Of a stretch of 40,338 bases of DNA, positions 1 to 40,338 are shown one piece after another. The notes under the pieces are model-generated. The model did not search any database and was not told the DNA's origin. It was given only the letters and a program-made list of their open reading frames with translations. Position numbers and translations under genes: made by a program. This DNA is from an uncultured Solibacteraceae bacterium (GTDB lineage Bacteria > Acidobacteriota > Terriglobia > Bryobacterales > Bryobacteraceae). The stretch spans positions 1 through 40,338 of the forward strand of contig CAZPZE010000922.1 in the NCBI GenBank assembly GCA_964590625.1, written 5' to 3'. Numbering within the stretch: position 1 is the stretch's first letter; each line of letters opens with the position of its first letter.

Positions 1-50
1 AAGACGACAATAACATCAGTGGCATCAATCAGTTGTCATCCGATGATCTG

Positions 51-99
51 AGCCCTGAAAAGGCTGGCGTCGGCGGTTCAAGTCCGTCTCTGGCCACCA
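51..99 (+). tRNA. 3' fragment of a tRNA-Phe(GAA)-like gene, from the anticodon arm to an encoded CCA. The 5' acceptor strand and D arm are missing, so it is a truncated or pseudo tRNA and possibly an att-site copy
   Basis: Anticodon arm: 51-54 AGCC, 55-61 CTGAAAA (anticodon GAA at 57-59), 62-65 GGCT. Variable loop 67-71 GCGTC. T arm: 72-76 GGCGG, 77-83 TTCAAGT, 84-88 CCGTC. Acceptor 3' strand 89-95 TCTGGCC, then A96 and CCA 97-99. The required 5' strand GGCCAGA and a D arm are not present at 24-50. Confidence 0.5.
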
Positions 100-659
100 C
101 ATTCGAAACAACTTAGCGGCGACCGCAAACAGACGGTTTCGTCAAAAGGTACAAATCAGGTACGTCACGCTGTTCCTGAGAGTTGTTCCCGCTTCACTGA
201 AATCATCATCTTCCACATCTCCCGGCCGTCCGAAAACGGGGGAGAACACTCAAAAGACTTCAACGCAGGCTCCCCTCAAAAACCCGGTGCGTCGTGGCTG
301 CGCGGCTGGGTCGTGACGAATGCTGACTTGTTCGCGCGAAGCGCCACAGTGTTTCCCCGGTCCCCGGCAAGGGGAGCGGATTGCTAAACCGGCGGGAGCC
401 GATCGCCCTTCAACTTCCTGGGATCAGTGCGACTCGGGGCCGTGTGCGTGCCTCTCTTTCTGGCTGGGCGTTAGCTGCGCGCAAACGCGCAGTCGAGAGG
501 GCCATCGCCAAAGCGCGCAAATCCCAAGTCAAATCCTGACGTTCGGCCAGCACAACGAAAATTGCGCGGGTCCAGGTTAAGTCCTGTGTTTGCCATTCAA
601 GCGTCCTTCGGTTCCAGGTGTAAGGACTTCGTGTTTGTCGAGACCGGGCCTGCGCCATT

Positions 660-674
660 TGGCTATCGAAGTGC
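660..674 (+). promoter_or_regulatory. Candidate -24/-12 (sigma54-type) promoter upstream of the 717-6957 cassette
   Basis: TGGCTATCGAAGTGC fits TGGC-N8-TGC (GG-N10-GC spacing). It lies 42 nt upstream of the ATG at 717. Pattern match only. Confidence 0.3.
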
Positions 675-716
675 CGACCCGAAAGTCTGGCGCTTTTCCG
701 CAGGTGTGTTCAAGAT

Positions 717-1223
717 ATGGCGTTGAATCTTCTGACGAGATTGGTTCACAAATTGGCCTACATAGCGCCGGGAGGCGGGAACCTGCGCCCATGGCTCACT
801 CGCTTAGGCGGCTCGCACGTTGGTAAGCACGTTTGGATCGCTCAATTCGTGTACATCGACGATCTGCACCCGGAAGCCCTCACCATCGGCGACAACTGTA
901 CCATCGGCCTGCGCACCTCGATTTTCACGCATTTCTACTGGGGGCCGAGACGTCCTCACAGCAATGGCAAGGTCGTCATCGAGAACGACGTCTTCATCGG
1001 ACCGCACTGCGTCATCCTGCCCAATGTCCGGATTGGAGAAGGGGCGGTGATCAAGGCCGGCACGGTGGTCACACGGAACGTTCCCCCACATACGTTCTGG
1101 GGTTCTCCGGCCGCCCAGGTTCTCGGGACTGCTAGCGTTCCATTGACTGCCGATCATGAATACGAGGAATTTTCCCGCGGCATTCGACCACCGGCTCCAC
1201 GAACCGCCATGTCGAGACGCTGA
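717..1223 (+). CDS. Left-handed beta-helix (hexapeptide-repeat) acyl/acetyltransferase, WbbJ/WcaF-like
   Basis: 168-aa ORF with hexapeptide-repeat stretches NCTIGLRTSIF, VVIENDVFIGPHCVILPNVRIGEGAVIKAGTVVTRNVPP. Followed 18 nt later by the next gene. Confidence 0.8.
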   Translation: MALNLLTRLVHKLAYIAPGGGNLRPWLTRLGGSHVGKHVWIAQFVYIDDLHPEALTIGDNCTIGLRTSIFTHFYWGPRRPHSNGKVVIENDVFIGPHCVILPNVRIGEGAVIKAGTVVTRNVPPHTFWGSPAAQVLGTASVPLTADHEYEEFSRGIRPPAPRTAMSRR

Positions 1224-1241
1224 ACCAAAATCGGAAACGCA

Positions 1242-3188
1242 ATGTGTGGTATTGCCGGAATCCTGAACCTCGAAGCAACGACCGTCAATCCGGCCCATCT
1301 CCGGGGAATGGTCGCGGCGATGCGGCATCGAGGGCCCGACGATTCCGGCGTCCACATTGACGGGGATGTGGGACTGGGCCATGCGCGGCTCAGCATCATC
1401 GATCTGGAAGGCGGGGCACAGCCGATGCTGAGCGAGGATCGATCGCTCTGGATCACCTTCAACGGAGAGATCTTCAACTACGTCGAATTGCGAGATGAGT
1501 TGAGGAGCAAGGGGCACCGTTTTGCCACGCGTTCCGACACGGAAGTGATCCTGCATCTTTACGAGGAAGAAGGGGAGAAGTGTGTCGAACGCATGAACGG
1601 CCAGTGGGCCTTTGCGATTTGGGACCTGCGCAGGAGAAAACTGTTTCTTTCCCGCGATCGCCTCGGCGTCAGACCGCTTGTATACACGAAGACACCGACA
1701 AGGTTCCTGTTCGCTTCCGAGATCAAAGCGCTGTTGGCCTGCCCCGATGTGGACAGGACTCTGGACCTGCACGCGCTGGATCAGATCTTCACGTTTTGGG
1801 TGACACTGCCGCCTCGAACGGCGTTCCGCAACATTCATCAATTACCTCCCGGGCACTCGATGGTTGTTCAGGGAGGCGAAGTCCGAGTCTGGCAGTACTG
1901 GCGTCCCGCGTACCCTGCCCCGGACGAATTGGCGTCTGGCAAGGAAGACGCCCTGGCGGAGGAGCTGCTCAGTCTTTTGTCTGATGCCACGAGGATCCGT
2001 CTTCGAGCGGACGTGCCTGTTGGGGCCTATCTGAGTGGGGGATTGGATTCCACGTTGGTGGCGGCATTGGCCCGGAAAATCGCAGGGGGCCGGCTGCGCA
2101 CCTTTTCTGTGGGATTCAAAGCCCGAGAGTTCGACGAATCCGACTATCAGAATGAGGCGAGCGCATCAATCGCGACCAGCCACAGCCGGGTTGTGTGCTC
2201 GAATGAGGACATTGCCGGAGCGTTTGCCGAGGTTGTGTGGCATACCGAGCAACCTATTCTGCGCACCGCACCCGCGCCTCTGTTTCTGCTCTCCCGACTG
2301 GTCCGGGACAGCGGCTATAAGGTGGTGGTGACCGGTGAGGGCGCAGACGAGATTCTGGGAGGATATGACCTTTACCAGGAGGTGAAAATTCGCAGATTCT
2401 GGGGACGTGCTCCTGGGTCAACCTGCCGGCCACTCCTTCTCAAGAGGCTCTACCCGTACCTGGACAGCATTCAGAAACAACCTCCGGCCTACCTTGCGAA
2501 GTTCTATCATGTGACGCCGAATAGTCTCGACGACCCCTTCTTTTCCCACCTGCCCCGCTGGATGACGACCGCCAGGACCAAGACTTTCTTCAGCGACGCG
2601 GTGCGCTCGGAAGTGACGATGAACACTCCGTTCTCAACCCTCGAGGGGATGCTGCCAGACGAGTATCCATCGTGGGAGTCGTTCCACCGGGCGGAATATC
2701 TCGAGACCGCCTACCTGCTTCCCGGCTACATTCTGTCTTCGCAGGGCGATCGCATGGCGATGGCGCATTCGGTTGAGGCTCGGTATCCGTTCCTCGATCA
2801 TCGGGTTGTCCAATTCGCCTCAATGTTGCCGCCGCGGGTCAAGATGCGAGTCCTGGAGGCCAAGCATGTGCTCAGGCAGGCGGCGCGGGGCCTGGTGCCG
2901 GAACGGATTCGGACACGACCCAAGCAGCCGTATCGGGCGCCCGACGGCCTGAGTTTTTTTGGCGCGAACCGAGCCCTGGTCGAAGACATGCTGTCGATGG
3001 ACAGGATTCGGAGAGACGGTGTTTTCGAGGCGAGTCGTGTTGATGCACTGGTGCGGAAGTTCCGGATGGGGCTCCCCACCGGCACCGTCGACAATATGGC
3101 GCTGGTCGGGATTTTATCGACTGAAATATTGCTGGATCGCTTCCTCGCGGCCCGTCCACTGACCAGTTCGTGCGGGGCGCAGGCATGA
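1242..3188 (+). CDS. Asparagine synthase family glutamine-hydrolysing amidotransferase (AsnB-like)
   Basis: 648 aa. N-terminal nucleophile MCGIAGIL (class II GATase). PP-loop motif YLSGGLDS. Length and order are typical of the AsnB family. Confidence 0.9.
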   Translation: MCGIAGILNLEATTVNPAHLRGMVAAMRHRGPDDSGVHIDGDVGLGHARLSIIDLEGGAQPMLSEDRSLWITFNGEIFNYVELRDELRSKGHRFATRSDTEVILHLYEEEGEKCVERMNGQWAFAIWDLRRRKLFLSRDRLGVRPLVYTKTPTRFLFASEIKALLACPDVDRTLDLHALDQIFTFWVTLPPRTAFRNIHQLPPGHSMVVQGGEVRVWQYWRPAYPAPDELASGKEDALAEELLSLLSDATRIRLRADVPVGAYLSGGLDSTLVAALARKIAGGRLRTFSVGFKAREFDESDYQNEASASIATSHSRVVCSNEDIAGAFAEVVWHTEQPILRTAPAPLFLLSRLVRDSGYKVVVTGEGADEILGGYDLYQEVKIRRFWGRAPGSTCRPLLLKRLYPYLDSIQKQPPAYLAKFYHVTPNSLDDPFFSHLPRWMTTARTKTFFSDAVRSEVTMNTPFSTLEGMLPDEYPSWESFHRAEYLETAYLLPGYILSSQGDRMAMAHSVEARYPFLDHRVVQFASMLPPRVKMRVLEAKHVLRQAARGLVPERIRTRPKQPYRAPDGLSFFGANRALVEDMLSMDRIRRDGVFEASRVDALVRKFRMGLPTGTVDNMALVGILSTEILLDRFLAARPLTSSCGAQA

Positions 3189-4096
3189 TGACGCAGAAAG
3201 AACTGGGCGGTACCGGCATCCTGATTCCCGAAATAGGGCTGGGTACTGCGAATTATCGCGCCGGCGCCGCGATACTTCGGAGAGGATTGGAGGTCGGGGC
3301 GCTGTTCGTCGATACCGCCGAGTCCTATGGGACAGAAGAGTGCGTCGGCGAGGCGATCAGGGGCATTCGTGAGCGGGTCTTCCTCGCCACGAAAATCTCC
3401 CCGGGGAACTTCAGGCGCGCCGATTTTCGAGCCGCCGTCGACGCCAGTCTGGAACGGCTGGAAATCGATTGCATCGATCTCCTCCAGCTGCATCAACCGA
3501 ACCCTGAAATTCCCATCGGTGAAACGATGAGCGCGATGTCAGACCTGATCAGAGAAGGAAAGGTGAGGTACGCCGGCGTCAGCAATTTCTCCGTTACCGA
3601 ACTGCAGCAGGCACAAGAGGCGCTTGGAGAGTATCCGATTGTCTCCAACCAGCTACGCTACAACGTGATCGACAGGACCATCGAAAAGGACCTGCTGCCT
3701 TACTGTCAAACTCACGGTATTACTGTCATCGCGTACACGCCCCTGGCACGCGGACTCGATCGCATTCGGGATTGTGATCCTCGGGGCGTGCTCGCTCACG
3801 TTTCCCTCCAGACCGGCAGAACTCCTGCTCAGATCGTTCTCAACTGGTGTATTTCGCGAGACCGCGTGGTTGCCATTCCCATGAGCAATTCGGCCGATCA
3901 CCTTCTCGAGAATTGCGCGGCCTCGGGATGGCGGCTGACCGCGGAACAATTAACCGTGCTTGACACCGAAATCCAGTACAGGCAGAGAAACCAATTCGAC
4001 GTTCTGGTGCGGCGCTTCATGCCGGCGCGCCTTCAGTCGGCCGCCAGGCAAGCGCTGAGGCGGCTGCCCCGAGGGCTGCGGCGCAGGCTTACTTAG
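3185..4096 (+). CDS. Aldo/keto reductase family oxidoreductase
   Basis: The start ATG at 3185 overlaps the upstream stop (ATGA at 3185-3188). AKR-like motifs: GLGTANY, DTAESYG, IDLLQLH, VSNF. The ORF-track start at 3170 is less likely. Confidence 0.85.
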   Translation: MMTQKELGGTGILIPEIGLGTANYRAGAAILRRGLEVGALFVDTAESYGTEECVGEAIRGIRERVFLATKISPGNFRRADFRAAVDASLERLEIDCIDLLQLHQPNPEIPIGETMSAMSDLIREGKVRYAGVSNFSVTELQQAQEALGEYPIVSNQLRYNVIDRTIEKDLLPYCQTHGITVIAYTPLARGLDRIRDCDPRGVLAHVSLQTGRTPAQIVLNWCISRDRVVAIPMSNSADHLLENCAASGWRLTAEQLTVLDTEIQYRQRNQFDVLVRRFMPARLQSAARQALRRLPRGLRRRLT

Positions 4097-4137
4097 GAGC
4101 GAGGCGATTGAGGAGGAGGCTGTGTCTGAAAGGATCT

Positions 4138-4425
4138 ATGGAACACGAACGACAGCGAGTACGAAGGTTTCTTGAGCAGAATTTCCTGTACGGTCAAACG
4201 TGGAACCTGGCCGACAGCGACTCTTTCCTCGAAGCGGGGATACTGGACTCGACGGGGGTTCTCCAGCTTATTTCGTTCCTGAACGAATCTTTCGGGATCG
4301 CGATTGCGGATGAAGAAGTAACGCCGGACAATCTGGATTCCATTGACAGGATCGCAGCGTTCCTCGACCGCAAGAGCGCCCTCACGTCTGGTGGAGGGCA
4401 AGGGGAACTCGGAGAGTTGTCATGA
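4138..4425 (+). CDS. Small carrier protein (phosphopantetheine attachment), DltC/AlmF-like serine context
   Basis: 95 aa from the ATG at 4138; the ORF opens at a TTG at 4108. The motif EAGILDSTGVLQLISFLNESFGI resembles the GLLDSxG of D-alanyl/aminoacyl carrier proteins. Its stop overlaps the next start (ATGA at 4422-4425). Confidence 0.7.
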   Translation: MEHERQRVRRFLEQNFLYGQTWNLADSDSFLEAGILDSTGVLQLISFLNESFGIAIADEEVTPDNLDSIDRIAAFLDRKSALTSGGGQGELGELS

Positions 4426-5414
4426 GAGCCCCCACGCGGGTGTCTGCGGAGATCTTACGGCTCGATCCGGCTGCCGAGGCCGAGCGGATCATCTCCGACA
4501 TCCGTGAAATGGTGTTTAACCGCCTGAGGCGCAAGGGGGCTGTCATTGGAGTTTCCGGTGGCATCGACAGCAGTGTGGTCGCGTTTCTCTGCGCCCGTGC
4601 GCTGGGCCCCGAGCGCGTGCTGACGCTCCTGATGCCGGAAGAGGACTCCTCGTCCGGAAGTCTGAGCCTCGGGAGGATGGTGGCCCAGGCTCTGAACGTG
4701 CGGTCCATTGAAGAAAATATCAGCCCGATTCTGCGAGCCGCGCGCTGCTACGAACGCCGTGATGACGCAATCCGGCAGGTAGTTCCGGAGTACGACTCCA
4801 CCTACAAGTCCAAGATCGTGTTGCCTGCCGTCAGCGATGCCCGCTATGCGATCTTCTCGGTGGTGGTCCAGGCGCCGGACGGAAGCGTCAGGAAGGTTCG
4901 GCTCAACGCATCCGCCTACCTGGGAATTGTGGCGGCCACTAATTTCAAGCAGCGGACCCGCAAGATGATTGAATATCACTACGCGGATCTTCAGGAGTAT
5001 GCGGTGGCCGGCACTCCGAACCGGCTCGAGTACGATCTGGGCTTTTTTGTGAAGAACGGTGATGGAGCCGCAGACTTTAAGCCCATCGCCCACCTGTACA
5101 AGTCGCAGGTATTCCAGATCGCTGAGTACCTCGGAGTTCCGGAACAAATCCGGAAGCAACAACCCACTACCGATACGTACTCGCTTCCTCAGTCGCAGGA
5201 GGAGTTTTACTTCATGGCGCCTCTGGAAAAGATAGATCTCTGCCTGTACGGGAAGGATCATGGAATATCACCGGAGGATCTTGCCCCGGCTGTGGGCATG
5301 GAGGCGCAGGATGTCCATCGCATGTACGGATTCATCGAAGGGAAGCGGAAGGTGGCCCAGTACCTGCGTTCCCCAGCCTTGACGTTGGCGCCGGCCCCGG
5401 AAGACGAATCATGA
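4422..5414 (+). CDS. NAD+ synthetase (NadE)-like PP-loop ATP pyrophosphatase
   Basis: 330 aa with PP-loop GVSGGIDSSVVAFL. NadE-like downstream blocks: NFKQRTRKMIEYHYA, GTPNRLEYDLGFFVKNGDGAADFKPI. Confidence 0.8.
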   Translation: MRAPTRVSAEILRLDPAAEAERIISDIREMVFNRLRRKGAVIGVSGGIDSSVVAFLCARALGPERVLTLLMPEEDSSSGSLSLGRMVAQALNVRSIEENISPILRAARCYERRDDAIRQVVPEYDSTYKSKIVLPAVSDARYAIFSVVVQAPDGSVRKVRLNASAYLGIVAATNFKQRTRKMIEYHYADLQEYAVAGTPNRLEYDLGFFVKNGDGAADFKPIAHLYKSQVFQIAEYLGVPEQIRKQQPTTDTYSLPQSQEEFYFMAPLEKIDLCLYGKDHGISPEDLAPAVGMEAQDVHRMYGFIEGKRKVAQYLRSPALTLAPAPEDES

Positions 5415-5415
5415 T

Positions 5416-6957
5416 ATGAGCTGCGCCAACGTCGCCGACTACCTGCTCGAGGGCAAGCCCGCGGATGCGGTTGCGCTGCGGATGCTGGACCGCGATTGCA
5501 CCTACGGGGAACTGGAACAGACCGTACGACAGGTCGTTCGAGCGCTCACTCAGACCGCATCTCGCGGCGACCGTGTGCTCGTGATCGGCGAGAATTCGCA
5601 ATTCTGGGTCTCCGCTTACCTCGGAACGATCAAGGCGGGCCTTGTCTCGGTTCCGCTGCCGGCCAGCATCTCGCCGGATGATCTGGCCTACGTCATCACT
5701 CTTTTGGGAGCCAGACTTGCTTTCGTGGAACCCAGGGCCGCGCGAAGGTATGCCAGAGAACTCAACAGCCTCCAGGTGATCACGGAGCTTGACGCCGCTT
5801 CCGGCGACTCGCCGGGAATCCTGAAGACGTTCCCATCCGTTGAGCCGGACGATCTGGCAACATTGATGTTCACCTCCGGTTCAACTCGCAGGCCGCGAGG
5901 CGTCATGGTATCGCACCGGAACATCATGGCGAACACGGCGTCGATTATCAGGTATCTCGGGTTAACCGGGAACGATCGGATCATGACGGTGCTGCCATTC
6001 CACTATTGTTATGGCTTGTCGCTGCTTCATACGCATCTGCGTGTTGGCGCGAGTCTGGTGCTCGACAGTCGGTTTGCCTACCCCGAAGTGGTGCTCCAGC
6101 GAATGGCCGACGCCGCCTGCACGGGGTTTGCTGGTGTTCCCAGCCATTTCCAGATCCTGCTTCGGAAGTCGACACTGAAAGCCAGAGCCTTCCCACACCT
6201 GCGCTATGTTCAGCAGGCCGGCGGCCATCTGCCGCCTGCGTTCGTGCGGGAATTGCGCGACGCGCTGCCGACGACGCAGATATTTATCATGTACGGCCAG
6301 ACAGAGGCGACCGCACGCTTGTCATATCTTCCTCCTGAATTCCTCGACACGAAGGCCGGGTCCATCGGAATTGCCATTCCGGGAGTCACGCTGCGAGTCC
6401 TGAATGACACTGGGGAGCAGGTCAGGACCGGGGAGGTCGGCGAGATTGTCGCCGAGGGGGAGAACGTGACACGCGGCTACTGGGGAGATCCCCACGAATC
6501 AGCGGAGTCGTTTCGCGATGGGAAGCTCTACACGGGAGATCTGGCCACCGTCGACGACGATGGATTCATATACGTGGTGGACCGGGCCAGAGATTTTCTC
6601 AAATGCGGCGGGAAACGGGTCGGCACGCAACAGTTGGAGGATCAGTTGCTGGAGTGCGGCGAAGTGATCGACGCTGCGGTAGTGGCCATGGGCGATCCGG
6701 TTTTGGGAGAAGCCGCAAAAGCATATGTGGTTTCGCGCGAACCGTCTTGCGGAGCCGACTGCTCGTGCTCCAACTGCAGGAGGACGAAGGAACTCATCAT
6801 GGAATTCTGCAGGAGGCGCATGGTACCTGACTTCGTGCCGCGCGAGATCGTTTTGCTGGAGGCTCTGCCCAGGAACAGTGCCGGCAAGGTGGTCAAGGCC
6901 CGTTTGAAGCCAGTGCAGGCTGTGGAAGCACACTCAGACGTCGGCCCGGGGCAATAA
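5416..6957 (+). CDS. AMP-dependent (adenylate-forming) synthetase/ligase, DltA/acyl-carrier ligase-like
   Basis: 513 aa. AMP-binding core MFTSGSTRRPRGVMVSH, plus YGQTEA, YTGDLA and a C-terminal NSAGKV lysine motif. It starts 1 nt after the upstream stop. Confidence 0.9.
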   Translation: MSCANVADYLLEGKPADAVALRMLDRDCTYGELEQTVRQVVRALTQTASRGDRVLVIGENSQFWVSAYLGTIKAGLVSVPLPASISPDDLAYVITLLGARLAFVEPRAARRYARELNSLQVITELDAASGDSPGILKTFPSVEPDDLATLMFTSGSTRRPRGVMVSHRNIMANTASIIRYLGLTGNDRIMTVLPFHYCYGLSLLHTHLRVGASLVLDSRFAYPEVVLQRMADAACTGFAGVPSHFQILLRKSTLKARAFPHLRYVQQAGGHLPPAFVRELRDALPTTQIFIMYGQTEATARLSYLPPEFLDTKAGSIGIAIPGVTLRVLNDTGEQVRTGEVGEIVAEGENVTRGYWGDPHESAESFRDGKLYTGDLATVDDDGFIYVVDRARDFLKCGGKRVGTQQLEDQLLECGEVIDAAVVAMGDPVLGEAAKAYVVSREPSCGADCSCSNCRRTKELIMEFCRRRMVPDFVPREIVLLEALPRNSAGKVVKARLKPVQAVEAHSDVGPGQ

Positions 6958-6970
6958 ACTTCGCGTTGTC

Positions 6971-6997
6971 GAGAGATCACAGAATCTCTCTCTTTCT
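6971..6997 (+). terminator. Candidate intrinsic terminator after the cassette
   Basis: GAGAGAT (6971-6977) pairs with ATCTCTC (6984-6990), with a 6-nt loop. It is followed by T-rich TCTTTCT. The stem is modest at 7 bp. Confidence 0.4.
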
Positions 6998-7093
6998 GGC
7001 AACGAGGGGTGTCTCGAAAGCGATTGTGCTCGACCCGGGCGAGATGGTCTGTAGAATAAAAAACGACCTCCCGTCCCCTGATTGAACTTACCT

Positions 7094-7816
7094 ATGGCAG
7101 ATCAAAAGAGTGTCCTGGTAGTGAGCGCCCACGCTGCGGATTTCGTGTGGAGAGCCGGGGGCGCGATTGCGCTTTATGCCTCTCGCGGATATCGTGTGCG
7201 AATTCTCTGCCTTTCGTTCGGCGAGCGCGGTGAGAGCCAGGGCGCGTGGAAACAGCCGGGCATGACAATCGAGCGCGTGAAGGAAATTCGCCGCGAAGAA
7301 TCCACACGGGCCGCCGAAATTCTCGGGGCGGAAATCCGATTCTTCGATTCCGGCGATTATCCGATCCAGCCGACGCAGAAGACGATCGATTCCATGGTGG
7401 CGGAGTACCGCGAACTGCAACCTGCATTCGTCCTGACGCATCCGTTTCTGGACCCTTACAATCCCGATCATCCGACCGCAAACCGGGTAACGCTGGAAAC
7501 CCGCGTCTACGCGCAGGCGCAGGGGTATCCCCTGCCCGGCAAGCCGATCGACGCACCTCCCGTTCTCCTGTTCGAGCCGCACCAACCCGAGCAATGCGCC
7601 TTCAAACCGGAGGTCCTGCTCGACGTCACCTCGGTGTGGGAAACCAAGCACAAGGCAATGGAATCGATGGATGCCCAGAAACACCTGTGGGAGTACTACA
7701 CGGATCTGGGCCGAAGACGCGGCACACAGGCGGTTCGAAACGGCGGAAGCAGGACGATCCGATACGCCGAAGCATTTCAGCGCGTGTATCCTCAGGTGAC
7801 TGGCGAGCTTTCATGA
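7094..7816 (+). CDS. PIG-L/LmbE-family metallohydrolase; GalB-like 4-oxalomesaconate hydratase candidate
   Basis: N-terminus VLVVSAHAADFVWRAGGAI, and NPDHPTAN typical of the PIG-L fold. It is translationally coupled to the LigK/GalC-type aldolase (ATGA at 7813-7816). The ATG at 7094 is preferred over the TTG at 7082. Confidence 0.7.
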   Translation: MADQKSVLVVSAHAADFVWRAGGAIALYASRGYRVRILCLSFGERGESQGAWKQPGMTIERVKEIRREESTRAAEILGAEIRFFDSGDYPIQPTQKTIDSMVAEYRELQPAFVLTHPFLDPYNPDHPTANRVTLETRVYAQAQGYPLPGKPIDAPPVLLFEPHQPEQCAFKPEVLLDVTSVWETKHKAMESMDAQKHLWEYYTDLGRRRGTQAVRNGGSRTIRYAEAFQRVYPQVTGELS

Positions 7817-8502
7817 GTTCTCCGAAAATTTTCCGCAACGTTCGACGCCCCGATGCTCAGGCTGTGGGGAAATTGCGCGACTACGGGGTCGCAACCGTTC
7901 ACGAGGCTCAGGGAAGAACGGGACTGATGCGGCCGTACATGCGGCCTGTTTATCCGAACGTGAAACTTGCCGGAGCGGCTATCACTGTCTCCTGTCATCC
8001 GGGCGACAACCTGATGATTCACGCCGCGATCGAAACGGTGAAACCGGGCGACGTGCTGGTGGTCACGACGACATCCGAATCCACCGATGGGATGTTCGGA
8101 GATCTGCTGGCGGCATCCTGCCAGGCGCATGGGGTCGCCGGCCTGATCATCGATGCAGGTGTTCGCGATACAGCCGATCTGGCGGAAATGCAATTCCCCG
8201 TCTGGGCGAAAGCAATCTGTGCTCAGGGCACCGTGAAGGCGACCGCGGGCTCCGTGAACGTGCCCGTCATTTGCGCCGGTGCGCTTGTGAATCCCGGCGA
8301 TGTGATTGTTGCGGATAACGACGGAGTGGTGGTGGTGCCGCGCGATCGCGCCGAAGAGATTGCGAACCTCGCGGCAGAGCGCGCCCAAAAAGAAGAGCAG
8401 TCACGCATCCGGCTGAAGCGCGGCGAACTTGGCCTGGACTTTTATGGCCTCCGCCGGAAACTGGAAGAACTCGGCGTCGAGTACACAGACGACGAGGTTT
8501 AA
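7813..8502 (+). CDS. RraA-fold 4-carboxy-4-hydroxy-2-oxoadipate aldolase/oxaloacetate decarboxylase (LigK/GalC-like)
   Basis: 229 aa from the ATG at 7813 (MSSPKIF...). Motifs: GVATVHEAQGRTGLM, GDNLMIHAAIE, DGMFGDLLA, GLIIDAGVRD. The 7246 ORF start is an upstream extension that overlaps the previous gene. Confidence 0.8.
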   Translation: MSSPKIFRNVRRPDAQAVGKLRDYGVATVHEAQGRTGLMRPYMRPVYPNVKLAGAAITVSCHPGDNLMIHAAIETVKPGDVLVVTTTSESTDGMFGDLLAASCQAHGVAGLIIDAGVRDTADLAEMQFPVWAKAICAQGTVKATAGSVNVPVICAGALVNPGDVIVADNDGVVVVPRDRAEEIANLAAERAQKEEQSRIRLKRGELGLDFYGLRRKLEELGVEYTDDEV

Positions 8503-8529
8503 GAAGGAACCTTGACCGGCGGCGCCGGC

Positions 8530-9495
8530 TCAGGGCTTTTCAACAGGCGGCATTCCGTAGGTATGGAATGATTCGATGGTCTTCAGGCCCCACGCCTGAC
8601 CCTTCGCTCGATCGGCCTCGTTCCACTGGATTGGCTTCCATTCGGGATCGAAAATCAGGTAACCGCCCGAGCCTAACTCACAGCGGTTTCCGCCGGGCTC
8701 GAAAAAGTAGAGGAAGAACGTCTGGCCGATATTGTGCTTGTGAGGTCCGGTTTCTATTTTGATCCCGGCTTCCACCAGAAAATCGGCCGCACGGAGAACG
8801 TCCTCCCGGCTATCGACAAAGTAAGTGACGTGGTGCAGCCGCCCATGGCCGCCGGCGTGGTCCTGCGTCAGAGCCAGATCGTAGGATTTATTCGTGGCGC
8901 TGAGCCACGCGCCCTTTTCAGAGCCGTCATCGAAAACGATCTGCTCGGTGAGACGCATCCCGAGGAATTGCTGATAGAACGTGCGGCAGGCTTTGACGCC
9001 GCTCGAGAGCAGATTGATGTGGTCCAGCCGCCGCGGCGCTACACCGTTGAGTCCGCGGCGCTGCGGTTGATTTTTGAAGCCGGTGGAGAGTTCCTCCGGG
9101 GCGGAATAGCGTTCGGTTTCGAAATAGATCTCGACGGAGTGGCCATCGGGGCTCGGGAAGCGAAACGCGGGGCCGTGCCCGAATCCCGCTTCGATCCAGC
9201 GTCCATGGATGCCGGATTCTTCCAGATTTTTCACCAGCGCGGCGAGCGTCGCATTGTCCTTCGCGCGAAAAGCAGCGTGGCCAAGGCCGGTCGTGTTCGA
9301 TTCCGTCAGCTGGAGCGAAAAGAGCTGATATTCGCCCCACGCGCGAAGAAACACGGAATTGCCCACACGTCCCACTTCGAACAGCCCCATGAGTCCGGTG
9401 AAAAAGCGAAGACTGGCCTCGATCGACGGAGTCAGGATTTCCACGTGCCCCAGATGGGCGATGTCTGAAAATGCAGGGCGCCAGCTTTCGCTCAT
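8530..9495 (-). CDS. Two-domain VOC-superfamily extradiol ring-cleavage dioxygenase (catechol 2,3-dioxygenase-like)
   Basis: 321 aa from the ATG at 9495 (MSESWRP...). Motifs: HLGHVEILT, GLGHAAFR, RLDHINLL, HHVTYFV, FFEPGGNRCELG. Confidence 0.8.
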   Translation of the reverse strand: MSESWRPAFSDIAHLGHVEILTPSIEASLRFFTGLMGLFEVGRVGNSVFLRAWGEYQLFSLQLTESNTTGLGHAAFRAKDNATLAALVKNLEESGIHGRWIEAGFGHGPAFRFPSPDGHSVEIYFETERYSAPEELSTGFKNQPQRRGLNGVAPRRLDHINLLSSGVKACRTFYQQFLGMRLTEQIVFDDGSEKGAWLSATNKSYDLALTQDHAGGHGRLHHVTYFVDSREDVLRAADFLVEAGIKIETGPHKHNIGQTFFLYFFEPGGNRCELGSGGYLIFDPEWKPIQWNEADRAKGQAWGLKTIESFHTYGMPPVEKP

Positions 9496-9595
9496 CTCGC
9501 CACCGGATTGATGCAGGAGAAATCGGGAATCATTTCCGAATTGTAATCGGAATGGGAGATGCGCCGTGATGACGCCATGCGGTGTGGCTGTCGCC

Positions 9596-10042
9596 TCATT
9601 TGTTCCGCCGCTCTGCCGTGGTGGAGTAGCCGCGCGCGCGGTCGATGTCCTGCACATGAACCGTGACGGAAGCGAGGTTCGGCAGATCGGCCGTATATCG
9701 ATCCACTACCTCGCCGAGAAGCCGCGCGATGCGTGACCGGACCTCAGCCGTGCGTCCGGGGGTGTCATTTCCGATGGCGAGAACGACATGGATGAAGTAT
9801 TTGGAGGCGTCGCCGCCGACGTGGGCGGATCGCATTCCGATGATGGCGTGCTTCAAATTGTGGAGATTCGCAACAGGAACCGCCGGGGCTGCCCCAGGCG
9901 ATGCGGCGTCAGGATTTTCCATGCGCACATCTGCGACTGCCGTGACCAGGAGATCCAGAAGCACGGAGGCATCGAAGCCGGCCGCGAGGCGAAAATCGTC
10001 GGCCAGCCATTCTTCCGGAACGTAGAGGCGAAGATGGGGCAT
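9596..10042 (-). CDS. 5-carboxymethyl-2-hydroxymuconate isomerase (CHMI)-family tautomerase
   Basis: 148 aa starting MPHL (Pro-1 after Met removal). The block FIHVVLAIGNDTPGRTAEVRSRIARLL resembles the HpcD/HpaF core. Confidence 0.6.
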   Translation of the reverse strand: MPHLRLYVPEEWLADDFRLAAGFDASVLLDLLVTAVADVRMENPDAASPGAAPAVPVANLHNLKHAIIGMRSAHVGGDASKYFIHVVLAIGNDTPGRTAEVRSRIARLLGEVVDRYTADLPNLASVTVHVQDIDRARGYSTTAERRNK

Positions 10043-10211
10043 CGTTATTTCGCCAACCCTGACCGCTCTTCGCAACTCTGGCCGCACCTCGTTGAGGCAT
10101 GGAGCGGCGCTCGCGGCCGCATCGAGTCCGTCCTGGCAGGTTCACGCATCCACGTCATCTCATCCGGCATCTCTTGATTTTAAGGTCGCAGCGCTGGTGC
10201 TGTTGTTCTCT

Positions 10212-11051
10212 TCATCGAACAGACGTGGATCGCGGCTTCCTCCACCGCATGACCAGCAATCCGGCGAGACCAGTGGACATCAGGAGCAGGGCGGATGGTT
10301 CCGGCACGGGCGGTGAGTATGTGATGCCGCTTGCGCTGGAATAAGCGAAGCCCGGCGTAAGAGAAGTAATCGTTACACCCACGAAATCGGATTCGTCGTA
10401 ACTGACGACCTCAGACGATACGCCGTTGATGGCCGAAATGAGGTTGCGGATCTGAAGACTGGTGGTGACCTGATAGGTTAAGCCAGCGGCCCAACTCACG
10501 ACGATGGAAGTTGAGCGGCGAAACGTGCCGCCCGTATTGAGGAGCGACACGCTCTCGGCGAGCAGTAGTGGTCCGGTTGACCTATCGATCAGCGCAGAGT
10601 GGTAGACAACGTCCTGCAATGCAGCTGCGTTTGGCACAGTTGCTGTAGCAGTTTCTCCAAAGAATAAATGAATCAGAAATATGCCTGTTTGTCCGGTCGG
10701 ACCAAGTGCGGTGAGTGTGTCAGACCACCAAAAATCAGCACCGATTGAACTGCTGACACCCGGACTGATCGTCGTCTGCAACCGGGCGAGAATGTCGCCG
10801 CCGCTTATGGAACCGTTGAAAATACTCGTACCGCCGGGAACGGAAAGCGAGAACTGATCGCTGTAAGAGTTGACGCCTTGAAGTTGTACGCTGACGCCGG
10901 GTGCCTTGGCCGAGCAGAGCCCGGAGCAGCCCACGAGATCGCCGAAGTCATCCAAACTTAATCCAAAGCTGTCTGCAAACGATGGCGGCGGAAGTGCAAG
11001 CGCGAGTCCGAAAAACGTCGCGGAGGAAATGATCGTCCGGATTCTGCGCAC
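10212..11051 (-). CDS. PEP-CTERM sorting-domain secreted protein (exosortase cargo)
   Basis: N-terminal signal peptide MRRIRTIISSATFFGLALALPPPSFA. C-terminal VPEPSALLLMSTGLAGLLVMRWRK, i.e. PEP motif, TM helix and basic tail. Confidence 0.85.
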   Translation of the reverse strand: MRRIRTIISSATFFGLALALPPPSFADSFGLSLDDFGDLVGCSGLCSAKAPGVSVQLQGVNSYSDQFSLSVPGGTSIFNGSISGGDILARLQTTISPGVSSSIGADFWWSDTLTALGPTGQTGIFLIHLFFGETATATVPNAAALQDVVYHSALIDRSTGPLLLAESVSLLNTGGTFRRSTSIVVSWAAGLTYQVTTSLQIRNLISAINGVSSEVVSYDESDFVGVTITSLTPGFAYSSASGITYSPPVPEPSALLLMSTGLAGLLVMRWRKPRSTSVR

Positions 11052-11260
11052 TGCACTCTCTCAGCGTTTTCAAGGGGCTTCAGTGATATATTTCGATCCA
11101 AAAACGGGCGAAAGACCCACGCGTCCGCGTTTATCATAGCCCTTTCAAGCGCGACCCAGGGGGCCTGTTTTTGGCTTGCGTACTAACGCCGCGCTGGATC
11201 TACCGTACCAGTAGTTTTCGTCGCCAACTGGACTCCGGGAGGCATGGCGAACGCTGCGAA

Positions 11261-11447
11261 TTAGAGGTCCAGATTTTTTCTGGCTCAGTCGCGGCTTACG
11301 TTATTCTTGTCGTCCTCGAGTTTGAGGGCTGCTTCGGGGGTCTTCGCACGGTTCGGCCGACATGTCTTTGATATGGACGGAGAAGATGTACGGCATCAGG
11401 TTGTTCATCGTCTCTTCGGGGTGCTCGCAGAGAGAAAGATGTTTTGG
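11261..11447 (-). pseudogene. Internally deleted, frameshifted remnant of a paralog of the TIM-barrel gene at 17541-18605
   Basis: 11258-11338 aligns to 17538-17618 with 71/81 identities, stop codon included. 11340-11447 aligns to 17889-17995 at about 90% identity with a 1-nt indel. The roughly 270 nt between these blocks and the whole 5' part of the gene are missing. Confidence 0.8.
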
Positions 11448-11471
11448 CTTCAGGCGGCCGCGACACGCAAT

Positions 11472-13223
11472 CTACAGACGCCGATACATATTCATACCGA
11501 ACGCGTAGAGCACGTTGTCATTGGCGCCGACGAGCACCTGCCCCATGCTGTTCCACAGCGCTGACGCGTGCGGAACGAAAGTCGTGATGGTCTTGCCACT
11601 GTTCCACAATGGCTTACCGGTCAGCGCGTCAACTGCAAAAAGCTGTGCGGGAACAGACCGGGCCGCACGCTGCGCCGCGGGTACGAGCGCTTCGCCGCCG
11701 GAAAGCGCAAATACAACCCCGTTCACCACAAGAGGCGCGAGAGGATTTCTCAGGTTGCCTAACGTCCAGGCGGGGGTGATTGACGCGGCATGACCGCTGA
11801 GCATTACCTTTGAAGCCACGACTGATGTCGCCGTCGCAGACAACAGCCAACGCTGACCAGACGCGTCGCGCCACGTCGCAAGTCCAGCTGGTGTGTAACC
11901 TCCGGAGCTGCTCACCGCAGATGAGACGCCGAGTTGCGAGAGGTTCGAGCCATCGAGGAGGAAAATGCGACCGTCCGCTGCCTGATCCGCCACGACTTCA
12001 AGCGCATCCATGCGAAAGACGACGGGCGCCGTAACGAAATCAGCGCCTGCCCGGTGGAACGCGGCTTTCACAGAAAGCGAGGCGGGATCGAGCGAAACCA
12101 CAGATTCCGCGTATTGCCCGGTGCCGCTGCCCACGGCGACGAAAAGTACGCCTTCTTCACTGAACGACGGCAAGCGTGGACTCGCTGTACCTCCCGTCAG
12201 CCAGGACATCGGCTTCGGTGCATCCGGCGCTTCCGCCGCAGGAGGCGTGATTGACCAGATGCCGTTCGGCGCGCCGCCGCAACCGTTTTGAGTGGCCGTG
12301 TAGATTACGCCGTTGATCATCGTCAGATCACTCGCGTGCGCACCGGCCGGGAGAAACGGAATGGGCCGGGCGGCATCCAAACCGTCGTGAGTCGTCAGCG
12401 AGTGGAGCACACCGTCATCAGAGACCGCGTAGGTTCCACCTCCGCCGCCGCGTCCTCCTCCTCCGCCGCCGAAGCCACCGCGACCCGACGCACCTCTGCC
12501 GCCACGACCAAAGCCTCCGCGTCCGCCGGCAGGGCCGGTTGCTGCGTAAGCTGCGCCCGCCGCGGCCGAAGCCGGAGTACCGGTATAGGGCTGGGCGCCA
12601 TTCGCCGCGAAAAAGCTTCCGGGAGTCGCGAAGTAGGCGCCCGGCTTCACTGGAGGAATTCCCTCACCTGGCTCACCAATCACGCTGCCAAAGGGCAACT
12701 GAGCATTTGGGCCGGTGGCGGACTGACCGGCTACTGTCGGGTCCGGCGAAGGCGGAGGCGTCAGCGACGTGGAACGCGTCGGCGTTGCGAGACTCGCGCC
12801 GGGACACTCGCTTGCGGAACGGTTCGCCGATGTTCCGTAAGAGCGATTAAAGAAGGTGAATCCATTGTCCATGTCGACGGCGATGGTGCGGTTGTCCGAC
12901 GCGCCGAGATAGGCGAGCGTAATTCCGAGCCCGCCATTCGTGACAATACCGCTGCCGAGCGAGGCGCCGTTTTCCGCAACATTCTCAATCTTCGTTTTCC
13001 ACTGGAGGGAAAATTCGTTCATCCTGTCAGGCGCGATGAAGTGATCGACCGGCACCCAGCCCGTGCGCTGCGCGTCGACGCGCGCCGTGGTTGCTTCCGT
13101 CTGGGTATAGCGATAGACAATCTGCGCGAGGCCAGGCGCACCCGCCACGGAGGCAACGCAGAGAGCAATTGCGGTTCGACGCCAGGTAAGGTTCGTGGTT
13201 CGTTCGTTCACTTCTGACCCCAT
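11472..13223 (-). CDS. Secreted PQQ-like beta-propeller repeat protein with an inserted low-complexity region
   Basis: 583 aa from the ATG at 13223. This ATG shares its A with the upstream stop (TAATG). Signal-like RRTAIALCVASVAGAPGLAQ. It is a paralog of the upstream gene: RTGW near the N-terminus and GKxLWxSGK near the C-terminus. Confidence 0.8.
   Translation of the reverse strand: MGSEVNERTTNLTWRRTAIALCVASVAGAPGLAQIVYRYTQTEATTARVDAQRTGWVPVDHFIAPDRMNEFSLQWKTKIENVAENGASLGSGIVTNGGLGITLAYLGASDNRTIAVDMDNGFTFFNRSYGTSANRSASECPGASLATPTRSTSLTPPPSPDPTVAGQSATGPNAQLPFGSVIGEPGEGIPPVKPGAYFATPGSFFAANGAQPYTGTPASAAAGAAYAATGPAGGRGGFGRGGRGASGRGGFGGGGGGRGGGGGTYAVSDDGVLHSLTTHDGLDAARPIPFLPAGAHASDLTMINGVIYTATQNGCGGAPNGIWSITPPAAEAPDAPKPMSWLTGGTASPRLPSFSEEGVLFVAVGSGTGQYAESVVSLDPASLSVKAAFHRAGADFVTAPVVFRMDALEVVADQAADGRIFLLDGSNLSQLGVSSAVSSSGGYTPAGLATWRDASGQRWLLSATATSVVASKVMLSGHAASITPAWTLGNLRNPLAPLVVNGVVFALSGGEALVPAAQRAARSVPAQLFAVDALTGKPLWNSGKTITTFVPHASALWNSMGQVLVGANDNVLYAFGMNMYRRL
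12435..12527 (-). repeat. Gly/Arg-rich (RGG-type) low-complexity tract inside the propeller CDS
   Basis: Encodes GGRGGFGRGGRGASGRGGFGGGGGGRGGGGG (31 codons). It is preceded by a Pro/Ala/Gly-rich segment and is absent from the upstream paralog. Confidence 0.9.
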
Positions 13224-14824
13224 TAGTTTGCAATTCCAAAACACCACATCGTGCCGTCGAAGGTTCCGAGATAAATCCTGCCGTTCGCGACGGTGATGCC
13301 GCTGAAATGATTCCACGACGTGATCTCTTTGCCGCTCGACCAGAGCGTTTTCCCCGTTTGAGCGTCGAGCACAAAGATCTCGGCGTAAGTCGATCTCGAG
13401 TTGCGCGTACCGGTCACGGGCGGCTGATCCCATGCGCGATCGGGCTGCGCCTGAAAGGGGTCCTCACCCGATCCATAGGCAAAGACCAGGTCGTTCGCAA
13501 TCAGCGCTTCCTCTCCGACGTTGATGTCTTCGGAGAGCCACTTCGGCGTCAGTTTCCATTGACCGGCTGTCTGATTCAGCGTGAAGGCCGCGACGCCTCC
13601 GCGCTTCGGAGCGGGCGCGTACGCCGCTGGAGGATTGAACGTGACGCTCTTCGGTCCCCAGAACGGCATGTAAACCCAGGCTTCATTCCGGTTGCTGATG
13701 TATGCCGCCGGCGAACCCCAGACACCCGCGCCATCATACTGCTGACGATCGTTACAGACGAGGCCTGTTGTATCCACCGCCGCGCGATGGTGAGCCGCCT
13801 CGCCACCCCCAAAGTTGTCGCGATCGAGGAGCCAGAATCGGCACTCCTTGGAAGTGGCGATCAGCCACTTGCGCCCGCCGTAATCGAGTGCGAGGGGGGT
13901 GACGTTCATGTCCAGATCGTGCTTGTACATATAGTTTGCATTCGGCGGCGCGAACCAGCCGAGCATCTGGAGCCTGCCTTCCGCATCGGGTTTGGCCTGG
14001 AAGAGCGCATTGCCCAACTGATTGTGCTCGGGGTCATACGGACCATCACCCGTTCCTTCGTAGACGCGCCCTTCGGGATCGACCATCGCACCGCGGCGGC
14101 CCCACAAACCACCGCCCCCCGGGTAGAGCGCTGTTGTGCGGCGTGTCTTTATGTTGTAGCCATCGAGTTGGTAAGTCGCACCGCCGCACCCCTGCGCCTG
14201 TACTGTGTAGATGAAATCTCCGGACAAGTTCAACGAATAGGCTTTCCCGGCCGGCGGCGCAAATTTTTCGGGCGGAGCCATGTCATCTCCGGAAGCAGCA
14301 TCCACCTGCCAGATTCGGCCGTCTCCGCTGAGTGCCCAGATTTTGTATCGACCGTCAGGCATTTTCTGAACCGTGGGGACGGCGGTTTGTCCTCCAGGGC
14401 AGAGGGTGCCGCTCTGCGGTCCAAGGCCAGTAAGGCCGACCTGGGTAAATTTCTTCGACCAGACAATTTCGCCTGTCTTTGCATCGAGCCCCCACAGATC
14501 ATCAGAGACACCGGCTACGATCGCCAATTCCCTGTTTCCGGACGTAGTGTGGAGGTTCTGAATGATCAACGGCGAGAAGAGATTGTGCATCTGGCGAGGC
14601 GTGGAAGGAAGCTTTGCCTTCCAGAGCAGCCTGATTTGTCCCGCGTTGGTTTTGGAGATGACCTTTTCGTCTCTGAGCCAACCGGTGCGCTGACTGTCCA
14701 CACCTTCAGTGAGATAGTCGGTGGCCGTCACCACCGATGCCGCGGAACAGCACAGCAGCGTGGCGCCGACTATGGTCAGGAACTTACGCGAAGTCCGGGT
14801 CACTTTTTTCTCGCTTTCCCGCAT
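13223..14824 (-). CDS. Secreted PQQ-like beta-propeller repeat protein
   Basis: 533 aa with signal-like FLTIVGATLLCCSAASVVTA. Repeated motifs of the form DAKTGEIVWS and DAQTGKTLWSSGK. C-terminus GRIYLGTFDGTMWCFG. Confidence 0.85.
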   Translation of the reverse strand: MRESEKKVTRTSRKFLTIVGATLLCCSAASVVTATDYLTEGVDSQRTGWLRDEKVISKTNAGQIRLLWKAKLPSTPRQMHNLFSPLIIQNLHTTSGNRELAIVAGVSDDLWGLDAKTGEIVWSKKFTQVGLTGLGPQSGTLCPGGQTAVPTVQKMPDGRYKIWALSGDGRIWQVDAASGDDMAPPEKFAPPAGKAYSLNLSGDFIYTVQAQGCGGATYQLDGYNIKTRRTTALYPGGGGLWGRRGAMVDPEGRVYEGTGDGPYDPEHNQLGNALFQAKPDAEGRLQMLGWFAPPNANYMYKHDLDMNVTPLALDYGGRKWLIATSKECRFWLLDRDNFGGGEAAHHRAAVDTTGLVCNDRQQYDGAGVWGSPAAYISNRNEAWVYMPFWGPKSVTFNPPAAYAPAPKRGGVAAFTLNQTAGQWKLTPKWLSEDINVGEEALIANDLVFAYGSGEDPFQAQPDRAWDQPPVTGTRNSRSTYAEIFVLDAQTGKTLWSSGKEITSWNHFSGITVANGRIYLGTFDGTMWCFGIAN

Positions 14825-15178
14825 CTGTTATATGACATGATCCACAAGGTGGAAGGCTACATTATCCGTCTCGTGATTCTGTAAGAAATCTGGTGCTCCA
14901 ACAAGACGCGGACGGTCTTGCAATGCAAGTACTTGTTTCTAAATGACGAAGATGCGCCGTACCATACGTGGCCGCGACCGTCTGCGACTGCCCGGGCTCC
15001 AATGATTTCAATCGATTGGCGGCGTCCTCAAAATGGGACGTTCGCAGAGCTCAGAGGTCGAGTTGGTTGCCTCCGCAGTGAAGGACTTTCCTCGCAAGTT
15101 TCTTTTATCAGTCAGAGGCTGGGTTTGCCCCCATGAATGAGCCAGAACTAACCAACCCAGCGCTAAACTTGACGCTGG

Positions 15179-16114
15179 ATGCGCCGCTACTGCCTGACCC
15201 TCCTGACTGCGGGCGTACTTTTCGGGCAAGCCACCATCACGCCACGCTTGAAGCAACCGTCGCCGCACCAGGGCGAGGCTTCGCGTCCGGCGCGTACCAA
15301 CATCCGCGTGGATGCCAATCTGGCGATCATACCGGTCACCGTGCTCGATCCGCTGGGGCGCACGGTGACGGGTCTCGACGAGGATAATTTTCAGGTTCTC
15401 GAGGACGGCGTTCCCCAGAAAATCACTTCGTTCGGCAACGAGGATTCACCGCTCTCGATGGGCATTGTTCTCGATACCAGCGGCAGTATGGGTGACAAAC
15501 TGGCGATGTCGAAGAATGCCGTGGCGGAGTTCTTCAAATCGGCCAATCCCGAAGATGAAGCGTTCCTCGTCGAATTCGACAATCGTCCGCAATTGGTTCT
15601 TCCGTTCACGCACAACCTGGGGAATATTGAAGATCGGATTCTGTTTGCTCGGCCGGCTGGCCTCACCTCGTTGCTGGATGGAGTTACGCTTGCCATCGCC
15701 GAGATGAGGAAGGCAGCGCACGCGCGCAAAGTCCTGATCCTCCTCTCCGACGGTGGCGAGAATAACAGCCGCTTTTCGCAGGCGGAGGTCAGGAACCGGC
15801 TGAAGGAATCCGAGGTGCAAATTTACGCGCTGGGGATCAATCACTCAGAAACATCATTCTTCCCGGATCGGAGCCTGCTGACCGATCTTGCCGACCTGAG
15901 CGGCGGCAGGTTTTATCTGGTGGCGCTGCCGGATTTGCCGGACGTGGCGGAAAAGATCGGAATTGAGTTGCGAAGCACCTGCCTTTTGGGTTACTCGCCC
16001 CGAAATGCGGCGCGGGATGGCAAATACCGATCTGTTGTCGTGAAGGTGACAGCCCCGCGAATGCCGAAGCTGAAAGTGTCCTGGCGCCGCGGCTACTTCG
16101 CGCCAACCCAGTGA
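15179..16114 (+). CDS. VWFA-related (acidobacterial-type) von Willebrand factor A domain protein
   Basis: 311 aa with signal peptide MRRYCLTLLTAGVLFGQ. N-terminal module VTVLDPLGRTVTGLDEDNFQVLEDGVPQKITSF, followed by MIDAS VLDTSGSM. Confidence 0.85.
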   Translation: MRRYCLTLLTAGVLFGQATITPRLKQPSPHQGEASRPARTNIRVDANLAIIPVTVLDPLGRTVTGLDEDNFQVLEDGVPQKITSFGNEDSPLSMGIVLDTSGSMGDKLAMSKNAVAEFFKSANPEDEAFLVEFDNRPQLVLPFTHNLGNIEDRILFARPAGLTSLLDGVTLAIAEMRKAAHARKVLILLSDGGENNSRFSQAEVRNRLKESEVQIYALGINHSETSFFPDRSLLTDLADLSGGRFYLVALPDLPDVAEKIGIELRSTCLLGYSPRNAARDGKYRSVVVKVTAPRMPKLKVSWRRGYFAPTQ

Positions 16115-16142
16115 TACATGTTGTCCTGCCGGAGCTTTACGC

Positions 16143-17411
16143 TCACCGCTTAATGGCCGCGAGGGCTTTGCTGAAGTTTCTGGTCGTGAGAATGAGGAAC
16201 GTCCTGCCATGCAGATGTGCCACGCTTTGCTCGATAAGACCCTCCCTGTCCGCCGCTTGCGGAGCCTGTGGCGCCACCGACAAGGGTGACGTGGCATCTC
16301 CGGGCATCGCAGGGCCTCGGAGCCCGGTCCGATTCCCTTCCGGTCCCGTTCCGAGTCTGAGGAGTGAGGGCGCTGGTCCGTACTTCAGATAAAAGAAGCG
16401 CAGCGGAGTTTTCGGCCCCGGCATTCCCGGCGGCATAACGTCGAAACGCCCATCGGGAACGCCGAGAAAGACGACGGTATCCGGCGGCGGCGACGCGTTG
16501 ATCTCTTTGTTCTCGAGGTTGCGGAGAAGATGCCATGCACCGGCCGGGTCCTGCAGCGCGTGATAATCCACAGACCAACGTTGTTTGGCGTTGGCCACGC
16601 TCGCCAGATCGTTCATGTCGTCGACGGTGAATTTGTCTTTCCGGAAAAGCTCCCGCTGCTGATCGGTATCGAACGCGACCACGCGGAACTCCGCTTCGGG
16701 CATGTGTTCCACGATCGACGCCAGCATGCTGAGCATCATCCCCCATGCGTTGGTGGGCGGGTCACCACTCCGAACGAGCCCGGCTCTGACGACGACCAGC
16801 GGGCTTCTCAGGGGAAGAGCCGCGTTCAGCAGTATAGTTACGTGGCGCGACTTTGGCACAGGCCTCGAATCTTCCGGAGAGCGCGACGAAAAATCGCCGA
16901 CTGCACCGGGCGGCATCTCGATTTTTTCGGAACGCTCGCTGAGGGTCGGGTGCGCATCGATGGTCCACTCCTGGCGGCAAACACGGCCCACGTCATCGAT
17001 AAGAGCCCATTTGACGTGATAGCGCCCTTCTCCCGTCTGAAATGCGCCGCTGTCTTCGCCGACCAGACCGGTCAGGCTCCGGGCCGGCGAATCGATTGAA
17101 TCGAGGAAATAAACCGGCGGGCCGGCATTGTTTTCCGGCGTCACGCGGAACACGATATACCACTTGTGGTCGCGGTCAAGGTACGGATCGAGCGACGTTT
17201 GGAAGGTATATCCCGTCTGAAACCGGAAGCCGAAATTGAGCTCGGGTTTGACCGTGTGAACGCTGCAGGGCAGAGAGTCAGGGCTTTCATCGTCAAATGC
17301 TCTTACCGCCGGCGGAAGCTTATCGGGGCTCGTGACCCGTTGCGCCAGGATTGCGGGTTCGCAGAAGAGCGCCGCACCCGCACAAAATAACATTGCCGCC
17401 ACGGAGGGCAT
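16143..17411 (-). CDS. Hypothetical secreted protein of 422 aa; the C-terminal half may be a MIDAS-less vWA-like fold (weak)
   Basis: Long ORF with signal-like MPSVAAMLFCAGAALFCEPAILAQ. I recognise no catalytic motif. The vWA-like guess rests only on the alternating beta/alpha-like pattern after HVTILLNAA. Confidence 0.6.
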   Translation of the reverse strand: MPSVAAMLFCAGAALFCEPAILAQRVTSPDKLPPAVRAFDDESPDSLPCSVHTVKPELNFGFRFQTGYTFQTSLDPYLDRDHKWYIVFRVTPENNAGPPVYFLDSIDSPARSLTGLVGEDSGAFQTGEGRYHVKWALIDDVGRVCRQEWTIDAHPTLSERSEKIEMPPGAVGDFSSRSPEDSRPVPKSRHVTILLNAALPLRSPLVVVRAGLVRSGDPPTNAWGMMLSMLASIVEHMPEAEFRVVAFDTDQQRELFRKDKFTVDDMNDLASVANAKQRWSVDYHALQDPAGAWHLLRNLENKEINASPPPDTVVFLGVPDGRFDVMPPGMPGPKTPLRFFYLKYGPAPSLLRLGTGPEGNRTGLRGPAMPGDATSPLSVAPQAPQAADREGLIEQSVAHLHGRTFLILTTRNFSKALAAIKR

Positions 17412-17540
17412 GTTTCTCTTTATTATCGCGAAAAGGTGGCATGCCGCGGTGACCGGGGAGGAAACGGCGCGGTAATTTCATTAACGCTGGTCTTCGGAAG
17501 AACCGATATTCAGCATTTCCCCATATGCCATTTCACCGAA

Positions 17541-18605
17541 TTAAAGATCCAGATATTTTCTGGCGTAGTCGCGGCTTGCGTTGTTGTTGTCGTCCTCGAG
17601 TTTGAGCGCCGCTTCGGGACTTAATCCCGCCGTGTGCGGGACGGGTTTCTTTGGCGGATTTTTGCGGACCAGGTTCAGCGTTTTCGCGAGGTCGTGGCCG
17701 GGGAGCGGGCTGCGTGGATCGTCGAAAGTGGCCCAGTATTTGTCAGTGTAGACCGGGATCTTCAGGGGCTCGCGCGTGATCATTTCCAGATCGAACGCCA
17801 TGTTCGGATCTTTCCTGCGGAGCGCGTCCACCATTCCTTTCAGATCGAGCAGTCCGTCTCCGAGAAGCACTTCGGAGAGCAGGAAGCCGTCTTCGTACGG
17901 TTCAACCGACATGTCTTTGATGTGGGCCGAGAAGATGTACGGCATCAGGTTGTTCATCGTCTCTTCGGGATGCTCGCAGAGAGAGATGTTGTTGCCGAAG
18001 TCGAAGAGGACGCCGACCCACGGGCTGGAAAGCTGCTTCATCCACGCCGCCTGTTCGAGGGAACGCCAGCCTTTGTGATTTTCGAGAGCGAGCCTCACCT
18101 TGTATTTCGCGAGGGTGGGTTCGGCGCGGGCGACGGTGGCTTTGATGGTTTCGAAATTGTTCCAGAACGTGGGGAAATCGCTGAACTGCTCGTAGCGGCG
18201 CTGGGTGAGGGCGGCGCGCAGGCAGTATACGCCGGATTCGTGCGCGGCTTTGATATTGGCGTCGAAGGCGGGGATATCGGAGTCGGTCTTCGGAAGCGGA
18301 ATGTTGAAGATGATCCGCATGTTCAGGGATTCGAGCTTGTCGCGCAGGCGGTGAGCCGCGTCGAGGTCGGAAGGCGGGAGCGCCGTTTCGAGACCGCCGT
18401 AGCCGTTTTCGTGAGCCCAATCGACCATGTCGATGTTGGCGGCGGCGTTGGCGCGGACACGTTGTCCGAAGCCGGCGGGGGCGACGCCGATGCCGACTTT
18501 GCCGCGCGGGTTCGCGATGAGGGCGGCGCTGGCTGAGAGCGGGAGCAGCATGGCGCCGGCGGCGGAAGCGAGAAGTTCGCGGCGAGAGAGGGAGGTGTGG
18601 GACAT
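17541..18605 (-). CDS. Tat-signal sugar phosphate isomerase/epimerase (xylose isomerase-like TIM barrel)
   Basis: 354 aa from the ATG at 18605 (MSHTSLSRRELLASAAGAML, a twin-arginine signal). TIM-barrel family blocks: LENHKGW, FDFGNN, HIKD. The 19076 ORF start is an upstream extension. Confidence 0.8.
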   Translation of the reverse strand: MSHTSLSRRELLASAAGAMLLPLSASAALIANPRGKVGIGVAPAGFGQRVRANAAANIDMVDWAHENGYGGLETALPPSDLDAAHRLRDKLESLNMRIIFNIPLPKTDSDIPAFDANIKAAHESGVYCLRAALTQRRYEQFSDFPTFWNNFETIKATVARAEPTLAKYKVRLALENHKGWRSLEQAAWMKQLSSPWVGVLFDFGNNISLCEHPEETMNNLMPYIFSAHIKDMSVEPYEDGFLLSEVLLGDGLLDLKGMVDALRRKDPNMAFDLEMITREPLKIPVYTDKYWATFDDPRSPLPGHDLAKTLNLVRKNPPKKPVPHTAGLSPEAALKLEDDNNNASRDYARKYLDL

Positions 18606-18623
18606 CGGGTGCAGTATATAACG

Positions 18624-18983
18624 ATGGCGGCCGGTGGGCTGCTGGTGCGCGTGATCGTGGCCAGCACTCAGTGGCGGTATGTCTGTCAGGCGCGGGTGAC
18701 GCCGGAGCCGGCGGTCGAGCCGGTCCGCCGGATGTATTCGACGCGGGACGAAACGGAACCGATCGCCGCAGCTCAGCTGGAGCGGGGATATGAAGTTGCG
18801 CCGGGACGATTCGCGGTGGTGCGCACGGAAGATATTATGTGCATCCGGGAATGGCGCGGAGCATTCGTGCGCTGTTCTATCGGGCGCTGCAGCCTCGAGA
18901 AGGTGCGGGCTGAGAAACGTGAAGTCAGAAAGCCGGCGGGGCGCGCAGTAGAGGCTCGCAAAACCCGCAATCATCGCGCGTGA
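18624..18983 (+). pseudogene. Possible decayed Ku (NHEJ) N-terminal remnant
   Basis: The ORF segment GLLVRVIVAST...PVRRMYSTRDETEPIAAAQLERGYEVAPGRFAVVRTEDI lines up almost residue for residue with the bacterial Ku N-terminus as I recall it (FGLVxxPVxLYxAT...IxYxxVC...IVKGYEYxxGxYVVLTDEDL). Only about 490 nt of intergenic space exists, and downstream Ku blocks are absent or out of frame. Confidence 0.35.
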
Positions 18984-19097
18984 CTTCGAAACGCCGTACT
19001 TGATTGAAACTACACGTACTAGTACAAAATAGCCATCAATTGTTTTTTGGTACAAATGCGGCTGCGGGGGTAACATGTTAATGCTAAACTCCGAGCG

Positions 19098-19781
19098 ATG
19101 ATTCGATCCGCTCTCGCAGGCGTTGCGTTCCTCTTTTTGCTTTCCTCAGCTCAGGCCAGTACGATCACCGATATTTCTTTTGCCATTGACGGCAGTGGCA
19201 GCATGGGGTCCGTTGGTTTCAACACAGAAAAAAGCTTCGTGGAGTCGATGCTCTCCACCGGGCTTTCGCCGACGACGGAGGTGGGGGCATTCGTGTGGTC
19301 CACGAACATCTACGATCGCATCGCTCCGCTGACTCCGGACAATTCATCATCGCTGGTCACCGATATCGCGAACGCGAGCTATCCCTCCGGGTACACATAC
19401 ACGAAGAATGCCGTGCAGCACGGAATCGACATGCTGACGGCAGGGCCGTCACAGGATGCGAAACTGCTGGTGCTGATTACGGACGGGGGGGCCAATCCAG
19501 CGGTCGCCCAGAATCCATGTGGCCTGGCGAGCACACTGGCCTCCGATCAGATCACGCTGCTGGTGATTGATCTTGTGAATACAGAAGGACTGAGCGGGCT
19601 CGGATGCCTTTCTACGGGCTCCAACTTCTTCACGGATGCCAACAGCGGCGAGGCCGCGATCACCAATTTCGTGGAAACAGCGGCGAACGCGCCATCCGTC
19701 CCCGAGCCGGGCACGCTGCTGCTCTCGGGCGGCGCGGCGCTGGCGGTGGCGTTAGCCAGACGGCGATCCACGAAGGCTTAA
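19098..19781 (+). CDS. vWA-domain protein with a PEP-CTERM sorting signal
   Basis: Signal peptide MIRSALAGVAFLFLLSSAQA. MIDAS FAIDGSGSMG, plus LITDGG. C-terminal VPEPGTLLLSGGAALAVALARRR. Confidence 0.85.
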   Translation: MIRSALAGVAFLFLLSSAQASTITDISFAIDGSGSMGSVGFNTEKSFVESMLSTGLSPTTEVGAFVWSTNIYDRIAPLTPDNSSSLVTDIANASYPSGYTYTKNAVQHGIDMLTAGPSQDAKLLVLITDGGANPAVAQNPCGLASTLASDQITLLVIDLVNTEGLSGLGCLSTGSNFFTDANSGEAAITNFVETAANAPSVPEPGTLLLSGGAALAVALARRRSTKA

Positions 19782-19855
19782 ACCCGTGCCGCTGCGCGTT
19801 TCGAAACAGCATTCTCCGGCTGCAGGGGAAGCGCAGCGGCACGGGCTTGCTCGCG

Positions 19856-20518
19856 TCAGGCAACGACGGAGATGTTGTCGACGACGTCGGTCACGCCAGG
19901 AGCGGCCCAGGCGGCGCGCTCGGCTTCGCGGCGCTCAAACCAGGAACGAACGCTGCCAGACAGAAACACTTTTCCATCCACGGCGGAAACGTTGATGCGG
20001 CGGGCGTCGAGCTCAGCGTTGCGGCGCAGCGCATCTTCGATTCTTCCGGAAACAACGCCAGCCGTCACATGCGGCTTCACCTGGATGCTGTTGATGACGC
20101 CGCGGACACCTTCCACAGTGCGGGCGCAGGATTCGGCGGCCTCCTTCTGATAATTCCACTCGACCGAACCGGTCAAAGTGACGAAGCCGTGGGAGACGAC
20201 GGCCTTGATCTTCTCATCCGGCACCATGACGTTGATCTTCATGGAATGAAGCACGTCGCGCGCGATATCGGGATCGACGCGCTTGTTATCCGGCTGGACT
20301 TCGATGTCATTCGTGATGGCTTCGACGCCATACACCGACTGGGCGGCCTTCTCCGCCGCGTATTTTTCGGCAAACGTGGGGACATAGCCAGTGAGCATCA
20401 CGATCTTGCCGGACACGGAGACCATAATGTTCCTCGATGTAATTCGGGGATCCCATTCGATCTGGCGAATCACGTCGTCGCGCAGGCGCTCGGCTTTTTC
20501 TTTCTGATTGGTCTGCAT
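19856..20518 (-). CDS. BON-domain protein (three BON repeats, OsmY-like, no signal peptide seen)
   Basis: 220 aa from the ATG at 20518, preceded by AGGAGAGG. BON-like units repeat three times: VSGKIVMLTGYV...GVEAITNDIEV, HGFVTLTGSV...GVRGVINSIQV and DGKVFLSGSV...GVTDVVDNISV. Confidence 0.85.
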   Translation of the reverse strand: MQTNQKEKAERLRDDVIRQIEWDPRITSRNIMVSVSGKIVMLTGYVPTFAEKYAAEKAAQSVYGVEAITNDIEVQPDNKRVDPDIARDVLHSMKINVMVPDEKIKAVVSHGFVTLTGSVEWNYQKEAAESCARTVEGVRGVINSIQVKPHVTAGVVSGRIEDALRRNAELDARRINVSAVDGKVFLSGSVRSWFERREAERAAWAAPGVTDVVDNISVVA

Positions 20519-20569
20519 AAATTCCTCTCCTTGCCGACACAGCCGTTCGGCAACTGACACGAGCGAAAT

Positions 20570-20586
20570 CTGCGAATGACCGGCCA
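20570..20586 (-). promoter_or_regulatory. Candidate -24/-12 promoter for the BON gene
   Basis: The minus strand reads TGGCCGGTCATTCGCAG (GG-N10-GC; the -12 element is TCGCA). It lies 53 nt upstream of the ATG at 20518. Confidence 0.35.
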
Positions 20587-20645
20587 ATCCGGGGACCTTC
20601 GTAAGTTCCTGCTATCGTTTGGTCTGCGCGGAAACGACGGGCATC

Positions 20646-20671
20646 GCGCTGCGCGATATCACCCATCCTGC
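20646..20671 (+). promoter_or_regulatory. Conserved intergenic element (copy 1), candidate enhancer/operator
   Basis: GCGCTGCGCGATATCACCCATCCTGC matches 37972-37997 at 23 of 26 positions. It sits between divergent BON and USP genes. The core TGCGCGATATCACCCA is an imperfect palindrome centred on GATATC. Confidence 0.55.
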
Positions 20672-20745
20672 GGGCACGGTCATCAATTTCACGCACGAAG
20701 CGGCGCATGAGTTCGTAATTTCCGAGCAAAATCAAGGTGTTTGCC

Positions 20746-20762
20746 TGGCTCCCGGGATGCAC
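20746..20762 (+). promoter_or_regulatory. Candidate -24/-12 promoter for the USP gene at 20773
   Basis: TGGCTCCCGGGATGCAC fits TGGC-N8-TGC. The -12 C lies 12 nt before the ATG, which implies an almost leaderless transcript. Confidence 0.4.
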
Positions 20763-20772
20763 TCCACAGGGC

Positions 20773-21606
20773 ATGCCACAGATCAAACGAATTCTCTTCC
20801 CAGTCGATTTCTCGCCTGCCTGCTCCGGAGCGGCCCGCTATGCGGAGGCTCTCGCCGGCCGGTTTCAGGCGGACATCACCGTGCTGCACGTGGTGGGAGA
20901 CGGTGAGCATAATCTGGCGGAGACCCTGATTCCGCAGCGGAAGGAGAAGCTGAATCAGTTCGCCGCGGGCGACCTGAGATACTTCAGCACGCGCGTGGAA
21001 TGCCAGACCGCGAACGATCCGGCGGCCGCGATCGTAAGCGAGGCGAAGCGATCGGATGCGGACCTGATCATGATCCCGTCGCACGGTCTGGGAGCTTTTC
21101 GACGGCTGCTCCTCGGGTCCGTGACAGCCAGAGTGCTTCACGATGCGGAATGCCCTGTGTGGACTTCCGTGCATGCGGAAACGGCGCCGACGCTCGAGAA
21201 TGTGCACTGCCGGAAAGTTCTGGTGGCGGTGGATCTGAGTCCGCGGAGCCGGCGCATTGTGGAGTGGGCGGCGTGGATCGCGAAAGAATACGACGCAGAA
21301 CTCGGGATCGTTCACGCGGCTGCGCCGTGGCCTCCGGCGTATTACAGCGGCGAAGCGGTGTTCACGGAAGCCATCATGAACGAAGGGACGAACCTGGTGA
21401 ACGCGCTGAAGACCGACATCGGCCTGGAGGCAGAGGTGTTCACCGGCGCAGGCGAGCCCGCGCAGATCGTGGCCGGCGCGGCCGCGGAATTCGGGGCTGA
21501 TCTGCTGGTGATCGGACGGCACTCCGGCAGTGAAACGTCCCATTATCTGGGGCAGCATGCGTACTCGATCATCCGAAGTTCGCCATGTCCCGTCATCAGC
21601 ATTTAG
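20773..21606 (+). CDS. Universal stress protein, tandem USP domains
   Basis: 277 aa from the ATG at 20773 (MPQIKRILFPVDFS). Second domain KVLVAVDLS. The GxxG...S nucleotide-binding-like tail VIGRHSGS is present. Confidence 0.85.
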   Translation: MPQIKRILFPVDFSPACSGAARYAEALAGRFQADITVLHVVGDGEHNLAETLIPQRKEKLNQFAAGDLRYFSTRVECQTANDPAAAIVSEAKRSDADLIMIPSHGLGAFRRLLLGSVTARVLHDAECPVWTSVHAETAPTLENVHCRKVLVAVDLSPRSRRIVEWAAWIAKEYDAELGIVHAAAPWPPAYYSGEAVFTEAIMNEGTNLVNALKTDIGLEAEVFTGAGEPAQIVAGAAAEFGADLLVIGRHSGSETSHYLGQHAYSIIRSSPCPVISI

Positions 21607-22433
21607 CGCTGCTGATGCTGGCGGTGTCGCACACGGCGCTGTGCCAGGAGATCGAGGCGCAGGATATCGTCCGGCGTTCGATGGCGCTGCTGCGCGAGGC
21701 GTGGGATGCAGCGCCACACTATGCGTTCGTACAGCGCGATGAAACGCAGAGCGGCGGCAGGACGGTGAGCCGGACCCATCAGGTGGTGATGATTGACGGA
21801 TCAGACTACTATCTGCCGATCGCGAATAACGATGAACCGCTCGGCGCAGCGGAACGCGCGCGCGAATTGCAGAAGCTGAAAAATGAGAAGGCGCGGCGCG
21901 ATCGGGAAAGCGCAAAGGAGCGGGAAAAGAGAGCCGCGAACTACCTGCAGCAGCGGCGGCAGAACGGCATGTTCATCACGGAACTGCCGGAAGCGTTCCA
22001 CTTCACGCTGATACGGGAAGCGACGTTGCCGGACGGACACGAAGTATGGGTTTTGGCAGCGGCGCCAAAGCAGCGGCAGGGGCCGTTGAGCCGCGAAGCG
22101 AAGGTGCTCTCCGGCATGAGGGGTTATCTGTGGGTGGAGAAGGAAAGCTACAGAGTAGTGCGGGCGGAAGCGAGCGTCACTGAGCCGGTTTCGATCTTCG
22201 GGATTTTCGCGCGCGTGCTGCCCGGCACGCGGCTGGAGCTTGCGACCGAGCCGGTGTCCGGCGCTCCGCCGATGCTGAGCCGCATGGCAGTAAATCTGGT
22301 GATTTCCCGGTTGTGGTTTCGTTCCACACAGCAGAAGATCACAACATTCTCCTCATGGCGTCCGAATGAAGAAGTGATGAACGAGCTGACCGGAAACGCG
22401 TCAGCAGCAGAAGCTCAGGACGGGGCAAGATGA
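21585..22433 (+). CDS. Hypothetical exported protein (possibly LolA-like/outer-membrane lipoprotein-sorting fold; weak)
   Basis: 282-aa ORF with short signal-like HLALLMLAVSHTALCQE and coding-like composition. It overlaps the USP gene by 22 nt. An alternative start at 21615 is possible. Confidence 0.6.
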   Translation: MSRHQHLALLMLAVSHTALCQEIEAQDIVRRSMALLREAWDAAPHYAFVQRDETQSGGRTVSRTHQVVMIDGSDYYLPIANNDEPLGAAERARELQKLKNEKARRDRESAKEREKRAANYLQQRRQNGMFITELPEAFHFTLIREATLPDGHEVWVLAAAPKQRQGPLSREAKVLSGMRGYLWVEKESYRVVRAEASVTEPVSIFGIFARVLPGTRLELATEPVSGAPPMLSRMAVNLVISRLWFRSTQQKITTFSSWRPNEEVMNELTGNASAAEAQDGAR

Positions 22434-23255
22434 GGCGCGGATAATGGCGTGCGCGTTGGTACGGAAGAGGCCGAAGCGCTCGCTGATGTGTCCGCGGCCG
22501 ATGACCACGAGATCGGCGTTCAACTGGTGCGTGGATGTGGCGAGTCCCTGCGTCAGGCCGTTTTCATAGATATCGATCGGATAATTAGTGCCGGAACGCT
22601 GCTGCAGTCTGGCAATCGCTTCGCGGCTCGACTGCAGCAGGAAATGCCGGAAGTCGATTTCGCTGAAACCTTCGGTGCTGAGAGGCGCGGCGTTGATGGC
22701 ATGAAACAAATGGAGGCGCGCGGAAAAGAACACAGCCAGCTCGTGCGCTCGCCGAATGAGCTCTTCGTTTTGCGGCGTCACATCAATGGCGCACAGAATG
22801 GCGCGAATCGCGGGAGGAATTCTTCCGTGCGGTTTTTCGACGTGTGCCGAGGTCCACACGGGGCAGCGCAGGTCATGGAGGACTTTCGACGTGACGGAAC
22901 CGATGAGAAAGCGCCGAAAGGCGCCGAAGCCGCGCGTCGGCATCATAACGAGATCGACGGAATGCTTTTCGACGAACTGCGCGATGTTGCCGGCGGGATC
23001 ACCGTCCACGACGACGGTCTGGACGTCGAGAGAACTGTCCATGGAAGCGGAAAACGCGTGAAGACGGCTGCTCGCGTCCTGTCTGTGCTCGGGTGTAGGA
23101 GGCAGGTTGCCGAGCAGTTCCACTCCGGCGGGCGGGGTGAGCGCGTGCAGCAGCGTCAGTTTGGCGCCACATGCGCGCGTCATAAACTCCACGTCATGAC
23201 GCATCGCCTGGCATTGATCAGAAAAATCGACCGGGAACAGAATATTCCGGAACAT
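22401..23255 (-). CDS. Universal stress protein, tandem USP domains
   Basis: 284 aa from the ATG at 23255 (MFRNILFPVDFS), preceded by AGGAGG. Second domain AILCAIDVT. Confidence 0.85.
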   Translation of the reverse strand: MFRNILFPVDFSDQCQAMRHDVEFMTRACGAKLTLLHALTPPAGVELLGNLPPTPEHRQDASSRLHAFSASMDSSLDVQTVVVDGDPAGNIAQFVEKHSVDLVMMPTRGFGAFRRFLIGSVTSKVLHDLRCPVWTSAHVEKPHGRIPPAIRAILCAIDVTPQNEELIRRAHELAVFFSARLHLFHAINAAPLSTEGFSEIDFRHFLLQSSREAIARLQQRSGTNYPIDIYENGLTQGLATSTHQLNADLVVIGRGHISERFGLFRTNAHAIIRASSCPVLSFCC

Positions 23256-23662
23256 CGTCACGAATCTTCCTCCTTGAAAGCAGCAGGGCACGGGTCGAAC
23301 ACTCACGACTCCCGCACCCGCTAAAAAGAACTCTTCAGGACCCGCGACAGGCACACATGCCGCTGTCCGGCAAGCCGCCGGAGCGAAAACTCCAGAACTC
23401 TGTTCACCGCAAATTGGCGGCCCTGCGTCGCGGAACCGCTCATTCCTCCGGGCGGCGCAGGGCTATCGCGAATTATGGTTGCCAAGTCGCATGTGCCGTA
23501 CCACAACGAGGGGATGAAAATACAGGGCTTGCCGTTCGACACACAGACCCAATGAGTGGGTTCGCCCATGAGGTTGCGTGTTCACACCCAGCTGAGCGCC
23601 AGGAGTGGCAAGGCGGATTTGCGGCAGGTTCCCGGCTGCAAAAGTGCAGATCTGAATGGCGA

Positions 23663-26149
23663 ATGGCTGAGATAAACGGCGAAAAACGTCCGGTACGGGC
23701 GGGGCTGACCAGTGCGGCCGCCGAAGCGGCGTTCGCCGAATACGGACCCAATCTGCCGGTTGCGCAAAAGAATCATGCGGCCGTACTCACGTTTTTCGGC
23801 GCGCTGCTCAATCCGCTGGCGGTTATTCTTCTCGTCGCGGCGGGGATCGACGGTTTTCTCGGGCAGGTAACGGATGCGCGAATCATTGTTGCGGTAGTGC
23901 TGACCGGTGGGCTGATCAATTTTCTGCAGACCTTCCGCTCGCAGGCCGCGGTGGACCGGCTGCGCAGCCGTGTGCTGCCGACCGCGACCGTATTCCGCGA
24001 CGGAGCCTGGACGGAAGTACCGCAGCGGAACATCGTACCGGGCGATCTGATCTGGCTCTCGGCGGGAGATCTGGTGCCGGCCGATTCGATGCTGCTGGAA
24101 ACGAAGGATCTGCATCTGCAGCAATCCGCGCTGACCGGCGAGTCGTTTCCGGTGGAGAAGCGCGCCGCGGCCGGCGAGGAGCAACCGGTGAGCGAACCGG
24201 ATTCGCCCTATATGGTTTTTCTGGGGACGAATGTTGTGAGCGGGACGGCGCAGGCGCTGGTGGCCATGACGGGAACGCGAACCGTTTTCGGGAGCATCGC
24301 GGAACGTCTCGCGGTGCGGCCGCAGGAAACCGAATTCGAACGGGGCTTGCGGCGATTCGGCGGATTCATCATGCAGGCGGTCTTGTTTTTGCTTTCGCTG
24401 CTGCTGGTGATCAGCATCGCGCTGCGGCACGACGCATTTCAGTCGCTGTTGTTCGCTGTCGCGCTTTCTGTCGGGATGACGCCGGAGTTTCTGCCGATGA
24501 TCACATCCGTGACGCTGGCGAAGGGGGCGATGGAGATGGCGCGGCGGAAGGTGATCGTCAAGCACCTGGCGTCGATTCAGAATCTCGGCAGCATCGATGT
24601 TCTCTGCAGCGACAAGACAGGGACGCTGACGGCGGGCGAGATGAAGGTGGAGATGGCGATTCGTCCGGATGGATCGCCTTCGCCCGAGGTGCTGACGCTG
24701 GCCTGGCTGAACAGCCGGTTCGAGACCGGCATACGCAGCCCGCTCGATCACGCCATTCTGAAGATGGATTGCCGGCATCCGGAGACGATCCGCAAGCTGG
24801 ATGAGATTCCATTCGATTTCGAGAGACGCCGCGTGTCGGTCGTGATGGAAAACGGGGCGGAGCGAACTCTGATTTCCAAAGGCTCGCCCGAAGGGATTGT
24901 CTCGATCTGCAGCAGCTATGAAAGCGGCGGCGCGGCGGCTGAGCTGGATGAGCCGGCGCGGGCCGCCTGCCTGAAGCGATTTGAGGAGCTGAGCCGCAGC
25001 GGCTTCCGGATGCTCGCCGTGGCCTCGAAGCGAGTGGGGCCTGCGCAAGCCTACACGATTGCCGACGAGACCGGCCTTTGCCTCGCGGGTTTCATCGCAT
25101 TCTCCGATCCTCCGCTGGAGGATGCGGCTGAGATGCTGAGGTCTCTGCGCGCCGACGGTGTGGCGATGAAGATCATCACCGGCGATAACGAACTGGTTAC
25201 GCGGCACGTGTGCGACCGCGTCGGTATGAACGTGACGTCGATTGTGTGCGGAAGCGATATCGACATGATGACCGACCCGGCGCTCGAGCATGCGGCGGAA
25301 AACTCCGACGTCTTTGCGCGCGTATCGCCGATGCAGAAGAACAGGATCATTCTCGCGCTGAAGCGCCGGGGCCACGTAGTGGGCTACATGGGGGACGGGA
25401 TCAACGATGCTCCGTCACTGCGCGCGGCGGATGTGGGGATCTCGGTGGCGACGGCGGTGGATGTGGCGCGCGAGGCGGCGGACATGATCCTTGTGGAGCG
25501 GGGCCTCGAGGTGCTGCACGACGGGATTCTGGAAGGACGGAAGGCGTTCGGAAACGTGATGAAGTACATCCAGATGGGGACCAGTTCCAATCTGGGGAAC
25601 GTGATCAGCATGGCGGCGGCGTCGTTTTTCCTGCCGTTTTTGCCGATGCTGCCGACGCAGATTCTGCTGAACAACTTTCTCTACGACATTTCTCAGATCA
25701 CGATTCCGACTGACAAAGTGGACGAAGAGTATATTCGCTCGCCGCAACGCTGGGACATCGGCGCGATCCGAAGATTCGCGTTCACGATTGCGCCAATCAG
25801 CTCGCTGTACGATTTCGTGACGTTCTATGTGCTGCTGCGATTGTTTCATGCGCATGAAGCGCTGTTCCATACGGGATGGTTTGTGGAATCGCTGGCGACG
25901 CAGACACTGGTGCTGCTGGTGATTCGGACGCAAGCGAAGCCGTGGCGCAACTGGCCGAGCGCGCCACTGGCAGCCACGATTGCGGCGGCGGTTGCGGCTG
26001 CGCTGGTGTTGCCATTTTCGCCGTTCGCGGACGCACTCGGATTTACCGCGCTGCCGCCCGCATTCTTCCCGTTTCTGATTTTTGTGCTTGCGACTTATCT
26101 ACTACTGGTGGAAGTGATCAAGCGGCGGGTGATGGTCAGGACTGCTTAG
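23663..26149 (+). CDS. mgtA: Magnesium-translocating P-type ATPase
   Basis: 828 aa from the ATG at 23663 (MAEING). P-type motifs TGES, CSDKTGTLT, TGDN, GDGINDAP. MgtA-type blocks MTPEFLPMITSVTLAKG and NNFLYDISQITIPTDKVDEEYIRSPQRW. The ORF is open upstream to 23357, but the homology begins near 23663. Confidence 0.9.
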   Translation: MAEINGEKRPVRAGLTSAAAEAAFAEYGPNLPVAQKNHAAVLTFFGALLNPLAVILLVAAGIDGFLGQVTDARIIVAVVLTGGLINFLQTFRSQAAVDRLRSRVLPTATVFRDGAWTEVPQRNIVPGDLIWLSAGDLVPADSMLLETKDLHLQQSALTGESFPVEKRAAAGEEQPVSEPDSPYMVFLGTNVVSGTAQALVAMTGTRTVFGSIAERLAVRPQETEFERGLRRFGGFIMQAVLFLLSLLLVISIALRHDAFQSLLFAVALSVGMTPEFLPMITSVTLAKGAMEMARRKVIVKHLASIQNLGSIDVLCSDKTGTLTAGEMKVEMAIRPDGSPSPEVLTLAWLNSRFETGIRSPLDHAILKMDCRHPETIRKLDEIPFDFERRRVSVVMENGAERTLISKGSPEGIVSICSSYESGGAAAELDEPARAACLKRFEELSRSGFRMLAVASKRVGPAQAYTIADETGLCLAGFIAFSDPPLEDAAEMLRSLRADGVAMKIITGDNELVTRHVCDRVGMNVTSIVCGSDIDMMTDPALEHAAENSDVFARVSPMQKNRIILALKRRGHVVGYMGDGINDAPSLRAADVGISVATAVDVAREAADMILVERGLEVLHDGILEGRKAFGNVMKYIQMGTSSNLGNVISMAAASFFLPFLPMLPTQILLNNFLYDISQITIPTDKVDEEYIRSPQRWDIGAIRRFAFTIAPISSLYDFVTFYVLLRLFHAHEALFHTGWFVESLATQTLVLLVIRTQAKPWRNWPSAPLAATIAAAVAAALVLPFSPFADALGFTALPPAFFPFLIFVLATYLLLVEVIKRRVMVRTA

Positions 26150-26895
26150 ACCGGGAGAATTTGATTCTGGGTGAGCATAGCAAGCTCGCGCTCAGCCTGG
26201 CGGGGATGCGCGATCGCTTCATCGCGAGTGATCTGGCCGTCGCGGAAATAGATATTGCGCCCGCAGAAGGCCGCGATATCGGGCTCGTGCGTCACCATCA
26301 CGATCGTGATTCCCTGCTCGCGATTGAGACGCTGGAGGATCGCCATGATCTCGACGCTGGTGCGCGAATCGAGCGCGCCGGTGGGCTCGTCTGCAAGGAC
26401 GATCTGCGGATTGTTGACGAGCGCGCGGGCGATGGCGACGCGCTGCTGCTGGCCGCCGGAAAGCTGGTTCGGATGATGATCGGCGCGGTCCGCCAGTCCG
26501 ACGGCGGCGAGCGCCTTCAGGGCACGGGCGCGTGAATCCGGCACGGGCTGGTCGGCGTACAGGAGCGGCAGTTCCACGTTTTCAATCGCGCTGGTCCGCG
26601 CGAGCAGATTGAATTGCTGGAAGACAAAGCCGATGCTTCGATTGCGGATGGAGGCAAGCTGGTCGCGATCATAGCTTTCGATTTCGACGCCGTCAAGACG
26701 ATAAGTGCCGGAGGTTGCGCGGTCGAGGCAACCGAGAATGTTCATCAGCGTGGATTTGCCGGATCCGGACGGACCCATGACGGCGACGAACTCGCCGCGT
26801 TCGATCGTGAGAGAAACATCGCGCAGGGCGACGAGTGGAAGGCCGCCCAGTTCGAACACGCGGGTGAGGTGAGCGACTTCGATCAGGCTACTCAT
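26146..26895 (-). CDS. ABC transporter ATP-binding protein (MacB/LolD-type)
   Basis: Walker A GPSGSGKST, signature LSGGQQQRVAIARAL, Walker B ILADEPTGALD. It overlaps the upstream permease gene by 8 nt. Confidence 0.9.
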   Translation of the reverse strand: MSSLIEVAHLTRVFELGGLPLVALRDVSLTIERGEFVAVMGPSGSGKSTLMNILGCLDRATSGTYRLDGVEIESYDRDQLASIRNRSIGFVFQQFNLLARTSAIENVELPLLYADQPVPDSRARALKALAAVGLADRADHHPNQLSGGQQQRVAIARALVNNPQIVLADEPTGALDSRTSVEIMAILQRLNREQGITIVMVTHEPDIAAFCGRNIYFRDGQITRDEAIAHPRQAERELAMLTQNQILPV

Positions 26896-28126
26896 AGCGC
26901 AGGGCCTGAATCGGATCCAGGCTGGCGGCTTTGCGCGCCGGGTAGAACCCGAAGAATACGCCTACGAAGGCGGAAAACGCGAAGGCGAGTGCGATGGAGC
27001 CCGCGCTGACCACGGTGGCCCATCCCGCGAGCCACGAAATCAGAGTGCTTGCGGCGATTCCGAGCGCGATACCGACGAGGCCGCCGGCGAGCGAAAGCGT
27101 GACGGCTTCAATCAGAAACTGGCCGAGGATATCGCGGTTTTTCGCGCCGACCGCCTGGCGAAGTCCGATCTCTTTCGTCCTCTCGGTCACCGAGACGAGC
27201 ATGATGTTCATGATCCCGATACCGCCGACGATCAACGATACGGACGCGACGGCGGCGAGCAGGAGCGACATCACCTGAGCGGAGGATTCCTGGGCTTTGA
27301 AGACGTCCTCCATGTTGCGCACGGTGAAATCGTCGTCTTCGTTGCCCTGGAGGCGATGCCGCTGTCGCAGGAGGCGGCTGATCTCATCCTGCACTTCCGC
27401 CGTGCGGCCTTCCCGCCCCTGCACCATGATCTGCCCGACCGCGGAAAGATTCGCCTGGCTGGCGCCGAGAACCTTCTTCTTCGCGGTGGTGACAGGGATG
27501 ACGATGACGTCATCCTGATCCTGCCCCATGGGAGATTGTCCCTTCGCCTGCAGGACGCCCACCACGGTAAACGGAACGTTTTTGATCCGGATGATTTTGC
27601 CAACCGGGTCTTCGCCGCCAAAGAGATTATCCATGACGGTCTTGCCGAGGAGCGCGACGCGGGCGGCGCTATCGACGTCGGCTGTGGTGAACGACTGGCC
27701 TTCCCTGATTCCGATGTCGCGAATGGGGAGGTAGTCGGGAGTCGACCCGAGAATCTGAGTGGCCCAATTACTGCTTCCGTAGACAACCTGAGCGCCGCCG
27801 CGCACCACGGGCGCCGCGAACGCGACGGCTTCGCACTCGCGCGAGATCGCCTTCGCATCGTCCATAGTCAGGGTCTGCGCGTTCCCGGAGCCGAGACGTA
27901 TCCCGGAACTCGTCACGCTGCCGGAAAGCACGATGACCACGTTGCTGCCGATGGAAGCAATCTGCTCGCGAATACGGATCTGTGCGCCGGATCCGACCGC
28001 AACCATCGCGATCACCGCGGCCACGCCGATCACGATGCCGAGAATGGTGAGGGCAGAGCGCATCCGGTTGATGCGGAGCGCGCGGAAGGCGATCCGAATA
28101 CTGGCGGCGATTTTGCGCTTGTTCAT
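26888..28126 (-). CDS. ABC transporter permease, MacB-periplasmic-domain/FtsX family
   Basis: 412 aa. N-terminal TM helix, then a large periplasmic domain, then three C-terminal TM helices ending FYPARKAASLDPIQALRYE. Confidence 0.9.
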   Translation of the reverse strand: MNKRKIAASIRIAFRALRINRMRSALTILGIVIGVAAVIAMVAVGSGAQIRIREQIASIGSNVVIVLSGSVTSSGIRLGSGNAQTLTMDDAKAISRECEAVAFAAPVVRGGAQVVYGSSNWATQILGSTPDYLPIRDIGIREGQSFTTADVDSAARVALLGKTVMDNLFGGEDPVGKIIRIKNVPFTVVGVLQAKGQSPMGQDQDDVIVIPVTTAKKKVLGASQANLSAVGQIMVQGREGRTAEVQDEISRLLRQRHRLQGNEDDDFTVRNMEDVFKAQESSAQVMSLLLAAVASVSLIVGGIGIMNIMLVSVTERTKEIGLRQAVGAKNRDILGQFLIEAVTLSLAGGLVGIALGIAASTLISWLAGWATVVSAGSIALAFAFSAFVGVFFGFYPARKAASLDPIQALRYE

Positions 28127-28133
28127 GTGAGCC

Positions 28134-29630
28134 TCAGAAGCCCATCCGGCCTCCGCGTCCCGGAGCCGGCGCCGGTGTGCTGGCCTTTTTCTGCGCGGCG
28201 GCGGAAGTATCTCCTGTGATGACGTGGTCGCCTTCTTTCAGACCGCTGAGGACCTCGACGAAGTTGGCGTCGGAGATGCCGGTGGTGATGCGGACGGGCA
28301 GCGGGTTGCCGTCTGCGCCGCGCACGTATACGGTCGGGCGGCCATTGCGCGGCGCACCGCCGGGCTTCGTCTCGGCCGCCGGTGGACGATACCGCAGCGC
28401 GGCCTTCGGAAGACGCAAAGCTCCTTCGGCTCGCGCCACGGAGACCGTGACATTGGCCGTCATTCCCGGAAACAGAGCGAGGTCTTCATTGGAAACCTGA
28501 ACCACGACGTCATACGTGATCACGTTCTGCACGTTGATCGGAGCCTGGCGAATCTGTTGGACAACGCCGTGAAAGACACGGCTGGGCCAGGCGTCCACCG
28601 TGAAGGTTGCTTTCTGCCCCACGCGGATGCGGCCGATATCCGCCTCATCAACGTTGGTGTCCACCTGCATTTTGGTGAGGTCCTGCGCGATCAGGAAGAT
28701 AGTTGGCGCCTGGAAAGAGGCGGCGACGGTCTGGCCGACATCCATGTTGCGCGATTCCACAGTTCCATCGACAGGCGCCAGAATTTTCGTGTGGCTGAGG
28801 TTGAGCCGGGCCTGCGCCAGAACCGCTTCATCCTGGCGAACGAGGGCTTTTGTCTGTTCCAGCTGTCTCCGGGTCACGCTGACCTGATCCTGCGCGGACT
28901 TGTGGCTCGCCTCGGCCGCGGCAACGGCAGCTTTGGCCGCATCCACCGATGCGAGAGCCTGATCGTACGCCGCCTTCGAGGTGTCGGCATCTTCCACGGA
29001 AGTACTGCCGTTTCTCACCATCATCTGGCGGCGGTCATTGGCGATCTTCGCGAAGTCCGCGGCGCTCTGCGCTTTGACCAGATTCGCCTGCTGGCTCGCG
29101 ACCTGAGCGGCGGCGGCGGCGAGATCCGACTGCGATTTCGACAACGTCGCCTCGGCGGTTGCGACGGCCGAGTTTGCTGCCGCCAGCGCCGCGGAAGCCT
29201 GATCGACGGCGGCCTGGAAGGGTGCGGGATCGATTTCCGCCACTAGCTGACCCTTTTTCACCTTGGTGTTGAAATCCGCGTGAAGCGCGATGATGTTGCC
29301 GGAAACCTGACTGCCGACCTGCACGGTGATGACGGCGTTGAGATTCCCGCTGGTCATCACGGTCGATTCGATGGTGCCGCGGTCCACGACGGCGAACGTG
29401 TACGAACTCTTTGGGCCGCCGCGATTCAACAGGATCACGACGATTGCGGCGGCGATGAGACAGCCCGCGATCCACCAGACGAGCCGCCGAATCCGGCGAA
29501 ATCTCCGTTTGGGGGGTACGACGGCAATCGCTTCCGGCGGAGCGGGTTTCGTCAGCGGAACGCTCTCGAGGGACTTCAGATCCGTGGTCACGTTCGAAAT
29601 CTCCTGCCCGGTCATGTGCAGTTGAGGCAC
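28134..29630 (-). CDS. Efflux periplasmic adaptor (HlyD/MacA family membrane fusion protein)
   Basis: A TM anchor, then a long Ala/Gln-rich coiled coil, then beta-barrel motifs ILAPVDGTV and VITYDVVV. The start is either the GTG at 29630 or the ATG at 29615. Confidence 0.85.
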   Translation of the reverse strand: MPQLHMTGQEISNVTTDLKSLESVPLTKPAPPEAIAVVPPKRRFRRIRRLVWWIAGCLIAAAIVVILLNRGGPKSSYTFAVVDRGTIESTVMTSGNLNAVITVQVGSQVSGNIIALHADFNTKVKKGQLVAEIDPAPFQAAVDQASAALAAANSAVATAEATLSKSQSDLAAAAAQVASQQANLVKAQSAADFAKIANDRRQMMVRNGSTSVEDADTSKAAYDQALASVDAAKAAVAAAEASHKSAQDQVSVTRRQLEQTKALVRQDEAVLAQARLNLSHTKILAPVDGTVESRNMDVGQTVAASFQAPTIFLIAQDLTKMQVDTNVDEADIGRIRVGQKATFTVDAWPSRVFHGVVQQIRQAPINVQNVITYDVVVQVSNEDLALFPGMTANVTVSVARAEGALRLPKAALRYRPPAAETKPGGAPRNGRPTVYVRGADGNPLPVRITTGISDANFVEVLSGLKEGDHVITGDTSAAAQKKASTPAPAPGRGGRMGF

Positions 29631-29679
29631 CGCCTCGGAATCTTCCGAGCGTCCCGCGCGTCAACGAGTTGTCCCGCGA

Positions 29680-29699
29680 GCTGCGCGATTCGCTGCGCG
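29680..29699 (+). promoter_or_regulatory. Tandem GCTGCGCG motif upstream of the sigma54 activator gene (candidate enhancer site)
   Basis: GCTGCGCGATTCGCTGCGCG. The first 10 nt, GCTGCGCGAT, are identical to the core of the conserved elements at 20648 and 37974. It lies about 32-50 nt upstream of the -24 element at 29731. Confidence 0.4.
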
Positions 29700-29730
29700 T
29701 TTTGACGCAGGCAGGTGCGGGTTTACGGTG

Positions 29731-29746
29731 CGGCACGCGACTTGCA
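29731..29746 (+). promoter_or_regulatory. Near-consensus sigma54 (-24/-12) promoter upstream of the response regulator gene
   Basis: CGGCACGCGACTTGCA compared with consensus TGGCAC-N5-TTGCA: one mismatch at the first T, with correct GG-N10-GC spacing. The -12 C at 29745 is 16 nt before the ATG at 29762. Confidence 0.55.
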
Positions 29747-29761
29747 CAGCAAAGGATCACT

Positions 29762-31168
29762 ATGCCGGAAGCTAATCATTCCGATATCACGATCGTCATC
29801 ATTGACGACAACGCGGCGAGCCTCGATCTGCTCTCATCGGCGCTCGAATCCGAAGCGATCCGGATTCTGACTGCACAGGATCCGAAAGAGGGGCTGGAAA
29901 CTGTTTTTCGGGAGCATCCGCAGATTGTATTAACCGATCTGGTGATGCCGGAGCTGAGCGGACTCGATGTACTGGACCGGATTGTGGAATTCGATCCCTC
30001 CATCGATGTGATTCTGATGACGGCCCATTATTCCAGCGAGTCAGCTGTGGAAGCGATCCGCAAGGGCGCCTCGGACTATCTGAACAAGCCGGTTTCGGTT
30101 GCGCTGCTGCGCGAACGAATCGCCAGGCTCATCGAAGACACGCGACGGCGCGAGCGGGTCAGTTCGATTGACGACAGCGAGTTGCAGGACGCCACATTCG
30201 AAGGAATGGTGGGGCGAAGTCCGGCGATGTGGGAGCTGTTTTCGCGGATTCGTCGCGTCGCACCGCATTACCGGACGGCGCTGATTACGGGCCAGACCGG
30301 GACGGGTAAGGAACTGGCAGCGCGGGCGCTGCATCGGCTGAGCCCGGTGAGCCGCGGGAACTTCGTGGTTCTGAACTGTTCCGCGGTGGTGGAAACCCTG
30401 TTCGAGAGCGAGCTCTTCGGACACGTGCGGGGCTCGTTTACCGGCGCAACCAGCGACAAAATGGGGCTTTTTGAGCATGCGGACAAGGGTACGATCTTCC
30501 TCGACGAGATCGGCGACATGCCGCTCGGCACGCAGGCAAAGCTGCTCCGAGTCCTGCAGAATCAGGAAGTGCTGCGGGTGGGTTCGCTGACACCGCGCCG
30601 GATCGACGTGCGCGTGATTGCCGCGACGCACCGGGATCTTCGGGCCGCCATTGTCGCCAAACAGTTCCGCGAAGATCTTTACTACCGGCTCTCGATGGTC
30701 GAGCTCCACACGCCTTCGCTTGCGGAACGCAAAGAAGATATTCCGCTTCTCACGCGCCACATGGTGGAGAAGTATTCGCATCAGTTCCAGAAGGACGTCC
30801 GCGGCCTGACACAGCGGGCGCAGATCCTGCTTGCGCGGCATGGCTGGCCCGGGAATGTGCGTGAGCTCGAGAACGTCATCGGGCACGGCTGCATGATGGC
30901 GATTGCCGATACGATCGATGTCCGCGATCTGCCGGAATACCTGCGGTTGCCGGCAGGCGCCGCGGCGTCGCAGCCCAGTGCGAGCGTCGTCATGGACGGC
31001 GGCAGTCTCGAAGAGAGTGAGAAGCGCATCATCCAGGAGGCGCTGCAGGCGGCCGGCGGAAATCAATCCGAAGCCGCCCGCCAGCTCCGAATCGGGCGCG
31101 ACGCGCTTCGTTACAAGATCAAGAAACACCACCTGGACCAACTGGCGGCAGCGAGGGCGACTGGGTGA
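29762..31168 (+). CDS. Sigma54-dependent response regulator (NtrC-family enhancer-binding protein)
   Basis: Receiver domain with DD, LTDLVMP (phospho-Asp), MTAH and LNKP. AAA+ domain with GQTGTGKE, the GSFTGA sigma54-contact loop and a DEIGDM Walker B. C-terminal Fis-type HTH GGNQSEAARQLRIGRDALRYKIKKH. Confidence 0.9.
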   Translation: MPEANHSDITIVIIDDNAASLDLLSSALESEAIRILTAQDPKEGLETVFREHPQIVLTDLVMPELSGLDVLDRIVEFDPSIDVILMTAHYSSESAVEAIRKGASDYLNKPVSVALLRERIARLIEDTRRRERVSSIDDSELQDATFEGMVGRSPAMWELFSRIRRVAPHYRTALITGQTGTGKELAARALHRLSPVSRGNFVVLNCSAVVETLFESELFGHVRGSFTGATSDKMGLFEHADKGTIFLDEIGDMPLGTQAKLLRVLQNQEVLRVGSLTPRRIDVRVIAATHRDLRAAIVAKQFREDLYYRLSMVELHTPSLAERKEDIPLLTRHMVEKYSHQFQKDVRGLTQRAQILLARHGWPGNVRELENVIGHGCMMAIADTIDVRDLPEYLRLPAGAAASQPSASVVMDGGSLEESEKRIIQEALQAAGGNQSEAARQLRIGRDALRYKIKKHHLDQLAAARATG

Positions 31169-31241
31169 TTTTACCAATTAAGGAGAGCATAGTGAGCCAT
31201 TTGGCGCAGCTGACGCAGCTCAGCAGCCGGGAGTGCGTCTC

Positions 31242-32459
31242 ATGACGGCGAGACCCAGACTGGAAGTCATTACCCAGGCGGAGGAGGCGAGCGAGGAGGA
31301 GGCTTCACGGCGTTTTCAGGAAATTCTCGAGGCGGCGCCGGATTCCATTGTCCAGGTGGATGAGACGGGCCGGATTCTGGTGATGAATCGGGCGACGGAA
31401 GCCATGTTCGGGTATACGCGCGACGAGCTTCCGGGTCGATCGATCGAGGTCCTGGTTCCAGCCGCATCGAGCGGCGGGCAGCGGGCGGCGCATGGGAAAA
31501 ACCTGAGGCGCCCGATGGGCCGCGCGATGACCCTGGGAGCGATACGCAAAGACGGCAGGGAATTCCCGGTGGAGATCCGCTTCAGCCCCGTGGAATCCGG
31601 TGGAGAAGGGCGGCACATGGCGGTTATACGCGACCTCACGGAGCGGCGGCGGATCGAATGTGAGATACGCACGCTCGAGATGCGCTTCGGGCGGCAACGG
31701 AGGGACACAGAGGCCGAGATCTCGAGGCGGAACCAGGAAGTGCTGGAGGCAGAGCGGCTGAAAAGCCACTTCCTCGAGAACATGAACCGCGGGCTGCGGA
31801 CGCCGCTCAACACGGTCATCGGATATTCGCAATTGCTGCTGGAGGAGATTGACGGACCACTCAACGAAGAGCAGCGGCGGTTCCTCGACCACATCCAGCG
31901 TGATTCTCAACAGCTGCTCGAACTGATCAACAATATTCTCGATCTGAGCAGGATCGAATCGGGACTGCTCGAACTGCGGCCGGAGACGTTTCGGGCACGC
32001 GCGGAACTGCGAGGCATTCTCGAAATCGTGCGGAATGCGGCCAGCGCGAAATCGATCGAACTGCGGCTGAAAGGCGGCGAGGATTTTGTCCTGCGCGCGG
32101 ACGTGCGGCGCTTTCGCGAAATCCTGCTGAACCTCCTGAGCAACGCGCTGAGATACACACCGGGAGGAGGCGCGGTGATCGTATCGATCTCCACCGCGGA
32201 GGAGGCGGGATACTGTTGTCTCGCCGTGCAGGATACGGGGATTGGGATCGCTCCTGAGCACAAAGACGCGATATTCGACATTTTCTACCAGGTCGAGTTG
32301 GCAACAAAGGGAGCGCGTGACGTGACCGGGCTCGGCCTGGCCATCACAAAACATCTCATCGAGATGCACGGCGGGAAAATCTGGGTGGATAGCGAACCCG
32401 GCCGGGGAAGCCGGTTCAGCTTCACGATGCCGATCAATTCACACAACGGCCGCGGCTAA
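31242..32459 (+). CDS. Cytoplasmic PAS-domain histidine-kinase-like protein with a non-canonical H-box
   Basis: PAS domain ([34 protein letters not shown]). The DHp helix reads [17 protein letters not shown], where canonical kinases read xxxFLANMSHELRTPLN. The HATPase_c domain is intact: N box [14 protein letters not shown]1 VQDTGIGI, G2 GLGLAITK. No TM segments. Confidence 0.85.
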
Positions 32460-35126
32460 GGGTTCGAGCGTCAGCTTCGCTTCGACAATTCCGCCGCCGC
32501 CGAATTCTATCGTAAAGCCCAGTTTGCGGCAGAGGCCGATCATGGCAGCGTTGCTCTCGCGGATATCCGCCGTGATCAGCGATAGATTTTCATCGCGTGC
32601 AATGCCAATCAGCCGCCGCGCTATTTCCATGCCGAGTCCGCGGCGCTGCAGGCGGTCTTCGATGAGCACGCCCAGTTCGGCGGCGCGTTCGAAGTGCGCG
32701 CGGCTGAGCCGCCCGACGCCCAGGATTTCGCCCTGCTGCTCTGCGACCAGAGCAATCTCACGGTCGTAATCCGCAAAGCACACGCGGAGAAGACGCTCGT
32801 GCGAGCGGCGCGTTTCGAGAGAGATGGGCCCGAGATAGCGCTGCGAGACCGATTGTTCGGAGAGCCGGGTGTGGAAGCGCGCGATGGCGGGCTCATCTTC
32901 CGGCCGGATGGGCCGAATGATGATTTGACCGCCGCCGGGAAATTCCCACGGCTTCACGTATTGCGACGGATAGGGCCGGATCGCGGGGCGAGGAAGCGCC
33001 GCGGCGTCCGCCGCATGAAGGATGACGCGCGCATCGAGAGCCAGAATGCCGGAAGGCGATGCCAGCAGCGGATTGATATCGATTTCTTTGATGGCGGGGT
33101 TTTCGAGAACGAGATCGCTGAAGCGGACCAGGATGTTTTCGAGGGCCGCGAGATCCACGCTGCGGCGTCCGCGAACGCCGCCCAGCGCGGTGAAGATTTT
33201 CGTGCGCCGCATGAGCGAAGCGGCGAGTGTGGTGTTGAGAGGCGGCAGCCCGATCGCGCGATCCCGGTAGACTTCGACGAGCTGTCCGCCGCTGCCGAAC
33301 AGAATGATGGGGCCGAACTGCGGATCCATGCTGGCGCCGAGGATCAGTTCGTAGCCGTCGCGGGGCGCCATCTGCTGGACGGTGACTCCCTGGAAGTGCT
33401 GCGCGCCGGCTTTTTCGGTAACGGACTGGCGGATGGTCTGAAATGCCCGGATCACTTCATCGCGGCTGCCGATGTTGAGCTGAACGCCGCCGACGTCCGT
33501 CTTGTGAGTAACGGTTTCGGAATGCAGTTTGACGGCGACGGGGAACGTCATCTGTTCCGCGATGGCGGCGGCTTCCGCTTCGGTGCGCGCGATCGCGGTG
33601 CGGACGCAGGGAATTCCCCACGCTTCGAGCAACTGTTTGGATTCGGCTTCGGTGAGCAGAAGCCGGCCGGACGCACGAATCCTGCCGAGCTGCGATGCGG
33701 TTCCGGCGCGGGCGCTCTCACTCGATGCGGGCGCGGGCTTCTCCGGCGTCTGGTAGAGCGATTCGATTCCCACGCTGTAATTCCACGTGAGATCGAAGAT
33801 GCGCGCGGCGGAATCCGGATAGCTGTAAGTCGGAATCCTGGCTTCGTTGAGGATAGCTTCGCCGCGCATCGCCTGTTCGCCGCCCATCCAGCTCGCGAAG
33901 ACCGGCTTGCCGATGGCGCGAAGCGTGGGCGCGAGGACTTCAGCAACGGTCACCGGATTTGTAGGACCCGTAGGGGCCAGCGCCACCAGAATGCCATCCG
34001 TGCCGGCGTCGCGGGCGACGATATCGAGGACCTTGCAGAAGCGCTCCGGCGTGGCATCGCCGAGAATATCGACGGGATTGGCGTGACTCCAGTGGGGCGG
34101 AAGAATTTCGTTGAGGCGCGCGAGGGCGGCAGGAGAGAGTTCGGCCAGCTGACCGCCGCCGGCGAGCAGGGCATCGGCCGCGAGGACGGCGGGGCCTCCC
34201 GCATTCGTGACGATGGCGAGGCGGGGGCCTTTCGGACGAGGCTGTTTGTCGAGCGCTTCGGAAAGATTGAAGAGCTCGGCGATGGTATCGACGCGCACCA
34301 CACCGCATCGGCGGAACGCGGCATCCAGCACGTCATCGCTGCCAGTCAGGGCACCGGTGTGCGAGGCCGCGGCCTTCGCAGCGGCTTCACTGCGTCCGGG
34401 TTTCAGTACAATGATCGGCTTCGATAATGCGACTTCGCGGGCGGCGGACATGAAAGACCGCGCGTCGCCGACCGATTCCATATAGATCGCAATGCTGCGG
34501 GTTTTTGGATCGTCTTCGAGATAGCGGATGAGATCGCCCCAGCCGACATCGGCCATCGAACCGACGGAGACGAAAGCGCTGAAGCCCATATGTTCGCGAT
34601 GGCTCCAGTCCAGAATCGCGGTGCAGAGAGCGCCGCTCTGGCTGATGAACGCGAGATTTCCGGGCCGTGCCATAGAGTTGGCGAAGGTCGCGTTGAGTCC
34701 GTGATGCGGACTCATGAGACCGAGGCAGTTCGGGCCGATGATGCGCATACCGCCGGCGCGCGCTTCACGGATGATGCGGTCTTCGAGCGCGCATCCCGCA
34801 GGGCCGGTCTCGCGGAAGCCGGCGGATATCACGATGGCCGCCTTCACACCGGCGGATGCGCAATCCGCAATCACTGCCGGAACGGTTTCGGCGGGCGTGG
34901 CGATTACCGCCATCTCCACGCCTGTGCCGATGGCGCTGACGGATGGATAGCACCGCAAGCCGCGAAGCGTCTCATGCTTCGGATTGACGGGATAAACGGG
35001 CCCACCGAAGGATGTCTGGGTCAGGTTGTCCAGAATCGAGCGGCCGACGGCGCCAGGCTTTTCGGTAGCTCCGACCAGCGCCACGTTGCGCGGGCGGAAA
35101 AAACAATCCAGCGGAGTGTGGCTCAT
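32439..35126 (-). CDS. pat: Pat/YfiQ-type protein lysine acetyltransferase (ADP-forming acyl-CoA synthetase-like domains plus C-terminal GNAT)
   Basis: 895 aa. N-terminal CoA-binding [17 protein letters not shown], succinyl-CoA-synthetase-like and ATP-grasp regions, and a C-terminal GNAT domain ([16 protein letters not shown]...[12 protein letters not shown]). Confidence 0.85.
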
Positions 35127-35132
35127 TTGAGT

Positions 35133-35966
35133 TCAGATGCTGAGAACGGCGCAGGGAGCTTCGCGGACGATTTCGTAAAGCGACGACCAGATTCGCGCGA
35201 GGTTCTCCTGCGCGAGGCCCCGCCCGGTCACGACAAGATCCGCATTGCGGCTGGTGGCTTCCTCGCGAATCGTGCTGGCGATCATTCCGCCCGCGACGCG
35301 GTGAGGCGCATCGATTCCGAGCTTGCCTTTCAGCTCGCGCATGCGGGCGTTCTCGGAAGCGACAATCTCTCGCTCATACACCGCGTAATCGAATTCCATG
35401 GATGCGGGCGGGAGCGCGACGACATGGACAATTGCGAGACTCGCGTCGTATTCTTCGGCCAGCCAGGAGGCTGCGCGGAGAACGCCCTCGGCTTCGGCGG
35501 TTTCATCGAGCGCGCAAAGAATGGATTTATAGGGCGGGGCCTTGCGGATAGCGTCCGGACCGGCAGTCCAGACGGCCGCGCTGGAATCGTGCAGGACTTT
35601 CGCCGTGACCGATCCAAGGAGCAGGCGGCGGAGCGGGCCCCAGCCGTGGGTTGGAAGCATCACAAGGTCCGAGCCCTGCTGCACGATTGTCCTCGTGATC
35701 ACCGATCCTGGTTCACCGGGCGCCGCGCAGCATTCCACGTGCTGTACCGGGAGAACTTTCGATGCCCACGCGCGCAGCCGATGGTTTTCGAAGACCCGAA
35801 GCTCATCGACGTCTGTGAACGTGGAGTGCGCCGCCTTTTCATCCCAGGCGTGGACGAGGCTGAGCTCGCACGACAGGCGCGCGGTCATTTCCTTCACCCA
35901 GGGAAGGATCGACTCGCAGGCGGGTGAGTAATCGGTGGGGAAAAGGATTCGTCGGAACGGGATCAT
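35133..35966 (-). CDS. Universal stress protein, tandem USP domains
   Basis: 277 aa, MIPFRRILFPTDYS, second domain SILCALDET. It ends 6 nt before the Pat start, so probably the same operon. Confidence 0.85.
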   Translation of the reverse strand: MIPFRRILFPTDYSPACESILPWVKEMTARLSCELSLVHAWDEKAAHSTFTDVDELRVFENHRLRAWASKVLPVQHVECCAAPGEPGSVITRTIVQQGSDLVMLPTHGWGPLRRLLLGSVTAKVLHDSSAAVWTAGPDAIRKAPPYKSILCALDETAEAEGVLRAASWLAEEYDASLAIVHVVALPPASMEFDYAVYEREIVASENARMRELKGKLGIDAPHRVAGGMIASTIREEATSRNADLVVTGRGLAQENLARIWSSLYEIVREAPCAVLSI

Positions 35967-36083
35967 GCCCGTGAGAGGGCAAGCTCCGGGCCGCGCGAGC
36001 GAAGCGATATGTTGCTTATTTTCAGAAGGACGCGCTGACGATCTGAGACGCGCCCAGCGGGGCTGCGCGCAACCTGCGGGATT

Positions 36084-37853
36084 TCACGCAACTGGTCTGG
36101 CCGTTCCGGCTTTTGCGCTGAAAGGAGTCAGATCGTAACGCGCCTGGATCTCGCGCACGATCGATTCGAGGGCGTCGCGGGACAACGTCTCGCGATAACG
36201 GTCTTCGATGCGGCCGACCTCCGCGCCCAACTGATAATCGCCGAACACGCCGACGATCCAGTGCGAGAAATCGTTGCGGCGGAGGTGCCCGTCGAAATGC
36301 CGGGCGGGCTCGTGATCCAGAATCTCCGCCATCTCACCGAGGGTGCGAGCGCGCTGGCCGGTCTGGCCGGATTCATTCCAGAAGATGAAAGCGCGGCTGT
36401 CTTCGATGGGGATATCCACGTACTTCGCGAGATGACGGACGTGCGGGGTCAGCCGCGGGGCGAGATGAATTCGCCGGATGCCGCCCCGCGCCTCTTCAGT
36501 GACGGGGAGCGCGGCCGCCTCGCCGATCACGAGGTCACGGAACAGATTGACCCACTCGGCTTCCGTTCGAGCCGTGGTGGGACAGAGAGACCTGAGGGTC
36601 TGGACTTCCGCGGGATCCGATTCACGCGTTGCGAGAACCACCTGACTGGCTTTCAGCGACTCCGGACAGAGAGCGGACGCGCGATACGTGACAAACGTGT
36701 AACCGCTGAGCTCGAGATCGAGCAGGCCGCGCGATTCGGCGTCCTGCAGGAAGTAGTGGGCTTCATCGAGAACGATGCGATGCGGAAGGCCTGTACGGCG
36801 GCGCAGCATGGCAAGAGCCGGCAGAACGCTGCGAACGTATTCGAGCTTCTGCGGATACTCCGTGTGGGAGAGATCGATCACAACGCTGACATCGGAGTGC
36901 CGCAGCGCGCGCACCAGATCCCGCGGACGCGGCAGCGGATCTCTGCCCCCCATCACGGTGACGCCTGGAAGGACTTCGAGCGACGTGTAGTCCCCTTCGG
37001 GGTCGAGAACGCACACCGAGTAGCCGTAAAGAATCAACTGTTCGCAAAGTAACCCCGTCACCCAGGACTTTCCGGATTTCGGCTCGCCGGCCACGAGGAC
37101 ATTTCGTCCCCGAACGGCGAGAGCGAACTGGTCGCCGGCATCCGTATGGCCGAGCAGCAGGCGGCGGCGCGCCGCGTTCGGGATCGGAAGGAAGCCGTGA
37201 CCGGCGATTTCGGTCAGGTATCTGGCGACTGCGCTGGGGCCGTCGCCCTGCAGAACATGGTCGGCGGCACGCTGCAGCACCTCGCTGCCCCAGCTGACGG
37301 CCACACCGACCTCACAGAGACGCAGCAGCTCGTGATCGTTCTCGGCGTCACCGATTCCGAGGGCATTGTGCGGAGAAAGCCGCAGGATGGTCAGCGCCTG
37401 CTCAAGGCCGGTGGCTTTGGTGACTGCCTGCGGCAGCACCATGACGCGGCCGCGATTGAACATGAGCGTGAGGGGAAGTTCGAGCCTCTGGAGCAGGCCG
37501 AGGATTCGGGGTCCTTCGATTGCGGACGCTTCGATCACGGCGCGTCCCCAGGCGTGTTCAATGCCCGCGGCGCGGAGCTCCGCCAGCAGAACCTCGGAAG
37601 GCGGCGGGGCAAGCGTCAGGGAGTAGCCGGTGTCCGGAAATTCAATGGCGGCTCCGTTTTCGGCGACTACGGCATCGAGGAAATGGAGATCGCCGATGAC
37701 GCGGCGCAGGTCCTCCAGAATGCGGCCTGTAACCAGAATGACAACAATGCCCCGGCGCCGCAGCTCGCCGATGGCGATACGAACGTCGGGATTCAGGACG
37801 TCATTCGTCGCAATGGTCCCGTCGAAATCGATAGCGAGCACCAGAAATTTCAT
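36084..37853 (-). CDS. Fusion protein: N-terminal HAD-IIB (Cof-type) phosphatase, a HerA/DUF87-like P-loop ATPase, and an uncharacterised C-terminal domain
   Basis: 589 aa from the ATG at 37853 (MKFLVLAIDFDGTI is HAD motif I). Other HAD motifs: VTGR, TKATGL, GDAENDHELL. Then Walker A VAGEPKSGKSW and Walker B RIVLDEAHYF. The C-terminal 130 aa or so (…RNDFSHWIVGVFGDYQLG…) are unassigned. Confidence 0.8.
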   Translation of the reverse strand: MKFLVLAIDFDGTIATNDVLNPDVRIAIGELRRRGIVVILVTGRILEDLRRVIGDLHFLDAVVAENGAAIEFPDTGYSLTLAPPPSEVLLAELRAAGIEHAWGRAVIEASAIEGPRILGLLQRLELPLTLMFNRGRVMVLPQAVTKATGLEQALTILRLSPHNALGIGDAENDHELLRLCEVGVAVSWGSEVLQRAADHVLQGDGPSAVARYLTEIAGHGFLPIPNAARRRLLLGHTDAGDQFALAVRGRNVLVAGEPKSGKSWVTGLLCEQLILYGYSVCVLDPEGDYTSLEVLPGVTVMGGRDPLPRPRDLVRALRHSDVSVVIDLSHTEYPQKLEYVRSVLPALAMLRRRTGLPHRIVLDEAHYFLQDAESRGLLDLELSGYTFVTYRASALCPESLKASQVVLATRESDPAEVQTLRSLCPTTARTEAEWVNLFRDLVIGEAAALPVTEEARGGIRRIHLAPRLTPHVRHLAKYVDIPIEDSRAFIFWNESGQTGQRARTLGEMAEILDHEPARHFDGHLRRNDFSHWIVGVFGDYQLGAEVGRIEDRYRETLSRDALESIVREIQARYDLTPFSAKAGTARPVA

Positions 37854-37971
37854 TGGAACTTCCTCGCCAGAGAGAAGTGCACCCCGCATTCCGGCGCTTG
37901 CGCATCCCTTATCTTTCTCCTGCCAGAAGTTAGGTTTTTGCGCTGGGTGATTTCTATCAAGGCGGCCCCCG

Positions 37972-37997
37972 GCGCTGCGCGATGTCACCCAGCCCGC
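37972..37997 (+). promoter_or_regulatory. Conserved intergenic element (copy 2), candidate enhancer/operator
   Basis: GCGCTGCGCGATGTCACCCAGCCCGC matches 20646-20671 at 23 of 26 positions. It sits between the divergent HAD-ATPase and Hsp20 genes. Its TCACCCAGC arm (37985-37993) is inverted relative to GCTGGGTGA at 37942-37950. Confidence 0.55.
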
Positions 37998-38043
37998 CCG
38001 CGGGCCATGGGCCGTTTCAGAGTACTTAGAACGTGTCTGATGC

Positions 38044-38060
38044 TGGTGAACGGAGTGCAT
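38044..38060 (+). promoter_or_regulatory. Candidate -24/-12 promoter for hsp20
   Basis: TGGTGAACGGAGTGCAT has GG-N10-GC spacing and a TGCA -12 element. It lies 36 nt upstream of the ATG at 38095. Confidence 0.35.
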
Positions 38061-38094
38061 GGCGGAGAGCGGCAACCAACCAGGGAGGTTATCA

Positions 38095-38601
38095 ATGCCA
38101 AACGTAGAAATTCAGAAGGTGAAAGACGTCCAAAAAACCAGGCTTCCTTTTTTTGAGGAATTTGAAAAGCGCTTCAATGACATCCAGCAGCGTGCGTTCC
38201 AGCTGTTCGAGAGTGGCGGACGCAAGTTCGGCCATGAGCTCGAGGACTGGCTGACCGCAGAGCGGGAAGTCTTCGGTTCGCCGGCGGCCGAACTCGCCGA
38301 CAAAGGCGATGCCTATGAGCTGCAGATGGCTCTTCCGGGCTTTGAGCCGAAGGATGTGGAAGTGACAGCGACACCGGAGGAGATCATCATCCATGCCGCC
38401 AGCACTCAGGAGAAGAAGTCGGAGAAAAAGAACGTGCTCTGGAGTGAATTCACTTCAAGCGACCTTTATCGCCGGATTCCGGCTCCGACGCCGCTGAATA
38501 CCGACAGTGCGACGGCAACGCTCGAAAAGGGTGTGCTGCGCATTACGGCGCCGAAGGCGACGGAGTCGAAGCCGAAACCCGTGGCGATCAAAGCCGCGTA
38601 G
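38095..38601 (+). CDS. Hsp20/alpha-crystallin family small heat-shock protein
   Basis: 168 aa from the ATG at 38095, preceded by GGGAGG. Alpha-crystallin domain YELQMALPGFEPKDVEVTATPEEIIIHA...ATLEKGVLRITAPK. Confidence 0.9.
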   Translation: MPNVEIQKVKDVQKTRLPFFEEFEKRFNDIQQRAFQLFESGGRKFGHELEDWLTAEREVFGSPAAELADKGDAYELQMALPGFEPKDVEVTATPEEIIIHAASTQEKKSEKKNVLWSEFTSSDLYRRIPAPTPLNTDSATATLEKGVLRITAPKATESKPKPVAIKAA

Positions 38602-38635
38602 GAGCCAAAGCCCGGTCCCGGAGGAGGGAGGAAAA

Positions 38636-38674
38636 GGGGCTCGCCGGAATGTCCGGCCGAGCCCCTTTTTCTTT
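38636..38674 (+). terminator. Strong intrinsic terminator after hsp20
   Basis: GGGGCTCGCCGG (38636-38647), loop AATGT, then CCGG-C-CGAGCCCC (38653-38665). This gives a 12-bp stem with one bulge, followed by TTTTTCTTT. Confidence 0.8.
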
Positions 38675-38707
38675 GGATGCCGTGGCGCTGAGAGGATGCC
38701 GCGGCCC

Positions 38708-39793
38708 TCAGACCGTAGAGAGAGTCCGTTCCTCCGTCTCCGCCAGCGCCAGAGTGTGCTGCGCGGATGCGAGATCCAGAACAATGCGCCCCTGAACCGC
38801 ACCTACCTCCAGCTGATTGAAGACATCGTTAATGCTCTCGAGCGGACGCGTCTGAATATGCGCGGTGATGTTCGCATCCGCGGCTATCTCGAGCGCTTCG
38901 CGCATGTCGGCCCTCGTCCCGACGAGTGAGCCCCGAACCGTGATTCCCTTCAGGACGACGTCGAAGAGCGGCAGCGGGAATTCTCCGGGCGGGAGGCCGA
39001 CAAGGACGCACGTACCGGCGCGCCGCGTCATCCCCACCCCCTGGCGGAACGCCGGAAGCGAAGGGGCTGTGACGAGCACGCCGTGCGCGCCTCCCGTCAG
39101 CCGCAGGATTTCCGGCACAGGGTCATTGCTGGCGGAGTTCACCGTGAACTCAGCGCCGAGACGCCGCGCGAGCGCGAGTTTCTCGTCATGAACGTCGACA
39201 GCGACCACGTGCATTCCCATGGCTCTCGCGTACTGAATGGCAAGATGGCCGAGGCCGCCAACACCGACGATTGCGGCCCACTGGCCAGGACGCGCTCCGG
39301 TTTGTTTCAAACCTTTGTAGGTGGTCACACCGGCGCACAGCAGCGGCGCGGCGGTGACGGAACTCATGTTGGCGGGGATGTGCGGAGCGTAACGCGCGTC
39401 GGCCAGAAAGTATTCAGCGAATCCGCCATTCACGAAATATCCGCTGTACTGAGCGTTGGGGCAAAGGGATTCTCGCCCTGTAACGCACCATTCACATTCG
39501 CCGCAGGCGCTGTAGAGCCAGGGGATTCCGGCGCGATCGCCCGCCTGGAAAGACTTCACACCCGGGCCGGCGGCGATTACGGCGCCGACCCCTTCATGTC
39601 CGGGAACAAAGGGCAGCGTGGGCTTGATCGGCCAATCGCCATGCACGGCATGGCAATCGGTGTGGCAGACGCCGCACGCCTCGGTGCGCACGAGGATCTC
39701 ATTGGGACCGGGCGTTGGAATTGGCAATTCGGAAATTTCGAGCGGTTGCCCGAAGGCGCGGACGACCGCCGCCCGCATGGTTTTCGATGTCAT
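38708..39793 (-). CDS. Zinc-dependent alcohol dehydrogenase (AdhP/AdhA-like)
   Basis: 361 aa. Catalytic zinc motif CGVCHTDCH...GHEGVG, structural zinc motif CGECEWCVTGRESLC, Rossmann motif GVGGLGH. SD GGAGG upstream of the ATG at 39793. Confidence 0.9.
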   Translation of the reverse strand: MTSKTMRAAVVRAFGQPLEISELPIPTPGPNEILVRTEACGVCHTDCHAVHGDWPIKPTLPFVPGHEGVGAVIAAGPGVKSFQAGDRAGIPWLYSACGECEWCVTGRESLCPNAQYSGYFVNGGFAEYFLADARYAPHIPANMSSVTAAPLLCAGVTTYKGLKQTGARPGQWAAIVGVGGLGHLAIQYARAMGMHVVAVDVHDEKLALARRLGAEFTVNSASNDPVPEILRLTGGAHGVLVTAPSLPAFRQGVGMTRRAGTCVLVGLPPGEFPLPLFDVVLKGITVRGSLVGTRADMREALEIAADANITAHIQTRPLESINDVFNQLEVGAVQGRIVLDLASAQHTLALAETEERTLSTV

Positions 39794-39813
39794 GGAAACC
39801 TCCGGTGGATGTT

Positions 39814-39830
39814 ACGCATCGGCGCAGCCA
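39814..39830 (-). promoter_or_regulatory. Candidate -24/-12 promoter for the alcohol dehydrogenase gene
   Basis: The minus strand reads TGGCTGCGCCGATGCGT, which fits TGGC-N8-TGC and closely resembles the 20746 site. The -12 C is 22 nt before the ATG, leaving room for the GGAGG SD. Confidence 0.45.
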
Positions 39831-39925
39831 ATCGCGCGAACCGCCAAGTCTTTCGGAATACGGGCCTGACGGAAACAGGTAATCGCTTTGGTGAGTGAAT
39901 CAGCGCAGACTGTGTGGATTTGCCG

Positions 39926-40338
39926 CTATCTCCACGCGCGACGGCCCGCGGCGAGCGTGCGGGAGAGCTGCGCATCGTAGCCGTAGATGTCGTCAAAGAA
40001 CCGGACGACGCCGTCTTCGCCGGCGATCGCGGTGCCATAGACAATGAGCACTGGTATCCGCCGGGTGAGTGTTACCTGCACGGTTGCCGGGTCTTCGATG
40101 GCGGCGCGGATGCGTTCGGGAGTCCAGCCGGGCGTGCCAGCCAGAGCCCACTGAGCCAGGCGTTCCGGATCTTCCACGCGGATGCAGCCATGGCTGAAAT
40201 CGCGGCGCGTTTTGGAGAACAGCTCCGTGGCCGGAGTGCCGTGCATATAGACGTCATAGCGGTTCGGAAAGACGAATTTGATCGCCCCGAGCGCGTTATC
40301 CGGGCCTGGCCTCTGGCGAATACGCGTGCCGCCATCGG
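39926..40338 (-). CDS. L,D-transpeptidase (YkuD domain), 5' end outside the window
   Basis: The frame stays open to the window edge. It encodes ...RQRPGPDNALGAIKFVFPNRYDVYMHGTP...FSHGCIRV, which contains the catalytic His/Cys motif. Confidence 0.85.
   Translation of the reverse strand, partial: DGGTRIRQRPGPDNALGAIKFVFPNRYDVYMHGTPATELFSKTRRDFSHGCIRVEDPERLAQWALAGTPGWTPERIRAAIEDPATVQVTLTRRIPVLIVYGTAIAGEDGVVRFFDDIYGYDAQLSRTLAAGRRAWR

Follow-up and report, generated by a model that had tools for sequence, protein, structure and literature searches.

The 20-kb stress-survival gene cluster at 19.9-40.3 kb of the window, which is the whole 40,338-nucleotide stretch of DNA that we analyzed from a soil acidobacterium of the family Bryobacteraceae, would form a single regulon of about ten transcription units, each with a predicted sigma-54 promoter and dyads upstream of it; from the sequence and its conservation we put the probability of this reading at roughly 70%. 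A sigma-54 activator encoded within the cluster appears to turn on all of it together, via a conserved 16-bp site. BON, USP1-unk282, USP2, mgtA, the regulator gene, USP3-pat, the HAD-ATPase gene, hsp20 and adh appear to be members, and the MacAB-like pump probably belongs as well, as does the kinase, grouped with the regulator (Table 1).

Table 1. Genes, candidate promoters and dyads of the cluster, in window coordinates.
Feature	Position	Strand	Evidence
Three-BON-domain protein gene (OsmY-like)	19856..20518	-	Pfam BON, 3 stretches, E 5e-52
Candidate sigma-54 promoter, BON	20571..20587	-	TTGGCCGGTCATTCGCA; 10.6 bits, shuffle P 0.027
Dyads S1 and S2, between divergent BON/USP1 promoters	20650..20695		S1 TGCGCGATATCACCCA (20650-65), S2 TCATCAATTTCACGCA (20680-95); 14 nt apart
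Candidate sigma-54 promoter, USP1-unk282	20745..20761	+	CTGGCTCCCGGGATGCA; 9.0 bits
USP1-unk282 operon	20773..22433	+	
USP1, tandem USP	20773-21606	+	Pfam Usp, 2 stretches
unk282, secreted protein, overlaps USP1	21585-22433	+	
USP2, tandem USP	22401..23252	-	ORF translation; NCBIfam USP matches, both halves
Candidate sigma-54 promoter facing USP2	23488..23504	-	GTGGTACGGCACATGCG; 10.0 bits
Dyad pair, between USP2 and mgtA promoters	23553..23590		TGAGTGGGTTCGCCCA + TGCGTGTTCACACCCA
Candidate sigma-54 promoter, mgtA	23632..23648	+	CCGGCTGCAAAAGTGCA; L170 counterpart CCGGATGCAAACGTGCA
MgtA, Mg2+-type P-type ATPase	23663..26149	+	TIGR01524, 876 bits vs cut-off 611
MacAB-like pump operon	26146..29591	-	Pfam HlyD_D23, MacB_PCD/FtsX, ABC_tran
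Pump ABC ATPase	26146-26895	-	
Pump MacB permease	26888-28126	-	
Pump membrane fusion protein	28134-29591	-	
Weak candidate sigma-54 promoter, pump operon	29617..29633	-	GCGGTGCCTCAACTGCA
Dyad, would serve pump and regulator promoters	29680..29709		TGCGCGTTTTGACGCA (29694-709) + overlapping CTGCGCG direct repeat
Predicted sigma-54 promoter, regulator gene	29730..29746	+	GCGGCACGCGACTTGCA; 13.0 bits, shuffle P 0.0025
NtrC-family enhancer-binding response regulator	29762..31168	+	Pfam: REC, AAA+ sigma-54 interaction domain, HTH_8
Two dyad-like sites ahead of kinase gene	31162-77, 31193-208		13.6 and 17.1 bits, relatives-only model
Candidate -24/-12 site, kinase gene	31201-17	+	TTGGCGCAGCTGACGCA; 7.4 bits, P 0.08
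PAS-HisKA-HATPase histidine kinase, cytoplasmic	31233..32459	+	Pfam
USP3-Pat operon	32439..35966	-	Pfam
Pat-type acetyltransferase (acyl-CoA-synthetase-like region fused to GNAT)	32439-35126	-	
USP3, tandem USP	35133-35966	-	
Predicted sigma-54 promoter, USP3-Pat	35978..35994	-	GCGGCCCGGAGCTTGCC; P 0.046
Dyad upstream of USP3	36075..36090		TGCGGGATTTCACGCA; 19.1-21.7 bits; invariant block, alignment A3
HAD (Cof-type phosphatase) fused to DUF87/HerA-like ATPase, 589 aa	36084..37853	-	Pfam
Candidate sigma-54 promoter, HAD-ATPase gene	37878..37894	-	CCGGAATGCGGGGTGCA; P 0.24
Dyads between HAD-ATPase/Hsp20 promoters	37944..37991		TGGGTGATTTCTATCA + TGCGCGATGTCACCCA; partly kept in L164 (alignment A1)
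Candidate sigma-54 promoter, hsp20	38043..38059	+	CTGGTGAACGGAGTGCA; alone weak: 5.4 bits, P 0.43
Hsp20 small heat-shock protein	38095..38601	+	Pfam DUF2934 + Hsp20
AdhP-type Zn alcohol dehydrogenase	38708..39793	-	NF006940, 349 bits vs cut-off 344
Candidate sigma-54 promoter, adh	39815..39831	-	TTGGCTGCGCCGATGCG; alone weak: 5.4 bits, P 0.20
Dyad upstream of adh	39892..39907		TGAGTGAATCAGCGCA; 9.7-15.1 bits; centre 70 bp from -24 GG
YkuD L,D-transpeptidase, 3' part only	39926..40338	-	Pfam YkuD; promoter beyond window

Gene calls with Pfam and NCBIfam profiles agreed with the content listed in a first-pass annotation of this DNA (BON, three tandem-domain USPs, MgtA, Hsp20 and others). The mgtA start at 23663 is confirmed by P0121 (100% identical, 828 aa), and a Shine-Dalgarno sequence, AAGGAGAGG, precedes the BON ATG at 20518. 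The unk282 ORF gave zero family matches in Pfam and NCBIfam; the USP1-unk282 pair is also present in the related locus L170, and the USP3-Pat operon is kept in L161, L163, L164 and L170. The HAD-ATPase fusion has 4825 homologs at E<1e-30; its N-terminal 215 residues match solved HAD-IIB structures, and its C-terminal part had zero matches among solved structures. YkuD adjoins the cluster in L164 and L172 too.

The first-pass annotation had placed GG-N10-GC sites ahead of the regulator, USP1, BON, Hsp20 and adh genes, and all five lie where it put them; to these we add candidates for USP2, MgtA, USP3, the HAD-ATPase gene, the pump operon and possibly the kinase (five or six further sites). Its count of three strict TGGC-N8-TGC matches in correctly oriented island upstream regions fell to two (USP1 and adh), and across the window this pattern occurs 13 times, with 7.8 expected. 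When the sites were scored with an E. coli-type sigma-54 matrix, built from the published consensus, and single-site P values were taken against dinucleotide shuffles, only the regulator, BON and USP3 sites beat the shuffles singly, those of hsp20, adh and the HAD-ATPase gene being unremarkable. The regulator site is the top sigma-54 match of the whole window. The combined significance of the sites from the window by itself is weak (Fisher P 5e-4), and GG-N9-TGC lies at most 80 nt from the start in 8/11 island transcription units vs 2/18 other gene starts in the window.

With the data from relatives the predicted -24/-12 sites rise well above chance, and the conservation of their cores is the decisive sequence evidence for reading them as sigma-54 sites. 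In unbiased whole-spacer MAFFT alignments with relatives whose proteins are 81-89% identical, the core positions GG and TGC agreed in 50 of 50 comparisons, as against 67.5% of the other bases in the same 17-mers (P 1.6e-7) and 56% of the remaining spacer alignment (P 5e-13). L170 retains the GG/GC cores of the BON site (alignment A7), has CTGGTCGTTGGGATGCA for the USP1 site, so that the cores are kept and spacer bases altered, and carries TTGGCCCGGCGAATGCA at the position aligned with the USP2 site (alignment A6). The regulator site is identical to that of L163 at 16 of 17 bases; the pump-operon site, to which the E. coli-type matrix gives a very low score, has 15/17 bases conserved there amid a poorly conserved stretch (alignment A4). 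At USP3-Pat, GG and GCTTGC are invariant in five sequences with variable flanks (alignment A3). The adh site keeps its cores in L161 and L162 with two substitutions at -16/-15 (alignment A2), these relatives being too close to inform.

Distant relatives, whose spacers are no longer alignable, have strong sigma-54 sites at equivalent places. Counterparts of the HAD-ATPase site are found in L164 (GCGGAACATCTAATGCA), which still aligns, and in L167 (GTGGTCCCGTGAATGCA) and L168 (TCGGTGCTCGACTTGCA), and those of the hsp20 site stand 32-41 nt ahead of the start in L164 (CTGGTTAATCGAATGCA), L167 (CTGGCATGCCGCGTGCT, 12.8 bits) and L168 (GTGGCGATGCAATTGCA, 10.5 bits). Similar scores mark the REC-REC-EBP operon of L168 (12.0 bits), the osmC-EBP operon of L167 (10.5), unk225-USP of L165 (10.5), phosphoketolase of L171 (11.1) and the MacAB-HAD-ATPase operon of L172, which has GCGGCACGCGACATGCT (10.3) together with a dyad. 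Polysaccharide and housekeeping genes of the same relatives' loci score below 4.5.

Upstream of the island promoters, in one or two copies each, lies a 16-bp dyad of consensus TGCGYG-W4-CRCGCA that is common to every island spacer. Nine promoters have its centre 52-94 bp upstream of their -24 GG; for the regulator's own promoter the distance is 31 bp. In divergent spacers the two opposed promoters have their dyads in common. Its half-sites are 86% conserved vs a 56% background (P 9e-11). In L170 the S1 and S2 blocks are kept while their flanks have diverged (alignment A7; the relatives-only model gives S1 20.6 bits), and both members of the USP2/mgtA pair, neither of which was in the training set, are kept as well (alignment A6). 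The pump/regulator dyad (18.6-19.1 bits) reads TGCGTGCTTTAGCGCA in L163, with intact half-sites and altered bases between them (alignment A4). A model trained on distant relatives only gave 12 window matches at >=9 bits. All fall in the intergenic 8.8% of the window (P 2e-13), and 10 are within the island's spacers. In the relatives themselves there were 25 matches in 9.5 kb of spacer vs 9 in 68 kb of coding sequence. Discovery and testing are partly dependent, since five window sites were part of the model that first located the sites of distant relatives.

The activator has intact REC, AAA+ and HTH_8 domains, with the phospho-acceptor Asp in LTDLVMP, Walker A GQTGTGK and a GSFTGA loop. Its orthologs (67-89% identity) conserve the HTH, and their near-identical recognition helix matches the dyad common to the relatives; the embedded activator would be the protein that binds it. 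Orthologous activators adjoin Hsp20, USP, HAD-ATPase, P-type ATPase and MacAB genes in six lineages; counting against the link, orthologs of 66-70% identity (L001-L003, L081-L087) mostly stand without a surrounding island. The neighboring kinase would be the activator's partner, although L163 has the activator with no adjacent kinase, which counts against the pairing. In the mechanism we propose, a signal, most likely oxygen, redox or energy limitation, would reach the cytoplasmic PAS kinase, which would phosphorylate the receiver domain of the activator; this would assemble on the dyads by its Fis-type HTH, spend ATP opening sigma-54 closed complexes and also turn on its own gene, which is probably autoregulated. 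The source genome presumably carries rpoN.

Promoter geometry bears on this reading. The BON site is 53 nt from its start codon, and the USP2 site would give its gene a leader of 236 nt, which counts against it. The USP1 site, measured from the -12 C (12 nt), the USP3-Pat site (12 nt) and the mgtA site (15 nt) lie close to their ATGs, all three without a Shine-Dalgarno sequence, and the regulator site is 16 nt from its own; five units (USP1, USP3, mgtA, regulator and kinase) would accordingly give transcripts with leaders of 1-5 nt. Such leaders are unusual for sigma-54 promoters, and with the predicted transcription start so near the start codon at five units, the start codons could be mis-assigned, or the motifs could serve another function. 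Searches for sigma-70-like promoters found none in any island spacer, and searches for DosR and FNR boxes also found none. These absences, with the conserved cores, the conserved upstream dyad and the linkage of orthologous activators to the same gene types in relatives, support the wiring to the embedded NtrC-family sigma-54 activator, the central part of the first-pass annotation's interpretation, which as a whole is upheld in part.

That annotation also likened the island to the dormancy/hypoxia regulon of DosR. The likeness holds for the gene families, with the lxa locus of Burkholderia nearer still to the island than DosR. Among solved structures, the heme domains of FixL and DosP match the kinase PAS domain best (E 3e-12), and relatives' kinases keep a FixL-like PAS with the proximal His, but that column is deleted in the window kinase, which also lacks the first PAS domain, counting against low-oxygen sensing. 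Further hints of low oxygen are that the L170 cluster adjoins cytochrome bd and NnrS and the L168 cluster a [NiFe] hydrogenase. In Acidobacterium capsulatum, induction at nanomolar O2 was 84-fold for a histidine kinase, as much as 56-fold for usp genes and 15-fold for adhP (PMC11636273). A low-oxygen or dormancy role of the cluster may be inferred. Myxococcus NmpR is a precedent: the NmpRSTU system, NtrC-like and dependent on sigma-54, is a low-oxygen regulon that already counts a USP and a P-type ATPase among its genes (PMC11841059), which tempers the novelty. If the reading as a single sigma-54 regulon is true, the cluster would place the gene set by which mycobacteria and Burkholderia survive low oxygen under a control circuit of another kind.

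The gene content that the first-pass annotation had listed for the island was upheld by Pfam and NCBIfam. The genes are collected below with the candidate sigma-54 sites recognized here and the stretches that separate the -12 element from closely spaced start codons. All start codons are predictions, those of mgtA and the HAD-ATPase gene being backed by homolog lengths.

Genes, added sigma-54 sites and short promoter-to-start stretches of the island.
Feature	Coordinates	Strand	Basis or remark
BON gene (BON x3)	19856-20518	-	Pfam/NCBIfam
Tandem USP1	20773-21606	+	Pfam/NCBIfam
Secreted protein, no known family	21585-22433	+	overlaps USP1
Tandem USP2	22401-23252	-	Pfam/NCBIfam
MgtA	23663-26149	+	TIGR01524, above cut-off
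MacAB-like pump	26146-29591	-	Pfam/NCBIfam
NtrC-family activator	29762-31168	+	REC, AAA+ sigma-54 interaction domain, HTH_8
PAS histidine kinase	31233-32459	+
USP3-Pat	32439-35966	-
HAD-IIB phosphatase / DUF87-type ATPase fusion	36084-37853	-
DUF2934-Hsp20	38095-38601	+
AdhP-type ADH	38708-39793	-
YkuD gene, 3' end only	right edge of window
Site of USP2	23488-504		spacer alignments
Site of mgtA	23632-48		spacer alignments
Site of pump operon, weaker	29617-33		spacer alignments
Site of kinase, possible	31201-17		spacer alignments
Site of HAD-ATPase gene	37878-94		spacer alignments
Site of USP3-Pat	35978-94		GG and GCTTGC invariant in five sequences
Short spacing, USP1	20760-20773
Short spacing, mgtA	23647-23663
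Short spacing, regulator	29745-29762
Short spacing, kinase	31216-31233
Short spacing, USP3	35966-35979

The window has a G+C content of about 60%, its MgtA is 100% identical to P0121, a protein of an NCBI Bryobacteraceae metagenome-assembled genome (MAG), and Bryobacteraceae or Terriglobia MAGs supplied the nearest loci among the regulator matches listed. Because unrelated genes (a biosynthetic cluster together with PEP-CTERM and VWA genes) fill the first 19.8 kb, an island boundary at about 19.86 kb is reasonable; no signs of a mobile island were seen in the region. Rfam and tRNA scans of the whole window returned no matches, so no known Mg2+ riboswitch lies ahead of mgtA. A 10-bp inverted repeat (GCCGCTGCGC...GCGCAGCGGC) at 19785-19850 separates the convergent PEP-CTERM/VWA and BON genes, and between hsp20 and adh a strong hairpin leads into a T-run (about 38636-38676); each is probably a terminator that marks the end of a unit.

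Two of the gene arrangements deserve description in their own right. USP3 and the Pat-type lysine acetyltransferase gene form a tight operon with a 6-nt gap, which is kept in four relatives (L161, L163, L164 and L170). Since a mycobacterial Pat-type enzyme acetylates a USP, by analogy the USP of this operon may be a substrate or partner of its Pat enzyme. The fusion of a Cof-type HAD domain to a DUF87 ATPase belongs to a large, uncharacterised and mainly acidobacterial family (4825 homologs at E<1e-30) whose neighbours, in the window and loci L161-L172, are nearly always Hsp20(DUF2934), USP, MacAB or YkuD genes. Against the sequences of solved structures, the HAD half alone was matched, with no match for the C-terminal 370 residues. 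The fusion is the most constant companion of the regulon and therefore a candidate for functional study.

All five GG-N10-GC sites reported in the first-pass annotation are present where it had placed them, whereas the stricter TGGC-N8-TGC pattern, claimed to occur three times in the oriented island spacers, occurs there twice; over the entire window it is found 13 times against 7.8 expected. Scoring used an approximate, E. coli-type sigma-54 matrix based on the published consensus, which discriminates poorly alone: 100 matches in the window score 6 bits or more, mostly in coding sequence, with the regulator site as the top match at 13.0 bits. When each spacer was shuffled by dinucleotides, P was 0.0025 for the regulator site, 0.027 for BON, 0.046 for USP3, 0.074 for USP1, 0.20 for adh and 0.43 for Hsp20. 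Given these values and a Fisher's combined P across sites of 5e-4, the window by itself supports the sites only moderately. The GG and GC elements are exactly 10 nt apart and face the gene at ten sites and one further candidate, the BON site carrying CGC in place of TGC. A GG-N9-TGC element within 80 nt of the start precedes 8 of 11 island units versus 2 of 18 other gene starts in the window. No sigma-70-like promoter was detected in any island spacer by a scan that may miss some, the acidobacterial sigma-70 consensus being poorly defined. An rpoN gene is presumed for the source genome on indirect grounds: the window encodes an intact enhancer-binding protein, sigma-54 is almost universal among LPS-bearing diderm bacteria (PMC3162934), and locus L001, found through its regulator, carries the canonical sigma-54 site CTGGCACGGCAATTGCA at 18.2 bits.

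Outside the island, a perfect palindrome at 476-491 (TGCGCGCAAACGCGCA) fits the dyad model described below, and a sigma-54-like sequence at 659-675 (TTGGCTATCGAAGTGCC) stands 42 nt before a hexapeptide transferase / asparagine synthase / AMP-ligase cluster; the regulon may extend beyond the island.

Regulator matches of 50-70% identity led to L001-L003 and L081-L087, where the kinase-regulator pair is present without the island; these loci were left out of footprinting. Relatives for footprinting were found through the HAD-ATPase fusion and MgtA, which yielded a graded series of syntenic contigs.

Syntenic contigs used as relatives, with identity of the query protein and gene content.
Locus	Identity (query)	Content
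L161, L162	96% (HAD-ATPase)	ADH, Hsp20, HAD-ATPase, USP, Pat
L163	86% (HAD-ATPase)	HAD-ATPase, USP, Pat, regulator, pump; without kinase
L170	84% (MgtA)	cytochrome bd and NnrS; USP; regulator-kinase-REC; USP1-unk-MgtA; pump; second kinase; Pat-USP-HAD-ATPase
L164	81% (HAD-ATPase)	glycogen phosphorylase, YkuD, Hsp20, HAD-ATPase, USP, Pat
L165, L167, L168, L171, L172	65-77% (HAD-ATPase)	spacers beyond alignment

In MAFFT whole-spacer alignments (A1, A3, A4, A6 and A7), the -24 GG and the TGC at -14 to -12 are fixed and the bases between them vary, as illustrated by the USP1 site (window CTGGCTCCCGGGATGCA, L170 CTGGTCGTTGGGATGCA) and the Hsp20 site (window CTGGTGAACGGAGTGCA, L164 CTGGTTAATCGAATGCA). 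In the aligned pairs with L163, L164 and L170 taken together, the core GG and TGC positions are identical in 50 of 50 cases, compared with 81 of 120 (67.5%) for the remaining bases of the same 17-mers (P = 1.6e-7) and 662 of 1189 (56%) for the rest of the alignments (P = 5e-13). The distant relatives have sites of 10-13 bits ahead of hsp20, regulator operons, a USP operon, ytxH, glycogen phosphorylase, phosphoketolase and a MacAB-HAD-ATPase operon; the polysaccharide and housekeeping genes of the same contigs score below 4.5.

Regulon membership differs among relatives (L165:440-3417; L168:6734-9721, 16912-21096; L171:10310-12721). The unk225-USP-ABC operon of L165 has genes for a phosphoribosyltransferase and a nitroreductase as neighbours, a DosR-like set; in L168 a [NiFe] hydrogenase lies next to an hsp20-P-type ATPase operon; and phosphoketolase is preceded by an 11.1-bit sigma-54 site in L171. 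The regulator and kinase genes are themselves shuffled among close relatives (window 29.6-32.5 kb; L163:5708-7284; L170:4014-7421, 16438-18039): at the position of the window's pair, L163 has a regulator without kinase and L170 a kinase only, and the regulator-kinase-REC operon of L170 adjoins cytochrome bd and NnrS. In the USP2/mgtA spacer, positions 23290-23420 are about 80% conserved in L170, a locus without USP2. This segment contains two adjacent hairpins (CCGGCAAGCCGCCGG and GGAGCGAAAACTCC), and the minus-strand sigma-54 site of the spacer is retained in L170 as TTGGCCCGGCGAATGCA. The segment may act as a regulatory leader or encode a small RNA; a search of the USP2 leader's minus strand gave no convincing conserved small ORF, and Rfam gave no match.

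An 18-mer common to the BON/USP1 and HAD-ATPase/Hsp20 spacers was the starting point for a candidate activator site. The 18-mer itself, GCTGCGCGATRTCACCCA, was rejected as a general motif, being absent from 160 loci and general only as a degenerate 16-bp dyad, TGCGYG-W4-CRCGCA, which was derived from k-mer counts over the spacers of six lineages and whose half-sites drift towards TGGGTG. A model built on the distant relatives only has 12 window matches of at least 9 bits, every one of them intergenic (P = 2e-13; intergenic sequence makes up 8.8% of the window) and 10 in island spacers. In the relatives, 25 matches fall in 9.5 kb of spacer versus 9 in 68 kb of coding sequence, and the half-sites are 86% conserved against a background of 56% (P = 9e-11); discovery and validation of the dyad partly share a history and are not fully separate. 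At each of the ten promoters the dyad centre is 31-94 bp upstream of the -24 GG; the regulator's own has the shortest distance, 31 bp, and the other nine have 52-94 bp. Dyads between divergent promoters are common to both, and the two dyads of the BON/USP1 spacer are 14 nt apart. The 8-mer GCTGCGCG is also in excess in the window (16 observed vs 7.2 expected; 14 on the + strand, half in spacers), which the dyad explains only partly.

The embedded regulator has the domains of an enhancer-binding response regulator by Pfam (Response_reg, Sigma54_activat at E 1e-65, AAA_lid_14 and HTH_8), and its translation contains DD...LTDLVMP, GQTGTGK and FLDEIGD, so that the receiver's phospho-acceptor Asp, the Walker A and B motifs and a C-terminal Fis-type HTH are all present. 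The loop reads GSFTGA, and GAFTGA in two orthologs. As no NCBIfam equivalog cut-off was reached, the protein is not NtrC, AtoC, ZraR or PrsR itself. Activators at relatives' loci are 89% (L163), 77% (L167 and L170), 69% (L001) and 67% (L168) identical to it and have a near-invariant HTH recognition helix; with orthologs at these loci, the tie of this activator lineage to Hsp20, USP, HAD-ATPase, P-type ATPase and MacAB genes recurs. The dyad precedes the regulator operon itself in four lineages, and dyads and promoters together have the standard layout of enhancer-dependent promoters. This layout and the conserved HTH make the embedded activator the obvious candidate binder, and we infer from these sequence features that it binds the dyads. 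Bryobacteraceae-like lineages keep this proposed circuit of a defined activator, a 16-bp site and about ten promoters.

We compared the cluster with known regulons of similar content. The DosR regulon of M. tuberculosis contains multiple tandem USPs, the alpha-crystallin HspX, the P-type ATPase CtpF and HAD-type phosphatases, and DosR is a NarL/LuxR-type regulator served by the GAF-haem kinases DosS and DosT, acting on a 20-bp DosR box at sigma-70-type promoters. The likeness lies in the overlapping gene families, to which relative L165 adds a nitroreductase and a phosphoribosyltransferase, and in a two-component system embedded in the cluster. The window encodes no NarL/LuxR-type DosR regulator and no DosS/DosT GAF-haem kinases, its only two-component pair being the NtrC-type regulator and PAS kinase, and a search of the window for the DosR box (GGGACTnnAGTCCC core) gave two 3-mismatch matches, both coding, against 2.4 expected. 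These absences, together with Actinobacteria being altogether without sigma-54 (PMC3162934), rule out a DosR regulon.

The lxa locus of Burkholderia cenocepacia, which is needed for anoxic persistence and carries one upstream motif at many spacers (PMC3721108), gathers nearly the same set of gene families in one place: six USPs, an alpha-crystallin sHsp, BON phospholipid-binding proteins and a Zn alcohol dehydrogenase, as well as a cation-transporting ATPase, ABC and outer-membrane transport proteins and two-component systems (PMC3721108). The motif at lxa resembles an Anr/FNR box (TGA-N6-TCA) and goes with CRP-family regulators and ordinary promoters, whereas the island has sigma-54 promoters and an enhancer dyad. 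The window holds one 1-mismatch match to an FNR box (TTGAT-N4-ATCAA or TGA-N6-TCA), at 37947-60, with 0.72 expected by chance; it overlaps a dyad, and L164 does not conserve its ATCAA half. With no FNR box in this sense and no CRP-family gene in the window, an Anr/FNR-type regulon was ruled out.

The closest mechanistic precedent is NmpRSTU of Myxococcus xanthus, an autoregulated, NtrC-like, sigma-54-dependent hypoxia regulon (PMC11841059). There, too, paired dyads with GCGCA/TGCGC-type half-sites lie upstream of -24/-12 promoters, the preferred S1-S2 gap is 14-15 nt (14 nt in the BON/USP1 spacer), and the hypoxia-induced genes include a USP and a P-type ATPase (PMC11841059). A sigma-54 hypoxia regulon with these two families is thus already known; the present cluster differs from it in sensor, half-site orientation and content. 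NmpR receives its input through a phosphorelay from the globin-coupled kinase NmpU to the hybrid kinase NmpS, whereas the window has a single PAS kinase; the half-sites of GCGCA-N5-TGCGC are opposite in orientation to those of TGCGYG-N4-CRCGCA and differently spaced. The NmpR regulon is centred on oxygen use (cbb3 oxidase, hemN, hemerythrin and a CBS protein; PMC11841059), unlike the island with its sHsp, BON, ADH, Pat and HAD-ATPase genes. Neither an NmpR-type phosphorelay nor an NmpR-type site is found in the window. Literature searches on sigma-54 with USP or with Acidobacteria, and on Solibacter with sigma-54, found no papers.

Among solved structures, the kinase PAS domain is matched best by the haem domains of FixL and DosP (E 3e-12). 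FixL is partnered by a FixJ-type regulator, whereas the probable partner of the window kinase is an NtrC-type one. The window kinase has 408 residues and a single PAS domain, and those of relatives have roughly 530 residues and two; L170_HK2, a kinase of L170, is 62% identical to it. The proximal-His column (FixL H200) is kept in L002, L003, L081, L082, L167 and both L170 kinases. In the window kinase a deletion of 3-4 residues leaves this column on the F-alpha helix gapped and removes the FixL-type proximal His, so that it does not classify as a FixL-type haem PAS, and the N-terminal PAS is also missing. The context in relatives points to oxygen or energy limitation, L170 having cytochrome bd and NnrS genes beside the cluster and L168 a [NiFe] hydrogenase. 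In Acidobacterium capsulatum at 0.1 uM O2, a kinase rises 84-fold, usp genes up to 56-fold and adhP 15-fold, and glycogen genes also rise, with no regulator assigned (PMC11636273). The kinase is ACP_1638, with a log2 fold-change of 6.4, and uspA-1, ACP_1576, reaches 5.8. On the strength of this gene context and of the A. capsulatum and lxa literature, oxygen limitation is our preferred signal, at roughly even odds.

Sigma-54/dyad control could instead serve another input, such as general starvation, entry into stationary phase, stress on the envelope, osmotic stress or a shortage of cations; the resemblance to DosR and lxa would then reflect a generic stress toolkit only. The altered PAS domain of the window kinase would suit such a signal, as would the envelope-acting products BON/OsmY, MgtA, the MacAB pump and YkuD, the chief association of sigma-54 with the cell exterior described by Francke et al. 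(PMC3162934), and the variable membership in relatives, which takes in osmC, ytxH, phosphoketolase and a sortase operon. We consider this unlikely, if far from negligible, since relatives' kinases retain the FixL-like His, cytochrome bd/NnrS and hydrogenase genes adjoin the cluster in relatives, and low O2 induces the same gene families in A. capsulatum, Burkholderia and mycobacteria. It is less probable still that the dyad at these sigma-54-type promoters is bound by a protein encoded elsewhere, another enhancer-binding protein or a repressor, with the embedded regulator controlling itself or a subset of genes only. Acidobacterial genomes are rich in NtrC-family paralogs (the regulator has at least 600 matches, with relatives of about 40% identity from many phyla among them), the dyad is unusually near the regulator's own promoter, and binding by the embedded regulator is predicted from sequence. 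Against an outside binder, L163, L167, L168, L170 and L001 have orthologs of the activator at the same loci as promoters that carry dyads, their recognition helix is near-invariant in step with the conserved dyad, and the regulator operon is itself preceded by the dyad in several lineages.

We regard as very improbable that both elements arise by chance from the composition of GC-rich spacers, with the genes on housekeeping or ECF sigma promoters. The abundance of matrix matches in coding sequence, the ordinary frequency of TGGC-N8-TGC, the individual failure of several island sites in shuffle tests and the chance that sigma-70 promoters were missed all speak for it. It is hard to reconcile with invariant core positions amid variable spacer bases, dyad matches confined to intergenic sequence, a consistent dyad-to-promoter geometry, the recurrence of sites ahead of orthologous genes whose spacers are beyond alignment, and the GG-N9-TGC contrast between island units and other genes.

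At five units (USP1, USP3, mgtA, regulator and kinase), the -12 C is only 12-16 nt from the start codon, without a Shine-Dalgarno sequence, so that leaders would be about 1-5 nt long if the sites are real. The remaining units have 22-53 nt and a clear Shine-Dalgarno sequence in every case. Short spacing is also seen at orthologous or analogous promoters of relatives: 11 nt for osmC of L167, 12 nt for the USP of L163 and L164, 13 nt for the pump operon of L172, 14 nt for USP1 and mgtA of L170, and 15 nt for the regulator of L163 and unk225 of L165. Tentatively, with a probability of about one in three, these sigma-54 promoters yield leaderless or near-leaderless mRNAs, and the same regulon is the circuit behind the nanoxia response of A. 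capsulatum. If so, Acidobacteria would link enhancer-dependent transcription directly with leaderless translation.

A recurrent persistence toolkit of USPs, sHsp, BON, Zn-ADH and cation ATPase would be governed in three or more unrelated ways: by DosR in the Actinobacteria, which are without sigma-54, by Anr/FNR in Burkholderia and, as predicted here, by a sigma-54 enhancer system. Acidobacteria rank with the most abundant bacteria in soil, and their persistence through anoxic or starved periods is poorly understood; the cluster offers a concrete, testable circuit in which the activator, its site and its promoters are all defined.

Follow-up and report, generated by a model that had tools for sequence, protein, structure and literature searches.

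The 40,338-nt stretch of DNA analyzed here (the window), which originates from an uncultured Solibacteraceae bacterium, contains a 16-bp dyad that probably functions as an upstream activator sequence (UAS), i.e., an enhancer, for sigma-54-dependent promoters and is probably bound by the adjacent NtrC-type regulator. This conclusion is drawn from the conservation of the core of the element, its dyad symmetry, its exclusion from coding DNA, its association with -24/-12 promoters found on both sides at helically phased distances, and the presence of a site at the promoter of the regulator gene itself. These observations support the shared enhancer that had been proposed in an earlier, sequence-only reading of the same DNA. 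That a protein binds to the dyad, that the protein is this activator and that activation is bidirectional is what we infer from the DNA. The element is of a well-understood kind; the motif and the set of genes have not been described previously, and neither the motif nor the regulon was found described for Acidobacteria in the literature that was searched.

The genes of the window that are of relevance for the discussion are listed below.

19856-20518, minus strand: BON gene, divergent from USP1
20773-21606, plus strand: USP1, a tandem-domain USP, followed by an ORF of unknown kind
22401-23354, minus strand: third USP gene (USP3), convergent, with a P-type ATPase gene next to it
26146-29630, minus strand: ABC/MacB/HlyD operon, divergent from the response regulator gene
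29762-31168, plus strand: NtrC-family response regulator, a sigma-54 activator with REC, AAA+ (with GSFTGA) and HTH_8 domains
31233-32459, plus strand: PAS-HisKA-HATPase histidine kinase, adjoining the activator gene; presumed cognate sensor
32439-35126, minus strand: ADP-forming acetyl-CoA synthetase fused to GNAT (ACS-GNAT)
35133-35966, minus strand: USP2
36084-37853, minus strand: HAD/DUF87 ATPase (HAD-ATPase), in a unit divergent from Hsp20
38095-38601, plus strand: Hsp20 with a DUF2934 N-terminus
38708-39793, minus strand: zinc ADH

The element was originally noted as a 26-mer found in two spacers between divergently transcribed genes. One copy, GCGCTGCGCGATATCACCCATCCTGC (20646-20671, plus strand), is located in the BON-USP1 spacer, and the other, GCGCTGCGCGATGTCACCCAGCCCGC (37972-37997, plus strand), in the HAD-ATPase-Hsp20 spacer. 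As claimed in the sequence-only reading, the copies are alike at 23 of the 26 positions, i.e., they differ at three, and are found in the same orientation at nearly the same distance from a plus-strand start codon, which is 127 nt for USP1 (ATG at 20773) and 123 nt for hsp20 (ATG at 38095). When the window was shuffled with its dinucleotides preserved, a second match with at most three mismatches to the 26-mer was obtained in 0 of 100 shuffles. The window contains three copies of the 10-mer GCTGCGCGAT, at 20648, 29680 and 37974, a number that was reached in 1 of 100 shuffles. Direct reading of the sequence also bore out an imperfect palindrome, the center of which is composed of TGCGCGAT on one side and ATCACCCA on the other, with 6 of 8 pairs, i.e., 12 of 16 positions, being symmetric. 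Some of the original claims needed adjustment. Both copies of the 26-nt unit are real, but related loci keep only the inner 16-18 bp. Furthermore, the flanks had been described as unrelated, but a second block around the plus-strand promoters is common to both spacers.

The conserved unit is thus shorter than the 26-mer. It is a 16-bp pseudo-palindrome, cTGCG[TC][GC]A-WW-T[CG][AG]CGCAg (20650-20665 and 37976-37991 in the window), where the consensus is that of a matrix pooled from 35 non-redundant noncoding sites. Across these sites, T1, G2, G4, C13, C15 and A16 are found at 97-100%, while conservation of the 26-mer flanks beyond one position on either side of the core is that of the background. 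The pooled matrix, TGCG[TC][GC]A-WW-T[CG][AG]CGCA, is itself dyad-symmetric, which fits an HTH dimer with half-sites separated by about one helical turn. Perfect palindromes are found in relatives, TGCGTGATTTCACGCA in loci L143/144 and TGCGCCATGTGACGCA in L130-132 (the L numbers denote related loci, see below). The dyad motif is also written as TGCGYGAWWTCRCGCA.

Sites and promoters identified in the window are listed below. Distances between sites and promoters are from the center of the site to the T at -26.

20650-20665: site A1, primary 16-bp dyad TGCGCGATATCACCCA, 21.2 bits
20680-20695: site A2, auxiliary, TCATCAATTTCACGCA, only the A1-distal half matches; center 30 bp from the A1 center
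20571-20586, minus strand: sigma-54-type -24/-12 promoter of BON, TGGCCGGTCATTCGCA, 71 nt from the A1 center
20746-20761, plus strand: sigma-54-type promoter of USP1, TGGCTCCCGGGATGCA, 88 nt from the A1 center; the ATG at 20773 is found 13 nt after C(-12)
37976-37991: site B1, primary dyad TGCGCGATGTCACCCA, 19.5 bits
37944-37959: site B2, auxiliary, TGGGTGATTTCTATCA, only the distal half matches; center 32 bp from the B1 center
37878-37893, minus strand: sigma-54-type promoter of the HAD/DUF87 ATPase, CGGAATGCGGGGTGCA, 90 nt from the B1 center
38044-38059, plus strand: sigma-54-type promoter of hsp20, TGGTGAACGGAGTGCA, 60 nt from the B1 center
29694-29709: site C, dyad TGCGCGTTTTGACGCA, between the HlyD-MacB-ABC operon and the bEBP-kinase operon
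29731-29746, plus strand: sigma-54-type promoter of the activator gene, CGGCACGCGACTTGCA, 29.5 nt from the site C center
29617-29632, minus strand: candidate sigma-54 promoter of the HlyD-MacB-ABC operon, CGGTGCCTCAACTGCA, 69.5 nt from the site C center; identified by eye, its score being slightly below the scan threshold
36075-36090: site D, dyad TGCGTGAAATCCCGCA (minus-strand reading), overlapping the HAD-ATPase stop codon, 89 nt upstream of the USP2 promoter
35978-35993, minus strand: sigma-54-type promoter of USP2, CGGCCCGGAGCTTGCC; the ATG at 35966 is found 13 nt after C(-12)
39892-39907: weak site E, TGAGTGAATCAGCGCA, 12 bits, 69 nt upstream of the ADH -24/-12 match
39815-39830, minus strand: -24/-12 match before the ADH gene, TGGCTGCGCCGATGCG

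The degenerate pattern yields four strong sites in the window, where 0.7 are expected from a Markov model, and all four have one or two -24/-12 (GG-N10-GC) promoters at a distance of 29-90 nt. In the two spacers where the element was first seen, candidate promoters of this type had been predicted on both sides, and they are indeed found there, at 71 and 88 nt in spacer 1 and at 90 and 60 nt in spacer 2; no sigma-70-like promoter was found in spacer 1. The auxiliary sites, at 30-32 bp from the primary sites center to center, are displaced by approximately three helical turns. Upstream of the regulator gene, the core repeats that had been reported, i.e., the copy at 29680-29689 and a second GCTGCGCG (29692), are both real, but the full site is the second repeat at 29694-29709, and the copy at 29680-29689 is an overlapping half-site, 12 nt upstream of the full site C dyad. 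A site in combination with a -24/-12 match is found also at the HlyD-MacB operons of L126 and L138. Weaker matches are seen in the USP3/P-type ATPase spacer, at 23553 and 23575.

The distribution of sites between coding and noncoding DNA was determined for 668 kb, composed of the window and the related loci, in which genes were called by a codon-usage model and 84% of the DNA is coding. Non-redundant matches of at least 16 bits to the position weight matrix numbered 24 in noncoding and 3 in coding DNA, and those at 12 bits 47 and 20, respectively, where the matrix was derived from the same loci as were used for these counts. Among 448 non-redundant gene upstream regions examined, a dyad of at least 16 bits was found 20-130 nt upstream of the -24/-12 match for 19 of the 144 genes that bear such a match, while a dyad of this strength was found for 2 of the 189 genes without a match. 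The distances from the center to T(-26) are found in discrete classes, 29.5, 56.5-60.5, 67.5-71.5, 79.5-81.5, 88.5-90.5 and 99.5-101.5 nt. For 29 promoters, a period of 10.2 gives a Rayleigh R of 0.79. Many of these points are orthologous rather than independent; with the data collapsed to 13 gene families, R is 0.68 (p ~0.002). The evidence for dependence on the helical face is statistical. Phased distances are expected of an enhancer that must face the promoter-bound polymerase.

Homologues of the HAD-ATPase and USP1 were used to find related contigs that harbor the same divergent gene pairs. The loci compared were L123/124 (96% protein identity), L125 (86%), L126 (81%), L130-132 (82-83%), L210 (79%), L211 (69%) and L213 (65%), where L125 and L211 belong to one MAG. 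Proteins closely related to those of the window are found in soil MAGs labelled Bryobacteraceae. Phylogenetic footprinting, which had been named beforehand as a check, showed that the core is kept in the orthologous BON-USP and HAD-Hsp20 spacers over this range (65-96% identity), with diverging surroundings in both sets of spacers (alignments A5 and A6). The orthologues of A1 are TGCGCGATATCACCCT in L210, TGCGTGCTTTCACTCA in L211/L212 and TGCGCGAATTCACCCA in L213. Those of B1 are identical in L123, TGCGCGGTGTGACCCA in L125, TGCGCCAAATGGCCCA in L126 and, in L130-132, the perfect palindrome given above. Auxiliary site A2 is kept in L210 (TCATCAAATTCACGCA) and L211 (TCATCGATATCACCCA), the B2 block TG[GA]GT[GT]ATTTC is kept in all orthologous spacers, and a secondary site is found at +/-31-32 in L123, L125, L126, L130 and L132. 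Site C is kept in L125 as TGCGTGCTTTAGCGCA. Site D is kept in L123, L124, L125, L126 and L129, in each case with a -24/-12 match at 88-89 nt. The arrangement at site E recurs in L123, and one of the perfect palindromes, that of L143/L144, resides in the spacer upstream of the ADH orthologue.

Promoters are retained together with the sites. The BON promoter is found in L211 as TGGCCGGACACGCGCA (from reading of the alignment), CTGG-N9-ATGCAC of the USP1 promoter is kept in L210 and L211, CTGG-N9-(A/G)TGCAT of the hsp20 promoter in L123, L125, L126 and L130-132, and the USP2 promoter is also conserved among orthologues. In L127/L128, where the HAD orthologue is 77% identical, the Hsp20 neighbor has been lost, hence there is no comparable spacer. 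The spacer of L129 (69%) could not be aligned by MAFFT; a weak site at 9861 was identified in this locus by the position weight matrix.

The regulator harbors the Walker A motif GQTGTGK, ESELFG and the GSFTGA loop, from which it is concluded to be a true sigma-54 activator, and its Sigma54_activat and HTH_8 domains are matched at 9.6e-66 and 8.5e-15, respectively. It falls below every named NCBIfam equivalog cut-off tested, i.e., NtrC (407.5 bits against a cut-off of 558.6), AtoC (399/714), ZraR (370/760), PEP-CTERM PrsR (359/503), GlrR and NtrX; the ZraR structure 1ojl is among the closest solved structures. The promoter of the regulator gene bears the motif in the window and also in L125 and L129 (regulator identity 89% and 77%, respectively), in L129 via the upstream OsmC gene, where the site and a -24/-12 match precede an OsmC-bEBP operon. 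No site is found at this position in L151 (66%), and most loci are too short to judge. From these sequences, autoregulation appears to be conserved. No other gene for a DNA-binding regulator was found in the 40-kb window, and we infer that the adjacent activator is the candidate binder from its adjacency, its being the sole regulator in 40 kb and the presumed autoregulatory site.

Based on the established behavior of NtrC-family activators, the following sequence of events is envisaged. The PAS histidine kinase (31233-32459) would phosphorylate the NtrC-type response regulator (29762-31168), dimers of which would bind to the dyad through the C-terminal Fis-type HTH and, in the BON-USP1 and HAD-ATPase-Hsp20 spacers, also to the auxiliary half-dyad about three helical turns away. 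The bound dimers would then assemble into an active AAA+ ring that, upon looping of the DNA, would contact the sigma-54 holoenzyme at the flanking -24/-12 promoters, which would be opened by ATP hydrolysis. A single enhancer between two divergent promoters would in this way turn on both units together, i.e., BON with USP1, the HAD-ATPase/USP2/ACS-GNAT unit with Hsp20, and the HlyD-MacB-ABC operon with the regulator operon. Many sigma-54 activators require two or more sites, and the presence of a single strong dyad at several of the promoters speaks against the enhancer reading. Site C is located about 55 nt upstream of the predicted start, nearer than a typical UAS, and could mediate repression there. 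For USP1, USP2 and the regulator gene, the predicted starts are so near the start codon that a leader would be very short or absent; either these mRNAs are translated without a leader, or the promoters have been assigned slightly wrongly.

Recognition of the dyad by a different protein, i.e., a sigma-54 activator encoded outside of the window or a repressor or co-regulator (e.g., a CRP/FNR-like protein or another HTH dimer), is considered unlikely. The cis evidence speaks for something that binds in phase with the sigma-54 promoters, and it is by its proximity that the regulator was assigned to this role. The regulator matches no NCBIfam equivalog that would indicate its DNA specificity. The remainder of the source genome may encode other sigma-54 activators, and the finding of a different upstream repeat at the more distant HAD orthologues indicates that regulators and UASs have been exchanged in this gene family. 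Yet, the 40 kb encode no second DNA-binding regulator, the dyad is found at the regulator's own promoter in three lineages, and in L125 and L129 the orthologous activator gene adjoins genes of the regulon. In addition, the sites precede the predicted starts by 55-125 nt and are phased at 10 nt, an arrangement more in keeping with an enhancer than with a class I/II activator site or an operator. It is, on the other hand, very improbable that the element is itself a minus-strand sigma-54 promoter, serving BON and the HAD-ATPase operon, even though TGGGTGACATCGCGCA has GG-N10-GC, the reverse complements of both copies have the GG and GC correctly spaced, and these are kept in L125 and L126 at -137/-138 from the ATG. 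In about 40 of the 80 upstream regions of HAD orthologues that were scanned, the top-scoring -24/-12 match is found 28-57 nt (mostly 36-55 nt) before the ATG, and BON has its own promoter at 20571-20586. Moreover, the GG is lost in the L130-132 site TGCGCCATGTGACGCA, positions -23/-22/-21 and -15/-14 deviate from the consensus, and the dyad is present also where there is no gene downstream on that strand.

Equally improbable are readings of the element as a repeat (dispersed REP-like or mobile), as a match that arose by chance in GC-rich DNA, or as a coding relic, for which the plus frame would give the PAS-domain-like LRD(I/V)T(H/Q)PA. The 18-mer GCTGCGCGATNTCACCCA is indeed widespread, with at least 120 matches in many phyla, 117 of 120 among the matches listed being in long ORFs, and the three changes that distinguish the copies are, when read in the LRDxTQ frame, either synonymous or conservative. 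Of the matches listed, 62 are in the frame CTG-CGC-GAT-NTC-ACC-CA, encoding LRD[ILFV]T[QH], a peptide with which PAS domains commonly end, and 42 in one reverse frame (G[DE]IAQ). A string search across genomes with this 18-nt core, in line with a check proposed in the sequence-only reading, was thus not diagnostic, as it is mostly LRD[ILFV]T[QH] that other phyla encode there. In the spacers themselves, however, a coding origin finds little room; spacer 2 is devoid of a start codon after the in-frame stop at 37948-37950, the frame in spacer 1 overlaps USP1, and the changes seen in orthologues break the peptide but spare the dyad. A repeat is contradicted by the 0 of 100 shuffles that yielded a 23/26 match, and by sites that are noncoding, placed relative to promoters and lacking extended repeat flanks. 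The dispersed REP-like repeat that had been named as the outcome at odds with an enhancer was not what was found; there are four strong copies in 40 kb, each positioned relative to promoters, the noncoding-to-coding ratio in the 668 kb is 24 to 3, the flanks are not conserved and no folding signal was seen. A small ORF or coding relic was also looked for by eye on either strand; this reading was rejected because a start codon is lacking, real genes overlap the frames and the peptide is not maintained in orthologues. Least credible of all is a role in RNA, e.g., as a 5' leader hairpin or an attenuator. Palindromes can fold, and for the minus-strand transcript of copy 2 the predicted fold is slightly more stable than those of shuffled sequences (z = -1.88), but for the other three folds z is between -0.2 and +1.2. 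There is no Rfam match for the element, both copies are situated between divergent promoters and precede the predicted start on either strand, and the variation among orthologues preserves the T/G/G...C/C/A contacts instead of base pairs.

The enhancer reading may be extended to a more general proposal, which is tentative and to which we assign somewhat less than an even chance. According to this proposal, one PAS-kinase/NtrC-type system drives a dormancy-like island of about 20 kb in Bryobacteraceae-type Acidobacteria, with one phased palindromic enhancer for each divergent sigma-54 promoter pair and with USP mRNAs that are leaderless and started by sigma-54; the island would be a functional, sigma-54-based counterpart of the mycobacterial DosR regulon. 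It holds three tandem-domain USPs, Hsp20, BON, the ADP-forming ACS-GNAT, the HAD/HerA-like ATPase, a MacB-type efflux pump and ADH, and probably also the P-type ATPase and, in relatives, glycogen phosphorylase. Acidobacteria, most of which are uncultured, rank among the most abundant bacteria of soil, and almost nothing is known about the regulation of their survival under energy or oxygen limitation. The 16-bp motif, the promoters and the candidate regulator together define a testable regulon, the membership of which can be predicted across Bryobacteraceae genomes. While the kind of element is found in textbooks, the combination of 10-nt phasing and one enhancer for two divergent promoters offers a clean natural case of enhancer geometry.

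In mycobacteria, DosR (also named DevR) is a NarL/LuxR-type regulator that acts with the sigma-70-type holoenzyme from promoter-proximal boxes. The likeness is a functional analogy only, in that a two-component system goes with a palindromic box and this box is found in front of several USP genes and of a gene for alpha-crystallin/Hsp20. Unlike the regulator discussed here, DosR does not belong to the sigma-54 enhancer-binding proteins, and its box bears no relation to the present motif. The content of the DosR regulon has been described (PMC2914252).

The use of one enhancer region, situated between divergent sigma-54 promoters, to serve both of them is known from E. coli, where it is found with ZraR (zraP-zraSR) and FhlA (hyc-hyp); ZraR is encoded in one of the two units at zraP-zraSR. 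The motif and the signal (zinc and formate, respectively) differ from those of the present system. At glnAp2 of enteric bacteria, the NtrC sites are TGCACC-N5-GGTGCA, and two strong sites, separated by about three helical turns, are located approximately 100-140 bp upstream of the -24/-12 promoter. At glnAp2, the DNA is looped for activation, for which the helical face of the sites matters. Common to NtrC at glnAp2 and, as proposed, to the window are dyad-symmetric sites for a regulator of the REC-AAA+-Fis-HTH type, but the sequence is a different one, the length is 17 bp instead of 16 bp, and the NtrC regulon is that of nitrogen assimilation, whereas the one proposed here is stress- or dormancy-like.

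The nearest characterized analogue that was found is NmpR of Myxococcus xanthus (NmpRSTU), an NtrC-like regulator with two GCGCA-N5-TGCGC dyads, i.e., 15-bp sites, 14-15 bp apart (PMC11841059). Under hypoxia, a USP gene, a P-type ATPase operon and the operons of NmpR itself are activated by it at their sigma-54 promoters (PMC11841059). The sites are not the same. In the NmpR site (15 bp) the A/T are inside and the cores are 7 apart, whereas in TGCGC-N6-GCGCA of the window (16 bp) the T/A are outside and the cores are 6 apart, and the NmpR consensus GCGCA-N5-TGCGC is absent from the spacers. The systems differ also in the sensor, which in Myxococcus is a protoglobin kinase with a hybrid-kinase phosphorelay and here a single PAS kinase, in phylum, and in the composition of the regulon, i.e., cbb3 oxidase, HemN and hemerythrin in Myxococcus as compared to USPs, Hsp20, BON, ACS-GNAT and HAD-ATPase here. 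In both cases, however, a GC-rich dyad with GCGC cores is found in intergenic DNA, in Myxococcus including one divergent pair, together with regulator and kinase operons that are autoregulated in Myxococcus and probably also here, and the center-to-center spacing of about 29-30 bp for NmpR is similar to the 30-32 bp seen here. The NmpR regulon, which responds to low oxygen, likewise contains a USP and a P-type ATPase.

The HlyD-MacB-ABC efflux operon seems to be a member of the same regulon as the stress genes that carry the dyad, the 16-bp TGCG..CGCA palindromic element proposed to be a sigma-54 enhancer. A -24/-12 match for this operon (within the region 29589-29632, minus strand) is found 69.5 nt, counted from the dyad centre to T(-26), from site C, the dyad that separates the operon from the NtrC-type regulator gene, and a dyad and promoter are also found at the orthologous operons of two relatives (L126 10622-10800; L138 1359-1445). 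The true start of the operon is likely the GTG at 29591, which is preceded by an AGGAGA ribosome-binding site.

The start codons of the universal stress protein (USP) genes USP1 and USP2 are located exactly 13 nt downstream of C(-12) of their sigma-54-type promoters (20746-20775; 35964-35993, minus strand), and this spacing is kept in relatives (L211, L123, L125, L126). The mRNAs are thus predicted to be leaderless and to be transcribed by the sigma-54 holoenzyme. For the regulator gene, a leader of only ~5 nt is predicted.

The proposed regulon includes two unusual fusion proteins:

32439-35126, minus strand: a Pat-like protein of 895 aa that combines an ADP-forming acyl-CoA synthetase with a GNAT acetyltransferase
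36084-37853, minus strand: a protein of 589 aa that combines a HAD-IIB phosphatase with a DUF87/HerA-like ATPase

Homologues of the latter number in the thousands, and among the 80 related loci analysed its gene is often adjoined by genes for USP, BON or sigma-54 activators. In relatives, a glycogen phosphorylase gene is found in the same neighbourhood (L126 460-2136; L132 1384-3075; L127 8047-9966). The gene carries a dyad of its own in both L126 and L132 (13-16 bits in the position weight matrix), with a -24/-12 match 89.5 nt downstream of the dyad, which points to glycogen mobilisation as a component of the response.

Two further blocks are kept in all orthologous spacers between the HAD-ATPase gene and hsp20, and the second could be an IHF-type bending site:

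37908-37919: CCTTATCTTTCT, in the stretch from the dyads to the HAD promoter
38024-38030: ACTTAGA, in the stretch from the dyad to the hsp20 promoter

Two dyad-like matches in the window have no obvious promoter partner and may be chance matches:

31193-31208: TGAGCCATTTGGCGCA, 14 bits, within the 64 nt that separate the regulator gene from the kinase gene
476-491: TGCGCGCAAACGCGCA, 15 bits, near the start of the window

The spacer between a third USP gene and a P-type ATPase gene (region 23262-23662) holds two weak dyads, at 23553 and 23575, and a weak -24/-12 match at 23610-25; it is uncertain whether the ATPase starts at 23357 or at about 23656-63. The third USP is the real gene at this place, and the plus-strand ORF 22449-23324 is spurious:

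22401-23354, minus strand: third tandem-domain USP

The 18-mer core GCTGCGCGATNTCACCCA is found across many phyla (L003-L122), where it mostly encodes LRD[ILFV]T[QH], a peptide that forms the C-terminal strand of sensor-kinase PAS domains; the genome collection holds at least 120 matches, and 117 of the 120 listed are in long ORFs.

More distant HAD-ATPase orthologues (55-60% identity; L172, L175, L182, L183, L185, L199, L189, L162) retain a -24/-12 promoter ~28-40 nt before the ATG; in five cases this promoter is TGGCAGGYCACTTGCT-like. It is preceded by a different tandem repeat, of the GGRAWWWTCCC type, in place of TGCG..CGCA. The enhancer has been swapped between lineages, presumably along with the activator.
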